From: Desulfobacterales bacterium | Lineage (GTDB): Bacteria; Desulfobacterota; Desulfobacteria; Desulfobacterales; JAHEIW01 | Direction: 5' to 3' | Length of the DNA: 44,878 nt | NCBI GenBank assembly: GCA_050122495.1 | Contig: JASFIU010000001.1 | Location: 1-44,878, forward strand | In this document: piece after piece, positions 1 through 44,878 of the stretch | How the letters are laid out: the number at the start of each line of letters is the position of its first letter | Position numbering within the stretch: the stretch's first letter is position 1 | Program-made: the position numbers and the translations under genes | The notes under the pieces: model-generated | Seen by the model: only the letters and a program-made list of their open reading frames with translations | Told to the model about the DNA's origin: nothing | Databases searched by the model: none

Positions 1-981
1 TTGCTTCAGGTTGATGGTATATCTGCTCGCCAGGTAGCCGCCATACAAAATTTTAAAATGCCTGACAGCGTCAAACGGGAGCTGGACAAGGTGGATCAAA
101 AAAAGATTCGGATGACGACCCTGACGGATCCCGAATACCCGGCCCTTTTGCGGGAAATCCCTGATCCACCGCCCTATTTATATGTTTCCGGAATACTGGA
201 TGGGTCTCCCAGAAATGTTGCCGTTGTCGGTTCACGCAATGCAACCGAATATGGCACTTCAATAACACAAAAGCTGTGTGCGGACCTGACGGCATTTGGC
301 ATCACCATCATCAGCGGAATGGCCATCGGAATTGATACAGCCGCCCACCGCGGGGCCCTGGCGGGGAGGGGTCGAACCATTGCCATACTGGGAAGCGGCT
401 TGAACAATATCTATCCATCTGAAAATGTAGACCTGTTCGAGCGAATTTCAGAAAACGGTGCGGTCATTTCCGAGTTTGCACTCGACACGGAGCCTGAAGC
501 CCATAATTTCCCGATCCGAAACCGGATCATCAGCGGTATGAGCCTTGGAACCGTTGTCGTGGAAGCGACCCGCAAAAGCGGATCCCTGATCACCGCACGC
601 CTGGCTGCGGAGCAGAATCGGGAAGTGTTTGCGGTACCCGGAAGCATTCAATCTTTTAAAAGCACCGGCACCCACACGCTGATAAAACAGGGCGCCAAGC
701 TGGTCGAAAATGCACAAGATGTGCTTGAGGAACTATCCGCATTTATCGATGCGCCCAAAGTAATTCAGCATCAGGATGCAAACCGAAAGGCGCAAAACTT
801 AGCGCTGCTCAGCCCGGAAGAACTGGCGGTATATAAGCTCCTCAGCCCTTACCCGGAGCACATCGATACGATTGTACGCAAAACGGCCATCGAGCCCGGA
901 AAGCTTTTGAGCATATTGTTACAATTGGAACTCAATGGAATGGTGAAACAGTTGCCGGGGAAGCGATTTGTTTTATATTAA
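1..981 (+). CDS. dprA: DNA processing protein DprA/Smf (5' partial, runs off window start)
   Basis: The ORF is open from base 1, so the N-terminus is missing. The translation shows DprA core motifs: VAVVGSRNATEYG, ISGMAIGIDTAAHRGAL, FPIRNRIISG, VVEATRKSGSLITA. Confidence 0.85.
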   Translation: MLQVDGISARQVAAIQNFKMPDSVKRELDKVDQKKIRMTTLTDPEYPALLREIPDPPPYLYVSGILDGSPRNVAVVGSRNATEYGTSITQKLCADLTAFGITIISGMAIGIDTAAHRGALAGRGRTIAILGSGLNNIYPSENVDLFERISENGAVISEFALDTEPEAHNFPIRNRIISGMSLGTVVVEATRKSGSLITARLAAEQNREVFAVPGSIQSFKSTGTHTLIKQGAKLVENAQDVLEELSAFIDAPKVIQHQDANRKAQNLALLSPEELAVYKLLSPYPEHIDTIVRKTAIEPGKLLSILLQLELNGMVKQLPGKRFVLY

Positions 982-1064
982 AGAATCATATCGAATTACC
1001 CGATGAAGCTATTGCAAAGATTAATCTATCTGAATTCGTCAAAAAGCGATAAATAGGAGTAATC

Positions 1065-3341
1065 GTGGCCAAACCGCTTGTCATTGTGGAGTCGCCCACA
1101 AAAGTCAGAACGGTAAAAAAGGTTCTGGGCAAAGACTATAATGTTGCCGCCACCGTGGGGCACATCAAAGATCTCCCGAATAAGGAAATGGGGATCGATA
1201 TTGAAGATGGTTTTAAACCCAAATATAAAAACATTCCCGGAAAACAAAAAATTATAAAGACTTTGAAACAGGCGGCCGGAGATGCGGCTGATATTTATCT
1301 GGCACCGGATCCGGATCGCGAAGGCGAAGCCATCGCATGGCATACCTCCGAGGTGCTCAAGAAAGAAGGCCGCAAATTTTACCGGGTCCTTTTCCATGAA
1401 CTTACCAAGGATGCCATTCACAGAGCCATGGCTTCCCCGGAGAGCCTCGATCGCCCGAAATATGAAGCCCAACAGGCGCGCAGGATCCTCGATCGGCTGG
1501 TGGGCTATCAGATATCACCCCTGTTGTGGCGCAAGGTAAAAGGCGGTTTGAGTGCCGGCCGCGTCCAATCAGTAGCCCTGCGCATCATCTGTGAACGGGA
1601 ACGCGCGATTCACGCTTTTGAACCCCGGGAATACTGGTCCATCACCGCCCACCTTGAAGGCGAATCCCCTCCCCCGTTCACTGCAAAGCTGGCTAAAAAA
1701 AATAATGACAAAATCGAAATCCCGAATGAAGACAAAGCCAAATCGATTTTGGCAGACCTTGAAGGCCAAAATTTCGTCGTCAAAAAAATAGTCAAGAAAA
1801 CAACACGCAAAAATCCGCTACCACCCTTTACGACCAGCAAACTTCAACAGGACGCAATTCGGAAGCTCAGGTTTTCAGCGAAAAAAACCATGCTGATTGC
1901 CCAGCAGCTCTACGAGGGCATTGAACTCGGCCCGGGTGAACCCGTCGGGCTGATCACTTACATGCGCACGGATTCGACTCGCATCGCCAAAGAAGCCGCC
2001 AATGAGGCCCTTGTAATGATTCGCGAAAAATTCGGTGATGCATATGCCCTCAAAAAGCCCCGGTTTTTTAAGAACCGCAAGAAAGCGCAAGATGCGCATG
2101 AGGCCATACGCCCCACATCAGTTGCTTACATCCCCGATGAGGTCGCCCCGCATTTATCGGAGGATCAACTGGCTTTATACCGTCTCATCTGGCAGCGGTT
2201 TGTCGCCTCCCAGATGTCACAGGCCCTGATTAATCAGGTTTCGGTTACAATTGCGGCCGGCGCCTACCAGTTTGCGGCCAGCGGATCAACAGATAAATTC
2301 CCGGGCTTTATGGCGCTTTACATGTCGGTTGCAGATGAAATTGCAAATAAAGACCAGAAAAAAGCGCCGGCACTTCCGGAGCTATGGGAAGGTCTGATTT
2401 TAAAGCTTCTGCAACTGGAACCCAAGCAACATTTCACGATGCCGCCGCCCAGATTTTCAGAGGCCTCGCTGGTGAAAGAACTTGAGGAAAATGGAATCGG
2501 CCGCCCCAGTACCTATGCCAGCATCCTGTCAACCATTCGCGAGAAAGATTATGCCAATCTGCAAAACAGATATTTTAGGCCCACCGAACTGGGATTTATC
2601 GTAAACGATTTGCTCGTAGAGAATTTTCCGGATGTCTTTGATGTAGAATTTACCGCTCGGATGGAAGAAAATCTAGACCGCATTGAATCCTCGGAAGCCG
2701 AATCAACCGAAATATTAACCCAATTTTACAACCCGTTTAAAAAAGAACTCGACGCTGCCGCCGAGGGTATGCTCAGTGTCAAAGGTGTCGGGATGCCCAC
2801 CGGTCTCGACTGCCCCGAATGCGGCAAACCGCTGCACATAAAGGTTGGAAAAAACGGGCATTTTCTGGCATGCAGCGGCTATCCGGATTGCGGCTACTCC
2901 AGAGACTACACCCGTGATGAGAAAGGCAAGGTTCAGGCAATTGAAACCTCGATTGACGAAATTGTTGATAAATCTTGCGACAAATGCGGCAGCCCAATGG
3001 TAATCAAGCGCGGCCGTTATGGAGAATTCCTGGCGTGCAGTGCCTATCCGGATTGTAAAAACACCCAATCTTTAAACTCAAATGGCGCCAACAGCAAAAT
3101 CGGTGTGACCTGTCCCCAAGATGGTTGTAAAGGAGAAATCGTTGAGCGGAAATCAAAGCGTGGCAAAATTTTTTATGGTTGCAATCAATTTCCAAAATGC
3201 GAGTTTGCCACCTGGGATAAACCCATAGCCCAGGAATGCCCGGAATGCGGCGCCAAGATACTGGTTGAAAAAACGACCAAAAAGGAGGGAACCTTTTTAA
3301 CCTGCCTTAAGCAGGATTGCGACTACCGCAAAATCCTCTAG
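1065..3341 (+). CDS. topA: DNA topoisomerase I
   Basis: GTG start lies 5 nt after AGGAG (1055-1059). TOPRIM motifs are VIVESPTK and DPDREGEAIAWH, and the active-site Tyr motif is ITYMRTDS. The C-terminus has four Cys4-type zinc ribbons (CPECG..CSGYPDC, CDKCG..CSAYPDC, CPQDGC..CNQFPKC, CPECG..CLKQDC). Confidence 0.95.
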   Translation: MAKPLVIVESPTKVRTVKKVLGKDYNVAATVGHIKDLPNKEMGIDIEDGFKPKYKNIPGKQKIIKTLKQAAGDAADIYLAPDPDREGEAIAWHTSEVLKKEGRKFYRVLFHELTKDAIHRAMASPESLDRPKYEAQQARRILDRLVGYQISPLLWRKVKGGLSAGRVQSVALRIICERERAIHAFEPREYWSITAHLEGESPPPFTAKLAKKNNDKIEIPNEDKAKSILADLEGQNFVVKKIVKKTTRKNPLPPFTTSKLQQDAIRKLRFSAKKTMLIAQQLYEGIELGPGEPVGLITYMRTDSTRIAKEAANEALVMIREKFGDAYALKKPRFFKNRKKAQDAHEAIRPTSVAYIPDEVAPHLSEDQLALYRLIWQRFVASQMSQALINQVSVTIAAGAYQFAASGSTDKFPGFMALYMSVADEIANKDQKKAPALPELWEGLILKLLQLEPKQHFTMPPPRFSEASLVKELEENGIGRPSTYASILSTIREKDYANLQNRYFRPTELGFIVNDLLVENFPDVFDVEFTARMEENLDRIESSEAESTEILTQFYNPFKKELDAAAEGMLSVKGVGMPTGLDCPECGKPLHIKVGKNGHFLACSGYPDCGYSRDYTRDEKGKVQAIETSIDEIVDKSCDKCGSPMVIKRGRYGEFLACSAYPDCKNTQSLNSNGANSKIGVTCPQDGCKGEIVERKSKRGKIFYGCNQFPKCEFATWDKPIAQECPECGAKILVEKTTKKEGTFLTCLKQDCDYRKIL

Positions 3342-3361
3342 CGCGATTCTTTTAAAAAAGC

Positions 3362-3400
3362 TTGACAATGTATTTTCAGCCTGCTACTCAGTAGGATAAT
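3362..3400 (+). promoter_or_regulatory. Candidate promoter region for the ilv leader transcript (weak call)
   Basis: A perfect TTGACA sits at 3362-3367 and GATAAT at 3395-3400. They are 27 nt apart, so they cannot form one canonical sigma70 promoter. The hexamer at the 17-nt position is TACTCA. This is position-based only. Confidence 0.25.
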
Positions 3401-3420
3401 TTCAAATTTGATGGATCACT

Positions 3421-3513
3421 ATGAATACCGTTAGCGCCATTAGAAACCTTATTAGCCTTATTCTCGTACTCGTCAGCGGAATAATTATTGTCCGCGGCGA
3501 GCAAAGGGGTTGA
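3421..3513 (+). CDS. Branched-chain-amino-acid-rich leader peptide (30 aa) of an ilv attenuator
   Basis: ATG..TGA translates to MNTVSAIRNLISLILVLVSGIIIVRGEQRG, with 14 of 30 residues Ile/Leu/Val. There is a dense run LISLILVLVSGIIIV (3448-3492). It lies directly upstream of a strong intrinsic terminator and of ilvBNC-cimA-leuA. Confidence 0.55.
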   Translation: MNTVSAIRNLISLILVLVSGIIIVRGEQRG

Positions 3514-3550
3514 TAATGGCCTAACCGAATCATTCAAATTCAAAATAAAA

Positions 3551-3588
3551 ACCGTTATCAGCCCCGAGGCTGGTAACGGTTTTTTTTA
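3551..3588 (+). terminator. Intrinsic terminator (attenuator terminator of the ilv leader)
   Basis: A 13-bp stem pairs ACCGTTATCAGCC (3551-3563) with GGCTGGTAACGGT (3568-3580), including one G.U pair. The loop is CCGA and a T8 run follows. An alternative pairing of 3510-3519 (overlapping the leader stop codon) with 3552-3561 could act as antiterminator. Confidence 0.7.
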
Positions 3589-3605
3589 TGCGCTTTTGAG
3601 ATAGG

Positions 3606-3873
3606 TTCTAGTGTTGTGTCCCACAAGTAATTTGCAAAACATCGTCCTGTTTTTAGGTTACAGGTTTCGGATGATCAGAATTTAAAGGTGTCAGTGTTCA
3701 GGTGTCAGGTGTCAGGGCGATGGAGACGCATCGAATTCTCCCCCTGTCATCTGTTTGCTGACACCTGAACACTGACACCTGAAACCGCATAGATTATGTT
3801 GTTTAAAGAACTTAACTGAACACAAATATACCAAACGACTTTGGTAACATTTTTGTGGGACACAACACTAGAA
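3606..3873. repeat. Nested inverted-repeat element (21-bp outer IR, 23-bp inner heptamer IR) in the ilvB 5' UTR
   Basis: The outer IR is perfect: TTCTAGTGTTGTGTCCCACAA at 3606-3626 against its reverse complement at 3853-3873. The inner IR is also perfect: AGGTGTCAGTGTTCAGGTGTCAG at 3686-3708 against 3758-3780. The arms have 7-nt periodicity (AGGTGTC units). Confidence 0.8.
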
Positions 3874-3917
3874 TTATTAATCCGTAACCGATCGTAAATT
3901 GTAAAGAGGTGAACGAA

Positions 3918-5603
3918 ATGAAACTTACCGGTGCTCAAATTATGATGGAAGTATTAAAAGAAGAAGGTGTCGACACAATTTTCGGATTCCCAGGCGGGGC
4001 GGTCATTGATATTTATGATGAACTGGCCAAGACGGATATAAAACATATATTGGTCAGACATGAGCAGGGAGCCGTACATGCGGCCGATGGGTATGCACGC
4101 GCAGGGGCAAAAACCGGGGTTTGCCTGGTTACTTCCGGCCCGGGAGCAACCAATACGGTTTCCGGAATCGCCTCAGCCTATATGGACTCGATACCGATGG
4201 TCATTTTTACGGGCCAGGTGCCGACCCAGTTAATCGGCAACGACGCTTTTCAGGAAGTCGACATCGTCGGCATTACACGCCCCTGCACCAAACACAATTA
4301 CCTGGTTCAATCCACCGAAGAGTTTCCCAAAATTATCAAAGAAGCATTTTATCTGGCGAAATCCGGCCGACCGGGCCCCGTACTCGTCGATATTCCTAAG
4401 GATGTCACCAAAGTGGCCATCGATTATGAACCGATCAAAGAGATCCGGCTAAAATCTTACAATCCAACTTATAATCCCAACATGAAGCAATTGCGCAAGG
4501 TCGTCGAACTGATCGAGCAGGCCGACAGACCGGTTATTTTTGCCGGCGGTGGCGTTATTCTTTCCCAGGCAGCTGCTGAGCTGACGGAGTTTGCCCATAA
4601 AACCCAGATACCGGTTACGACCTCCCTTATGGGCCTGGGCGCCTTTCCAGGAACAGATCCGCTATGGCTCGGGATGCTCGGAATGCACGGTACCTATCGG
4701 GCCAATATGAGCACCGGCGCATGTGATCTGCTTGTATCTATCGGTGTTCGTTTTGACGACCGCGTGACGGGAAAAACAGATGCGTTTGCCTCCCAGGCAA
4801 AAATCGTTCACATCGACATCGATCCAACTTCTATTCGCAAAAACATTCCCGTGACAATTCCCATTGTCGGAGATTGCAAAATCAGTTTGAAGCACTTGAA
4901 CGAATTCATCGACCAGGCCGACCTGAAAGACGTTGGAACAAAACGTCAAAAATGGTTTACGCAAATTGAGGACTGGAAGAACACAAATCCGCTGGCATAT
5001 GAACAGACTGACACCATCAAACCCCAGTATGTCGTTGAGAAGCTCTATGAGCTAACCAAAGGTGAGGCCATTATCACCACCGAGGTCGGGCAAAACCAGA
5101 TGTGGGCGGCTCAATATTATCACTTCGACCGGCCCAACCATTTTATTACATCCGGTGGCCTTGGCTGTATGGGCTTTGGTTTGCCTGCTGCCATAGGCGC
5201 TCAGATGGCCTGCCCTGACAAGCTTGTTGTTGATATTGCCGGAGACGGCAGCATTCAGATGAACATTCAGGAAATGGCCACTGCCATCCAGAGCGGGTTG
5301 CCGGTGAAGGTGGTCATTTTGAATAACGCCTATCTGGGGATGGTCCGTCAATGGCAGGAGTTCTTTTACGACAAACGCTACGCCTGCACGGGCATGGATT
5401 GTGCGCCTGATTTTGTAAAGCTCGCCGAGGCATTCGGAGCGGTCGGTTTAAGAGCATCAACACCGCAAGAGGTAGAAGCTGTGCTAAAAGAGGGACTCGC
5501 CATTCCTGAACCCGTTATCATGGACTTTAAGGTCGATCGGGAAGAAAGTGTTTATCCCATGGTGCCCGCCGGTGCGCCCATTACGGAAATGCTGCTCGTG
5601 TGA
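3918..5603 (+). CDS. ilvB: Acetolactate synthase (acetohydroxyacid synthase) large subunit
   Basis: I prefer ATG 3918 (AAGAGG at 3904-3909, 8 nt upstream) over the track's GTG 3909. The ThDP-binding motif is GGLGCMGFGLPAAIGAQ...IAGDGSIQMNIQE...ILNNAYLGMVRQWQ. The N-terminal motif is GFPGGAVIDIYD. Confidence 0.93.
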   Translation: MKLTGAQIMMEVLKEEGVDTIFGFPGGAVIDIYDELAKTDIKHILVRHEQGAVHAADGYARAGAKTGVCLVTSGPGATNTVSGIASAYMDSIPMVIFTGQVPTQLIGNDAFQEVDIVGITRPCTKHNYLVQSTEEFPKIIKEAFYLAKSGRPGPVLVDIPKDVTKVAIDYEPIKEIRLKSYNPTYNPNMKQLRKVVELIEQADRPVIFAGGGVILSQAAAELTEFAHKTQIPVTTSLMGLGAFPGTDPLWLGMLGMHGTYRANMSTGACDLLVSIGVRFDDRVTGKTDAFASQAKIVHIDIDPTSIRKNIPVTIPIVGDCKISLKHLNEFIDQADLKDVGTKRQKWFTQIEDWKNTNPLAYEQTDTIKPQYVVEKLYELTKGEAIITTEVGQNQMWAAQYYHFDRPNHFITSGGLGCMGFGLPAAIGAQMACPDKLVVDIAGDGSIQMNIQEMATAIQSGLPVKVVILNNAYLGMVRQWQEFFYDKRYACTGMDCAPDFVKLAEAFGAVGLRASTPQEVEAVLKEGLAIPEPVIMDFKVDREESVYPMVPAGAPITEMLLV

Positions 5604-5610
5604 ATACTCT

Positions 5611-5714
5611 GGTTACCGGTTACGGGTTGCGCGTTGCGAGTTAAAAAAAATCTGACCGGATTGATTGCAGCCGCGTTAATTTGAAACCCGCAACTCGCAA
5701 CGCGTAACGCGTAA
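5611..5714. repeat. Heptamer-armed hairpin element (GGTTRCG units) between ilvB and ilvN
   Basis: The left arm 5611-5642 reads GGTTACC GGTTACG GGTTGCG CGTTGCG AGTT. The right arm 5684-5714 reads AAACCCG CAACTCG CAACGCG TAACGCG TAA. An 11-bp perfect pairing joins 5632-5642 to 5692-5702 and extends to about 23 bp with a few mismatches. Confidence 0.75.
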
Positions 5715-5728
5715 TAAGGAATTTAATT

Positions 5729-6217
5729 ATGGAAGAACAAAAGCATACCATGACGATGCTGGTTGATAACCAACCGGGCGTTCTCTCGAGAGTGTCCGGA
5801 CTATTCAGCGGCAAAGGTTTCAACATTGAAAGCTTATGCACGGCGCCGACGATGGACCCCCGGGTTTCCCGAATCACGATCGTCACCAAGGCCAATCCGC
5901 CTTTAATCGAACAAATCGAAAAGCAGCTCCGCAAGCTGATTAACGTTATAAAATTGCGCGACATGACAGGACCGAAGGCTGTTAAAAGGGAGATGGCACT
6001 CATCTGCGTGCAGGCCAAACCTGAACTTCGTGCAGAAATACTGCGAATTGTCGATATCTTTCGTTGTAAAGTAATTGATGTCGGCCTGGAGCATTATATC
6101 ATCGAGGTAACCGGAGATGAAGGGAAATTAACGGCGCTGATAAATCTTCTGCGCCCCATGGGAATAAAGAAGATTGCTCGAAGCGGGACGCTGGCGCTGT
6201 ACCGCGAGCCCAAATAG
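5729..6217 (+). CDS. ilvN: Acetolactate synthase small (regulatory) subunit
   Basis: The ACT-domain N-terminus is HTMTMLVDNQPGVLSRVSGLFSGKGFNIESL. At 162 aa it is the typical IlvH/IlvN size and it follows ilvB. Confidence 0.92.
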   Translation: MEEQKHTMTMLVDNQPGVLSRVSGLFSGKGFNIESLCTAPTMDPRVSRITIVTKANPPLIEQIEKQLRKLINVIKLRDMTGPKAVKREMALICVQAKPELRAEILRIVDIFRCKVIDVGLEHYIIEVTGDEGKLTALINLLRPMGIKKIARSGTLALYREPK

Positions 6218-6360
6218 TTTTCAATTCCTAAATGGCTATTTTTTCACTGGGCCGCGTTCTCCGCGGATTTTAGACCTCAACGTACCAAAAGTACGCCTCG
6301 GCCTAAAATCCTTGTGCGGCCTTACCCAGCAAAAAAATATCTCATTTATGAATTGAAAAC
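6217..6360. repeat. 144-nt imperfect palindrome between ilvN and ilvC
   Basis: Outer arms are GTTTTCAATTCCTAAATG (6217-6234) and CATTTATGAATTGAAAAC (6343-6360), matching at 17 of 18 positions. Inner pairs include GGATTTTAG (6265-6273) with CTAAAATCC (6303-6311). The apex is CGTAC-CAAAA-GTACG (6281-6295). It shares the 15-mer TTCAATTCCTAAATG with 28755-28769. Confidence 0.7.
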
Positions 6361-6425
6361 ACATTTTTAGAAAAAATATGAATTTACGAAAATTAGAGGG
6401 AATCATTTAGAAAAGGAGAAATCGG

Positions 6426-7478
6426 ATGGCACAGTTCAATTTTGGGGGCGTAATGGAAGAAGTGATAACGGACGAAGAATTTCCGCTGCAAAAAGCCCGG
6501 GAAGTTCTGAAAGATGACATCGTTGCGGTGTTGGGTTACGGCGTTCAAGGACCGGGCCAGGCCTTAAACATGAGAGATAACGGAATCAATGTTATCGTGG
6601 GTCAACGCGAAAACAGCGCGTCCTGGGACCGGGCGGTTGCCGACGGTTTTGTGCCGGGCAAAACGCTTTTGCCATTGGTTGAAGCCGCGCAGAAGGCGAC
6701 CGTGATTCAGTACTTGCTCTCAGATGCGGGCCAGATGGCCGTCTGGCCGCAGATAAAAGAATGTCTGGCGGACGGAAATACGCTGTACTTCTCACATGGG
6801 TTTTCGATAGTGTATCACGATCAGACGGCTATCATTCCGCCCAAAAATGTCGATGTGGTTCTGGTCGCCCCCAAGGGATCGGGGCGCACTGTGCGAAGCA
6901 ATTTTCTGGATGGAAGCGGCATCAATTCAAGTTTCGCCATCCATCAGGATTACACCGGTAAGGCCCGCGAAAAAACACTCGCACTGGGGATTGCCATCGG
7001 TTCCGGCTATCTTTTCCCCACCACTTTTGCCAATGAAGTTCACAGTGATTTGACCGGCGAACGCGGTGTTTTAATGGGATGTCTGGCAGGTGTCATGGAA
7101 GCACAGTATAATATTTTGCGGAAACACGGACACAGTCCGAGTGAAGCATTTAACGAGACCGTAGAAGAACTGACCCAGAGCCTTATCCGGCTGGTGGCTG
7201 AAAACGGTATGGATTGGATGTTTGCCAGCTGCTCAACGACAGCGCAACGCGGGGCCCTGGACTGGGCACCCAGATTTCGGGATGCCGTAAAGCCGGTGTT
7301 TGATGAGCTATACGAAAAAGTGATTTCCGGAGCGGAAACCAAACGGGTACTGGAGGCCAACAGCGCTCCGGATTATCGTCAAAAGCTTGATAAAGAACTG
7401 AAGGTTATAAAGGAATCTGAAATGTGGCAAACCGGCGCCGTGGTGCGCTCACTCAGGCCGGAAAACAGGAGAAAATAA
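6426..7478 (+). CDS. ilvC: Ketol-acid reductoisomerase
   Basis: The RBS AAAGGAGAA precedes the ATG. The Rossmann motif is LGYGVQGPGQALNMRDNG. The 350-aa length fits a class I KARI and the gene sits in an ilv context. Confidence 0.95.
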   Translation: MAQFNFGGVMEEVITDEEFPLQKAREVLKDDIVAVLGYGVQGPGQALNMRDNGINVIVGQRENSASWDRAVADGFVPGKTLLPLVEAAQKATVIQYLLSDAGQMAVWPQIKECLADGNTLYFSHGFSIVYHDQTAIIPPKNVDVVLVAPKGSGRTVRSNFLDGSGINSSFAIHQDYTGKAREKTLALGIAIGSGYLFPTTFANEVHSDLTGERGVLMGCLAGVMEAQYNILRKHGHSPSEAFNETVEELTQSLIRLVAENGMDWMFASCSTTAQRGALDWAPRFRDAVKPVFDELYEKVISGAETKRVLEANSAPDYRQKLDKELKVIKESEMWQTGAVVRSLRPENRRK

Positions 7479-7484
7479 ACAAAT

Positions 7485-7624
7485 GAGCGCCTCACTTTCA
7501 GCGAGACTTGAAGAGCGGCTCTCACGAGCTTTGAGGAGCGGCCTTTTAGGCCTCGAGGATTTCAAAAAGCCTTGCCTAAAGCGAAGCGCTCCTAAAAAGA
7601 AGTGCTCTTAAAGCGAAGCGCTCA
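7485..7624. repeat. Inverted element with three tandem 16-mers between ilvC and cimA
   Basis: The right arm has three 16-mers: TAAAGCGAAGCGCTCC (7577-7592), TAAAAAGAAGTGCTCT (7593-7608) and TAAAGCGAAGCGCTCA (7609-7624). The left arm carries inverted GAGCG[CG]C..CTTT units starting at 7485, 7513 and 7536. The centre is GGCC-TTTTA-GGCC (7540-7552). Confidence 0.65.
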
Positions 7625-7645
7625 ATCATGGTTTGGAGAACCCAT

Positions 7646-9265
7646 ATGGACCCCATCTTTCTATATGACACAACCCTAAGAGACGGAACCCAGGGTGAAA
7701 ACGTCACCTTTTCCGCGGAAGAAAAATTAAATATCGCGATGCGCCTGGATGATATCGGCGTTCATTATATTGAAGGTGGTTGGCCTGGTTCGAATCCAAG
7801 AGATATGGCATTTTTTGAACTCGCCAAAAGAGTGGAATTTAAGCAAGCCCGTTTAACTGCTTTTGGCTCAACTCGCAAACCCGGTATCCGCCCGGAGGAG
7901 GATGATAATCTCCAGGCCCTTCTTGAAGCGCAAACACCCACCGTGACGATTTTCGGAAAAAGCTGGGATCTTCACGTTGAGGAAGTGATGAATAATACGC
8001 TTGAGGAAAATCTTAACATGATCAGCGACAGTGTGGCCTATTTAAAGCAACGCGGCTGCGAGGTTATCTATGATGCCGAGCATTTTTTCGATGGCTACAA
8101 AAACAACCAAGACTATGCCATGGAAACACTTGCTGCGGCCATAAGTGCGGGGGCTGATTTTATTGTCTTGTGCGATACCAACGGGGGGACCCTCCCATTG
8201 GAATTAGATTCGATCATCAAGGAAGTTAAAGCGGAAATGATGGACAAACGCGGCAACCCATCTCAAAACGAGGCTATCAAACTCGGAATTCACAGCCATA
8301 ATGACTGCGGCCTAGCGGTGGCCAATTCAATAACCGCCGTCCAAACAGGTGCGGTCATGGTCCATGGAACCATGAATGGATATGGTGAAAGATGCGGTAA
8401 TGCCGATTTGACCTCAATCATTCCGATCCTTTGTTTGAAAATGGGTCATGAGTGCATTTCGGAAAACAATCTTAAAAAACTTAGAAATCTGTCGCGCTAT
8501 GTCAGTGAAACGGCCAATCTGGTTCCCTTAAATTCAAGACCCTTTGTCGGGAAAAGTGCCTTTGCTCATAAAGGCGGCATCCACGTCAGCGCCATTATGA
8601 AAACACCGCGGGCCTATGAACATATGGACCCCGGGCAGGTCGGAAACAAACGCCGCGTTCTGGTCTCCGATCTTTCCGGAAAGAGCAATGTCGAATACAA
8701 GGCAAAAGAACTGGGGATTGAGCTCGGAAAAAATGGCTTTGACAGCCGCAAAATTGCTTCCGAGGTCAAACAGCTGGAACAGGAAGGGTATCAGTTTGAT
8801 ACGGCCGACGGCACGTTTAAAATCCTTTTAGAAAAGTTTACCGATCAATTCAGGCCTCATTTTGAACTCGAATCCTTCAGGGTAACCGTAGAAAAAGACA
8901 AAGACCAGCCCTGCAGCGCCCAGGCAACCATTAAAATATGTGTCGGGGATCGCAAGGAGATTACGGCCGGGGAAGGCTATGGTCCTGTAAGTGCCCTGGA
9001 CAACGCCCTCAGAAAAGCCCTGGATAAATTCTATCCGGATCTCGATACCATGCGCCTCGTCGATTTCAAAGTGCGTGTCATTGATGGAACCCGCGGAACG
9101 GCAGCTAAGGTCAGGGTGTTAATAGAATCACGCGATCAACACCAGATCTGGAGTACCATGGGGGTCTCAGAGGATATCATCGAAGCCAGCTGGCAGGCGC
9201 TGGCAGACAGCTTCCAATTTAAACTTGAAAATGAGGAAAAATTACGAATCGCCAATTCAGCCTGA
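7646..9265 (+). CDS. cimA: (R)-citramalate synthase-type enzyme (LeuA/CimA family, long form)
   Basis: I prefer ATG 7646 (GGAGAA 5 nt upstream). Motifs are LYDTTLRDGTQGE, HSHNDCGLAVANS and a C-terminal LeuA-dimer-type regulatory domain. A canonical leuA paralog lies immediately downstream. The CimA versus LeuA assignment is inferred from motif flavour and context. Confidence 0.75.
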   Translation: MDPIFLYDTTLRDGTQGENVTFSAEEKLNIAMRLDDIGVHYIEGGWPGSNPRDMAFFELAKRVEFKQARLTAFGSTRKPGIRPEEDDNLQALLEAQTPTVTIFGKSWDLHVEEVMNNTLEENLNMISDSVAYLKQRGCEVIYDAEHFFDGYKNNQDYAMETLAAAISAGADFIVLCDTNGGTLPLELDSIIKEVKAEMMDKRGNPSQNEAIKLGIHSHNDCGLAVANSITAVQTGAVMVHGTMNGYGERCGNADLTSIIPILCLKMGHECISENNLKKLRNLSRYVSETANLVPLNSRPFVGKSAFAHKGGIHVSAIMKTPRAYEHMDPGQVGNKRRVLVSDLSGKSNVEYKAKELGIELGKNGFDSRKIASEVKQLEQEGYQFDTADGTFKILLEKFTDQFRPHFELESFRVTVEKDKDQPCSAQATIKICVGDRKEITAGEGYGPVSALDNALRKALDKFYPDLDTMRLVDFKVRVIDGTRGTAAKVRVLIESRDQHQIWSTMGVSEDIIEASWQALADSFQFKLENEEKLRIANSA

Positions 9266-9349
9266 CTAGAATTGGCATGACTTCAAATCTAACAAAAAGG
9301 CCATCACGGCCCAAGGAGACGTCATTTGAAAAGGACAGAAGGAAACAAT

Positions 9350-9383
9350 GCCGCAGGCCCACCGCTGATCCGGTGCCTGCGGC
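9350..9383 (+). other. GC-rich stem-loop in the cimA-leuA spacer
   Basis: GCCGCAGGC (9350-9358) pairs with GCCTGCGGC (9375-9383). ACCG (9361-9364) pairs with CGGT (9371-9374). There is a 2-nt bulge and the loop is CTGATC. No T-run follows. Confidence 0.5.
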
Positions 9384-9480
9384 GTATGCTCCCGGTATTT
9401 AAGGTCAGAGCGTTAATTGGCTAAATAGTTGATTCGGTAAAGACAACTGAATTACCAAACTACAAGGGAGTATAAATAAA

Positions 9481-11019
9481 ATGAGCGATCATGTACTTAT
9501 GTTTGACACCACCTTAAGGGATGGCGAACAAAGCCCGGGTGCCAGTATGAATACAGCCGAAAAATTGCGGCTGGCCACCCAATTGGAAAAACTGGGTGTC
9601 GATATACTGGAAGCTGGTTTTCCGGCTGCATCTGAAGGCGACTTGGAAGCCGTATCGGGGATTGCCGCTAAATTGCAAAGAACCGAGGTTGCGGCCTTAG
9701 CCCGCACCTCCAAAGACGATATCGATCGTGCCTGGAAGGCCATTCGCAAGGCCGCCAAACCCCGAATCCACACCTTTATTGCCACCTCTGACATCCATCT
9801 GGAATACAAACTAAAAATGAGCCGGGAGGAAGTGGTAAGCGCTGCAGTGGAGGCCGTGAAATATTCCAAGTCGCTGACCGATAACGTCGAATTCTCCGCA
9901 GAAGACGGCTCGCGCAGCGACCGGGATTTTCTTTGTAAAGTTTTTGAAGCTGTCATTGAAGCCGGAGCCACCACGGTTAACCTGCCGGATACGGTCGGCT
10001 ATGCCATCCCGGAAGAATTTTCCGATCTTGTCAGCTACATTAAGGCCCACACCCCGAATATCGACAAAGCCGTCTTAAGCGTGCACTGCCACAACGATTT
10101 GGGGCTGGCAACCGCCAATACGCTTTCAGCGATTAATGCCGGTGCCCGGCAGGCTGAAGTGACCATCAACGGTATCGGGGAGCGCGCCGGCAACACCTCT
10201 CTTGAAGAAGTCGTGATGGCCCTGGTCACACGCAACAATTCTTTGGGGCTGACGACTTCGATCAATACCGAATTTATCCATCCGACCAGCCGTCTGGTCA
10301 GCATGATTACCGGTATTATCGTACAGCCGAATAAAGCCGTAGTCGGCGCCAACGCATTTGCCCATGAGGCCGGCATCCATCAGGACGGTGTGCTCAAAAA
10401 TCCCATGACCTATGAGATCATGAAGCCGGAAACCATCGGACTCAGCACCAACAAGCTCGTACTCGGCAAGCACTCCGGAAGACACGCCTTGCGCTCCCGT
10501 CTGAAAGAGATGGGTTACGATTTATCGGATGAGGAAATTAACCTGGTCTTCACCCGCTTTAAGGAACTGGCGGACAAAAAAAAGCATGTTGTTGATGAAG
10601 ACCTGGAAGTGATCGTCACCGAAGGCATCCTGCGCACCTCCGATATTTTTAATCTCGAATATCTGCACGTGACCGCGGGCACGACCGTTCTACCCATGGC
10701 CAGTGTCAAGCTGGATATCAACGGAAGGCCGGCACGGGGCGCCGGTTACGGCAATGGGCCGATCGATGCGGCTTTTAACGCCATCGCCGAACTGACCGGA
10801 ACAACATCGGAACTGTTGCGGTTTTCAGTCAGTGCATTGACCGGCGGCACGGATGCCCAGGGGGAAGTCACCGTTCGGCTGAGAGAAAACGGGTTGCTGG
10901 CACTCGGTAAAGGCGCCGATTCCGACATCATCACCGCCAGTGCCAAAGCATACGTGAATGGGTTGAACCGGCTGGAATATCTGAAAATGCATCCGATCAA
11001 AGAGGCGGTGGTGTTGTAA
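9481..11019 (+). CDS. leuA: 2-isopropylmalate synthase
   Basis: Motifs are FDTTLRDGEQSPG and HCHNDLGLATANT. A C-terminal LeuA allosteric domain is present. The length is 512 aa. Confidence 0.93.
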   Translation: MSDHVLMFDTTLRDGEQSPGASMNTAEKLRLATQLEKLGVDILEAGFPAASEGDLEAVSGIAAKLQRTEVAALARTSKDDIDRAWKAIRKAAKPRIHTFIATSDIHLEYKLKMSREEVVSAAVEAVKYSKSLTDNVEFSAEDGSRSDRDFLCKVFEAVIEAGATTVNLPDTVGYAIPEEFSDLVSYIKAHTPNIDKAVLSVHCHNDLGLATANTLSAINAGARQAEVTINGIGERAGNTSLEEVVMALVTRNNSLGLTTSINTEFIHPTSRLVSMITGIIVQPNKAVVGANAFAHEAGIHQDGVLKNPMTYEIMKPETIGLSTNKLVLGKHSGRHALRSRLKEMGYDLSDEEINLVFTRFKELADKKKHVVDEDLEVIVTEGILRTSDIFNLEYLHVTAGTTVLPMASVKLDINGRPARGAGYGNGPIDAAFNAIAELTGTTSELLRFSVSALTGGTDAQGEVTVRLRENGLLALGKGADSDIITASAKAYVNGLNRLEYLKMHPIKEAVVL

Positions 11020-11027
11020 ATCGGAAG

Positions 11028-11120
11028 CGTTACGGGTTGCGCGTTTCGAATTGCGGGTTAATTACTAAAAAAAGCATTATTTCGTACTAACGCGCAACAC
11101 GTAACCCGTAACACGCAACG
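11028..11120. repeat. Heptamer-armed hairpin element (GGTTRCG units) between convergent leuA and pyrD
   Basis: The left arm reads CGTTACG GGTTGCG CGTTTCG AATTGCG GGTT (11028-11059). The right arm reads TAACGCG CAACACG TAACCCG TAACACG CAACG (11088-11120). It shares an identical 17-mer, GTTACGGGTTGCGCGTT (11029-11045), with 5619-5635. Confidence 0.75.
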
Positions 11121-11133
11121 ATTTGACCATCCA

Positions 11134-12075
11134 TCACTCCAATAGCTCCTGTTTGTTTGTCTCGAGCGTCCCGATGATATCTGCTAAGCGGCCAATCTTA
11201 TTTTGTTCCAGATACTTCTCAATGCCGTCGAGGATATCTATGGTCGCATGGGCGTTGGCGAAATTGGCCGTGCCCACTTGAACCGCAGTTGCACCGGCGA
11301 TAAAAAACTCCAGCGCATCGGCGGCGGTCATGATACCCCCGATACCGATAACCGGTATTTTGGCCACCTGCGCCACCTGCCACACCATTCGCAAAGCCAC
11401 CGGCTTGATGGCGGGACCCGAGAGCCCGCCGGTGATATTGGCGATCTTCGGACGCCGGGTTTCAATATCGATGGCCATCGCCGTAAGGGTGTTGATCAGA
11501 GAAAGCGCATCGGCTCCGGCATCCTCGGCCGATCGCGCAATGCGGGTGATATCGGTCACGTTGGGTGACAGCTTAACGATAACCTGTTTGCCTGTTTTTT
11601 CCCGCACGGCCTGAACGACCTTAAAGGCGGAATCCGGGTCAGCGCCGAAGGCCATCCCCCCGGCCTTTACATTGGGGCATGAAATATTCACCTCCACACC
11701 CGCAATCGCTTCGAGTTCGTCTACCCTGGCTGCCAGCCCGGCATATTCCTCGATCGACGTGCCATAAATATTCGCAAAAATCGGCGGTAAAAGGGTTTGC
11801 AAAAACGGAAGCTTTTCTTTCACAAAGACATCAATACCCACATTTTCGAGACCGATGGCATTTAGCATGCCACAAGCGGTTTCGACAATGCGCGGCGGCG
11901 GATTCCCTTTGGTCGGCTCCAGCGACAGTCCTTTTACGATAATGCCCCCGAGGCGGTTAAGATCAACAAGTCCTTCAAATTCACGTGCGTATCCAAAAGT
12001 ACCCGATGCGGTCATGACCGGGTTTTGAAGTTCGATGGCGCCAAGCGTTACTTTTAGATCCGGTTTTTTGCTCAT
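11134..12075 (-). CDS. pyrD: Dihydroorotate dehydrogenase, class 1 catalytic subunit
   Basis: I prefer ATG at 12075; the track's first codon is TTG at 12078. Motifs are NPVMTASGTFGY, GGLSGPAIKP and GIGGI. No pyrK-like gene is adjacent. Confidence 0.9.
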   Translation of the reverse strand: MSKKPDLKVTLGAIELQNPVMTASGTFGYAREFEGLVDLNRLGGIIVKGLSLEPTKGNPPPRIVETACGMLNAIGLENVGIDVFVKEKLPFLQTLLPPIFANIYGTSIEEYAGLAARVDELEAIAGVEVNISCPNVKAGGMAFGADPDSAFKVVQAVREKTGKQVIVKLSPNVTDITRIARSAEDAGADALSLINTLTAMAIDIETRRPKIANITGGLSGPAIKPVALRMVWQVAQVAKIPVIGIGGIMTAADALEFFIAGATAVQVGTANFANAHATIDILDGIEKYLEQNKIGRLADIIGTLETNKQELLE

Positions 12076-12208
12076 CAATATCTCAGTTCTCTTCGCTCAT
12101 CGCCGGAGGCGAAGCAAGATGGAATGATAGATTACTTTAGCGCTGTATCGCGTCCCCGAGTTGCATCGCATTGCAAAATATCATGATTCATGCCAAAAAC
12201 CAATAGAT

Positions 12209-13504
12209 ATGAAAAGCAAATCAACCCGAGATCTGAATAAAATTGCATTAATATCCACCCCGTGGCCGCTTTATAGCCGACCCTCTATACAGCTGGGAAC
12301 GTTGAAGGCGTTTTTGCAAACCCGCTATAAAGATCTTCAAATCGAGGTTTTTCATTTCTATCTAGCTTTGGCACATGCCATCGGTTACAGACTTTATCAT
12401 GAAATTTCAGAGCGGACCTGGCTGGCGGAAAGCGTCTATGCCGCCTTGCTGTATCCGGGGCAGTCCAAAAGGGCGGCTGCTCTTTTTCGCAAAGAATCTG
12501 CCGGGAATGAAGTCTTGCGGACGGTAAAATTCAGCACCTTAACCACCCGGGTAAAACAGGCCACCGAAGCATTTTTAAAGCAGCAAGATTGGGGAACGTT
12601 CGGGTTGCTCGGGTTTAGCATATCCTTTTGCCAGCTGACTTCGGCACTATTTGTGATCAAGTGCATCAAACAGAAATTTCCCAATTTAATGATTGTCGTT
12701 GGCGGGGCTTCAACTCCAGGCCAGGCGGCACATGGCTTTTTGAAGCAATTCCCGGAGATCGATGCGGTTGTCAGCGGTGAAGGTGAAATGCCCTTAAATC
12801 AGATAATCGACCATCTTCGCACAGCCCTGCAGAATTTTGATTTAAGCAAAATCAGGGGTGTGGTTACCCGGCAATCGGATGCAGAAAACACCGGCCAAGC
12901 CGCCTCATCACAAATGGAGACATTAAGCCGGATGCCGGCCCCGGATTACGATGATTATTTTGATTTGCTGAAAACATTTAATGCCCCGAAAACTTTCTTC
13001 CCTACCCTGCCGGTTGAAATTTCCCGTGGATGCTGGTGGAAGCGGACTGTCGGGCCCGGCAAGCCCGGCGGGTGTGCTTTTTGTAACCTGAACCTTCAGT
13101 GGGAAGGCTACCGTGATAAGCACCCATCTCAGGTCGTTACGGAAATCGATGCGCTCACCAGACGATACCAAACGCTCTCGGTGGCCATCACCGATAATGT
13201 TCTTCCCCGCAAGGACGCTGATGAAATATTCAGGCAAATCGGACAACTGGGCAAAGATCTACGTCTTTTCGGAGAAGTTCGGGCAACCACGCCATGGATG
13301 GAATTAAAGGAAATGCGCGCCAGCGGGATGCAACAGGTACAGATTGGAATAGAGGCGCTTAGCAGCCGTCTCCTAAAAAAACTACATAAAGGCACCCGCG
13401 CGATTCAAAATTTGGAAATCATGACGGCTAAAAAATTGATGTTTGCCGAAGAAAATAGATATTTAAGCCTTGCTGCACCAACCCGCTCAACTCAGTTTCG
13501 GTAA
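12209..13504 (+). CDS. B12-binding-domain radical SAM protein (RiPP-maturase-like family), probably C-terminally truncated
   Basis: I prefer ATG 12209. The N-terminal region is B12-binding-like (IALISTPWPLYSRPSIQLGTLKAFL, MIVVGGAS). The Cys cluster is RGCWWKRTVGPGKPGGCAFCNLN. Only about 140 aa follow the cluster before the stop. The last 25-30 aa look unrelated to a radical SAM barrel. Confidence 0.65.
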   Translation: MKSKSTRDLNKIALISTPWPLYSRPSIQLGTLKAFLQTRYKDLQIEVFHFYLALAHAIGYRLYHEISERTWLAESVYAALLYPGQSKRAAALFRKESAGNEVLRTVKFSTLTTRVKQATEAFLKQQDWGTFGLLGFSISFCQLTSALFVIKCIKQKFPNLMIVVGGASTPGQAAHGFLKQFPEIDAVVSGEGEMPLNQIIDHLRTALQNFDLSKIRGVVTRQSDAENTGQAASSQMETLSRMPAPDYDDYFDLLKTFNAPKTFFPTLPVEISRGCWWKRTVGPGKPGGCAFCNLNLQWEGYRDKHPSQVVTEIDALTRRYQTLSVAITDNVLPRKDADEIFRQIGQLGKDLRLFGEVRATTPWMELKEMRASGMQQVQIGIEALSSRLLKKLHKGTRAIQNLEIMTAKKLMFAEENRYLSLAAPTRSTQFR

Positions 13505-13624
13505 TTGAGGATCAGACTGTTTTTCGATCCGCCTTTCTCGACAGGCCCGCCCGGGATTCCGCCGCTCCGAACCACAACAAATATCTTCCAGGCAATGTAA
13601 TTCCGATTGTAAACTGTATGAATA

Positions 13625-14647
13625 TCAGCTGAAAAAATTCAAATTAGGCCGGGACACGGTTTCGACGGGGGTTTCAAAAAATCTGAAAAGGACGGTTTCA
13701 ACCGCCTGCATATCATGGGCGTTTTGAATCCGGGTATAAAAGGTATGCCCAAATTTGAAGTTGGCCGAAAAATAGAAAGCAAATTTTTTAAAGCGCCTTA
13801 AGGCCTTCGTCGGATCAAAATGCTTGAGCAGCAGTTTTACCAAACTGCTGGCTGTCTCAAAATAAATTCCCTTATCCACCTCTAATCCTTCGGTCCACTC
13901 GGCAAACAGCCAGGGCTTTGCGATCGCCATCCGTCCGACAGCGACACCATCGCATCCTGTGGTTTGCAGCATGTTCCGACAGTCCTTCTGGTCAAAGACA
14001 TTGCCATTGCCAAAAACCGGTATGCAAACTGCCTGCTTGACCATTCCGATATACTCCCACTTGGGCGGTCGCGATCGCCGATCTGGAGCGACCCGCGGGT
14101 GGAAGGTCAATGCATCCGCACCGGCATCTTCGAATCGTTTGGCCAGGTCAACGGCGTACTGAGGGTCGTCTCTCCATCCGGTGCGGAATTTGACAAAAAG
14201 GGGAATCGAAACGCTTTTTCGAACGGCAGCCACAATCATGGCAGCCAGATCAGGTGCATTTAAAATGGCAGCACCGCAGTTTTGGCGACAGATTGAAAGG
14301 TCTGAACATCCAAAGTTAAGGTCGATGCCGAAAAAGCCCTCTTGCTCAATCCGCCGGGCGGCGGCGGCCATAATGACAGGATCGGAACCAAAAATCTGAC
14401 ACACCAGCGCGCCTCGCTCCAGATCCCGCCAGCGAAAATACGGCGATATCCATCTGTTTTCATTTGGGATTCTTTTTGCACTGCACATTTCAGTAAACAG
14501 CAGACCATAGCCGCCAAATTTTTCAACCAGCTCGCGAAACGCGACATTCCCCACAAACGCCATGGGGGCAAGGACCAGTCTTTTCGTTATAGATTGGCTT
14601 CCAATGCCAAGCGATCTATTTAGGGTATTGGCAAGCTCGGTCGTCAT
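13625..14647 (-). CDS. tRNA-dihydrouridine synthase family protein
   Basis: Dus/FMN TIM-barrel motifs are LAPMAFVGNVAFRE, IDLNFGCS..GAAIL, KFRTGW, LTFHPR and GNGNV. Confidence 0.85.
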   Translation of the reverse strand: MTTELANTLNRSLGIGSQSITKRLVLAPMAFVGNVAFRELVEKFGGYGLLFTEMCSAKRIPNENRWISPYFRWRDLERGALVCQIFGSDPVIMAAAARRIEQEGFFGIDLNFGCSDLSICRQNCGAAILNAPDLAAMIVAAVRKSVSIPLFVKFRTGWRDDPQYAVDLAKRFEDAGADALTFHPRVAPDRRSRPPKWEYIGMVKQAVCIPVFGNGNVFDQKDCRNMLQTTGCDGVAVGRMAIAKPWLFAEWTEGLEVDKGIYFETASSLVKLLLKHFDPTKALRRFKKFAFYFSANFKFGHTFYTRIQNAHDMQAVETVLFRFFETPVETVSRPNLNFFS

Positions 14648-15038
14648 GGTGATAATCCATTTTGTGAATTAATTACGGAACGCAATCGCATAAACAAACA
14701 CCGCGGATATGAATTCAACCTAACAAATTTGACTGAGGTTTAAAAGCTTTCAAGCTTTAATTACGCGCTCATAACGATGATTGGCTAAATATATTTTTAC
14801 TCAAATAGGGTTGATTATTGCGGTAATCCATGTACATTTAGTAGGTGCCGATCCACGGAAAAATGACCGAATGCCCCAATTTTTGAAAAAGATCAGGGCC
14901 AAAAAACCGGGTTCAGCGCAGTAAACGCGGGTGGAAATCGCGGGCGCCGCATTTTGATTGGGAGAGTCGACTCTTCATGTTAAAAACACTTTAGGCAGTT
15001 CCTGTACTGCATCTGCTACTTCTTCGAAAAGGCAACAA

Positions 15039-15917
15039 ATGACACTGAAGCGTATTGCGGTAGTTGGATCAACCACCGTGGATAAAATTGTGGGCCAAAA
15101 TTTAAGTTTTCTTAAAATGGGCGGGGTTACGACGTATTCCGGAATTACCTATGCAAGACACGGTGTTGATACGGTCGCTGTTTCCAATATTTCCGCGCAG
15201 GACCCGGAAATTATCACTCGCTTGCAAAAAGAAAAAATCGCAGTTTTTAATGGAAGCACTGAACACACAACTCATTTTGTAAATCACATTAACAGTGAGG
15301 GACGAAAGCAAAAACTGCCTCGTACGGCACAACCCATAGGCTATACTCAAATCGCGAATATCTTAGAATCGGTAAGCGTTGTTCATCTGGGTCCCCTGCA
15401 TCCAGCGGATATTGATATAAAGGCAATCCATTTACTCAATGATCCTGAACGATATGTCATCCTGGATGTTCAAGGCTATGTCAGATCCGTGAGAAACCAG
15501 ATCGTCTATCCGATTGTTTCGAAAAAACTATCGGATGCGCTAATGGCTGCTCATATTATCAAAGCAAACCAGGTTGAATACGATGCCATCCTTGATTTTT
15601 ACAAGGTAGATTTGATCGAATTGATGACCCGATTTAAAATAGAAGAATTTATCGTTACCTTAAGGGAGAAAGGCGGTTTCGTGCAAAAGCAGACCGGTGA
15701 AAGAATTGATTATGCCGCCGATATGATCCCTTCGCTCGAAGATCCCACCGGCGCCGGCGATGTTTTCTTGGCCGCATATATTATTGGAAAATATGTTCAG
15801 CAGAGAAGTATTACCGAAGCTTGTATGTATGCAGCCGGCATGGTTGCTCAACAAATTACCGGAAATTATATAAGAAAAAACACCCTCCTGCTGGCCCACA
15901 AGGAAAATTCAGATTGA
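15039..15917 (+). CDS. PfkB-family carbohydrate/small-molecule kinase
   Basis: I prefer ATG 15039 (MTLKRIAVVGSTTVDKI). The C-terminal PfkB signature is DPTGAGDVFLAAYI. The substrate cannot be assigned from sequence. Confidence 0.8.
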   Translation: MTLKRIAVVGSTTVDKIVGQNLSFLKMGGVTTYSGITYARHGVDTVAVSNISAQDPEIITRLQKEKIAVFNGSTEHTTHFVNHINSEGRKQKLPRTAQPIGYTQIANILESVSVVHLGPLHPADIDIKAIHLLNDPERYVILDVQGYVRSVRNQIVYPIVSKKLSDALMAAHIIKANQVEYDAILDFYKVDLIELMTRFKIEEFIVTLREKGGFVQKQTGERIDYAADMIPSLEDPTGAGDVFLAAYIIGKYVQQRSITEACMYAAGMVAQQITGNYIRKNTLLLAHKENSD

Positions 15918-16001
15918 ATGAATTTTCAACAGGAGTCTTTATTCAAAGCAAGGATTATGTTAAACATCAGATGATAAATTCGAAATTGAAAAGGCTCTTT
16001 C

Positions 16002-16637
16002 ATGGCTAACACCACACGTCGCCTAATTCCGGTCGGTTTGCAAAATGGCTTCTTAAAATTGCTGACGCCGTTGATTAAAATGCTGACGAAATGGGGCTTA
16101 AGCCCAAACAGCTTTACACTGGCCGGTCTGATTATCACATCCTTGGCAGCGATTGCATTTATCATGGGCTATTTGCGCCTGGGCGGTTTTTTAGTATTGC
16201 TGGGCGGTTTATGCGATACAATTGACGGCAGTTTAGCCCGGCAGGCCAATAAAGCCACCCATTTCGGGGCCCTGTTTGACTCGGCTGTGGATCGCTATTC
16301 CGAATTTGTCATGTTTTTTGGTATTGTTGTGTATTTCATCATGTTAAAAGATTACCCGATTTCAGTGGTTGCTTTTTTTGCGCTATGCGGGTCGATTATG
16401 GTCAGTTATTCCCGGGCAAGGGCTGAGAGCCTTGGATTTGATTCGATGGTCGGCATCATGCAACGTCCGGAGCGCATTGTCTTTTTAGGGCTGGGTGCTT
16501 TAATACATCCGGTGGCGTTAAAAATTGCCATCTGGCTGGTGGCTATTTTTGCAAATTTTACGGCCTTACAACGAATCCGTCATGCCCATAAACAAAGTGA
16601 AACTGAATTCGAACGCAAACCGATAACCGAATCTTAG
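16002..16637 (+). CDS. CDP-alcohol phosphatidyltransferase family membrane protein
   Basis: The signature D-G-x2-A-R-x8-G-x3-D-x3-D is seen as DTIDGSLARQANKATHFGALFDSAVDR. There are multiple hydrophobic helices. Confidence 0.85.
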   Translation: MANTTRRLIPVGLQNGFLKLLTPLIKMLTKWGLSPNSFTLAGLIITSLAAIAFIMGYLRLGGFLVLLGGLCDTIDGSLARQANKATHFGALFDSAVDRYSEFVMFFGIVVYFIMLKDYPISVVAFFALCGSIMVSYSRARAESLGFDSMVGIMQRPERIVFLGLGALIHPVALKIAIWLVAIFANFTALQRIRHAHKQSETEFERKPITES

Positions 16638-16687
16638 AATTTACCCCAAAACCCCATCTTTGGCCCGAGTTCTTTAAACAAAATAAT

Positions 16688-16835
16688 GGTTTCAGGTGTT
16701 CCCGCCGCGGCGGGATTCAGGTGTCAGGATTCAAAGATTAAGGAATTCAGGAATTGAGGGATTTAAGAATTAGAATGATAGAATGCCTTCAATTCCTTTA
16801 TTCCTGAATTTATCTGACACCTGACACCTGAAACC
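16688..16835. repeat. CAGGTGT-heptamer hairpin element with conserved 52-nt core
   Basis: The left arm GGTTTCAGGTGT / TTCAGGTGTCAGG (16688-16728) is interrupted by a perfect 16-nt palindrome, TCCCGCCGCGGCGGGA (16700-16715). The right arm is CTGACAC CTGACAC CTGAAAC C (16814-16835). The core 16759-16810 matches 28725-28776 at about 45 of 52 positions by manual alignment. Confidence 0.8.
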
Positions 16836-16933
16836 TGCTATCGAAAATTACCCATGGAAATCTACATTGGGTATCCACACAAACAATCACTGTTATAGAA
16901 CTTAATCCAACATCCAATCAGGAGGGCTCCGTT

Positions 16934-17869
16934 ATGAAATTTGCCATACTGGGAACCGGCGTGATGGGCTGCGGATGGATTACCCAGTGCGCCATGAGCG
17001 GGCACAATGTCCACTGTTTTGATTCCAATGCCGCATCGGTGGCTGCCGTGACCGCAAATTGCGAAACACTGGCTGAAAAAGCGGCTCACAAATTTAAAAT
17101 CGATGACCCGGACTTCGGGATTAAAACAGCGCAAAAGATAAAAACCTATGAAAAAAAAGAAGATTTCATTGATGCAGCCAAAAGCTGCGATATTTTCTTT
17201 GAGGTCATCTTTGAGGATCTGGATCTCAAATGCGCGGTTCTGGCCGAAATCTTACCCCAGCTACCCCCAGATGTCTATTTCTGGTCCAATACCAGCAGTC
17301 TGGATATCGATATTTTGGCGAATGCCGGCGGCCGGCCCGCACGATCAATTGTGGCTCATGGCATGAATCCGGTGCCATTAATGCCCGGCGTTGAAATCGT
17401 GCCGGCCGCCCGAACATCGTCAGAAACGCTGGAATTTACCCGCAACGCACTGCTGGATATGAAAAAAGCACCGTTCCTGGCGCCTAACATTCCCGGCTTC
17501 TGGGTTAACCGGCTTCTTTTTCCGCAAATGCTGGATGCCATCCGCCTGCTTGAATTAGGAGAAATACAGGTTGAGGACGGGGATCTGGGCTTGACGACCT
17601 GTCTGGGCCATCCCCAGGGTGCCTTCAAATTATACGATTTTGCCAGCACACCCACCATTTTGAGAGTCGCCCTTGAAATGTACAAGGCCTCCAACGATCC
17701 ACGCTTCTATCCGCCCCTGATGCTGATGCGAATGGTAAAAAACGGCGATCACGGCGCCGGCAGCGGCAAAGGTTTCTATGATTGGAGCGATCCGCGCAAT
17801 CCCAGACCACGCAAGTTGTCCGAATATATGATCGGAAATGCGGCAGATATGACTGAAAGGGTCAAATAG
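16934..17869 (+). CDS. 3-hydroxyacyl-CoA dehydrogenase family protein
   Basis: The N-terminal Rossmann motif is KFAILGTGVMGCGW. The 311-aa length and overall pattern match the 3-hydroxybutyryl-CoA dehydrogenase family. Confidence 0.78.
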   Translation: MKFAILGTGVMGCGWITQCAMSGHNVHCFDSNAASVAAVTANCETLAEKAAHKFKIDDPDFGIKTAQKIKTYEKKEDFIDAAKSCDIFFEVIFEDLDLKCAVLAEILPQLPPDVYFWSNTSSLDIDILANAGGRPARSIVAHGMNPVPLMPGVEIVPAARTSSETLEFTRNALLDMKKAPFLAPNIPGFWVNRLLFPQMLDAIRLLELGEIQVEDGDLGLTTCLGHPQGAFKLYDFASTPTILRVALEMYKASNDPRFYPPLMLMRMVKNGDHGAGSGKGFYDWSDPRNPRPRKLSEYMIGNAADMTERVK

Positions 17870-17933
17870 AAACGCTTTTTGTATTGAAGCATGTTTTGAT
17901 TTCGTGTATTTTGTCACCAAAGGAGACATCGAC

Positions 17934-18218
17934 ATGATCAAAATTCATATCAAAAGGAAGGTACCACCCGAAAAACGCGATGATTTGCTGGTATTAATTA
18001 ATCGATTGCGGGCACTGACCATGAGCCAGCCGGGATATATCGCCGGTGAAACTTTAAAGCGCTTGGATAAGCCCGGAGAAAGCCTGATTGTCTCCAAATG
18101 GCAATCAGCGGATTACTGGCAGCAATGGCTGGAAAGCCAGGAGCGCTTGACCATTCAGACCCAAATTGATGCGTTGCTGGGGGAAGAGACAAAATACGAA
18201 ATCTATGAATATGATTAA
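17934..18218 (+). CDS. Antibiotic-biosynthesis-monooxygenase (ABM) domain protein
   Basis: I prefer ATG 17934 (AAAGGAGA 5-6 nt upstream). The 94-aa protein has an ABM-like pattern: IAGETLKRLD...LIVSKWQSADYWQQW. Confidence 0.65.
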   Translation: MIKIHIKRKVPPEKRDDLLVLINRLRALTMSQPGYIAGETLKRLDKPGESLIVSKWQSADYWQQWLESQERLTIQTQIDALLGEETKYEIYEYD

Positions 18219-18240
18219 AGCTAACGGCTTTAATCATGGC

Positions 18241-19290
18241 CTAAACCACCCGTATATAAGGCCGCTCGGCAGGAACGATTTCACCCACCCTGACAGCGGT
18301 CTCGACCCCCTCGTTTTTTAACCGGGCGACCAGATCATCTGCCTGTGAATCGGGAACGGCGATTAACAGTCCCCCGGAGGTCTGGGGATCGAAGAGCAGG
18401 GCTTGTTCTTCAACGGATTTATCTGTACGCATCTCCCAGAATCCGGCGGCCAATTTTCGATTGGCCTTATTGCTGCCGGTCGTTTCACCCTTTTGGTACA
18501 TCATCAGGGCGTTCGCATAAAACGGGAGATTGTCGTAGAAAAGGTCTACCTGAACATGACTTCCCCGGGCCATCTCGAGCGCATGGCCCAATATGCCAAA
18601 TCCGGTCACATCGGTGCTGGCGTGAACGTCAAATTTTAACGACACTTCCATTGCCTTGCGGTTAAGGCCGGCGATTTGCGGCAAGATTGCTTCCAATTCC
18701 GGGTAGGCCAGTTTGCCAGAGCGGTTGGCGTTAAAAAGCACCCCCGTTCCCAGAGGCTTGGTGAGAATCAGGGCGTCACCCGCCTGAGCGCCGCTGTTGG
18801 TCAAAATACGATCCGGGTGCACGCTGCCGGTAACCGCCAGGCCGTACTTGGGCTCATTGTCATCAACCGAATGCCCGCCGGCCATCGATGCATCCGCCTC
18901 CCGCACCTTGTCACTGCCGCCCCGTAAGATTTCCCTTAAAAATCCCATGTCCAATTTTTTCGACGGAAACATCACCAGATTTAAGGCCGTCAGTGGATTG
19001 CCGCCCATGGCATACACATCCGAAAGAGAGTTGGCGGCCGCTATCTGGCCGAACCAGTAAGGATCATTCACCGGTGGTGTGATATAGTCAACCGTACTGA
19101 TCAGGGCGATTTCGGGCGCAACTCGATACACGGCAGCATCATCATTGGTATCATAGCCTACCAGCAAGTCGGGATCGTTGGGGGTCTCCAGTCCCTTAAG
19201 CACTTCCGACAGCTCCGTCGGACCGATTTTGGCCGCTCACCCGCAGGTACGCGACAATCCCATCAAGGTTTTTTTCTTTCTGAAAAACAT
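18241..19290 (-). CDS. selD: Selenide, water dikinase (selenophosphate synthetase), selenocysteine-containing
   Basis: The track ORF (18241-19203) lacks the N-terminus. Reading on through the in-frame TGA at 19239-19237 gives MFFRKKKTLMGLSRTCGUAAKIGPTELSEVLKGL. U sits 3 residues before the conserved Lys, the position of the catalytic Cys/Sec. The ATG at 19290 is preceded by AGGGGA. Confidence 0.85.
19205..19222 (-). promoter_or_regulatory. Candidate bacterial SECIS hairpin downstream of the selD UGA
   Basis: The mRNA reads UCCGAC-GGAGCU-GUCGGA, a 6-bp stem with a 6-nt loop. It starts 14 nt after the UGA codon. Confidence 0.4.
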
Positions 19291-19479
19291 AATTTTCCCC
19301 TAAAATTTTAACTCATTCAGAACAATTTATGCCCAAATTATATCCCGCAACCAAATGTAAAATGGTCACGGGCATAATTCAAATATAAAATATCGATAAT
19401 CTATTTATCTTGAATAGAAAATATCTCTGTTCCTTCGTCTGCAGATCCATTTTATGGCTTAATCTTTTTTAACGTGCGC

Positions 19480-21384
19480 TTAGCCATCTAATTTAGCTTC
19501 GACCCACTCCAAACCCAGTTCCAAAAGTTTACCCCGATGGGGCCGACCCGTTTCCGGATCGCAACCGATCATGTCGTAGTACTGACGGATCGCTTCGTTA
19601 AAATCTTCTTCTTTGAAGATGCGTTCACCCGCATTGGCGCCGTCGGGTTTCGGTTCGAATAAACGGGGTGGCAAGCGATCATGGTTTGCGCCAATCCCTT
19701 CACGGCTATTAAAAGCGCGTGCAATCATGGTGCCGCGCTCGCCGGCCCGCATCAATTCAAACAGGCTGGCCTCCCAACCGGTAATGGCGGTGAGGCACTT
19801 GACCATCGTATTGATGGGCATCACACTCCGGGGGGCATAGCCAAACACGCATAGCCCAAGCGCATCCAACGTGCGCCAGAAGTTTTCCAGTATCTTATAG
19901 TTGCGCACCTTTTGAGCACTAATCTCGGTTGCCGGCATCGGTTCATAAATTCCCAAGGGCTTGACGGAGTTTAGCGCGAATGATTTTTCATCGACAAATG
20001 CATTATCATGGGCAGCCGTCATATGGTCCGCACCGTATGGGCTGACTGCAAAGCCTATCCCCACCCCGACTTTCACCCGGGGGTCATGCATGGAAACTTC
20101 CTGGCCCTTGACTGCAAGATGACAGGGCATTTCGGCAACGCCCCATTTTTTTGCCAGGCGCGTCGTCCCTTCGGCCAGAAGATCACCGAATCCTTCCCGC
20201 CGCGCAATCATTTCCAACAATTGGATCATTAAATCGGCATCCCCGAAGCGCAGCTCTAACCCATCGGTATCGGCCTTGGTTATAATTCCTTCCTGGAAGC
20301 ATTCGCAGGCAAACGCAATGGTCATGCCGGTTGAAATGGTATCCAGGCAATAGCGATTGCAGATCTCGTTGCCCTTGGCAATTGCTTTTAAGTCCACAAT
20401 ATTAAGATTGGTGCCCAGCGCTGCCATGGTCTCATATTCTGGCCCGCCGTAACGAGAATCAACGCCATATTTGGGATCCTTCAGAGCGACGCCCCGTTTA
20501 CAGCGAATGGGACAGGCAAAGCAGCCCCTTCTTTTTTGGAGAAGCATCTCATTATAGGCATCCCCGCTGACCGAAGTGGCGTCAGCCAGCTGGCTCCGCC
20601 GAAAATTGTCCACCGGCAGGGCTCCGGCAGCAGACAGAATCTCCACAAATGCGGTGGTACCGTAAACATACAGTGCTTCCCCGGCAGGGTTATTCTTGAA
20701 TGTTGCCGCATAATGCTGGGCGGTCTCACGCAAAAATGCCGGATCATGCATCTCCAGTTTTTCGGTGCCCAGGGCTGCAACAGCACGAACATTTTTTGAT
20801 CCCATCAGCGCTCCAAAACCGCAGCGTCCATTGAAATGACCCAGGTTGTTGGTGATGTTGGCAAATCGAACCCGGTTCATTCCGGCCAAACCGGTTTGTG
20901 CGACGCGGATTTTTTTGCTTCCCATTTCATCCCGGATGGCATCTTCCACCTCGCGGGCGCCCAGCTCTGCCAATTGGGTTGCCGATTTTAGCCGGGCTTT
21001 GCCTTCATGAACCCACAGATACACTGGTTTTTCGGCCTGGCCTTTAAATACAATCGCATCAAAACCGGCCATTTTCAGTTCAGGGCCAAAGAAACCGGCG
21101 GCTTCAGATTCACCGGATGTTCCGGTAAGCGGCGATTTGCCCACAGCGGCAAAACGGCAAGCTGCCGGTATCGGCGCGCCGGTCATGACCCCGGTCGCCA
21201 AAACCAAAATGTTCTCCGGCGAAAATGGATCCGTTTGGGCCGGCACCTCCTGCATCAAATAATGATAGCCTATGCCACGCCCACCCAGATAGGACCGATA
21301 AAAAGCCTCGTCCTTTTCCTCAACTTCAACTTTTTGATTGCTCAAATCGACGCGCAATATTTTCCCGGTATATCCATATGGCAT
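19480..21384 (-). CDS. Aldehyde:ferredoxin oxidoreductase family (tungstopterin enzyme)
   Basis: The N-terminus YTGKILRVDLS..YLGGRGIGYHYL is typical of AOR. The [4Fe-4S] Cys motif is RGCFACPIRC. The length is 634 aa. Confidence 0.92.
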   Translation of the reverse strand: MPYGYTGKILRVDLSNQKVEVEEKDEAFYRSYLGGRGIGYHYLMQEVPAQTDPFSPENILVLATGVMTGAPIPAACRFAAVGKSPLTGTSGESEAAGFFGPELKMAGFDAIVFKGQAEKPVYLWVHEGKARLKSATQLAELGAREVEDAIRDEMGSKKIRVAQTGLAGMNRVRFANITNNLGHFNGRCGFGALMGSKNVRAVAALGTEKLEMHDPAFLRETAQHYAATFKNNPAGEALYVYGTTAFVEILSAAGALPVDNFRRSQLADATSVSGDAYNEMLLQKRRGCFACPIRCKRGVALKDPKYGVDSRYGGPEYETMAALGTNLNIVDLKAIAKGNEICNRYCLDTISTGMTIAFACECFQEGIITKADTDGLELRFGDADLMIQLLEMIARREGFGDLLAEGTTRLAKKWGVAEMPCHLAVKGQEVSMHDPRVKVGVGIGFAVSPYGADHMTAAHDNAFVDEKSFALNSVKPLGIYEPMPATEISAQKVRNYKILENFWRTLDALGLCVFGYAPRSVMPINTMVKCLTAITGWEASLFELMRAGERGTMIARAFNSREGIGANHDRLPPRLFEPKPDGANAGERIFKEEDFNEAIRQYYDMIGCDPETGRPHRGKLLELGLEWVEAKLDG

Positions 21385-21698
21385 CTGTTTTCCTCCCCTG
21401 TTTGTGGTTGAATATTTCCGCCATCAAATCGTATCCGGACTATAAATTAAAGCGCTGTTTATGTCAAAATAAGTTGCTAACGTATCGCCCTCCCGAAAAC
21501 GTTGTTGCAGATACCTTGAAAGGTCATATTTACAGCTTATTTTATTGCGTGCGATCAAGAGATGGAAGTAAAGCAAATCGAATGGCCAGGAGAGTTTAAT
21601 GGGGAAAAACTCCCCGACCCCTCGAATATCTGGCATCGGGTATCGTAGATTCGTAATGGATTCCCGATAATTGCGAAACAGCGTACAGGAAAAATAAA

Positions 21699-21890
21699 AT
21701 GAAACCGGATTTAAAAAGTTTAGAAGATCGGCTGGACGAATTGGATGCAAAAATAGCAGAAGTCAAAAAGCGAATGCCGGCGCACTCAATCAAACCGCCG
21801 ATAATGATGGAGCTGTTTGAGCTCGAGGATGAAAGGAACCTGGTTGAAAAGCAAATTGTCCAGCTAGGGGAAAAACGGACTAAGACGTAA
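21699..21890 (+). CDS. Small charged, predicted coiled-coil protein (63 aa), function unknown
   Basis: The ATG ORF has a heptad-like pattern, LKSLEDRLDELDAKIAEVKK ... ELFELEDERNLVEKQIVQL. The RBS is weak (AGGAAAA). Confidence 0.45.
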   Translation: MKPDLKSLEDRLDELDAKIAEVKKRMPAHSIKPPIMMELFELEDERNLVEKQIVQLGEKRTKT

Positions 21891-21900
21891 ACTTGAGTGC

Positions 21901-22077
21901 GGGCGGGCCTGTCCGCCGTCTTGCCCGGCGTAGTCTTGACGAAGACGGAAGCTCGATAGGGCGAAGCCGGACCTGCCGCGGCGACTTGTCCGGCGAAGTT
22001 TTAACGAAGACGGAAGCTCGCCAGAGCGCCTGTCCTCCGAAGCATTCGAATGCGAAGGATGGAAAGACGGGCCTGCC
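21901..22077. repeat. GC-rich imperfect tandem repeat (about 65-bp period, 2 clear units plus a degenerate third)
   Basis: A 17-nt perfect direct repeat, ACGAAGACGGAAGCTCG, occurs at 21939-21955 and 22004-22020. It extends to about 31 nt (CCGGCG.AGT.TT.ACGAAGACGGAAGCTCG) with a few mismatches. A third unit, GAAAGACGGGCCTG, is at 22062-22075. Confidence 0.65.
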
Positions 22078-22102
22078 AAAAAAATTTCTGGAGGAGTAGA
22101 AG

Positions 22103-22288
22103 TTGGATCGTTGTATAAAACATCCGGATCGGGAAACTGCCTATGAATGCCTGAAGCACCAGGTTTACATGTGCCCGGACTGTCTGGACTGCCGCGATCC
22201 GGAAATATACTGTAAATTCCGGGAGTCGTGCACGATCTGGTTTTTGACAAAGAAAAACTTTGACGATGATGCAACGGACAAAAACTGA
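22103..22288 (+). CDS. Small Cys-rich (zinc-finger-like) protein, 61 aa
   Basis: The TTG start lies 6 nt after a strong GGAGGAG (22090-22096). There are 7 Cys and 2 His in the first 43 residues (CIKH..C..C..CPDCLDC..C..C). Confidence 0.5.
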   Translation: MDRCIKHPDRETAYECLKHQVYMCPDCLDCRDPEIYCKFRESCTIWFLTKKNFDDDATDKN

Positions 22289-22467
22289 GCAAAGCCCTTG
22301 TTGGATATTAAACCCTTCGTCCCGGATTTTGAGGTTCGGGGGGAAATAACGCTCGGGGGGCTGAAAGAAAAATCTGAAAATGCATCCACGACGCTAGCGG
22401 ACGGCAGATTCAATGATTAAACCGGGCTAACCCAATCGCTTTGTTTCAAAAGCACAGAAGGATAATA

Positions 22468-23310
22468 TTACCGCGTCCCGGCCTGGGATACGGTTTGAGC
22501 GACATCAATGAATGCCTTGGTGACAGCCGACTGTACGTGAACTTCCTGGTAGCAGGCTCCCGAGTCTCCACAGGCCACAACGTTGGGATCAAACGGTATT
22601 CTCCCCAGAAAGCGAACGCCCATTTCTTTGGCGGTTCTTTCACCGCCGCCGGCCCCGAAGAGATCGATCAGTTCACCGCAATGCGGGCAATTTAAGCCAC
22701 TCATATTTTCGATCAGCCCGAAGATATCCATCTTGACCGTCTTGCAGAAATTAATCGACTTACGTACATCCGCCAGGGCCACTTCCTGAGGTGTGGTCAC
22801 GATAATGGCTTTTGCGTCGGGGATCATTTGGGCGACCGTCAGCGGTTCATCGCCCGTACCGGGGGGAGAATCAATGACCAAAAAATCAAGCTCGCCCCAT
22901 TCAACGTCCCCAATAAATTGCCGAATGGCAGCATATTTTAAAGGGCCGCGCCATATGATGGCATCGTCTTTGCCGGGGGTAAATGATTCGATCGATATGG
23001 CATTGAGATTATCCGTGTATTTTAACGGTCGCAGTTTTTGATTTGGGGTCAGCTCCGGCATGCCATTTATCCCCAGCATCCGCGGAACATCCGGACCGTG
23101 CAGGTCAACGTCCATAATCCCAACCTGATGACCGCTGTTGGCTAAAGCAATCGAGAGATTGACAGAGGTACTTGTTTTGCCAACGCCACCTTTACCGCTC
23201 ATGACGATGATTTTATTTTTTATCTTGTCCAATGATTTTTTTACCGCTGCATCCTTTTCAGCATTTTCCTTTTGGGGATCCGGCGGCATGTTACCTTGAA
23301 TTTGAACCAT
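22468..23310 (-). CDS. Mrp/NBP35/ApbC-family Fe-S cluster carrier ATPase
   Basis: The deviant Walker A is SGKGGVGKTS. The CPHCG motif is present. The length is 280 aa. Confidence 0.9.
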   Translation of the reverse strand: MVQIQGNMPPDPQKENAEKDAAVKKSLDKIKNKIIVMSGKGGVGKTSTSVNLSIALANSGHQVGIMDVDLHGPDVPRMLGINGMPELTPNQKLRPLKYTDNLNAISIESFTPGKDDAIIWRGPLKYAAIRQFIGDVEWGELDFLVIDSPPGTGDEPLTVAQMIPDAKAIIVTTPQEVALADVRKSINFCKTVKMDIFGLIENMSGLNCPHCGELIDLFGAGGGERTAKEMGVRFLGRIPFDPNVVACGDSGACYQEVHVQSAVTKAFIDVAQTVSQAGTR

Positions 23311-23625
23311 TTTAATCTTTTCTCCTGTTGATATGGATCGCGTATCAGTTTATCTGGGCTTCGGTAATTGTTTTACAGGTGCGTTTGAACATTCGTCCTA
23401 TGAGAATATACCCAAGAAAAATAAGAGCTTACTTGTTAGTTGTCAAGTTTATTGGATATGGATAATCAGGCGCACCAGCAGACAAAACCGACCGGTTTAA
23501 ATTTATTGCGCCTGTCAATTTTTGTATGAAAATGCCAATTTTTGCCAAGTTTTGTCGGGGCTGGATCAGGCCAAAATTCACCCTAACTATTTAAAATATA
23601 TACTGATAATTAAATAACTGGTGGC

Positions 23626-23641
23626 TGGTCTGATATTTGCG
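23626..23641 (+). promoter_or_regulatory. Candidate sigma54 (-24/-12) promoter upstream of the pilin-like gene
   Basis: TGGTCTGatatTTGCg has GG and GC at the canonical 12-nt offset. It lies about 100 nt upstream of ATG 23743. A palindrome and phased repeats lie further upstream (23467-23554). Confidence 0.4.
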
Positions 23642-23742
23642 TATTTTCAAAAGGCGTATACCTTCGAAATAATATATCTATCTGATTTAATGTAGTATTT
23701 ATATATAAAAGAACCTAAGGCTGGTTTCATTAAAAGAGAACG

Positions 23743-24234
23743 ATGGCTTCGACACCCAATAATAACTGTGGTTTTACCTTAATCGAATTAATGATAGTGA
23801 TCGCCATTATCGCTATTCTGGCGGCTATCGCCATTCCGAATTTTATAAAACATCGAGAAAAGGCTAAAATTGCGGACGCCAAAGCTGAATTAAAAACCAT
23901 CCAATTTATTATCATGGATTTTGCGTTAGATACCGGCCTGTGGCCAGGCGGCAGTGTTGCAGGCGTTCATAAAGCCCAGGGGGCCGGCGCTGAATATGAG
24001 GATCTGAGCATACCTGCCATGGGGCTGACGGCAACCGATGGAACCTACCCCAATTGGCGGGGACCGTATTATGATGGGCCCTTCCGGGATGCCTGGGGGA
24101 ATAATTATTTTTTTGACGAAGATTATGATTTAAACGGTACAACTGTAGCAGCAATCGGGTCATATGGGCCCAACGGTGAGGGGCTAAACCAATATGACGA
24201 TGATGATATTGTTTTGATAATACCTACGGACTAA
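23743..24234 (+). CDS. Type II secretion pseudopilin GspG-like / type IV pilin-like protein
   Basis: The prepilin leader and cleavage/methylation motif is MASTPNNNCG|FTLIELMIVIAIIAILAAIAIPNF. The C-terminus is GspG-like (NWRGPYY...RDAWGNNYFF...GPNGEG). No other T2SS or T4P genes are in the window. Confidence 0.85.
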   Translation: MASTPNNNCGFTLIELMIVIAIIAILAAIAIPNFIKHREKAKIADAKAELKTIQFIIMDFALDTGLWPGGSVAGVHKAQGAGAEYEDLSIPAMGLTATDGTYPNWRGPYYDGPFRDAWGNNYFFDEDYDLNGTTVAAIGSYGPNGEGLNQYDDDDIVLIIPTD

Positions 24235-24321
24235 ATATGATACGCTAATTTATAATGCGCGGATTATAAAACAGCCGCCCTGATCTATGAAGTTTATTGT
24301 GTACGTCCTCCCTTTGATGCA

Positions 24322-24720
24322 TTAGGTTTTGCTGTTAATCAACGTTATTTGATCGTTCAAGGTCCAAAAATCATAAATCCAACCGATAAGAAAAAACCCG
24401 CCGGTCAGAAGGTATAGTATTCCGGTTATCCATTTTCCCATATACATCCGATGGATTCCGAGGGGGCCTAAAAATGTCAACAATATCCAGGCGACATTAT
24501 AGTTAATTGCCCCGGTTTTAAAGCGCAGATCCGCTTTGCGATCCATAGAGGGGATTAAAAATAAATCGATGATCCAGCCGATAAAAAGCAACCCTGCGGT
24601 GAAAAAATAAATGGTTCCCAAGAGCGGATAGCCGTAATAAAAACGATGGGATCCGGTGAAACCAAACAGCCATAATATATAACCGATTGATTTACGGTGC
24701 GTATCTTCAGTCGTGTTCAA
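24322..24720 (-). CDS. TM2-domain membrane protein (two TM2 repeats)
   Basis: It has two copies of the TM2 pattern (GSHRFYYG...GWIIDLF and GIHRMYMG...GWIYDFW). Confidence 0.8.
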   Translation of the reverse strand: MNTTEDTHRKSIGYILWLFGFTGSHRFYYGYPLLGTIYFFTAGLLFIGWIIDLFLIPSMDRKADLRFKTGAINYNVAWILLTFLGPLGIHRMYMGKWITGILYLLTGGFFLIGWIYDFWTLNDQITLINSKT

Positions 24721-25094
24721 AATTGACCTCCTTTCGGCTTTTTGATGAAAAAAACATAAGCATACATGATCAGATTCACTCCGATGACGACGCCGCCCAA
24801 GATAAATTGAACTTTACGGGTAAGGCCGGATGGATAGAGGATCGGCATGAGGTAATGGCCGACAAAGTCTGTGCTATAACCGGATCCACCACCTCTCAAT
24901 CGCAACCAGTTCTCCAGTGGCGTCAGCGGGCAGATCTTTCCTGAAAATTCAATCCAGGCTGCCCACACAGCCGCCGGAAGATGGAGCCAGATAACTTTGC
25001 GCCACCGGATAGTCAGCAGCGCCCCCAGCACCGCAAACAGCACAAATGCCAAATGAATTAAAACCACTACATCGGCAAGTAAAAGATAGGGCAT
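24717..25094 (-). CDS. DUF2784-like small membrane protein
   Basis: I prefer ATG 25094 (MPYLLLADVVVLIHLAF...). The conserved-looking CPLTPLENWLR motif is present. It overlaps the TM2 gene start by 4 nt. Confidence 0.65.
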   Translation of the reverse strand: MPYLLLADVVVLIHLAFVLFAVLGALLTIRWRKVIWLHLPAAVWAAWIEFSGKICPLTPLENWLRLRGGGSGYSTDFVGHYLMPILYPSGLTRKVQFILGGVVIGVNLIMYAYVFFIKKPKGGQF

Positions 25095-25095
25095 G

Positions 25096-25992
25096 TTACT
25101 CGGTTTCTGCAAGTTTTAATCTTACAAACAGCCAGGGGGCCCCCAGTGCACACCATGCGCCGGCCAGGCCATATCGAACCATTCGAAACAAGGCAGCCGG
25201 CTCCAGCCCCGCAAAGGCGATCCGGAGTCCCATCCAGATGCCGATCAGAACGATGAATCCCGTGAGGAAACGCAGTAATCTGCGCGATGGTCTTCCTCCG
25301 GAACTGAATCGAATCCAGCGCCGTTCCAGAATGAGCCCCGGAACAAATCCCAATAAAACGCTGCCGGCATTCAAAGAATACACGGAACCCTCTGGATTAA
25401 AGCCCAAAAGGAGGACCGGCAGCAAAATGGCCAGTCCCATCTGCCAGACGATCCCTTTTTGAATCAGCCACACTTCCACCTTTAAGGCGATTTGAAGATA
25501 TAGAACCAGCAACAGGATACCCAGCAGGTATCCGCCGAAAAGATCGGTTGGAAAGTGCACACCCAAATATAGGCGCGATACCGGAATGGCGATCATCAAA
25601 AATCCGCCAAGGATCCAAAGTATCCTGCGTTTGGTCTGTGAAACCAGATACCCCCACACCACGACGGCACTCTGGGTGTGACCGCTCGGCAGCCCGCCGC
25701 CGCCGGCAGGCACCAGCGCCTTGACCCTGGAATCATACTGAAAAGGACGCGGTTGATCCGCTATCACCTTGGCAATCGAGTTAATATATGCTGAAATCAA
25801 AAAAAGAATAAGCAGCCTGGCACCTGTGCGGCGGTTAAAACACCAGTAAATTAGGGGCATGAAGATCAGGAAGAATTCGAGGTTTCCCAAAAAAGTCAGG
25901 CTTTTGAAAGGCAGATCGAGTGCAGGACTGAATTCCTGAAGCCACAATACCACCTCTATTCCCCAGTCTAAAATATTTTCCGGCTTCGACAT
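25096..25992 (-). CDS. PAP2-superfamily phosphatase (membrane)
   Basis: All three PAP2 motifs are present: KVIADQPRP, PSGHT and SRLYLGVHFPTD. It is polytopic. Confidence 0.85.
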   Translation of the reverse strand: MSKPENILDWGIEVVLWLQEFSPALDLPFKSLTFLGNLEFFLIFMPLIYWCFNRRTGARLLILFLISAYINSIAKVIADQPRPFQYDSRVKALVPAGGGGLPSGHTQSAVVVWGYLVSQTKRRILWILGGFLMIAIPVSRLYLGVHFPTDLFGGYLLGILLLVLYLQIALKVEVWLIQKGIVWQMGLAILLPVLLLGFNPEGSVYSLNAGSVLLGFVPGLILERRWIRFSSGGRPSRRLLRFLTGFIVLIGIWMGLRIAFAGLEPAALFRMVRYGLAGAWCALGAPWLFVRLKLAETE

Positions 25993-26040
25993 GGTGCTGT
26001 TTCATACGCATTAAAGGGTTAAATTATTCTTATCTTTACT

Positions 26041-26117
26041 GGCCGTCCGTTGCCGGTTGTCAGTGGTCCGTTGTCGGGTCATTACCACGGACAACGGACC
26101 ACAAACAACGGACACTG
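26041..26117. repeat. CCGTTGT-heptamer hairpin element
   Basis: The left arm units are CCGTTGC CGGTTGT CAGTGGT CCGTTGT. The right arm units are ACAACGG ACCACAA ACAACGG. A 13-bp perfect stem pairs GTGGTCCGTTGTC (26063-26075) with GACAACGGACCAC (26090-26102). The 22-mer at 26054-26075 matches 34128-34149 at 20 of 22 positions. Confidence 0.75.
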
Positions 26118-26124
26118 AATAGTT

Positions 26125-26877
26125 TTATTCAGCAGATTCCCACCGTATGACCCTGTTTTTATAATCAATATTGTACTGGAAATTTTTCAGAAAATTCATG
26201 CCCAGCATGCCGTTAAAGTTTACCGGCGGTCCCTCATGGTTGATCACGATGATATCGGCATTATTCATCCGATGCGGTCCAATTTGCAGATAACTGACCT
26301 TTCCCAATTCGGTATAGATTTGCTGCCCGCCGGCCACCTGTGACAGGCCTTTTTTCAGGGCGATAATCTTTAATTGATCGGCCAGCTCGCGGTGGACCAC
26401 TGTCTGCGAAGCGCCGGTATCCAGAAGCAGCAGGGCCTGTACTTCAATACCCGCGTTTCCCAGCGTCACCGGCACATAAATGCGATTGCCTTCGATCGTG
26501 ATGGCGGTTTCTGTTTGTTTCCGCCGGGCCAGTTCTTCCGCTTGCTTTCTAGCGGCTTCTTCTTTTTCAGCGGCCTGTTGCAGTTCCAGCTCCATCTGGC
26601 GCCGCCTTTCCTGCTCCAGTTGTTCAAGCTGCTGATGTTCCTGTTCAAGCCTGGATTTCTTTTCCCCTTCAGGTAAATGATCATACTTTTCTTTATAAAC
26701 ATTGACCTGATCCAGATATTCCGGGGGCACCCGACCTAGGTCATCAACATAAAATGTCCGGCCCTCTTTGTCCACATACTTGTAAAACTCCGCCTGCAGA
26801 TTCAATGGACAGAGCAAAATGAAAAAAAACAGGACTAAATTGATGAGCATATATATTTTTTTTAGCGGCATCCTCAT
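26125..26877 (-). CDS. Secreted DUF4124-like / retropepsin-like (clan AA) aspartic protease
   Basis: There is a signal/anchor helix. FYKYVDKEGRTFYVDD is DUF4124-like. A charged coiled-coil linker follows. The catalytic-type LLLDTGASQTVV motif is present. Confidence 0.72.
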   Translation of the reverse strand: MRMPLKKIYMLINLVLFFFILLCPLNLQAEFYKYVDKEGRTFYVDDLGRVPPEYLDQVNVYKEKYDHLPEGEKKSRLEQEHQQLEQLEQERRRQMELELQQAAEKEEAARKQAEELARRKQTETAITIEGNRIYVPVTLGNAGIEVQALLLLDTGASQTVVHRELADQLKIIALKKGLSQVAGGQQIYTELGKVSYLQIGPHRMNNADIIVINHEGPPVNFNGMLGMNFLKNFQYNIDYKNRVIRWESAE

Positions 26878-26957
26878 CCCCGGTTCGAAGCCATCTCAAC
26901 ATTAGAAGTTAATCTTCGAAGACATATAAAAATAAGTTGAAAAGGTGCTCTTTAGTT

Positions 26958-27164
26958 AGAAATGCCTGAAATGCCTAAAATGAGCTAAAATGACTAAAGT
27001 TGAGGAATACTACCCGTCGGGAGCCTCCGGGTCGAACGATCATATTTACAATCAAAGATGGAGCGTCACGCGGCGCAGTTGTCGCGCTGCGCGAGCGACG
27101 CCATAATTTTAGGCATCTAAGATCATTTTATCCGCCACCGATCTTTGGCGGATTAGCTCATTTG
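26958..27164. repeat. Mosaic inverted-module element with AAATGMCTA repeats and a GC-rich hairpin
   Basis: The left side has tandem 9-10-mers, AAATGCCTG AAATGCCTA AAATGAGCTA AAATGACTA (26960-26996). Inverted copies on the right are ATTTTAGGCAT (27106-27116), TCATTTT (27123-27129) and TAGCTCATTT (27154-27163). A GC hairpin GCGTC...GACGC lies at 27063-27101. Confidence 0.6.
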
Positions 27165-27170
27165 TTGTTA

Positions 27171-28604
27171 TCATGTATTGATTGAAACGTCTGAAACCTG
27201 CCGCCAGTGGGCAATGGCGTTGGCATAATAGGCTAAGACATCGATTTCTTCAGGTACCGGACTGTAGAGCCCCCTTGACTCCCTCACAAGCCTTCTTAAT
27301 TGTAACATGTTTAAAGCGTTTAAAATAGACTCAACCCGGTTTCGGGGTGACACATACACATGCGCCCCGCGCGCCTGGAGTTCTTCAATAAGTTCGTTCG
27401 CCCGCGCCTCCACTTCAGGGGCATCCAGTCCCGCGTGGCCGGATTCCAGCATCACCGTGGCAACCAGGGAGATGGGCAGCGCCGGCATGACGCCCTTAAT
27501 CGCTCCCATGAGCCGATCGGCAAGTTTTTGGACGCTCAAAAACCGTTCCGCACGCTCCAATTTTGCGAAGTTGACATGATGGGCCTCACAATATTGCCTG
27601 ACGGACACATGCTTCCCAAAGTTTACGTAGGCATAACCAAATCGCTGCCAACGGCTCAATATCATCAGAATCAGGCTTTTCCAAATAAATCCCAGGGTCG
27701 TTTTGACGATGAACCAGAGGCTTCGTTTTTCGGCATCCGGATCCAATGCGCGTAACAAGCTTCGATCCTCTAAGGTTCTGTCATAATTTACCCCCACGGG
27801 TATAAATACGATATCTCGATCATTTTCAGGATCATAACTGCGTAACATATAATCGAGAAAGCCCAGTTTAGGTGGCCGCAGAAGTCCGTCACGACTTAAA
27901 CCCCCTTCTAGAAATACAGCCTGACAAACGCCTTCTTTGGTCGCCATATGAACATAGCGTTCCAAAACGCATCGATATAACGGATCACCGGAATTTCGCC
28001 GCACAAAAAACGCCCCCATCGCCCTGATAAGAGTTTGCAGAGGCCAAATTTTAGCCCACTCGCCGACGGCATACGACAGGGTTGTTTTTTCCGCGGCCAG
28101 AAATGCCACCAGAACATAATCCATGTTGCTGCGATGATTGATAACAAATACGACGGTGGATTCAGGATCAATGGCCGCAAATTGAGCATCATCCACAAGA
28201 CCAATACGCACGCGGTAAAGCAGCCGGGCAATTTTTTTGGCCATCCAATAACCAATCCGAAAATAAAGGTACGCATTAAATGACGGTACGATTTCCCGGG
28301 CATAGGTCATCACTTCCCTTTGAACAATCTCACGGGGACAATCGCGATCCAGTGCAGCTTCTTGAATGGCTTCAACGACCCTGGGATCATAAACCAGACG
28401 ATCAATCAAAACCTGTCGCTTGGTGAGCTGAAACGGTTTGATTTGAATATCCAACCGAGCGCTGATCTCATCGATCACACGATTGATGCGTCTTCTGATA
28501 AACCAGCGTGAACTGGGAATCAGAACCCGTTCCAAAACAGCCCACACGCATACGGCCAGCAAAAATACAAAAAGCCAGATCGGTATGTTGACTTGACCGC
28601 CCAT
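27171..28604 (-). CDS. Glycerol-3-phosphate/lysophospholipid acyltransferase (PlsB/GPAT-like)
   Basis: The acyltransferase HX4D motif is VINHRSNMDYVLV. FLEGGLSRDG (block III/IV-like) is present. There is an N-terminal TM helix. The length is 477 aa. Confidence 0.8.
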   Translation of the reverse strand: MGGQVNIPIWLFVFLLAVCVWAVLERVLIPSSRWFIRRRINRVIDEISARLDIQIKPFQLTKRQVLIDRLVYDPRVVEAIQEAALDRDCPREIVQREVMTYAREIVPSFNAYLYFRIGYWMAKKIARLLYRVRIGLVDDAQFAAIDPESTVVFVINHRSNMDYVLVAFLAAEKTTLSYAVGEWAKIWPLQTLIRAMGAFFVRRNSGDPLYRCVLERYVHMATKEGVCQAVFLEGGLSRDGLLRPPKLGFLDYMLRSYDPENDRDIVFIPVGVNYDRTLEDRSLLRALDPDAEKRSLWFIVKTTLGFIWKSLILMILSRWQRFGYAYVNFGKHVSVRQYCEAHHVNFAKLERAERFLSVQKLADRLMGAIKGVMPALPISLVATVMLESGHAGLDAPEVEARANELIEELQARGAHVYVSPRNRVESILNALNMLQLRRLVRESRGLYSPVPEEIDVLAYYANAIAHWRQVSDVSINT

Positions 28605-28650
28605 GAAGCATCCTTTCTCCTCTTAATTCAGTACCTCTCCATCGTGTTGC

Positions 28651-28832
28651 GTCCCACAAGTACCCAACAAAACACGGCCCTGCTTCAGGTTTCAGGTTTC
28701 GGGTGTCAGGGTTCAATGATTGATGGATTTAGGAATTAGCATGACAGAATACCTTCAATTCCTAAATGCCTGAATTCGCAACTTCCTATCTCTCTGCATC
28801 TTCCTGACACCTGAACACGGACACCTGACACC
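28651..28832. repeat. CAGGTGT-heptamer hairpin element with conserved 52-nt core (second full copy)
   Basis: The left module 28651-28703 is homologous to 3618-3670. The left arm reads CAGGTTT CAGGTTT CGGGTGT CAGGGTT (28686-28713). The core is 28725-28776. The right arm reads CTGACAC CTGAACA CGGACAC CTGACAC (28804-28831). Confidence 0.75.
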
Positions 28833-28865
28833 ATGAATATTTAATATCCCAAATGCAGTCACATC

Positions 28866-28894
28866 TTGACGAATCGACAACGGCGTGAAATAAT
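28866..28894 (+). promoter_or_regulatory. Candidate sigma70 promoter for the 29016 gene / ABC operon
   Basis: TTGACG (28866-28871), a 17-nt spacer and AATAAT (28889-28894). It lies about 120 nt upstream of the ATG. Confidence 0.3.
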
Positions 28895-29015
28895 TACGTA
28901 TAAAACTAAAGCAGCACCCACTCGTCTGGCCCGGGTGATCCAACTGGTTTAGCGGTGCCAATCTCCGGATCAGGGTATTATAGGGCACCTATCGGAGAAT
29001 TCAAAGGGATTTTTG

Positions 29016-29789
29016 ATGGAACATGTAAACTCCGATGATTTCAACATAGAAGCGTCTTCTCCGGCTAAAGGTACGGCGGAGAAAGAAAAGGCCGAAAAAA
29101 CGCTCCGGCGCAACATCATTGCACAGTTGAAAACGAAAGCATTAAAGCGAAAACGGACGCCAGCTTCCTCTCAAATGATTTCGTCGTCAAAGCCGGAACG
29201 CTCGTTACCTTTGGGGCTTTCGAAGAAACGATTGCTTTTTGGCAGTGCCGGAATTATTTTTGTGATACTGATCGGGCTCGTTATTCACACCAGTTTTAAT
29301 AATAAGCGTCATTATTATCTGAAATCAGCAGCCGGTGCCGTGGAAATCTGGCAGGGAACCTTCTCACCGGGGGGAAAAAAGCGCATTCTGATTATGCCCG
29401 GAGTTCAGATTCCAGCAAAGATAAAAAAGGTTTATACAAAAGCGGAAGTTTATCCGCTGGCATTTGATTTTTATGTCAGCAAGGCGGATGCCTTGATGGA
29501 AGTGCCAGGCATGCCCGATTTTGTCGGCATCAAGTCTTATCTGAATAGAGCCCTTTTTTTTGCCACAACCCAAAGCCTGCGCCAGACAGCCGAGGCCCGA
29601 ATCAACCAAATTGATCGCATGATTCTTTTCTATAAGGCTGATGTGGCCGCGACCAAAGGCACCCGTGCCGGTCTTGAGGCGGCCCTTGATTATCTCGACC
29701 AGGTCGCCGAATTGAATCCCGATGAGATTGAAGCCGAGCTCATCGAAAAGAAAAAAGCAGCGATTCGTGAATTACTTAAAAGCTTATAA
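29016..29789 (+). CDS. Hypothetical single-pass membrane protein
   Basis: I prefer ATG 29016 (AAAGGGA 6 nt upstream). The N-terminus is basic and is followed by one TM helix (LLFGSAGIIFVILIGLVI). I recognise no family motif. It is the first gene before the ABC importer. Confidence 0.55.
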   Translation: MEHVNSDDFNIEASSPAKGTAEKEKAEKTLRRNIIAQLKTKALKRKRTPASSQMISSSKPERSLPLGLSKKRLLFGSAGIIFVILIGLVIHTSFNNKRHYYLKSAAGAVEIWQGTFSPGGKKRILIMPGVQIPAKIKKVYTKAEVYPLAFDFYVSKADALMEVPGMPDFVGIKSYLNRALFFATTQSLRQTAEARINQIDRMILFYKADVAATKGTRAGLEAALDYLDQVAELNPDEIEAELIEKKKAAIRELLKSL

Positions 29790-29801
29790 GCAACATACCG
29801 A

Positions 29802-31934
29802 ATGACCACCAAACGCATTCTCATATTTGCACCACTGTTACTGACATTGATCCTGGTCCAATCGTACTTCTGGGTTCCCACCTACGAACAACAGGCCAAA
29901 GGCAACCCAGACCGCTTGAATCAATATATCAATGCATCGATCGGGGATGCCGCACTTCTTATCCCGATATTATCAGCAGACAGTGCCAGCAGCGAAATAG
30001 AAGGAAAAGTTTTTGAAGGATTAATCGACCGCGATGAGGATCTGAGTTTCAGGGGACGGCTGGCGACGGCCTGGCGTATTTTTGAAGAAGCTTATTTTTA
30101 CATCAACGCAAGGGCCGATGTCCCCGGCAGCGGTCAAATCGGCCCTCAGGCGGTTGCAGAATTACTCCAAAATTCTAAGCAAAAAAAGAATCTGGAACCT
30201 CCAGCATTGAAAAAGACACTGGACAATATTCGTTCAATTTCGGTAGTTGAACCGCAGACTTACACGGTGAACCGCTTAAACCGAACCTCCCCTGATGCCA
30301 AAAAAAACAGCAACATAAAAATCGGCGTTGCAGCGCCTGCCAGAATTAAACTGGTTTTAGATGAAGTCGATCAAGATCTGTTTACGAATCTAAAACATCT
30401 CCTCGGTGATCAATATTTTTCAAGTTTCCGCGGACAGCGATTTTTGAAGACGCCATCCCCTATCGATAAGGAAATGCTGTCGTTTTATGCCAATGAATTA
30501 CTGCCGGCAACAGAGCACAATCCGGTTATCGTGTTTAACCTGCGGGAAAACGTTAAATTTCATGACGGCCACATATTTGATGCCCACGATGTCAAGTTCA
30601 CCTATGAGGCCATTATGAATCCCAGGAATCTCTCGCCCCGCGTCGCAGACTATGAACCGGTCAAAAAAGTAGAGGTGATCGATCCGCTTACCGTTCGTAT
30701 TGTTTACAAGCGACTTTACTCACCGGCCATCGGAACCTGGGGCATGGGGATCCTGCCCGAGCATCTCCTCAACTCGCAAGCGCTCAAGACAGAAGCGCTG
30801 GCATTGGGCGAAGACGTGCAAAAATTCACGATGCGACAAAGCGGGTTCGCCCGCCATCCCATCGGATGCGGACCATTTGTGTTCCGCGAGTGGAAATCGG
30901 ATCAGTACATCGTCCTGGACCGTTTTGAGGACTACTGGGAAGGACCGCCCAATTATAAAAAATACATCTTCAGGGTCATCCCCGATCTACTGACTCAGGA
31001 AATGGAGTTTTACGCCGGAACCATTGACAATTATGGTGTGCAGCCCCACCAGGTCAAACGTCTGAAAGAAGATCCGAATTATCAGAGTTTTTCCGGCACC
31101 TCATTCGGCTACACTTACATCGGGTACAACATGCGTCGGGAACCCTTTGATGATATCCGCGTCCGTCAGGCCTTAAGCATGGCAATCGATGTGGACAAAA
31201 TCATTCAGTATGTCATTTACAACCAGGGAGAAAGAATTACAGGCCCGTTCCTAAGACAGACTGATTTTTATAACCATAATATCAAACCGGTTCCATATGA
31301 TCCCGAAGGGGCTTTAAAGTTACTCGCCGAAGCCGGGTGGAAGCGCAACAATGAGGGCTGGCTCGAAAAAGACGGTCAGCGCTTGCAATTCAAGCTCATC
31401 ACCAACAATGGCAATGATATTCGCAAGGCGATTCTATCCATCGCCCAGGATTCATGGAAACAAATTGGCATCGACGTGCGCACCGATCTTTTGGAGTGGG
31501 CTGTTTTTATCCAGGAACGCGTCAACAAGCTTGACTTTGATGCCCTGGTGCTGGGCTGGTCGATGGGGATCGATCCCGACCTCTACCAGATTTGGCATTC
31601 CAGCCAGACGGGTTTTAATCAGCTTAATTTTGTGGGCTTTAAAAACGAAAAAGCCGATGATCTCATCATAAAAATCAGACAGGAATATAACCACGCGCAA
31701 CAGGTCGAATACTGTCACCGCTTGCATGAGATCATCGCCGAAGAACAGCCTTATACGTTTCTGTACGTCGGCAAATGGACCGCGATTTTGGACAAACGAA
31801 TAATGATACGCAATGATGACAATCCTGCTATGATCGTTTATGAAAAAATTAAGCCGACCAAAACGGGCAGCTATAGCTTTCACTTCAACAAATGGATCAA
31901 ACTGGCGGAGATGCCTGAAATGTCGCCACAGTAA
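29802..31934 (+). CDS. ABC transporter substrate-binding protein, family 5 (peptide/nickel, OppA/DppA-like) with a large insertion
   Basis: Family-5 SBP blocks are present (LATAWRI ... NLRENVKFHDGH ... YIGYNMRREPFDD ... LLAEAGW). At 710 aa it is about 150 aa longer than usual. It has an N-terminal anchor helix. Confidence 0.85.
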   Translation: MTTKRILIFAPLLLTLILVQSYFWVPTYEQQAKGNPDRLNQYINASIGDAALLIPILSADSASSEIEGKVFEGLIDRDEDLSFRGRLATAWRIFEEAYFYINARADVPGSGQIGPQAVAELLQNSKQKKNLEPPALKKTLDNIRSISVVEPQTYTVNRLNRTSPDAKKNSNIKIGVAAPARIKLVLDEVDQDLFTNLKHLLGDQYFSSFRGQRFLKTPSPIDKEMLSFYANELLPATEHNPVIVFNLRENVKFHDGHIFDAHDVKFTYEAIMNPRNLSPRVADYEPVKKVEVIDPLTVRIVYKRLYSPAIGTWGMGILPEHLLNSQALKTEALALGEDVQKFTMRQSGFARHPIGCGPFVFREWKSDQYIVLDRFEDYWEGPPNYKKYIFRVIPDLLTQEMEFYAGTIDNYGVQPHQVKRLKEDPNYQSFSGTSFGYTYIGYNMRREPFDDIRVRQALSMAIDVDKIIQYVIYNQGERITGPFLRQTDFYNHNIKPVPYDPEGALKLLAEAGWKRNNEGWLEKDGQRLQFKLITNNGNDIRKAILSIAQDSWKQIGIDVRTDLLEWAVFIQERVNKLDFDALVLGWSMGIDPDLYQIWHSSQTGFNQLNFVGFKNEKADDLIIKIRQEYNHAQQVEYCHRLHEIIAEEQPYTFLYVGKWTAILDKRIMIRNDDNPAMIVYEKIKPTKTGSYSFHFNKWIKLAEMPEMSPQ

Positions 31935-31955
31935 ATTATAGCATCGGTAGAAAAA

Positions 31956-32915
31956 ATGATTTCATTTATCGGCCGCAGCGTCGTCCAGAAAATAATCACC
32001 CTGTTTTTTGTTTCGATTGTGTCGTTTTTGATCATCCACCTGGCCCCCGGCGAGCCCAGCCAGGTGGATCCCATGAATCCCAAATTCACGCGTGAAATGG
32101 TTGAAAGGTTTCGTGAGGAATTTCATCTGGATGAACCCCTTTATATTCAGTATCTTTATTTTTACCGCGACCTGTTCACCGGCAAAACCATTTCCTGGAA
32201 GGATAACCAACCGGTCCTGAAAAAGATATGGGAACGATTTCTGAACAGCCTGTGGCTGTTTATCGTGGGCACCATTCTGACCTGGACCATTTCTTTTCCG
32301 ATCGGAATCCGCTCGGCACTTTTCAGGGGCGGATTTTATGACCGCAGCTCGACATTTTTTGCCTATCTATTGATCTCGATCCCGGGCTTCTTTTTTGCCT
32401 ATATCCTGATTATTTTCGTGGTCACTCAATTTCAGGTGCCGGTTATCGGGATGGTGACATTTGGCATTGGTGACACCCCCTGGACGAACCGGGTCATGGA
32501 CAGGATCTGGCATCTGCTGCTGCCTTCCCTTCTGGGTGCGACCGGCGGCATCGCTGTTCTTTCCCGCTATGTTCGCAGCCAGATGCTCGAGGTCGAAGGT
32601 CAGGATTACGTCCGCACGGCCAAAGCCAAAGGACTTGCACCGGATCAGGTGCATTATAAGCATGCCCTGCGTAACGCCCTGCTGCCGTTTGTAACCATGT
32701 TTGGACTGATCCTGCCCGGTCTGATCGGCGGATCGGTCATTATCGAATCGATATTCGCATGGCCGGGCATGGGCAGAATGGCCTATGAAGCCATCCTCGC
32801 CAGAGACTATCCGGTCATTTTAACGATTAACTTTGTTTCGGCGGTGCTGGTACTGGTCGGCACTTTTATTTCGGATCTTCTTTATATGGTGGTAGACCCC
32901 AGAATACGATTGTAA
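31956..32915 (+). CDS. ABC transporter permease (DppB/OppB-like)
   Basis: The N-terminus RSVVQKIITLFFVSIVSFLIIHLAPGEP is typical. An EAA-loop region (YVRTAKAKGL) is present. Confidence 0.9.
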   Translation: MISFIGRSVVQKIITLFFVSIVSFLIIHLAPGEPSQVDPMNPKFTREMVERFREEFHLDEPLYIQYLYFYRDLFTGKTISWKDNQPVLKKIWERFLNSLWLFIVGTILTWTISFPIGIRSALFRGGFYDRSSTFFAYLLISIPGFFFAYILIIFVVTQFQVPVIGMVTFGIGDTPWTNRVMDRIWHLLLPSLLGATGGIAVLSRYVRSQMLEVEGQDYVRTAKAKGLAPDQVHYKHALRNALLPFVTMFGLILPGLIGGSVIIESIFAWPGMGRMAYEAILARDYPVILTINFVSAVLVLVGTFISDLLYMVVDPRIRL

Positions 32916-34087
32916 TGGCTGTAAACTCACATACGGACACACCGGATTATCAGTTGGATGAGCCGCTGGCGCCCAAGCGTACCCGCCTGGAGGAGTTCTG
33001 GCGTCTATTCAAGCGCAACAGAATGGCCATCGCGGGAATGGTTTTTTTCATTGCTTTTTTCTTCCTTGCCATCGCCGGCTGGGGATTAACGCACGGCAAC
33101 AATCCTGTTCTGGATCCGGCGGTGGTGCGATTGCAGGACAAATTACGTCCGCCGCTGGCCAGACCCAACCTTGAAATGCTGCAGCCCAATGAAGTCCCCG
33201 AGCTCGGCATCTATATCCTGGGTACCGATGATCTGGGGCGTGATGTCTTTGCCAGAATGCTTCAGGGTTCCTGGGTATCTTTGACTGTCGGTTTTGTGGC
33301 GGTCGGTATCGCGATTATTATCGGGATATTTTTGGGCGGAATAGCAGGATATTACGGGCAACGCCATATCCGTATCAATCAGCTGATTGCCGCTGGATTT
33401 TTGACAGCGGGCGCTATTCTATTGATTACTGATCTGATTTGGGCGGGGGCCGTATTTTTATTTTGCGGCCTGGTCTGCACCCTGATATCGATTTTGACGA
33501 AAAAATCGGCTAATGCCAAAATCAAACCCGCCTGGGCCCGTGTCTGGTATTTTAATACCATTTCCATAGACACCGTTGTCATGCGCTTTGTGGATATCAT
33601 GCTGTGTTTTCCCAGCTTTTTTCTGATTCTTACGGTCGTCGCGTTGCTGCCAGCCAGCATTTACAACATCATGATCGTTATTGGATTAACCAGCTGGATG
33701 GGAACCACACGCTTTGTGCGCGCCGAATTTCTTTCATTGCGCGAACAGGACTTTGTGGCCGCTGCCCGGTCGCTGGGACTGGAAGATTTTCGAATCATCT
33801 TCCGCCATATAATGCCCAATGCGGTTGCACCGGTGCTGGTTTCCGCAACCATTGGTATCGCCACCGCGATTTTGACCGAAGCCGGCCTAAGCTTTCTCGG
33901 ATTCGGAGTGCCGCCCCCGCACGCCACCTGGGGAAATATTTTATCGGGCGGCAAAGGATTTATTTTCGACGCGCCCTGGCTGACCTTTGTGCCGGGAATT
34001 GCCATCTTAATTGTGGTGCTGTCATTTAACCTGTTTGGAGAAGGATTGCGGGATGTCCTCAATCCAAAACTACGCGAACGAAATTAG
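32915..34087 (+). CDS. ABC transporter permease (DppC/OppC-like) with an extra hydrophobic insertion
   Basis: Motifs are ILGTDDLGRDVFARM and the EAA loop FVAAARSLG. The start overlaps the upstream stop (ATGA-type junction at 32915). About 70 extra residues with two hydrophobic stretches are encoded at nt 33359-33568. Confidence 0.88.
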   Translation: MAVNSHTDTPDYQLDEPLAPKRTRLEEFWRLFKRNRMAIAGMVFFIAFFFLAIAGWGLTHGNNPVLDPAVVRLQDKLRPPLARPNLEMLQPNEVPELGIYILGTDDLGRDVFARMLQGSWVSLTVGFVAVGIAIIIGIFLGGIAGYYGQRHIRINQLIAAGFLTAGAILLITDLIWAGAVFLFCGLVCTLISILTKKSANAKIKPAWARVWYFNTISIDTVVMRFVDIMLCFPSFFLILTVVALLPASIYNIMIVIGLTSWMGTTRFVRAEFLSLREQDFVAAARSLGLEDFRIIFRHIMPNAVAPVLVSATIGIATAILTEAGLSFLGFGVPPPHATWGNILSGGKGFIFDAPWLTFVPGIAILIVVLSFNLFGEGLRDVLNPKLRERN

Positions 34088-34122
34088 TAACGCTTTCAAT
34101 CAAATTAAATTGGCAAATGCCA

Positions 34123-34211
34123 CAAGTCCGTTGTCAGTCGTCCGTTGTCCGTTGTTGAAAAACCGCAGATCAAATATCTGCTACGGACCACTAACAACAA
34201 TCAACGGACAC
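34123..34211. repeat. CCGTTGT-heptamer hairpin element between oppC-like and oppD-like genes
   Basis: The left arm reads CAAGT CCGTTGT CAGTCGT CCGTTGT CCGTTGT TG (34123-34157). The right arm reads CTACGG ACCACTA ACAACAA TCAACGG ACAC (34181-34211). A central 6-bp hairpin pairs GCAGAT with ATCTGC (34165-34181). Confidence 0.75.
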
Positions 34212-34235
34212 TTTCTAAAACCAAAAGGAAGATGA

Positions 34236-35252
34236 TTGTATAAAATGTCGGGCAAAAACGACATACTGCTTTCAGTTGAGGATCTGAAAGTGTACTTTCG
34301 CAGCGAAGATACGGTTGCCCGGGCTGTGGATGGGGTCAGTTTCGATGTGCGCCGGGAAGAAACCGTCTGTCTGGTGGGAGAGTCCGGTTGCGGCAAAACC
34401 GTCACCGCCCTTAGCGTAATGGGCCTGGTTCCCATTCCGCCCGGCGAAATTGCCGACGGCCGGGTTTTATATCGAGAAAAAAATTTGCTGGAATTCAATG
34501 ATACCGAAATGCAGCAAATCCGCGGCAATCAAATTGCCATGGTCTTCCAGGAACCCCTGACCTCTTTAAATCCAGTCTTTACCATTGGCGACCAGGTCGG
34601 CGAGGCCATCAGCACGCACGAAGATATTCCCGAGAACGAAGTCACCCAGCGCAGCGTGCAGCTATTAAGAGACGTCGGCATCGCGTCAGCGACAGATCGC
34701 CTCAGTGATTACCCCCACCAACTCAGCGGCGGGCAGCGTCAGCGCGTCATGATTGCCATGGCCCTGGCCTGCAGCCCGGACCTGATCATCGCTGACGAGC
34801 CCACCACGGCCCTGGATGTCACCGTGCAGGCTCAGATTTTGCGCCTGCTGGATTCAATTCAGAAATTACGCGCCATGTCGGTCTTGTATATCACCCACGA
34901 CCTGGGGGTGGTCTCAAAGGTCGCCGATCGCGTATGCGTCATGTATGCCGGTATCATCGTTGAACAGGGAAGCCGGCAAGATATTTTTAAAAGCTCAAAA
35001 CATCCTTACACCCAGGCGTTGCTGGCATCGCTTCCCAATCGAGAAAAAAGGGGGCAGCGACTCTATAGCATCCCGGGCACGGTGCCGAATCCGGCATATA
35101 AACCCAGCGGCTGTCCGTTTCATCCGCGCTGCCAGCACGCCATTCAAACCTGCCGGAAGCAATATCCGCGAATGTGCGGGTATGAAGATGGGCACCAGGC
35201 GCGCTGTCCGGTACTGTATGATGGCGGCAAGGAACATTGGAGCGAACATTGA
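34236..35252 (+). CDS. ABC transporter ATP-binding protein (DppD/OppD-like)
   Basis: Walker A is GESGCGKT, the signature is LSGGQRQR and Walker B is LIIADEPT. A C-terminal oligopeptide-transporter Cys motif is present. The start is ambiguous: TTG 34236 (AAGGAAG 5-6 nt upstream) or ATG 34245. Confidence 0.92.
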   Translation: MYKMSGKNDILLSVEDLKVYFRSEDTVARAVDGVSFDVRREETVCLVGESGCGKTVTALSVMGLVPIPPGEIADGRVLYREKNLLEFNDTEMQQIRGNQIAMVFQEPLTSLNPVFTIGDQVGEAISTHEDIPENEVTQRSVQLLRDVGIASATDRLSDYPHQLSGGQRQRVMIAMALACSPDLIIADEPTTALDVTVQAQILRLLDSIQKLRAMSVLYITHDLGVVSKVADRVCVMYAGIIVEQGSRQDIFKSSKHPYTQALLASLPNREKRGQRLYSIPGTVPNPAYKPSGCPFHPRCQHAIQTCRKQYPRMCGYEDGHQARCPVLYDGGKEHWSEH

Positions 35253-35355
35253 TTTTGGATTTTGGAATTTAGATTTTGGATCGAAACGATGTAAGTTGAT
35301 GCTTAGTCAATTAGTCGGCTGTTAAATCCAAAATCCGAGATCTAAAATCTAAAAT
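35251..35355. repeat. GATTTTG-heptamer hairpin element between the two ATPase genes
   Basis: The left arm reads GATTTTG GATTTTG GAATTTA GATTTTG GATC (35251-35282) and overlaps the stop codon at 35250-35252. The right arm reads AAATCC AAAATCC GAGATCT AAAATCT AAAAT (35324-35355). About 31 positions pair, with an internal loop and G.U pairs. Confidence 0.8.
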
Positions 35356-35376
35356 ATAAATGGGTTCGATTAATTT

Positions 35377-36390
35377 ATGAATACAACCAGCTCACACAAC
35401 AGCACCATTCTTGAGGTTGAAAACCTGAAAAAATACTTTCCCATTCGGAGAGGATTTTTCCAGCGTGTCGCCAGCTGGGTTCGTGCGGTGGAAAACGTAT
35501 CCTTTGTGATCAAAGGTGGCAGGACCCTGGGTCTGGTGGGTGAAAGCGGCTGCGGCAAGACGACCGTTGCCCGGTTGATCTTGAAGCTTCTGGCAGCGGA
35601 CGAAGGCAAAATTATTTTTGACGGGCAGGATATTACCGACCTTACCGAAGCCGAAATGAAGCCCTTACGCAAGGAAATACAGATTATCTTTCAGGACCCG
35701 TACGGCTCTCTGAATCCACGCATGACCATCGGGCAGTCCATCGCCGAGGGACTCAGAATTGCCGGCATTCACAATCGTTCCGAGACTCAGCAGCGTCTTG
35801 AAGCACTTTTAAAGATGGTCGGTATGTCGCCGCTCGCAATCGATCGTTTCCCCCATGAATTCAGCGGCGGACAGCGCCAGCGAATCGGCATCGCCCGGGC
35901 CTTAAGCGTCGAACCCGCCTTGATCATTTGCGATGAGCCCGTATCCGCATTGGACGTATCGATCCAGGCCCAGATTATCAACCTATTAAAAGATCTGCAG
36001 GCACAGCTGAATCTGAGCTACCTTTTTATTTCCCATGATCTAAATGTGGTGGGCTATCTTTGTGATATGGTGGCCGTGATGTACAAGGGCCATATCATGG
36101 AATATGCGCCTGCGGATGAGCTTTTCGACCAGCCCGTGCACCCCTATACGCATCTGCTGCTTTCTGCCATCCCGGATACCGAACGCGACGATATGGGTGA
36201 AATGAATTCAATGGCAGACGAACCGGTCAAAACCTTAAACCCGCCGGCCGGGTGCAGTTTCCAGGATCGTTGCCCCATCAGTGAAGACCGCTGCAAACAA
36301 TCCGACATTGATTTTGAGGCAATCAGCGCGGACCATCTGGTACGCTGCTGGAAAACGGCCCAGGACGGCTCTTATCAATTTTTCCCTTGA
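35377..36390 (+). CDS. ABC transporter ATP-binding protein (DppF/OppF-like)
   Basis: Walker A is GESGCGKTT, the signature is FSGGQRQR and Walker B is LIICDEPV. The C-terminal motif is CSFQDRCP..C. Confidence 0.92.
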   Translation: MNTTSSHNSTILEVENLKKYFPIRRGFFQRVASWVRAVENVSFVIKGGRTLGLVGESGCGKTTVARLILKLLAADEGKIIFDGQDITDLTEAEMKPLRKEIQIIFQDPYGSLNPRMTIGQSIAEGLRIAGIHNRSETQQRLEALLKMVGMSPLAIDRFPHEFSGGQRQRIGIARALSVEPALIICDEPVSALDVSIQAQIINLLKDLQAQLNLSYLFISHDLNVVGYLCDMVAVMYKGHIMEYAPADELFDQPVHPYTHLLLSAIPDTERDDMGEMNSMADEPVKTLNPPAGCSFQDRCPISEDRCKQSDIDFEAISADHLVRCWKTAQDGSYQFFP

Positions 36391-36409
36391 TGGGAAAGGA
36401 AACCGCCAC

Positions 36410-37609
36410 GTGTACAACACCGATGTCAATACGCCGCAGTCTGAAATAGATCAAAGAATTGCAGCATTAAGAAAACAGCTCGATGAAAACAATATGGAAG
36501 CTGCCTTGCTGGTCCAGCGGGCAGATCTTTTTTATTTTACCGGCAGCGTTCAAGAAGCCCATCTTTACGTACCGGTGGATGACGAACCAATTTTAATGGT
36601 TTTTAAAAGCCTCGAGCGTGCGATTGCCGAATCCGCATTGAGTCGCATTGTGCCTTTAGCCTCACCCAAGGCGCTTCCGGATATGCTAAGCCAGTACGGA
36701 TATGATGTCCCTCCCGTGATTGGAATGGAGCTGGATGTTTTGCCAACCAATTTATATTTTACCTACCAAAAGGCATTGCCAGAAAAAAAACTCGTCGACA
36801 TTTCGCATTTGATTCGACTGGTGCGAGCCATAAAATCACCGTATGAAATTGATATGTTGAGGCGGGCTGCCGAGGGATCTGATCAGGTGGCCGCCTGCGT
36901 TCCTGAGTATCTACGCGAAGGAATAACCGAACTCGAACTGGCCGGCAAGCTTGAAGCTGAAGCCCGCAAACGAGGTCATCAGGGGATTGTGCGATTGCGT
37001 TATTGGGGCGGTGAGTCGTTTTACGGACATCTGATGGCCGGACCCGCCAGTGCCGCGCCCAGTTTCCTGCGCTCTCCCACCGGCGGCATCGGTGCCGGCC
37101 CGGCGGTCGCCCAGGGTCCGAGTTTCAGGCCCATTCAACGTCATGAACCGGTGATGTTAGACTATGTGTTTGCGCTAAACGGCTATTATTCAGACCATAC
37201 CCGCATTTTTTCGATCGGTGAACCCGGCGATGACCTGAAAGCGGCCCATAACGCCATGCTGGATGTTCAGGCCCTGATCAAAAAGGAAGCCAAACCGGGC
37301 GTTAAATCCGGCGATATGTATGAGCTGGCTATCGAGCATACCCGCAGCCTGGGATATGAGCAAAATTTTTTGGGGGCGGGCGAAGAGCGCGTCCGCTTTG
37401 TCGGGCATGGCATCGGCACCGAGCTGGATGAGTACCCTTTTTTGGCATCCGGCCAAACGCTGGCGCTTCAGGAAAACATGATCGTGGCACTGGAACCCAA
37501 GTTGATTTTTCCGGACAAAGGTGTCGTCGGCATCGAAAATACGCATGTGGTTACCCAAAATGGATTGGAACAGCTGGGACAGTTTCAAGACGAGATATTC
37601 GTTGTTTGA
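36410..37609 (+). CDS. M24-family Xaa-Pro aminopeptidase/dipeptidase (prolidase-like)
   Basis: I prefer GTG 36410 (GAAAGGA upstream); the track's 36281 start overlaps the preceding gene. All five M24 metal ligands are present in context (LDY, SDHTR, GHGIG, ALEP, GIEN). There is a creatinase/prolidase-type N-domain. Confidence 0.85.
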   Translation: MYNTDVNTPQSEIDQRIAALRKQLDENNMEAALLVQRADLFYFTGSVQEAHLYVPVDDEPILMVFKSLERAIAESALSRIVPLASPKALPDMLSQYGYDVPPVIGMELDVLPTNLYFTYQKALPEKKLVDISHLIRLVRAIKSPYEIDMLRRAAEGSDQVAACVPEYLREGITELELAGKLEAEARKRGHQGIVRLRYWGGESFYGHLMAGPASAAPSFLRSPTGGIGAGPAVAQGPSFRPIQRHEPVMLDYVFALNGYYSDHTRIFSIGEPGDDLKAAHNAMLDVQALIKKEAKPGVKSGDMYELAIEHTRSLGYEQNFLGAGEERVRFVGHGIGTELDEYPFLASGQTLALQENMIVALEPKLIFPDKGVVGIENTHVVTQNGLEQLGQFQDEIFVV

Positions 37610-37757
37610 GCAAACAACTTTTGCTATTTTTTTTCATTCGAAATGTCCTTTTCTAACCCGATTCGTTTTTTCTTCAAATCCTTTATCATGTGATCAAACG
37701 GGCACTTCGAGTATTTTTTGATATATTTAGATATAAATTCTAATGTTAGGTGCTTCT

Positions 37758-39851
37758 ATGACCTTAAGAATTGGCGCTGATATCGGCGGAACCTTCACGG
37801 ATCTGATCCTGATCGATGATGACGGAAAGGTTTTTCAAGTGGGTAAAGTATTGACGACACCTGATCAGCCGGATGACGCTGTATTGATCGGGATTGAACA
37901 AGTGCTCACTGAAACTGGCATCGATCCCAAAAATGTTTCGCATCTTGTGCACGGCACCACGCTTTTTACGAACGCATTGATCGAGCGCAAGGGCGCTTGC
38001 ACGGCATTAATTACCACAGCCGGCTTTCGCGACGCAATCGAGATCGCACGCGAACATCGCTTTGACATGTACGATCTTTACATGCGAAGGCCGGAACCGC
38101 TGGCGCCCCGGTTTCTGCGTTTTGAACTCGATGAACGCTTGCTTGCCGACGGCACCGTGCGCAAGCCGTTAGAAGAGGGCGATGTGAATACCATCATTTC
38201 AGCTTTGAAGAAGGAGGGCGTTGAAGCGGTCGCAGTTTCTCTGATTCATTCCTATGTGAATGGCACCCATGAACAGCGGGTGGCTGAAATTCTATCCCAA
38301 AACCTTCCTGAAGTCGCCGTGACCATCTCAAGCGATCTGGTACCGGAAATTCGAGAATACGATCGCACCTCGACCACGCTTGTGAATGTATATGTCAAAA
38401 AAATCGCCCAGAGTTATCTGCGTCGCTTAAAGCAGCGTTTGGGCGCGGAAGCAGGCATCCGCAGCACAATGTTTGTGATGCAATCGAATGGGGGGGTATG
38501 CGAAATCTCAACAGCGACGCAATACCCGGTGCGGGTCGTAGAGTCCGGACCGGCCGCTGGCGCTTTAGCTGCTGCCCATTATGGGGCTTTGCTGGGTCAC
38601 AAAGATTTACTATCCTTTGATATGGGAGGGACAACAGCCAAAGCATGTATCATCTCAGAAGGAGAACCGGCCGTAACAAGCGAATTTGAGGTGGATCGCC
38701 AATACCAGTTTAAAAAAGGAAGTGGCTTACCGGTTAAGATTCCTGTGATCGAAATGATAGAGATCGGCACCGGTGGCGGCTCAATCGCCAGGGTTGACAA
38801 TATGCGACGTTTGCAGGTTGGCCCCGACAGTGCCGGTGCTTCACCGGGACCGGTCTCATATGATCTTGGTGGGACTGAACCGACAGTTACCGATGCCGAT
38901 CTCGTTTTGGGCTATCTGGATCCTGGTTTTTTCCTGGGCGGCAGCATGCCCTTGAATATGGACGCCGCCTGCAGCGCAATCGACCATAAGATCGGGCAAC
39001 GACTAAATCTCACCCTGATAGAGGCAGCCTGGGGTATCCACCAGCTGGCGAACGAAAGTATGGCTTCTGCTGCCAGGATCCATGCGATTGAGCGGGGCAA
39101 GGACGTTGGAAAGTTTCCGATTTTCGCCTTCGGTGGAGCCGGTCCTGTACATGCATATGGCGTTGCCAGCATTTTGGGCATCCCACGGATAATCTACCCC
39201 CTGGGCGCAGGGGTTATGGCTGCCATCGGATTCATGACCGCACCCTTGAGCCTGGATTTTTCGCGGACGTTTCCGGGGACTCTAAATAGCCTCGATTGGC
39301 AGGAAGTTAACAAATTGTTCGCTGATATGGAAGCAGAAGGACAAATGGCGCTGAACCGGATTATTCCCGAGGAGCAAATCGCGTTTAAACGTTATGCGGA
39401 CATGCGCTATCGCAAACAGGGGTATGAAATTCGCGTACCGATCCCGGGTGGTGCGCTTAGCGACTCCCGGCGGGAGGAGCTTAAATCCAATTTCGAGCAA
39501 GTGTATGTGTCCATCTACGGTCATACCATGCCCGATACATCCATAGACATTATATCGTGGCGAGTGGTCGCTCGGGGGCCGAAACCGAATGTGAATCTCC
39601 CAAGGGCGGAGCCAGATGCAGCCCTTGATGCAGCATCTGCCCGCAAAGGCATGCGGCAGGTCTACTTACCGAAACATCGGGATAGCGTAAAGATACCCGT
39701 ATACGACCGCTACGCGCTGCTTTTAGACACCGTATTTGAGGGGCCTGCCATCATCGAGGAGCGTGAGTCGACCGTCGTTGTCAATGGTCCCGCAAAAATT
39801 AGAGTGGATGAATATAAAAATCTGATTGTCGACATCCCGGTGCGGAGGTAA
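37758..39851 (+). CDS. Hydantoinase/oxoprolinase family, A (HyuA-type, ATP-binding) subunit
   Basis: ATG 37758 begins MTLRIGADIGGTFTD, an ASKHA-type phosphate-1 motif. A second motif, FDMGGTTAK, is present. The length is about 697 aa. Confidence 0.88.
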   Translation: MTLRIGADIGGTFTDLILIDDDGKVFQVGKVLTTPDQPDDAVLIGIEQVLTETGIDPKNVSHLVHGTTLFTNALIERKGACTALITTAGFRDAIEIAREHRFDMYDLYMRRPEPLAPRFLRFELDERLLADGTVRKPLEEGDVNTIISALKKEGVEAVAVSLIHSYVNGTHEQRVAEILSQNLPEVAVTISSDLVPEIREYDRTSTTLVNVYVKKIAQSYLRRLKQRLGAEAGIRSTMFVMQSNGGVCEISTATQYPVRVVESGPAAGALAAAHYGALLGHKDLLSFDMGGTTAKACIISEGEPAVTSEFEVDRQYQFKKGSGLPVKIPVIEMIEIGTGGGSIARVDNMRRLQVGPDSAGASPGPVSYDLGGTEPTVTDADLVLGYLDPGFFLGGSMPLNMDAACSAIDHKIGQRLNLTLIEAAWGIHQLANESMASAARIHAIERGKDVGKFPIFAFGGAGPVHAYGVASILGIPRIIYPLGAGVMAAIGFMTAPLSLDFSRTFPGTLNSLDWQEVNKLFADMEAEGQMALNRIIPEEQIAFKRYADMRYRKQGYEIRVPIPGGALSDSRREELKSNFEQVYVSIYGHTMPDTSIDIISWRVVARGPKPNVNLPRAEPDAALDAASARKGMRQVYLPKHRDSVKIPVYDRYALLLDTVFEGPAIIEERESTVVVNGPAKIRVDEYKNLIVDIPVRR

Positions 39852-39877
39852 TTTCCTTTTCATTGGAGGTCACGCAT

Positions 39878-41572
39878 ATGGATCAAATCACCCTGGATAT
39901 TCTGTGGAACCGCTTGATTGCAACCGTAAACGAGCAGGCCGCCGCATTAATGCGGTCTTCATTCACCTCGATTGTTCGCGAAGCGGGCGATTTGTCCGCC
40001 GGTGTTTTTGATTGTCGCGGTCAGATGGTGGCCCAAGCGGTTACCGGCACCCCCGGTCATATTAACTCGCTGGCAACTGGAATGATCCACATCCTTGAAC
40101 GGTTTCCTGCGGATTCGCTGGTAGCCGGTGATGTATTGATCACCAATGATCCCTGGAAAACCGCTTCTCAGCTCAATGATATCACCATCGCCACTCCCAT
40201 CTTCATGAAGGACAAGCTGGTGGCGTTTTTCGTTAACTGCTGTCATGCGCTGGACATCGGCGGCCGGGGGCTTTCAGCGGACTCTCGATCCGTCTATGAA
40301 GAAGGCATGTTTATTCCGGTGATGAAGCTCTATGATGCCGGGAGTCCGGTGGAAGCTATCTTTGAGTTATTGAGCGCCAATGTGCGCACACCGGAAGAAG
40401 TGAACGGAGATATTCATTCCCAGATCGTCGCAAACGAGGTCGGCGGAAAACAGCTCCTCGCCTTTATGAAAGAGTTTGACTTGCAAGACATCGAAGGCCT
40501 TTCCGATGAGATTATCGGCCGCACCGAAAAAGCGATGCGGGACTGCATCAGTGATCTTCCCAACGGCGGGTATGCGTTCGAACTCACCATTGATGGATTC
40601 GACAACCCGATTGTCATCAGCACAAACATCACCATTGATGAAGATGACCTGACGGTTGATTTTGATGGCACTTCCGGAGCTGTACCCCAGGGAATCAATG
40701 TTTGCCTCAACTACACCCGGGCATATACCACTTATGGAATCAAGTGCGTCATCGCGCCGGACATACCCAATAATGAAGGAAGTTTTCGGCCGGTAAAAGT
40801 GGAGGCCCCACCGAACAGTATCCTCAACGCCGGTTATCCGTCCGCAGTCGGTGGGCGCCATCTTGTGGGCCATTTTTTACCTTCAGCGGTCATGGGCGCG
40901 TTCGCCCAGGCCTTGCCGGAGCGGATCATGGCACCGGGTTTCGATGGGCTCTGGGACACTTGCATTTCTGGCATCGAGCGCAATACAGGTAAGCATTTCA
41001 GCTTTACCTGGTTTTCTTCCGGCGGCACGGGTGCCCTCAAGGGCCAGGACGGATTGTCGGCAACAGCCTACCCCAGCGGTATTGCCGGGGTCCCCGTAGA
41101 AGTCATTGAAACATTGGCTCCGCTAGTGATCCGGCGGCGTGAGCTAAGAGCCGACTCCGGTGGTCCCGGTAATTTCCGGGGCGGCCTCGGCCAGACGATG
41201 GAAATCGAAGTGCTAAGCGATGAACCTTATTTATTTGCCGGACTATACGAGCGCATCAAATTTCCCGCACCGGGCCTGCATGGTGGAAAAGACGGATACT
41301 CCGGGCAGCTGCGGGCCAGTAACAACATCGACCTTAAACCCAAAATTAGCTGCCTGCTGCCTGAGGGTACGCGCGTGATCCTGGAGATGCCCGGAGGTGG
41401 CGGTTTCGGGCCGCCAGTGGAGCGGGATTTAAAACGGGTACGCGATGATGTACGCAATGGTTATGTGTCACCCCAATCCGCTAAAGAGGACTACGGCGTT
41501 ATCATCGACACCAAACGATGGGAAGTTGACGAAGCAGCAACAAAAGAATTGCGCCAACAGATGAAAGGCTAA
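39878..41572 (+). CDS. Hydantoinase B/oxoprolinase family, B (HyuB-type) subunit
   Basis: ATG 39878 follows GGAGG. MDQITLDILWNRL...SFTSIVREAGDLSAGVFD is the typical HyuB N-terminus. It is tightly linked to the A subunit. Confidence 0.88.
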   Translation: MDQITLDILWNRLIATVNEQAAALMRSSFTSIVREAGDLSAGVFDCRGQMVAQAVTGTPGHINSLATGMIHILERFPADSLVAGDVLITNDPWKTASQLNDITIATPIFMKDKLVAFFVNCCHALDIGGRGLSADSRSVYEEGMFIPVMKLYDAGSPVEAIFELLSANVRTPEEVNGDIHSQIVANEVGGKQLLAFMKEFDLQDIEGLSDEIIGRTEKAMRDCISDLPNGGYAFELTIDGFDNPIVISTNITIDEDDLTVDFDGTSGAVPQGINVCLNYTRAYTTYGIKCVIAPDIPNNEGSFRPVKVEAPPNSILNAGYPSAVGGRHLVGHFLPSAVMGAFAQALPERIMAPGFDGLWDTCISGIERNTGKHFSFTWFSSGGTGALKGQDGLSATAYPSGIAGVPVEVIETLAPLVIRRRELRADSGGPGNFRGGLGQTMEIEVLSDEPYLFAGLYERIKFPAPGLHGGKDGYSGQLRASNNIDLKPKISCLLPEGTRVILEMPGGGGFGPPVERDLKRVRDDVRNGYVSPQSAKEDYGVIIDTKRWEVDEAATKELRQQMKG

Positions 41573-41576
41573 CACA

Positions 41577-42545
41577 TTAGAACCCATCTGAAAAGCTGTC
41601 TTCAATTCTGCGTAATTTTTCCTCCACTTCCACAAGCGCCTGCCGAGCCTCATCCGAGGTTACCGCCCTGAAATGAATTTCATCGCCAGGTTTGATTTGT
41701 CCCAGAAGGGGAAGATCGGCAGCAATCACGGTGGCTATTTTTCGATATCCTCCGCTGACGGTCTCGCCCAAAATAATAATGGGCTTGCCATCCCCCGGGA
41801 TTTGAATCGCTCCTGAAATCACACCTTCAGAAATAATCGACTCCGCCACATCGCGCTTGCGTTGAATTTGAGGTCCCTGCAACCGAATGCCGGTACGGTC
41901 CGAGTCAGGAGACACCTGATAGGATGAATCCAGGAAGGTGCCTCTTCCCGTTTCGGTGAAATCGTCGTCCTGAGGGCCCCACATGACGCGCAAGGACCAC
42001 GTGTTCGAATAGATTGGGATCCAGCGCGGGTCAATTGATCGCCCGGGAGCTTTCAATTTACCGGCGGGCAAATCGGCTGCCAAGATATCACCGGATTGGA
42101 AAGCCCGCCCCTGGTACCCACCAAATGCCGAAGGCAGGTTTGTGGATCGGCTTCCCATGACGGTGGGTATTTGAATCTCGCCGCCAAAAGCAACATAGGC
42201 TCGACAACCACTCCGGGGCCCTTGGCAGGAAAAAATTTCACCTTGGCTCATTTCTAAAGCGCGCCACATCGGAATCGGTTTTTGTCCGATCACAGGCTGC
42301 AAATCCGCGCCGGTAACTGAAATCAGAATATCCGTTAAAGCTCTGAAGCGCAACCCCAGCAAGGTGGTTTCCAGACAGGCCTGATCCTGAGGATTAGCGA
42401 CCAGCAGATTGGCAACCCGTAAGGCAAAGGAATCCAATGCGCCGCTGGCGGCAACACCAAAGCGGCCGAAACCGAATCTGCCAAGATCCTGTATCGTCGT
42501 TTGCAAACCCGGTGATAGTATTTCAATACAATCTACAGCTGACAT
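41577..42545 (-). CDS. pxpC: 5-oxoprolinase subunit C (PxpC; KipA/allophanate-hydrolase-subunit-2 family)
   Basis: The N-terminus is IEILSPGLQTTIQDLGR.G....GV..SGA.D. The 322-aa gene overlaps the pxpB stop by 13 nt. Confidence 0.85.
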   Translation of the reverse strand: MSAVDCIEILSPGLQTTIQDLGRFGFGRFGVAASGALDSFALRVANLLVANPQDQACLETTLLGLRFRALTDILISVTGADLQPVIGQKPIPMWRALEMSQGEIFSCQGPRSGCRAYVAFGGEIQIPTVMGSRSTNLPSAFGGYQGRAFQSGDILAADLPAGKLKAPGRSIDPRWIPIYSNTWSLRVMWGPQDDDFTETGRGTFLDSSYQVSPDSDRTGIRLQGPQIQRKRDVAESIISEGVISGAIQIPGDGKPIIILGETVSGGYRKIATVIAADLPLLGQIKPGDEIHFRAVTSDEARQALVEVEEKLRRIEDSFSDGF

Positions 42546-43219
42546 CGGTCGAATTCTTCCTCAGTAATCGCATAGAACTGGACTAAATCACCCATTTCTA
42601 AAAGCGCGGCTGGGGAGCTTTCTGGATTGAAAAGGGTAACCGGTGTTCGGCCGATAATCTGCCAGCCGCCCGGGCTTTCCACGGGATAAATGCCGGTTTG
42701 CTTTTGGGCAATACCCACCGAACCGCGGGGCACGTGGGTTCGGGGTGATTCGCGCCTCGGCGTTACCAGCGCTTCGAGAATCTCCCCCATATAGGGGAAG
42801 CCTGGGGTAAAACCAATCATATATACCCAATAAGTGGGTTGCGTATGGAGCCCAATGACGTCGCTGGGCGTCATTCCGTGGTAGTCGGCCACCCATTTTA
42901 AATCGGGCCCGCAATCATCGTTGTATAAGACCGGAATCTCCACGGTTTTGGGTGCGGGTATCTGAATCTGATCCAATTCGGCCAAAATTTTGCTGATGGT
43001 ATTCTTTATTTTATTGAGTGAAAGCATCAAAGGGTCATAAACAATGAGCAACGATCGATAGCTGGGAACGAGTTCCTTTATTCCGATAAGGCCCTGACTA
43101 TCTAACCCCAGAAAAAGTGCGCGCACCTTGCGGTTGATCTGCTGACTGATGCCATCACCCAGTTCCACCAAAAGGCCGCGATCTCCCATAGTCCGGTATT
43201 TAGGTTTATCGTACAGCAT
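42533..43219 (-). CDS. pxpB: 5-oxoprolinase subunit B (PxpB; KipI/allophanate-hydrolase-subunit-1 family)
   Basis: I prefer ATG 43219 (MLYDKPKYRTMGDRGLLVELGD). The longer track ORF would overlap pxpA. Family-like motifs are PSYRSLLIVYDP and GFTPGFPYMG. Confidence 0.85.
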   Translation of the reverse strand: MLYDKPKYRTMGDRGLLVELGDGISQQINRKVRALFLGLDSQGLIGIKELVPSYRSLLIVYDPLMLSLNKIKNTISKILAELDQIQIPAPKTVEIPVLYNDDCGPDLKWVADYHGMTPSDVIGLHTQPTYWVYMIGFTPGFPYMGEILEALVTPRRESPRTHVPRGSVGIAQKQTGIYPVESPGGWQIIGRTPVTLFNPESSPAALLEMGDLVQFYAITEEEFDRCQL

Positions 43220-43226
43220 AAATATC

Positions 43227-44009
43227 TCACAGGAATTCAGCCGGCGGCGCGATTTCCACATCCGCTTCCTCCAGAGACTTGCGGATATTCCTAACCAGCT
43301 CCAAGGCCGCCGGGTTGTCGCCGTGCACGCAAATGGTTTCCGCGGCAAGTTCGATTTCGGTTCCATCGATGCAAACGACCCTGCCCTCTTTGACCATTTT
43401 CAAAACCTTTTCAGCGACCCGTTCATGATCGTGAATTACAGCTCCCGGCAATCTGCGGGAAACCAGCGTTCCGTCAGGATTATAGGCCCGGTCGCCGAAA
43501 AATTCAAATGCCATGCGGATTCCGTGCCGAATGCCAATCGCCTCCAGCTCTTGACGCCAGGGCCCGGCCATCACAAATAAAACCAGTTGCGAATCAACGG
43601 CGGCAATGACTTCCGCAACGGCATCCCAGATTGTTAAATCTTCAGTTGCCATATTGTAAAGCGCGCCATGGGGCTTAACATGCTGCAAGGCCGTTCCCTG
43701 GGCGGCGGCAAAGGCCTGCAGGGCTCCCACCTGATAAGTAACATAAGCTTTGATTTCATCCAATGAAATGTCCATTTTTCGTCGTCCAAAGCCCATCAAA
43801 TCCGGAAATCCCGGATGGGCGCCGGGTACCACGCCATGTTCCTTGGCCAGCGCAATGGTGCGTTTCATAACGATGGGGTCGCCGGCATGAAAACCGCAGG
43901 CAATATTGGCTGAGCTGATCAAGGGAAAGATCTTTTCATCCAACCCCAGCCGGTAATTTCCGAAGCTCTCTCCCACGTCGGAATTCAAATCGATTTTGTT
44001 AACCGCCAT
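43227..44009 (-). CDS. pxpA: 5-oxoprolinase subunit A (PxpA; LamB/YcsF family)
   Basis: ATG 44009 follows GGAGGT. The hallmark N-terminus is IDLNSDVGESFG. ACGFHAGDP and KPHGALYN are present. Confidence 0.9.
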   Translation of the reverse strand: MAVNKIDLNSDVGESFGNYRLGLDEKIFPLISSANIACGFHAGDPIVMKRTIALAKEHGVVPGAHPGFPDLMGFGRRKMDISLDEIKAYVTYQVGALQAFAAAQGTALQHVKPHGALYNMATEDLTIWDAVAEVIAAVDSQLVLFVMAGPWRQELEAIGIRHGIRMAFEFFGDRAYNPDGTLVSRRLPGAVIHDHERVAEKVLKMVKEGRVVCIDGTEIELAAETICVHGDNPAALELVRNIRKSLEEADVEIAPPAEFL

Positions 44010-44100
44010 CGCTTTACCTCCCCATCTGCTCAATTTTAGCGTAATGAAAACAAACCCGAACCGACCTTTCTATGCCATATAAAAGGGTACATTACAAAAT

Positions 44101-44131
44101 AAAAAAGGGGATAGGCTTTTGCCTGTCCCCT
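44101..44131 (-). terminator. Intrinsic terminator after rpsI (sequence is symmetric enough to act on both strands)
   Basis: An 11-bp stem pairs AGGGGATAGGC (44106-44116) with GCCTGTCCCCT (44121-44131), including one G.U pair. The loop is TTTT. It is flanked by A6 (44101-44106) and T5 (44131-44135). Confidence 0.7.
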
Positions 44132-44155
44132 TTTTGGATTTTAAAATAACGTATT

Positions 44156-44551
44156 TTAGCGTTTGGAGAATTGGAATCGTGCCCGGGCGCCCCTTTGGCC
44201 GTATTTTTTTCTCTCTTTGACCCGCGGATCACGTTTAACAAAACCGGCTTTCTTCAATGGCATTCTCAGGTCCGGGTCCGCCAGGATAAGCGCTTTGGTA
44301 ATGCCGTGCCGCACCGCCCCCGCCTGGCCGGAAATACCCCCGCCATGGACATTGACTTTCACGTTGTAGGTATCGATGGTATTGGTTAGCTTGAAAGGTT
44401 CGGTCAGATCCGACCGCAGCGTCTCGGTTGGAAAATAATCTTCCACGGGACGATTGTTTATCGTGATTTCGCCGGTCCCGGGCTCCAGCCAGGTTCTGGC
44501 AATCGCATTTTTTCTTTTTCCGGTTGCGTAATAAAGATTTTCTTTTGGCAT
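44156..44551 (-). CDS. rpsI: 30S ribosomal protein S9
   Basis: Motifs are YYATGKRKNAIAR, GGGISGQAGAVRHGITKAL and the C-terminal KYGQRGARARFQFSKR. Confidence 0.95.
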   Translation of the reverse strand: MPKENLYYATGKRKNAIARTWLEPGTGEITINNRPVEDYFPTETLRSDLTEPFKLTNTIDTYNVKVNVHGGGISGQAGAVRHGITKALILADPDLRMPLKKAGFVKRDPRVKERKKYGQRGARARFQFSKR

Positions 44552-44589
44552 CGAGTTCCTCAGTTAATTAAATGAATATTTCGGGTTCT

Positions 44590-44878
44590 TTAGGAAATTG
44601 GCAAAACCTCGGGCTTCTGGGCTTCGTGCGGATGCTTTTCACCGGCGTACACTTTCAGCTTTTTAAATAGCTTCCGCCCAAGTTTGTTTTTGGGCAGCAT
44701 GCCCTTAACCGCCAGGCGAACGAGCTCTTCCGGTTTTTTCTCCAAAAGTTCCTTGGCATTCGTTTGCTTAAGGCCGCCGATATAGCCGCTGTGACGATAA
44801 TAGATTTTCTGGTCCATTTTTCGGCCGGTCAAAACGATTTTGTCGGCATTTATGACAATCACCCAATCACCGGTATCG
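44590..44878 (-). CDS. rplM: 50S ribosomal protein L13 (partial; N-terminus beyond window end)
   Basis: The reading frame stays open to the window edge (..[32 protein letters not shown]). It lies immediately upstream of rpsI, as in the conserved rplM-rpsI operon. Confidence 0.9.

Follow-up and report, generated by a model that had tools for sequence, protein, structure and literature searches.

Heptamer-repeat hairpins in the intergenic spacers of a Desulfobacterales bacterium

Introduction

Why do eight spacers in one short stretch of a bacterial genome carry long hairpins whose arms are tandem arrays of 7-nt units, and why does the unit differ between spacers while the geometry stays the same? 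The question is raised by a contig of a Desulfobacterales bacterium, from which we analysed a stretch of 44,878 nucleotides, referred to here as the window; our data for this genome consist of that 45 kb. The best relatives of the IlvB protein encoded in it, 88% and 80% identical, come from uncultured deltaproteobacteria and Desulfobacterales MAGs. The original prediction, made from the sequence, took the shared geometry as a sign of selection on structure or periodicity and favoured a role in RNA, an interpretation that we find to be partly supported.

Eight hairpins built from tandem heptamers

All eight proposed elements, E1 to E8, are present at the coordinates given for them, each in a separate intergenic gap. 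Tandem Repeats Finder reports period-7 arrays for 11 of the arms, starting at positions 3686, 3758, 5699, 11088, 16814, 26087, 28684, 28803, 34126, 35251 and 35324. In a uniform test, which required at least 16 of 21 positions to equal the base p nt downstream, the window held nine arrays at period 7 and none or one at each of the other periods from 4 to 13, and 100 dinucleotide shuffles gave a mean of 0.05 period-7 arrays with a maximum of one. A looser threshold gave 13 arrays, and all 13 lie in the intergenic 11.8% of the window, with none in genes. An inverted-repeat search of the window recovered inverted arms for every element, and all eight fold as long hairpins, with free energies (dG) of -31 to -74 kcal/mol and z-scores against shuffled sequence of -3.3 to -9.7. 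The elements are therefore real and far beyond chance. Nor are they an assembly artefact, since E2, E4, E7 and E8 are identical in independent metagenome assemblies (E7 and E8 in both L087 and L088).

The description of one geometry written in several unit alphabets is right, with four unit types in 45 kb, and the suggestion that the arms can pair in slipped registers is likewise correct. The offsets that pair the two arms best follow one another in steps of exactly 7 nt (+6, -1, -8 and -15 for E1; +13, +6, -1, -8 and -15 for E8), and each is 75-100% pairable. The statement that the elements occupy nearly every unusually long junction was an overstatement, as they fill eight of the 24 spacers that reach 60 nt and eight of the 20 that reach 110 nt, and window spacers of 208, 215, 276, 310, 432 and 479 nt contain no element.

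E1 (3686-3786, unit AGGTGTC) lies between the topA terminator on one side and ilvB on the other. Its arms, 3686-3716 and 3758-3786, both have period 7 and enclose a 41-nt centre. Positions 3686-3708 and 3758-3780 form a 23-nt inverted repeat of 100% identity, within which a variant unit, GTGTTCA, is mirrored in both arms; the fold has a dG of -59.6 (z -8.0). Around E1 lies an outer inverted repeat, I1 (3606-3873), with 34-nt arms at 3606-3639 and 3840-3873 that match at 82% and include a perfect 21-nt core, TTCTAGTGTTGTGTCCCACAA. The core motif GTGTTGYGTCCCACAAGTA occurs three times in the window and not at all in shuffled sequence. E2 (5611-5714, unit GGTTRCG) sits in the 125-nt spacer between ilvB and ilvN, starting about 7 nt past the ilvB stop codon and ending just 5' of the ilvN Shine-Dalgarno sequence AAGGA. 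Its arms at 5620-5642 and 5692-5714 pair at 91% in the inverted-repeat search (dG -47.4, z -5.4). E3 (11028-11120, unit GTTRCGS; dG -32.9/-34.8) lies where a leuA/cimA-like gene on the plus strand and pyrD on the minus strand converge, in the gap that separates their 3' ends.

Three of the elements, E1, E4 and E6, are composite, nested hairpins. In E4 (16688-16838; inverted repeats I10, I12 and I13) the outer arms, 16688-16728 and 16814-16838, are made of CAGGTGT units, the left one being split by a 14-nt GC palindrome (16701-16714), and they enclose an inner hairpin of AGGAATT-type units at 16737-16810 (dG -73.7, z -9.7). E6 (28684-28832; inverted repeat I8) lies in a divergent promoter region and has outer arms of CAGGTKT units (dG -50.3, z -4.5). 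The two elements have their outer arms in common, and their centres match over about 70 nt with about 85% identity; because of this shared centre we regard them as homologous copies.

The remaining elements are simpler. E5 (26041-26117, unit GTCCGTT/GTTGTCA; inverted repeats I4 and I6; dG -37.1/-40.5) has a 4-nt centre and is flanked by two minus-strand genes, one encoding an aspartyl-protease-like protein and the other PAP2. E7 (34123-34211, unit GTCCGTT; inverted repeat I14; dG -30.7/-36.2) lies in the oppC|oppD-like spacer and E8 (35251-35355, unit GATTTTG; inverted repeat I2) in the oppD|oppF-like spacer, where its first unit overlaps the oppD stop codon. The E8 arms at 35252-35281 and 35326-35355 pair at 80% in the inverted-repeat search, and the fold has a dG of -35.3 on the plus strand, with seven G-U pairs on the sense strand versus two on the antisense strand. 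A related hairpin at 26950-27130 (inverted repeat I9, 26976-27001 and 27105-27130) has as its arm a tandem 9-nt unit, AAATGCCTA, at 26960-26998, so the class is not strictly heptameric.

Variation among strains and relatives

Comparison with related loci revealed that the arrays change by whole units. The left arm of E2 is one 7-nt unit shorter in strain L001 and the right arm one unit longer in L002, where the ilvB|ilvN spacer is only about 63-65% identical to that of the window and the flanking coding DNA is 98% identical. In the closest relative, L007, the orthologous E3 hairpin is built from ATTGCGG/CCGCAAT in place of GTTRCGS/SCGYAAC, the unit having changed in both arms. The same relative does not have E1, and only 60 nt separate the conserved terminator from ilvB; E1 and its outer inverted repeat of 21-34 nt, roughly 270 nt in all, are absent from the orthologous site.

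Of 77 relatives in which the ilvB|ilvN spacer was measured, 43 have one shorter than 60 nt. This short junction is ancestral, and tandem-unit hairpins with different units are present there in several lineages, as in the window, L007, L015, L055, L027 (period 8) and L041 and L042 (period 9). Units of the GCCTAAAG type fill the ilvB|ilvN spacers of L011, L012, L041 and L042. The density of arrays among relatives is patchy, from 0 to 12 per roughly 20 kb.

Across the compared loci 101 arrays are paired and 189, about two-thirds, are solo direct arrays without a partner. The pairs have a marked polarity, with more G than C in the 5' arm in 93 of 100 paired arrays and a ratio of 59:0 for the CAGGTGT type, and polarity is fixed for each unit type. 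Identical units recur in unrelated contigs with GC contents of 37-71%, and the right arm of E1 (29 nt plus ATAG) is identical to the right arm of a hairpin in an unrelated metagenome contig, L146. The centres of hairpins with the same arms are mostly unrelated, as seen for E1 and most metagenome examples. No sub-motif is conserved across the unit types.

Possible functions and origins of the hairpins

It is possible, though we think it doubtful, that the hairpins are selected RNA devices, which protect 3' ends against exonucleases, act as RNase III sites that split polycistronic transcripts, or couple or uncouple the translation of adjacent cistrons. E2, E5, E7 and E8 do lie between co-directional genes in apparent operons, and several window hairpins begin 0-10 nt past a stop codon, which is compatible with such a role; the outermost pairs of E2, close behind the ilvB stop, take in the GG of the ilvN Shine-Dalgarno sequence, and E8 covers the end of oppD. 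In the window the sense fold is the more stable in five of the six co-directional hairpins, and E8 has more G-U pairs on the sense strand. Like roles have been proposed for cyanobacterial hairpins of this type, the STRR hairpins (PMC2670836), and reporter data suggest that heptamer repeats can change expression in Nostoc (bioRxiv 10.1101/2022.06.06.494920). However, in a larger set of 46 hairpins between co-directional genes the two strands came out even, each giving the better fold in 23 cases, with 153 G-U pairs on the sense and 162 on the antisense strand, a result that is weakened by the crude ORF calls which serve as gene calls in the compared loci. The RNA-level role that the original prediction favoured is thus unsupported by the one available test. 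All three orientations of gene pairs carry hairpins and none is avoided (46 co-directional, 11 convergent and 15 divergent), and in the window a divergent promoter region (E6) and a convergent gene pair (E3) hold hairpins as well. The short ilvB|ilvN junction of most relatives has no hairpin, and turnover of this spacer is far above that of the genes. The Rfam check that had been put forward returned no family match anywhere in the window (Rfam 15; none at the gathering score and none at E<=0.1). Intrinsic, Rho-independent termination, which calls for a short GC-rich stem closed by a small loop and followed at once by a U-tract, was also considered and rejected, as the terminator scan reports no heptamer-arm hairpin and none has such a U-tract. 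Within the elements the scan picked up a single stem, a small inner one of E7, on the minus strand.

Two further readings place the cause in the DNA. Copying of the hairpins to new intergenic sites as non-autonomous mobile DNA of MITE or REPIN type, by a transposase or RAYT encoded elsewhere, appears unlikely. The centre common to E4 and E6, and the roughly 270 nt by which the E1 region exceeds the L007 site, hint at some mobility; the E1 arm found again in L146 and the fixed polarity per unit type would be expected of copies that share descent. Yet neither E1 and its outer inverted repeat nor E4 and E6 are bounded by direct repeats of the kind that target-site duplication leaves around a MITE. 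Hairpins with the same arms mostly differ in centre, arm length varies by whole units, orthologous hairpins stay in place and drift, and the solo arrays outnumber the paired ones. As originally claimed, no ORF of the window carries a transposase or RAYT domain. We consider it very improbable that the elements serve a function as DNA, as cruciform-prone or protein-binding arrays that would, for instance, buffer supercoils between transcription units or form binding platforms for a protein whose footprint is 7 nt. Complementarity without strand bias and intergenic placement independent of gene orientation would fit such a function, multi-register arms would ease cruciform nucleation, three units make 21 bp or about two helical turns, and for heptamer repeats the possibility of one cold-shock protein per heptamer has been raised (PMC4679880). 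Against it stand the lack of a sub-motif kept across unit types, rapid turnover and the patchy occurrence among close relatives, which argues against an essential role.

The hairpins are best explained, with reasonable though not high confidence, as STRR-type heptanucleotide tandem arrays in inverted pairs, of the same kind as the cyanobacterial STRR hairpins and the convergent pairs of Xanthomonas, driven by slippage and kept complementary at the level of DNA. The arrays are short, at 3-5 units of 7 nt, and occur only in intergenic DNA; whole units are gained and lost between strains, and turnover is much quicker in the elements than in the genes beside them. Their arms remain complementary as the unit sequence drifts, this complementarity is unbiased as to strand, and in nearly every pair the G-rich array forms the 5' arm. 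These patterns suggest that replication slippage expands and contracts the arrays, and that the inverted partner may be made and kept matched by DNA-level copying, through template switching or quasi-palindrome correction between the arms. The matching would then not come from selection on one transcript, and selection would purge arrays from coding sequence and tolerate them in any spacer. Once transcribed, the arrays would form long multi-register stem-loops near stop codons and start sites, so that at individual loci they could affect the decay, the processing or the translational coupling of an mRNA. Effects on mRNA are, in the best reading of the data, a side effect and not the reason for the hairpins' existence. 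That the sequences differ under one geometry is only partly true, since E4 and E6 are homologous copies. The E3 hairpins of the window and L007 do show that something keeps the arms complementary as the sequence drifts. Neither slippage nor template switching explains the preference for 7 nt, the recurrence of units in unrelated contigs or the fixed polarity.

Comparison with known repeat systems

The elements are not CRISPR, as was rightly held, because they consist of contiguous 7-nt units in two inverted blocks, in contrast to direct repeats of about 23-50 nt with unique spacers of similar length. REP elements can stabilise upstream mRNA. Like the elements described here, the REP, BIME and REPIN sequences of enterobacteria and pseudomonads are intergenic and commonly sit at 3' ends or between cistrons, and as inverted doublets they fold as hairpins. 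The REPIN concept is set out in PMC3116915. Bacterial MITEs, such as Nezha of Anabaena and Nostoc, are small, non-coding, intergenic and foldable, with terminal inverted repeats. E4/E6 and E1 are partly copy-like or insertion-like in the manner of MITEs, but target-site duplications are absent from them, centres are mostly not conserved, and the arms have an internal period and differ in length. The distinction from classic REP also stands: each REP arm is one imperfect palindrome, about 20-35 nt long, from one or few genome-wide families mobilised by RAYT, whereas the arms here are tandem 7-mers of four types that vary by whole units, in a window without RAYT.

Several heptamer systems are closer, and an undescribed class is ruled out, since 7-bp tandem hairpin repeats are known from cyanobacteria (PMC2670836) and Xanthomonas (PMC4692102). 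TAACTGA direct repeats are found in marine Beggiatoaceae and in some cyanobacteria and Bacteroidetes, making heptamer repeats common to several phyla (MacGregor 2015, PMC4679880), and a protein whose footprint is 7 nt has been suggested to bind them (PMC4679880). They resemble our elements as intergenic heptamer arrays (2-6 copies) and in that one unit turns up in bacteria far apart in phylogeny, between which no mechanism of transfer is known. They differ in that nearly all are direct repeats just 5' of start codons, with one inverted set among 170; in the window each array has an inverted partner, and the arrays lie at various positions with respect to start codons. Xanthomonas campestris and X. 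axonopodis contain GGGAATC heptamers in 70-75 convergent inverted pairs per genome (Rehm et al. 2015, PMC4692102), which vary extensively in length and sequence between related species, polymerase slippage having been proposed as the cause (PMC4692102). These too are intergenic arrays, most commonly of about four units, in pairs capable of forming stem-loops or cruciforms, and their convergent orientation is the G-rich-arm-first polarity that we observe. Xanthomonas has one dominant, G-quadruplex-forming unit, in contrast to at least four units here without G-tracts of three or more, and some of our elements (E1, E4 and E6) are nested.

A close likeness is also seen to the STRR of filamentous cyanobacteria, 7-bp tandem repeats that form intergenic and intercistronic hairpins, for example between hupS and hupL, for which roles in transcript stability, translational coupling and pausing have been speculated (PMC2670836). 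Both systems have 7-bp tandem units with several unit sequences per genome, lie between genes and between cistrons and form hairpins. They also have one unit in common: GTTGTCA, seen in E5 and E7, is the counterpart of the ttgtcag repeats of Nostoc PCC 7120 (PMC2408588, Table 3). Our elements share the defining traits of STRR or heptameric repeats: at least three head-to-tail 7-nt units, non-coding location only, several units, inverted hairpin arrangement and whole-unit strain variation. They differ in that the arrays are short, all eight window elements are paired and most unit sequences are different. STRR in the strict sense also requires a filamentous, mostly heterocystous cyanobacterial host; the IlvB relatives here are deltaproteobacterial, and because the host is a Desulfobacterales-like deltaproteobacterium and not a filamentous cyanobacterium, we class the elements as STRR-like. 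We found no report in the literature of such hairpins in Desulfobacterales-like deltaproteobacteria, and the known but poorly understood heptamer repeats are here met in a new bacterial group.

Heptamer hairpins in the intergenic spacers

Eight intergenic spacers of the window carry hairpins with arms of tandem 7-nt units, at 3686-3786 (E1), 5611-5714 (E2), 11028-11120 (E3), 16688-16838 (E4), 26041-26117 (E5), 28684-28832 (E6), 34123-34211 (E7) and 35251-35355 (E8). The heptamer arms claimed for these sites were found at all eight, both as period-7 arrays by Tandem Repeats Finder and on inspection by eye. An inverted-repeat search matched the arms of E1 (3686-3708/3758-3780) over 23 nt at 100%, and paired those of E2 (5620-5642/5692-5714) at 91% and of E8 (35252-35281/35326-35355) at 80%. 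Using a uniform periodicity criterion, in which at least 16 of 21 positions are identical to the base p nt downstream, we counted nine arrays at period 7 against zero or one at each other period from 4 to 13; three matches at period 14 fell in the same places as the period-7 elements and represent the second harmonic. In 100 dinucleotide shuffles of the window the mean was 0.05 period-7 arrays and the maximum 1. A looser threshold gave 13 arrays, all 13 intergenic and none in genes, with intergenic DNA making up 11.8% of the window. Each of E1-E8 forms a long hairpin (ΔG -31 to -74 kcal/mol, z -3.3 to -9.7). The slipped-register pairing put forward in the original prediction was borne out, the top arm-to-arm offsets lying 7 nt apart with 75-100% pairing. 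The suggestion that such elements occupy nearly every long junction was overstated, as 8 of the 24 spacers of at least 60 nt contain one. Identical copies of E2, E4, E7 and E8 recur in independent metagenome assemblies, so the elements are not an assembly artefact. Two independent metagenome contigs, L089 (ending at 3714) and L091 (ending at 1676), terminate within E4, and heptamer hairpins are therefore break points of short-read assembly. The heptamer-hairpin feature is real and highly non-random.

The surroundings are those of an ordinary chromosome, with dprA, topA, ilvB, ilvN, ilvC, two leuA/cimA-like genes, pyrD, an opp-type ABC transporter, hydantoinase genes, pxp carboxyltransferase/LamB genes and rpsI. 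Neither a transposase nor a RAYT domain was found among the window genes, as had been claimed. The repeats had prompted the idea that the contig was of cyanobacterial origin; this is refuted by the nearest relatives of IlvB in a species-representative genome collection, which are uncultured deltaproteobacterial and Desulfobacterales MAGs (88% identity in L007, the closest relative, and 80% in the next). Integron attC sites were considered for their 7-bp core sites and rejected, since on reading the sequence GTTRRRY mismatches GTTACGG and GTTGCGC; the gene content, housekeeping genes with no cassettes, further opposes them. A search of the window against Rfam returned no matches, either at the gathering score or at E≤0.1, and a terminator scan of the window found a 3' U-tract in none of the hairpins.

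Anatomy of the elements and neighbouring repeats

E4 and E6 have CAGGTGT-type arms in common and are also about 85% identical over some 70 nt of their centres, a stretch that is built in turn as a hairpin of AGGAATT-type units. The two elements are nested, homologous copies. At 16701-16714 a 14-nt GC palindrome, CCCGCCGCGGCGGG, breaks the left heptamer arm of E4 and makes a small stem of its own; it was found nowhere except in E4 and orthologous contigs and, being confined to these, was rejected as a small dispersed element.

E1 is enclosed by an additional inverted repeat of 21-34 nt. On either side it has one of two inverted copies of GTGTTGYGTCCCACAAGTA, a motif of 19 nt that contains the palindrome TTGTG..CACAA. 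Three copies of this motif are present in the window, at 3611-3629 (+), 3850-3868 (-) and 28644-28662 (+), against none expected. Two of the copies each lie about 40 nt 5' of a gene start, one that of ilvB and the other that of a glycerol-phosphate acyltransferase-like gene (28604, minus strand), with the same orientation relative to the gene in both cases. The motif has no match in any fetched locus; it may serve as a regulator site or leader element, or else be a dispersed repeat of small size.

A unit length of 7 is dominant but not exclusive, because a period-9 hairpin of AAATGCCTA units lies at 26950-27130 and GCCTAAAG-type units of period 8-9 occupy the ilvB/ilvN spacer in other Desulfobacterota. 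We also observed a second, hairpin-arranged repeat type with 8-9-nt units (AAATGCCTA/GTGCCTAAAG), both at 26950-27130 and in the ilvB/ilvN spacers of four fetched loci (L011, L012, L041 and L042), as well as a 16-nt direct repeat, three copies of CCTAAAGCGAAGCGCT, 5' of the first leuA/cimA-like gene (7575-7623). Units related to these AAATGCCTA, GTGCCTAAAG and CCTAAAGCGAAGCGCT repeats reappear in distant Desulfobacterota. The ilvN/ilvC spacer (6218-6425) contains nested inverted repeats without heptamer arrays, at 6217-6234/6343-6360 and 6265-6285/6291-6311, and TTCCTAAATG in this spacer is also present in the centre of E6. Within the centre of E7, at 34165-34181 on the minus strand, a small stem-loop GCAGAT..ATCTGC is followed by GGTTTTTC, making a terminator-like site directed against the opp operon.

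Variation between strains and relatives

Among contigs whose IlvN is identical, E2 varies by whole units. Relative to the window, strain L001 is shorter by 7 nt in its left arm and strain L002 longer by 7 nt in its right arm. Compared with L002, the coding DNA flanking E2 is 98% identical and the spacer 63%; the centre of E2 in L002 is essentially replaced, with the GTTNCGN pattern retained in the arms. Compensatory change was sought by comparing E2 among strains; a single clear double change within paired arms was seen beside several broken pairs, in an alignment of too few distinct sequences and with register shifts. At the E3 junction (leuA-like/pyrD) L007 has a hairpin with ATTGCGG as the left and CCGCAAT as the right unit, and the two arms of E3 have drifted together in this relative. 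At the E2 junction L007 carries a hairpin of GTTATTC/GAATAAC. Downstream of topA, both the window (3541-3590) and L007 (9890-9940) have a canonical terminator hairpin flanked by runs of A and of T. From this conserved terminator to ilvB the distance is 60 nt in L007, which has no E1, versus 319 nt in the window, and in the alignment of the two the E1 region behind the terminator is an insertion of roughly 270-280 nt confined to the window.

The ilvB/ilvN spacer was measured in 77 of 86 loci, 71 of these 77 being species-representative relatives, and is shorter than 60 nt in 43. Long spacers with tandem-unit hairpins, of differing units, occur in the window, L007, L015, L055, L027 (period 8) and L041/L042 (period 9); in L029 there is a short, weakly folding GTTAGCC array, and in L012 a GGTTGCG array that is long but solo, lacking an inverted partner. 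Among the relatives the number of arrays ranges from 0 to 12 per approximately 20 kb. The picture from these comparisons is one of quick, lineage-specific gain, loss and drift of arrays at permissive intergenic sites, and not of a conserved regulatory structure.

Polarity of the arms

All eight window elements have a G/T-rich 5' arm and an A/C-rich 3' arm, a polarity that is valid on both strands because the reverse complement of a hairpin keeps this property. A metagenome scan for CAGGTGTCAGGTGTCAG returned at least 120 contigs (GC 37-71% among the matches listed). In the 96 listed matches with enough flank, complementary ACACCT units lay downstream of CAGGTGTCAGGTGTCAG in 42 and upstream in 3; two or more such units were found downstream in 19 and upstream in none, again among the matches listed. 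With partners detected by local segment scoring, and with every unit type of the window and of the fetched loci included, 93 of 100 paired arrays have more G than C in the 5' arm, and for units other than CAGGTGT the ratio of this arrangement to the reverse is 34:7. Five of these seven exceptions are GAACRTC hairpins (L106 4219-4416 and 7389-7510, L122 5724-5818, L165 909-1086 and L183 1678-1922), and the A/C-rich arm is 5' in all five GAACRTC hairpins of the set. GAACRTC is the one consistent exception to the G-rich-first order, and polarity is therefore fixed per unit type. Across 334 arrays, from a sample selected for AGGTGTC, the unit repertoire forms a cloud of one-step neighbours around AGGTNTC/AGGNTTC, with a few others (CGGGTTG, ATTGCGG, CCGTTGT and ATTTTGG).

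Avoidance of Rho, by never exposing the C-rich arm first, was considered as the cause of the polarity and is unsupported, as solo arrays are without bias relative to gene orientation (8 versus 9). Candidate causes are directionality in a step of DNA synthesis and, within each unit type, common descent. A separate observation concerns CAGGTGT arrays that fall within long ORFs (in loci L092-L211), where the ORF runs along the G-rich strand in 10 of 11 solo and 2 of 2 paired arrays; these may be genuine coding repeats with a 7-residue period, or the ORFs may be spurious.

Origin of the hairpins

Selection on the sense transcript should show up as a sense strand favoured in both G-U pairs and stability. 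The sense strand was favoured in five of the six co-directional hairpins of the window and in 10 of 13 in a first enlarged set. This trend vanished once the set was enlarged to 46 co-directional hairpins, drawn from the window and every fetched locus, in which sense and antisense were favoured 23:23, with 153 G-U pairs in sense and 162 in antisense, an outcome that is not final because the genes in the fetched loci are crude ORF calls. The 23:23 result removes the sole sequence-based support for an RNA-level purpose. The reading of the hairpins as selected RNA devices is rather unlikely. By raw counts, uncorrected for background frequencies, the flanking gene pairs are co-directional for 46 hairpins, convergent for 11 and divergent for 15, so none of the three classes is avoided. 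The 23:23 split points to complementarity that is kept without strand bias, at the level of DNA. That the hairpins are MITE- or REPIN-like mobile DNA is improbable. A MITE boundary or target-site duplication was sought at E1, where the alignment with L007 has no homology past the terminator to mark the ends. A role as DNA structural or protein-binding arrays we consider very improbable.

The explanation that we favour, and regard as probable, is that the heptamer arrays arise by slippage and that the inverted partner arm is generated, and then held complementary, by a DNA-level copying process. Such arrays would be tolerated in spacers; there are none in the genes of the window. The RNA stem-loops at stop codons and before ribosome-binding sites would be a by-product, which may nevertheless matter at single loci such as ilvB/ilvN. 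A more novel reading, speculative and on balance unlikely, is that the inverted arrays are the products or substrates of a dedicated directional process that is common to several phyla, in place of generic slippage. The process might be snap-back or template-switch DNA synthesis, with the G-rich array always 5' of its complement; alternatively, a single-strand-binding protein with a 7-nt footprint might read the arrays. This reading, if true, would account for three things that slippage alone leaves unexplained: the 7-nt ruler, the near-absolute polarity fixed per unit type, and the recurrence of a small common set of units among unrelated genomes (GC 37-71%).

Several regularities make heptamer repeats testable, namely fixed polarity, units common to distant genomes, co-drifting arms, the lack of sense/antisense bias and the use of different units at one operon junction in several lineages. 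The hairpins also place 25-40-bp double-stranded RNA segments within housekeeping operons (ilvBN, opp), which is relevant to expression modelling in these organisms.

Comparison with known repeats

Knowledge of tandem heptamer repeats goes back to the reports of short tandemly repeated repetitive sequences (STRR), the 7-bp units of filamentous cyanobacteria, and such repeats have been described as over-represented among bacterial simple repeats. The STRRs of RNase P RNA lengthen helix P12. Their presence inside the gene for RNase P RNA in heterocystous cyanobacteria is given in a title cited in PMC2858038. STRR hairpins, usually of 7-bp repeats, are described as not uncommon among filamentous cyanobacteria and occur between hupS and hupL; their function is given as unknown, with transcript stability or translational coupling as proposed roles (PMC2670836). 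Xanthomonas genomes each contain 183-186 GGGAATC-type arrays and 70-75 convergent inverted pairs, with variation among related species, and the same 2015 study cites a proposal that polymerase slippage favours heptamers and states that detailed literature on heptamer repeats does not exist (PMC4692102). 'Convergent' in that work (Rehm et al.) denotes the same polarity as that of the window elements. TAACTGA repeats are common to Beggiatoaceae, cyanobacteria and Bacteroidetes, without a known mechanism of transfer (PMC4679880).

We found no report of heptamer repeats in Desulfobacterota in the literature searched on Desulfobacterales and Desulfonema. The window elements lack the defining features of REP/REPIN sequences, CRISPR, intrinsic terminators and all Rfam families, and, unlike MITEs, have no target-site duplication at E1, E4 or E6. 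They share every structural feature of the STRR/heptamer kind and depart from it only in its original host restriction. The window hairpins belong to this known, poorly understood kind of heptamer repeats, which is hereby extended to Desulfobacterota and to many unrelated environmental contigs.

Follow-up and report, generated by a model that had tools for sequence, protein, structure and literature searches.

Within the window, the whole 44,878-nucleotide stretch of Desulfobacterales DNA that was analysed, two stretches of about 150 nt, at 16.7 and 28.7 kb, contain a similar 52-nt core flanked by inverted CAGGTGT heptamers. The locus raises the question whether the core belongs to a discrete small structured RNA, or whether the two stretches are copies of a mobile hairpin. 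Both ideas had been put forward in a first-pass annotation, made from the letters alone, whose interpretation is partly supported by the results reported below.

The first stretch (copy 1) has a pgsA-like gene (16002-16637) on one side and a 3-hydroxyacyl-CoA dehydrogenase gene (16934-17869) on the other. It is composed of the following parts:

16688-16835, + strand: composite element copy 1, a CAGGTGT heptamer shell round an octamer hairpin module (sequence, fold)
16688-16699, + strand: outer left arm, part 1 (GGTTTCAGGTGT), the conserved terminus GGTTTCAGG (terminus shared with 14 CAGGTGT hairpins elsewhere; alignment A3)
16700-16715, no strand: perfect 16-nt GC palindrome TCCCGCCGCGGCGGGA, splitting the left outer arm (sequence; longest perfect palindrome of the window)
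16716-16728, + strand: outer left arm, part 2 (TTCAGGTGTCAGG) (sequence, fold)
16726-16771, + strand: left octamer arm, AGGATTCA AAGATTA AGGAATTC AGGAATTG AGGGATTT AAGAATT (tandem period 8; family consensus (NAGGRATT)n)
16772-16785, + strand: apex AGAATGATAGAATG, a subfamily variant of the family apex ...ATTAAAATCARYAGAATA
16786-16810, + strand: right octamer arm, CCTTCAATTCC TTTATTCC TGAATT (fold, family consensus)
16814-16835, + strand: outer right arm, CTGACAC CTGACAC CTGAAACC

The predicted fold of copy 1 reaches -73.7 kcal/mol (z = -8.8 against shuffles), and includes the palindrome at 16700-16715 as a separate side hairpin. The palindrome is indeed perfect and, as had been stated, missing from the right arm and from the other copies: no second occurrence is found in the right arm or in about 880 kb of related loci. 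Its reading as a secondary insertion is reasonable, because small palindromes inserted in the arms recur across the family: TTCGCAATTAAGCGAAGCGAAT is found in the arms of many copies, and another 16-nt GC palindrome in loci L069 and L110. Its exact sequence, however, is unique, and the idea of a repeat family of its own was rejected. The sequence of copy 1 is identical in three further metagenome assemblies of the same strain, and the element is the end point of two assemblies of this strain. Short DNA contigs, skipping from 16713, 16729 or 16755 to 16814, are not assignable to the copy 1 locus.

The second stretch (copy 2) is flanked by a divergent plsB-like gene (27171-28604, - strand) and by an ORF at 29013-29789. 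Its parts are listed here, along with a third element of the window:

28684-28832, + strand: composite element copy 2 (sequence; fold -51.8 kcal/mol, z = -3.5)
28644-28683, + strand: left flank of copy 2 (GTGTTGYGTCCCACAAGTA...), half of a third, outermost shell (matches 3611-3652, family D9, 76% identity)
28684-28711, + strand: outer left arm, degenerate heptamers (TTCAGGT TTCAGGT TTCGGGT GTCAGGG)
28712-28776, + strand: octamer module, with left arm 28712-28737, apex 28738-28751 and right arm 28752-28776
28777-28802, + strand: decayed rest of the right arm (CGCAACTTCCTATCTCTCTGCATCTT); better-preserved copies have TTCGCAATTCCTAAATTTGCCTG (alignment A3)
28803-28832, + strand: outer right arm (CCTGACACCTGAACACGGACACCTGACACC)
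3598-3875, no strand: third element, in three layers, with an outer 34-nt inverted repeat (3606-3639 / 3840-3873) and CAGGTGT arms (3686-3716 / 3758-3786)

The homology of the two composite elements is real: 45 of 52 positions are identical between the cores at 16759-16810 and 28725-28776, as counted originally by hand, and identity is 83% over 65 nt when 28712-28776 is compared with 16746-16810 (family D1). The octamer module of copy 2 also matches the family profile (nhmmer E = 5e-18). The count of two, in contrast, does not stand, since a third CAGGTGT hairpin, without core, is present at 3686-3786. Inverted CAGGTGT arms surround both cores, the left arm at 28.7 kb being degenerate (CAGGTTT/CGGGTGT). 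The stems suggested for the cores are found in the predicted structures, which are far better than those of shuffled sequences; the two copies pair in different registers, because the octamer module is itself repetitive. The hairpin at 3.7 kb, whose centre is unique and contains no octamer core, is predicted to fold at -69.4 kcal/mol (z = -6.4 against shuffles).

The window contains 13 CAGGTGT heptamers where 2.5 are expected, and none of 100 shuffles reaches 13. Ten of the 13 copies are confined to three places (3699-3781, 16693-16830 and 28807-28827), in each of which + strand copies are on the left and - strand copies on the right. At least 9 heptamer or octamer hairpins of this type are present in the 45 kb. 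The elements described above measure 148, 149 and 278 nt; all are shorter than about 500 bp and non-coding, the period of 7-8 leaving them without a reading frame.

The 52-nt core is only a portion of an inner module of about 110 nt, made of tandem octamers. It had been described as a conserved core in variable arms: this holds insofar as the core is a conserved unit inside hairpin arms, but is misleading, the core being an arm-like tandem-repeat hairpin one layer inward. The inner module forms a long, imperfect hairpin, in which tandem (NAGGRATT)n units on the left face (AATYCCTN)n units on the right, with a conserved apex between them. Array unit forms of the family are (GAGGGATT)n/(AATTCCTA)n, and (CAGGTGT)n for the shell.

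The two copies are not the only ones in existence. A scan with the pattern AGAATNCCTTCAATTCCTNNAT found at least 119 stretches, against about 4 expected by the authors' own arithmetic; these counts are lower bounds, and the exact 19-base match required fixes part of the conservation of apex and right arm by ascertainment. The octamer architecture, together with the apex, is found in 96 of the 124 matches listed. MAGs of Desulfobacterales or Desulfobacteraceae, such as the Olavius Delta-1 symbiont and Ca. Desulfaltia, account for nearly all of the matches listed; among these matches, 96 of 97 copies are intergenic, and none of 119 loci has flanking genes in common with the window copies. The PgsA-like protein of the window, likewise, shares a cluster at >=90% identity with a protein assigned to a Desulfobacterales bacterium.

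The CAGGTGT shell is a separate layer, which ends in GGTTTCAGG...CCTGAAACC and is in places enclosed by a further inverted repeat. It is also found without core, at a length of 63-77 nt, as at 3686-3786 of the window, and 14 CAGGTGT hairpins of other loci feature defined terminal inverted repeats, GGTTTCAGGTGTC...GACACCTGAAACC. The composite, with the shell/core junctions seen in the two window copies, is present also at loci L037, L105, L020 and L117. A second composite combines a GGCACAAA shell with a 16-nt terminal repeat, GTAAYAGTTCAGCCAC, and has several copies within one MAG. Module, shell and composite are each multi-copy, at unrelated intergenic sites of many genomes. Arrays range from 1 to 19 units, varying independently on the two arms: co-varying arm lengths were looked for and not confirmed (Spearman -0.35 for left against right unit numbers, a count in which inserted modules were a partial confounder). 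Many unrelated unit sequences are found side by side in one genome.

In close relatives, with nucleotide identities of about 95% and 88% and a protein identity of 87%, the corresponding sites contain none of the three CAGGTGT elements of the window. At 16.7 kb, the element is absent from 26 syntenic orthologous spacers, and in one relative (L127) a different, (CTGGCNN)n hairpin is located at the point where the window has copy 1. The entire block at 3598-3875 is absent from congeneric relatives with 88% nucleotide identity. In place of 28628-28846, a relative with about 95% nucleotide identity has 59 unrelated nt. In other spacers of the same operon region, window and relatives have hairpins that differ; conserved hairpins of closely related contigs differ by exact 7-nt units. 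Copies are gained or lost at the DNA level, and the elements turn over faster than the surrounding genes. Both these empty orthologous sites and the presence of the element at unrelated loci of many genomes fit the idea of a mobile hairpin.

The flanks of 14 copies feature no consistent direct repeat indicating a target-site duplication, only an A at the left border and a T at the right one; comparison of filled and empty sites revealed no clean duplication or junction, the flanks differing too. No transposase or other mobilising protein was identified in this analysis. A candidate autonomous long form, with inverted half-arrays 2.7 kb apart (L021), was rejected, its interior being occupied by ankyrin-repeat and FMN-reductase genes and containing no transposase; this was the only long inverted pair examined, with MAG loci covered as 8-kb slices. 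Plasmid and phage collections gave no match to the elements, and a literature search by sequence strings returned chance primer matches only.

The two elements are probably copies of a modular, nested family of palindromic repeats, non-coding and non-autonomous, which is found in Desulfobacterales and resembles MITE or REP-BIME elements in kind. The family is large, nested and hairpin-forming, and apparently undescribed so far. Its members may spread into AT-rich hot spots between genes, by copy-and-paste or by recombination; insertion would often be into or next to an existing palindrome, and nesting would result from it. Arms change by whole units, through slippage. Within a transcribed host operon, an element would become a long stem-loop of the mRNA, and the persistence of a copy, and of its orientation, may depend on how this RNA is selected and not on a dedicated function. 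The element may act, at most, as a generic intercistronic hairpin, such as an exonuclease barrier or an RNase III site.

Several known repeats resemble this family in part. A REP is a GC-rich stem of 20-40 nt that carries a GTAG or CGTC tag at one end, and RAYT (Y1) transposases are associated with such repeats. The REP, BIME and REPIN sequences of Enterobacteria and Pseudomonas resemble the family as short, high-copy intergenic palindromes with mosaic modules (BIMEs); these sequences are often inside operons and co-transcribed as mRNA hairpins, lack a target-site duplication and are targets for other insertions (established knowledge; PMC2817692, PMC3116915 and PMC3733652). Unlike those of REPs, the arms are AT-rich tandem 7-8-nt units, ending in GGTTTCAGG, and no GTAG tag is present. 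Bacterial MITEs, including Correia/NEMIS, share with the family a length of 100-300 nt, absence of coding capacity, terminal inverted repeats, multiple copies and presence/absence polymorphism. Internal tandem repeats are possible in them as well, as in a Porphyromonas gingivalis MITE which holds a minisatellite (PMC4596501). Here, in contrast, no target-site duplication was found, the 8-kb MAG slices revealed no parent insertion sequence whose ends match, and the terminal repeats are tandem arrays of variable length. Heptamer direct repeats, known as STRR in cyanobacteria and as TAACTGA repeats in Beggiatoaceae (MacGregor 2015, PMC4679880), are also tandem 7-nt units, abundant in intergenic regions, often near start codons and spread across lineages. 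Those are direct arrays only (one inverted case in 170 sets, PMC4679880), whereas inverted pairs, producing long hairpins, are the rule here.

A modular repeat family of this kind is of value chiefly for annotation and genome evolution. The elements fill a large share of the intergenic spacers in environmentally dominant sulfate reducers, and break metagenome assemblies; a catalogue of them would improve MAG assembly and strain typing, and prevent their being mistaken for small-RNA genes.

The paired tandem hepta/octanucleotide sites of Geobacter metallireducens are the closest precedent. According to Aklujkar et al. 2009 (PMC2700814), a site of classes 1-3 has 3-5 units of eight, nine or seven nucleotides in tandem, and sites are paired on opposite strands at variable distance; they are intergenic, amount to 24, 21 and 8 pairs, some of which belong to two classes, and differ in sister species. 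Multicopy intergenic sequences of G. bemidjiensis, as reported in the available text of PMC2996986, are related, and show non-random clustering in intergenic regions. Tandem 7-9-nt units (3-5 or more), inverted pairing, intergenic location and multiple copies are all found in the present family. The units, in contrast, are GTTGCTYN, TCTCCGTS[Y] and MTYCTGA there, NAGGRATT and CAGGTGT here, which indicates sites of the same kind but of a different family; the hosts belong to different orders, Geobacterales and Desulfobacterales. A conserved apex and multi-shell nesting, present here, are not described in the available text on the Geobacter sites, while the association with ISGme8/9, reported there, is not seen here.

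For the G. metallireducens classes, whose architecture is the same, binding of IHF/HU or of a global regulator was hypothesised (available text of PMC2700814). By analogy, the arrays might be protein-binding sites, with the 7-8-nt unit recognised by a nucleoid-associated protein, a global regulator or a transposase; opposite-strand arrays would bind an oligomer, and bend or bridge DNA, as Aklujkar et al. proposed. In the octamer unit, GGRATT (six positions) is conserved, whereas a single position, N, is free; across the arms, N mostly faces N as a G·A mismatch, and covariation is absent. Such arms, not kept complementary, fit a recognition of units better than a selection for pairing. Between the consensus apex AATCAATAGAATA and the IHF consensus, WATCAANNNNTTR, there is moreover one mismatch: this is a lead, not a test, and the window copies are devoid of the IHF-like apex. 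The many unrelated units that coexist in one genome, however, would need many proteins, or one without sequence specificity; the number of units per array, 1 to 19, varies independently on the two arms; orthologous sites are empty in close relatives having the same genes, and no conserved regulon is attached. In the available text of that Geobacter literature, the proposal comes without an experimental test. On balance, protein binding is an unlikely explanation of the arrays.

The hairpins could also have been formed locally, replication slippage multiplying a short unit in one arm of a small hairpin already present, and intramolecular template switching copying it to the other. This would account for the exact 7-nt indels between closely related contigs, for expansions of up to 19 units on one arm, for the many different unit sequences found from site to site, and for different hairpins at the same site in related lineages. 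It is quite unlikely as the origin of the family: one and the same octamer module, with its apex, is found at about 96 unrelated loci among the matches listed, in dozens of genomes; composites at non-orthologous sites have identical shell/core junctions; blocks of 150-280 nt are present or absent as a whole between relatives at 88-95% identity; and the arms are not homogenised to complementarity, contrary to what template switching predicts. Local slippage accounts for the growth of the arms, not for dispersal.

A further reading, to which a similarly small probability is given, sees the inverted 7-8-nt arrays not simply as selfish DNA but as product or recognition substrate of one dedicated system, common to Desulfobacterales and Geobacter. 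A mostly G-rich first arm, the conserved apex, nesting and the fast replacement of hairpins at one intergenic point could all be features of such a system, which could consist of a protein binding or building the arrays, or of a hairpin-targeted insertion machinery. If so, nearly every operon spacer would carry a long hairpin modulating transcript fate; should a binding protein or a mobilising enzyme exist, hundreds of natural variants would be available to find it with.

The idea of a discrete small structured RNA is not supported. Rfam was searched with the window, at the gathering threshold, and with the element, at a permissive E-value: no family was matched, the best hits being chance-level miRNA or snoRNA models. 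In an alignment of 65 copies, with 81% of cells paired, the covariation score is no better than for shuffles (0.087 against 0.090, with 359 of 500 shuffles scoring at least as high). Neither window composite features a promoter or terminator signature, a GC-rich stem followed by a T run being absent; sigma-70 promoters inside the element were rejected, since spacings of 11, 19 and 20 nt (by eye) are unfit and a scan was not above shuffles. CsrA-type ANGGA arrays, G-quadruplexes in (GAGGGATT)n and telomere-like end addition, ideas from sequence only, were set aside; the motifs that they require are in part missing from the window copies.

A structured cis-regulatory RNA or a small RNA gene with a functional core, for instance a protein-sequestering or processing signal, is very unlikely: strong predicted folds, an apex kept across many genomes, the orientation bias and G·U asymmetry detailed below, and the many copies stopping a few tens of nt before a downstream start codon would suit it, but Rfam, covariation and promoter/terminator searches were negative, 17 copies among the matches listed run antisense to both flanking genes, another 17 are located between genes that diverge or converge, neighbour genes are unrelated among loci, the element is missing upstream of the same gene in 26 relatives, and the two window copies fold in differing registers. 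Neither of the two stretches is a dedicated small RNA gene.

The copies may be found in transcripts. Among the matches listed, those co-oriented with both neighbours outnumber the anti-oriented ones (43 against 17, p = 0.001), with the further 17 between divergent or convergent genes. Left arms contain 184 GGGATT and 151 GGAATT units, right arms 51 AATCCC and 252 AATTCC (among the matches listed): G is opposite T in excess, which confines the resulting G·U pairs to a single strand. As RNA, 69 of 91 copies fold more stably from that strand (p = 3e-7), and the effect is strongest in co-oriented ones. Orientation bias and G·U asymmetry suggest that copies are tolerated as mRNA hairpins; together with the tendency of the G-rich arm to come first, they hint that transcription shapes repeat survival; Rho-dependent polarity is one thing that a G-first order may avoid. 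Inheritance from master copies, instead of selection, could also produce them. Not every copy need be transcribed: copy 2 is between divergent genes, and the 3.7-kb element just after a terminator.

Metatranscriptome contigs are all unstranded and assembled, so that transcript ends cannot be read from them. Two wetland metatranscriptome runs contain a few contigs near copy 1, and repeat-derived fragments. In the metatranscriptome of the Olavius symbiont (annelid-symbiont run), one fold-back contig extends from the upstream gene to about 40 nt into the L105 hairpin.

The two composite elements of the window, copy 1 (16688-16835) and copy 2 (28684-28832), are real, non-random features, and belong to a multi-copy, modular family of nested palindromes, intergenic, present or absent between close relatives, and changing in arm length by units, with no covariation. 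Their sequences are as described in the first-pass annotation: 45 of the 52 positions agree between the two cores (16759-16810 and 28725-28776), and similarity between the copies reaches beyond the core, over 65 nt at 83%. The heptamer CAGGTGT, expected 2.5 times in the window, is present 13 times, a count that none of 100 shuffles reaches. Ten of these heptamers lie in inverted arrays, at three places rather than two: both elements originally noted are confirmed, and a third array, lacking the core, is present at 3686-3786. The latter is part of the 3.7-kb element (3598-3875), where a third layer is formed by a 34-nt inverted repeat (3606-3639 and 3840-3873), the left half of which also stands before copy 2, at 28644-28683. 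The GC palindrome TCCCGCCGCGGCGGGA of copy 1, at 16700-16715, is perfect, as had been reported; no palindrome in the window is longer, and no second copy is found in about 880 kb of related loci. Folding is much more stable than in shuffled controls for all three, with z = -8.8 for copy 1, -3.5 for copy 2 and -6.4 for the 3.7-kb element. At least nine hairpins with arms made of tandem 7-10-nt units are found in the window.

Hairpins with tandem-unit arms in the window
3686-3786: unit CAGGTGT
5612-5714: unit GTTRCGN, intergenic
11027-11119: unit GTTRCGN, intergenic
16688-16835: composite (copy 1)
26045-26114: unit GTCCGTT, intergenic
26975-27129: unit of about 10 nt, intergenic
28684-28832: composite (copy 2)
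34126-34212: unit GTCCGTT, intergenic
35251-35355: unit GATTTTG, intergenic

The core is itself repetitive: tandem octamers (AGGAATTC AGGAATTG AGGGATTT ...) lie left of its centre, and their approximate complements (TTCAATTCC TTTATTCC ...) to the right. Genomic copies were collected by scanning the pattern AGAATNCCTTCAATTCCTNNAT in GTDB, one genome per species (185,579 species): at least 119 stretches match, where about 4 are estimated to occur by chance, and the core is not confined to two copies. Among the matches listed, nearly all come from Desulfobacterales or Desulfobacteraceae MAGs, often many per MAG, and the carriers include the Olavius Delta-1 symbiont and Ca. Desulfaltia bathyphila. 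The organism of the window belongs to the same order, Desulfobacterales; for its PgsA-like protein, a member of the cluster at 90% identity or above is named as from a Desulfobacterales bacterium. A common architecture, (NAGGRATT)n - GGRATTAAAATCARYAGAATWCC - TTCAATTCC(TAAATTCC)n, is featured by 96 of the 124 matches listed, the others being mostly chance matches within genes. The search pattern itself dictated the first right-arm unit and part of the apex; the left half of the apex, outside the pattern, is conserved too.

The repeat is very abundant in one wetland community: in one run, DNA word depth rises from about 10 in the flanks to 636 in the octamer part. It also breaks assemblies: the copy 1 spacer is identical in three other metagenome assemblies, representing the same strain, and two same-strain short-read contigs (L002 and L003) end at copy 1, at window positions 16698 and 16838. 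In an independent set of 346 kb of related metagenome contigs, a family-profile search yields one clear copy (L172) and one weak (L164), hence the density of the family differs strongly between lineages. The L172 element (1826-1954) is of another subfamily and oppositely oriented. It precedes the 3HCDH orthologue of a different organism by about 100 nt, next to a different upstream gene; this proximity is probably a coincidence.

The octamer hairpin is found either naked or within differing shells of inverted tandem units, as listed below for loci fetched from other genomes or metagenome assemblies ("L" numbers).

Shells enclosing the octamer hairpin
(CAGGTGT)n: window (twice), L020, L037, L044, L047, L105, L117
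(GGCACAAA)n, closed by the 16-nt terminal inverted repeat GTAAYAGTTCAGCCAC: L006, L019, L045, L108, others
(AAGTGAACTAAAGTGCC): L008, L014, L033

Solitary CAGGTGT shells form simple hairpins of 63-77 nt that keep the same ends (GGTTTCAGG...CCTGAAACC), and, when aligned, composites with identical shell/core junctions are found again in several genomes. Compared with the better-preserved composites, copy 1 contains the GC palindrome and has lost a TTCGCAATTCCTAAATTTG segment; in copy 2 the left arm is shortened and the right one decayed. Small palindromes inserted in arms are common in the family (TTCGCAATTAAGCGAAGCGAAT in many copies; TGCCTGCCGGCAGGCA in L069 and L110). A conserved module of about 85 nt (TTAGACCYATGTCCAATTTTCATGCAAT...ATGACGAGGTCTG), with inverted ends AGACC/GGTCT, adjoins one subfamily of octamer hairpins in several genomes (L039:5330, L049:5283, L070, L102:4475, L114:6410, L171:2137; in L171 the hairpin itself is missing), and could be another small element or RNA.

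None of the three CAGGTGT elements of the window is present at the corresponding site in relatives, and this site-by-site absence is the strongest evidence in the analysis. The octamer core is found in none of 26 syntenic pgsA-like/3HCDH spacers (62-87% protein identity). At the 16.7-kb site, the spacer of the closest relative measures 78 nt, against 296 nt in the window, and in L127 (85%) another hairpin, (CTGGCNN)n, occupies the point of copy 1, after a shared GAGTTCTTTA. At the 28.7-kb site, 59 unrelated nt replace window 28628-28846 in a contig with about 95% identity to either side; in congeneric contigs (88% nucleotide identity) the whole of 3598-3875 is missing, with both flanks alignable. 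The ilvB-ilvN (5612-5714) and leuA2-DHODH (11027-11119) hairpins are orthologous and conserved in the 88%-identity relatives; they vary by exact 7-nt unit indels, even between contigs with identical TopA protein, which indicates that arms change by slippage of whole units. Arm arrays reach 19 units on one side, with only 4 opposite. In the ilvN-ilvC, ilvC-leuA1 and DHODH-rSAM spacers, window hairpins or repeats differ from those of relatives. Presence or absence of hairpins marks the spacers as hot spots of palindromic-element replacement.

Octamer copies are almost exclusively intergenic (96 of 97). Relative to both neighbouring genes, 43 are co-oriented and 17 anti-oriented (binomial P = 0.001); nine have divergent neighbours and eight convergent ones. 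The genes flanking the window elements are ordinary chromosomal genes, and none of the 119 genome loci listed shares flanking genes with the window copies. Neither copy 1 nor copy 2, when scanned, contains a terminator-like or convincing promoter-like site. Since copy 2 lies between divergent genes, and the 3.7-kb element starts about 10 nt past a strong terminator, transcription of every copy may not be assumed.

The possibility that the core is a structured RNA, raised by the first-pass annotation, was evaluated on an alignment of 65 copies, where 81% of the cells pair. Covariation over the 27-pair helix scores 0.087, against 0.090 for shuffled alignments, with 359 of 500 shuffles at least as high. 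The R:Y position is occupied by G·U or A-U, against a near-invariant T, and at one such pair G-C is never seen; left arms contain GGGATT 184 times and GGAATT 151 times, right arms AATCCC 51 times and AATTCC 252 times. At the free N:N position a G·A mismatch prevails. The palindromic consensus, rather than compensatory change, therefore accounts for the pairing. The window has no match in Rfam. A singular RNA gene is not supported: the element is one of many in an abundant class of repeats, with neither covariation nor Rfam match. The idea of a mobile hairpin, also proposed at first, is largely right and fits the dispersed copies and the empty sites in relatives.

The two strands are not equivalent as RNA: the strand as oriented in the analysis is more stable in 69 of 91 copies, by a mean of 6 kcal/mol (P = 3e-7), and the difference is -8.1 kcal/mol for co-oriented copies against -2.0 for anti-oriented ones (P = 0.015). 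Orientation bias and strand asymmetry suggest that copies are filtered at the transcript level; inheritance from master copies could account for both instead. Direct evidence at the RNA level is weak: octamer arrays from unassigned copies occur in wetland metatranscriptome contigs, and one Olavius-symbiont metatranscriptome contig extends from the gene upstream of the L105 hairpin to about 40 nt inside it, then folds back.

Systematic scanning of every fetched locus, with arms required to measure 20 nt or more at 80% complementarity or more, finds 180 hairpins, 97 of them periodic, mainly with period 8 or 7, from many unit families. Among the 92 periodic hairpins with a bias, G exceeds C in the 5' arm of 81, and the reverse holds in 11 (38 and 11 of 49 outside the octamer family), counts to be taken as a lead rather than a statistic, because copies of one family are non-independent. 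The GGCACAAA and AACGTCC families are exceptions; for non-periodic hairpins, the 5' arm is G-rich in 24 cases versus 16. Given the nature of rut sites, it may be speculated that a G-rich-arm-first layout and a C-poor transcribed strand keep C-rich RNA from Rho.

A sequence-string search of the accessible literature found no paper containing the family sequences, and the family is apparently an undescribed instance of a known, but poorly understood, kind of repeat. The closest precedent (PMC2700814) is provided by the paired sites of G. metallireducens, alike in kind but made of other units and from another taxonomic order: tandem repeats of octa-, nona- or heptanucleotides, in sets of 24, 21 and 8 pairs, intergenic, on opposite strands and at variable distance, some with ISGme8/9 inserted at a fixed distance, for which the authors' guess is binding of IHF/HU or a global regulator. 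In G. bemidjiensis (PMC2996986), 12% of intergenic regions contain multicopy sequences, non-randomly clustered. Like MITEs, the family is short, bounded by terminal repeats, multi-copy and polymorphic, but it has no target-site duplication and no known parent element; in behaviour it recalls REP/BIME mosaics, without their GTAG/CGTC-tagged GC stem. Beggiatoaceae and cyanobacterial heptamer direct repeats are related by unit size only. The elements would enter AT-rich spacers by copy-and-paste or recombination, frequently in or beside existing palindromes, and copies may persist as tolerated, possibly mildly useful, mRNA stem-loops.

Other parts of the window also contain features of note. Between topA and ilvB, a 30-codon hydrophobic ORF (3421-3513; MNTVSAIRNLISLILVLVSGIIIVRGEQRG) is preceded by a promoter-like site of the TTGACA type, and a terminator with a strong stem and T8 lies at about 3553-3590; this block (flanks 3360-3597) is near-identical in relatives otherwise at 88% identity. 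Just after ilvN (6219-6240), TTTCAATTCCTAAATGGC, a single right-arm-like octamer motif kept in relatives as TTTCAATCCCTAAATGGC, may be what is left of an old element, or may match by chance. The ilvC-leuA spacer contains 3.1 copies of a 16-nt tandem repeat (CCTAAAGCGAAGCGCT, 7575-7623), where relatives have a (GCATGGC)n heptamer hairpin. In the leuA1-leuA2 spacer (9290-9400), about 150 nt, with a GC-rich stem (GCCGCAGGC...GCCTGCGGC), are well conserved in the 88%-identity relatives and could be a leader or attenuator; at gathering score the spacer has no Rfam match. Finally, a 50-nt direct repeat (21914-21963 and 21979-22028; 82% identity, 65 nt apart) lies in or beside an ORF at 21864-22292, on the minus strand.
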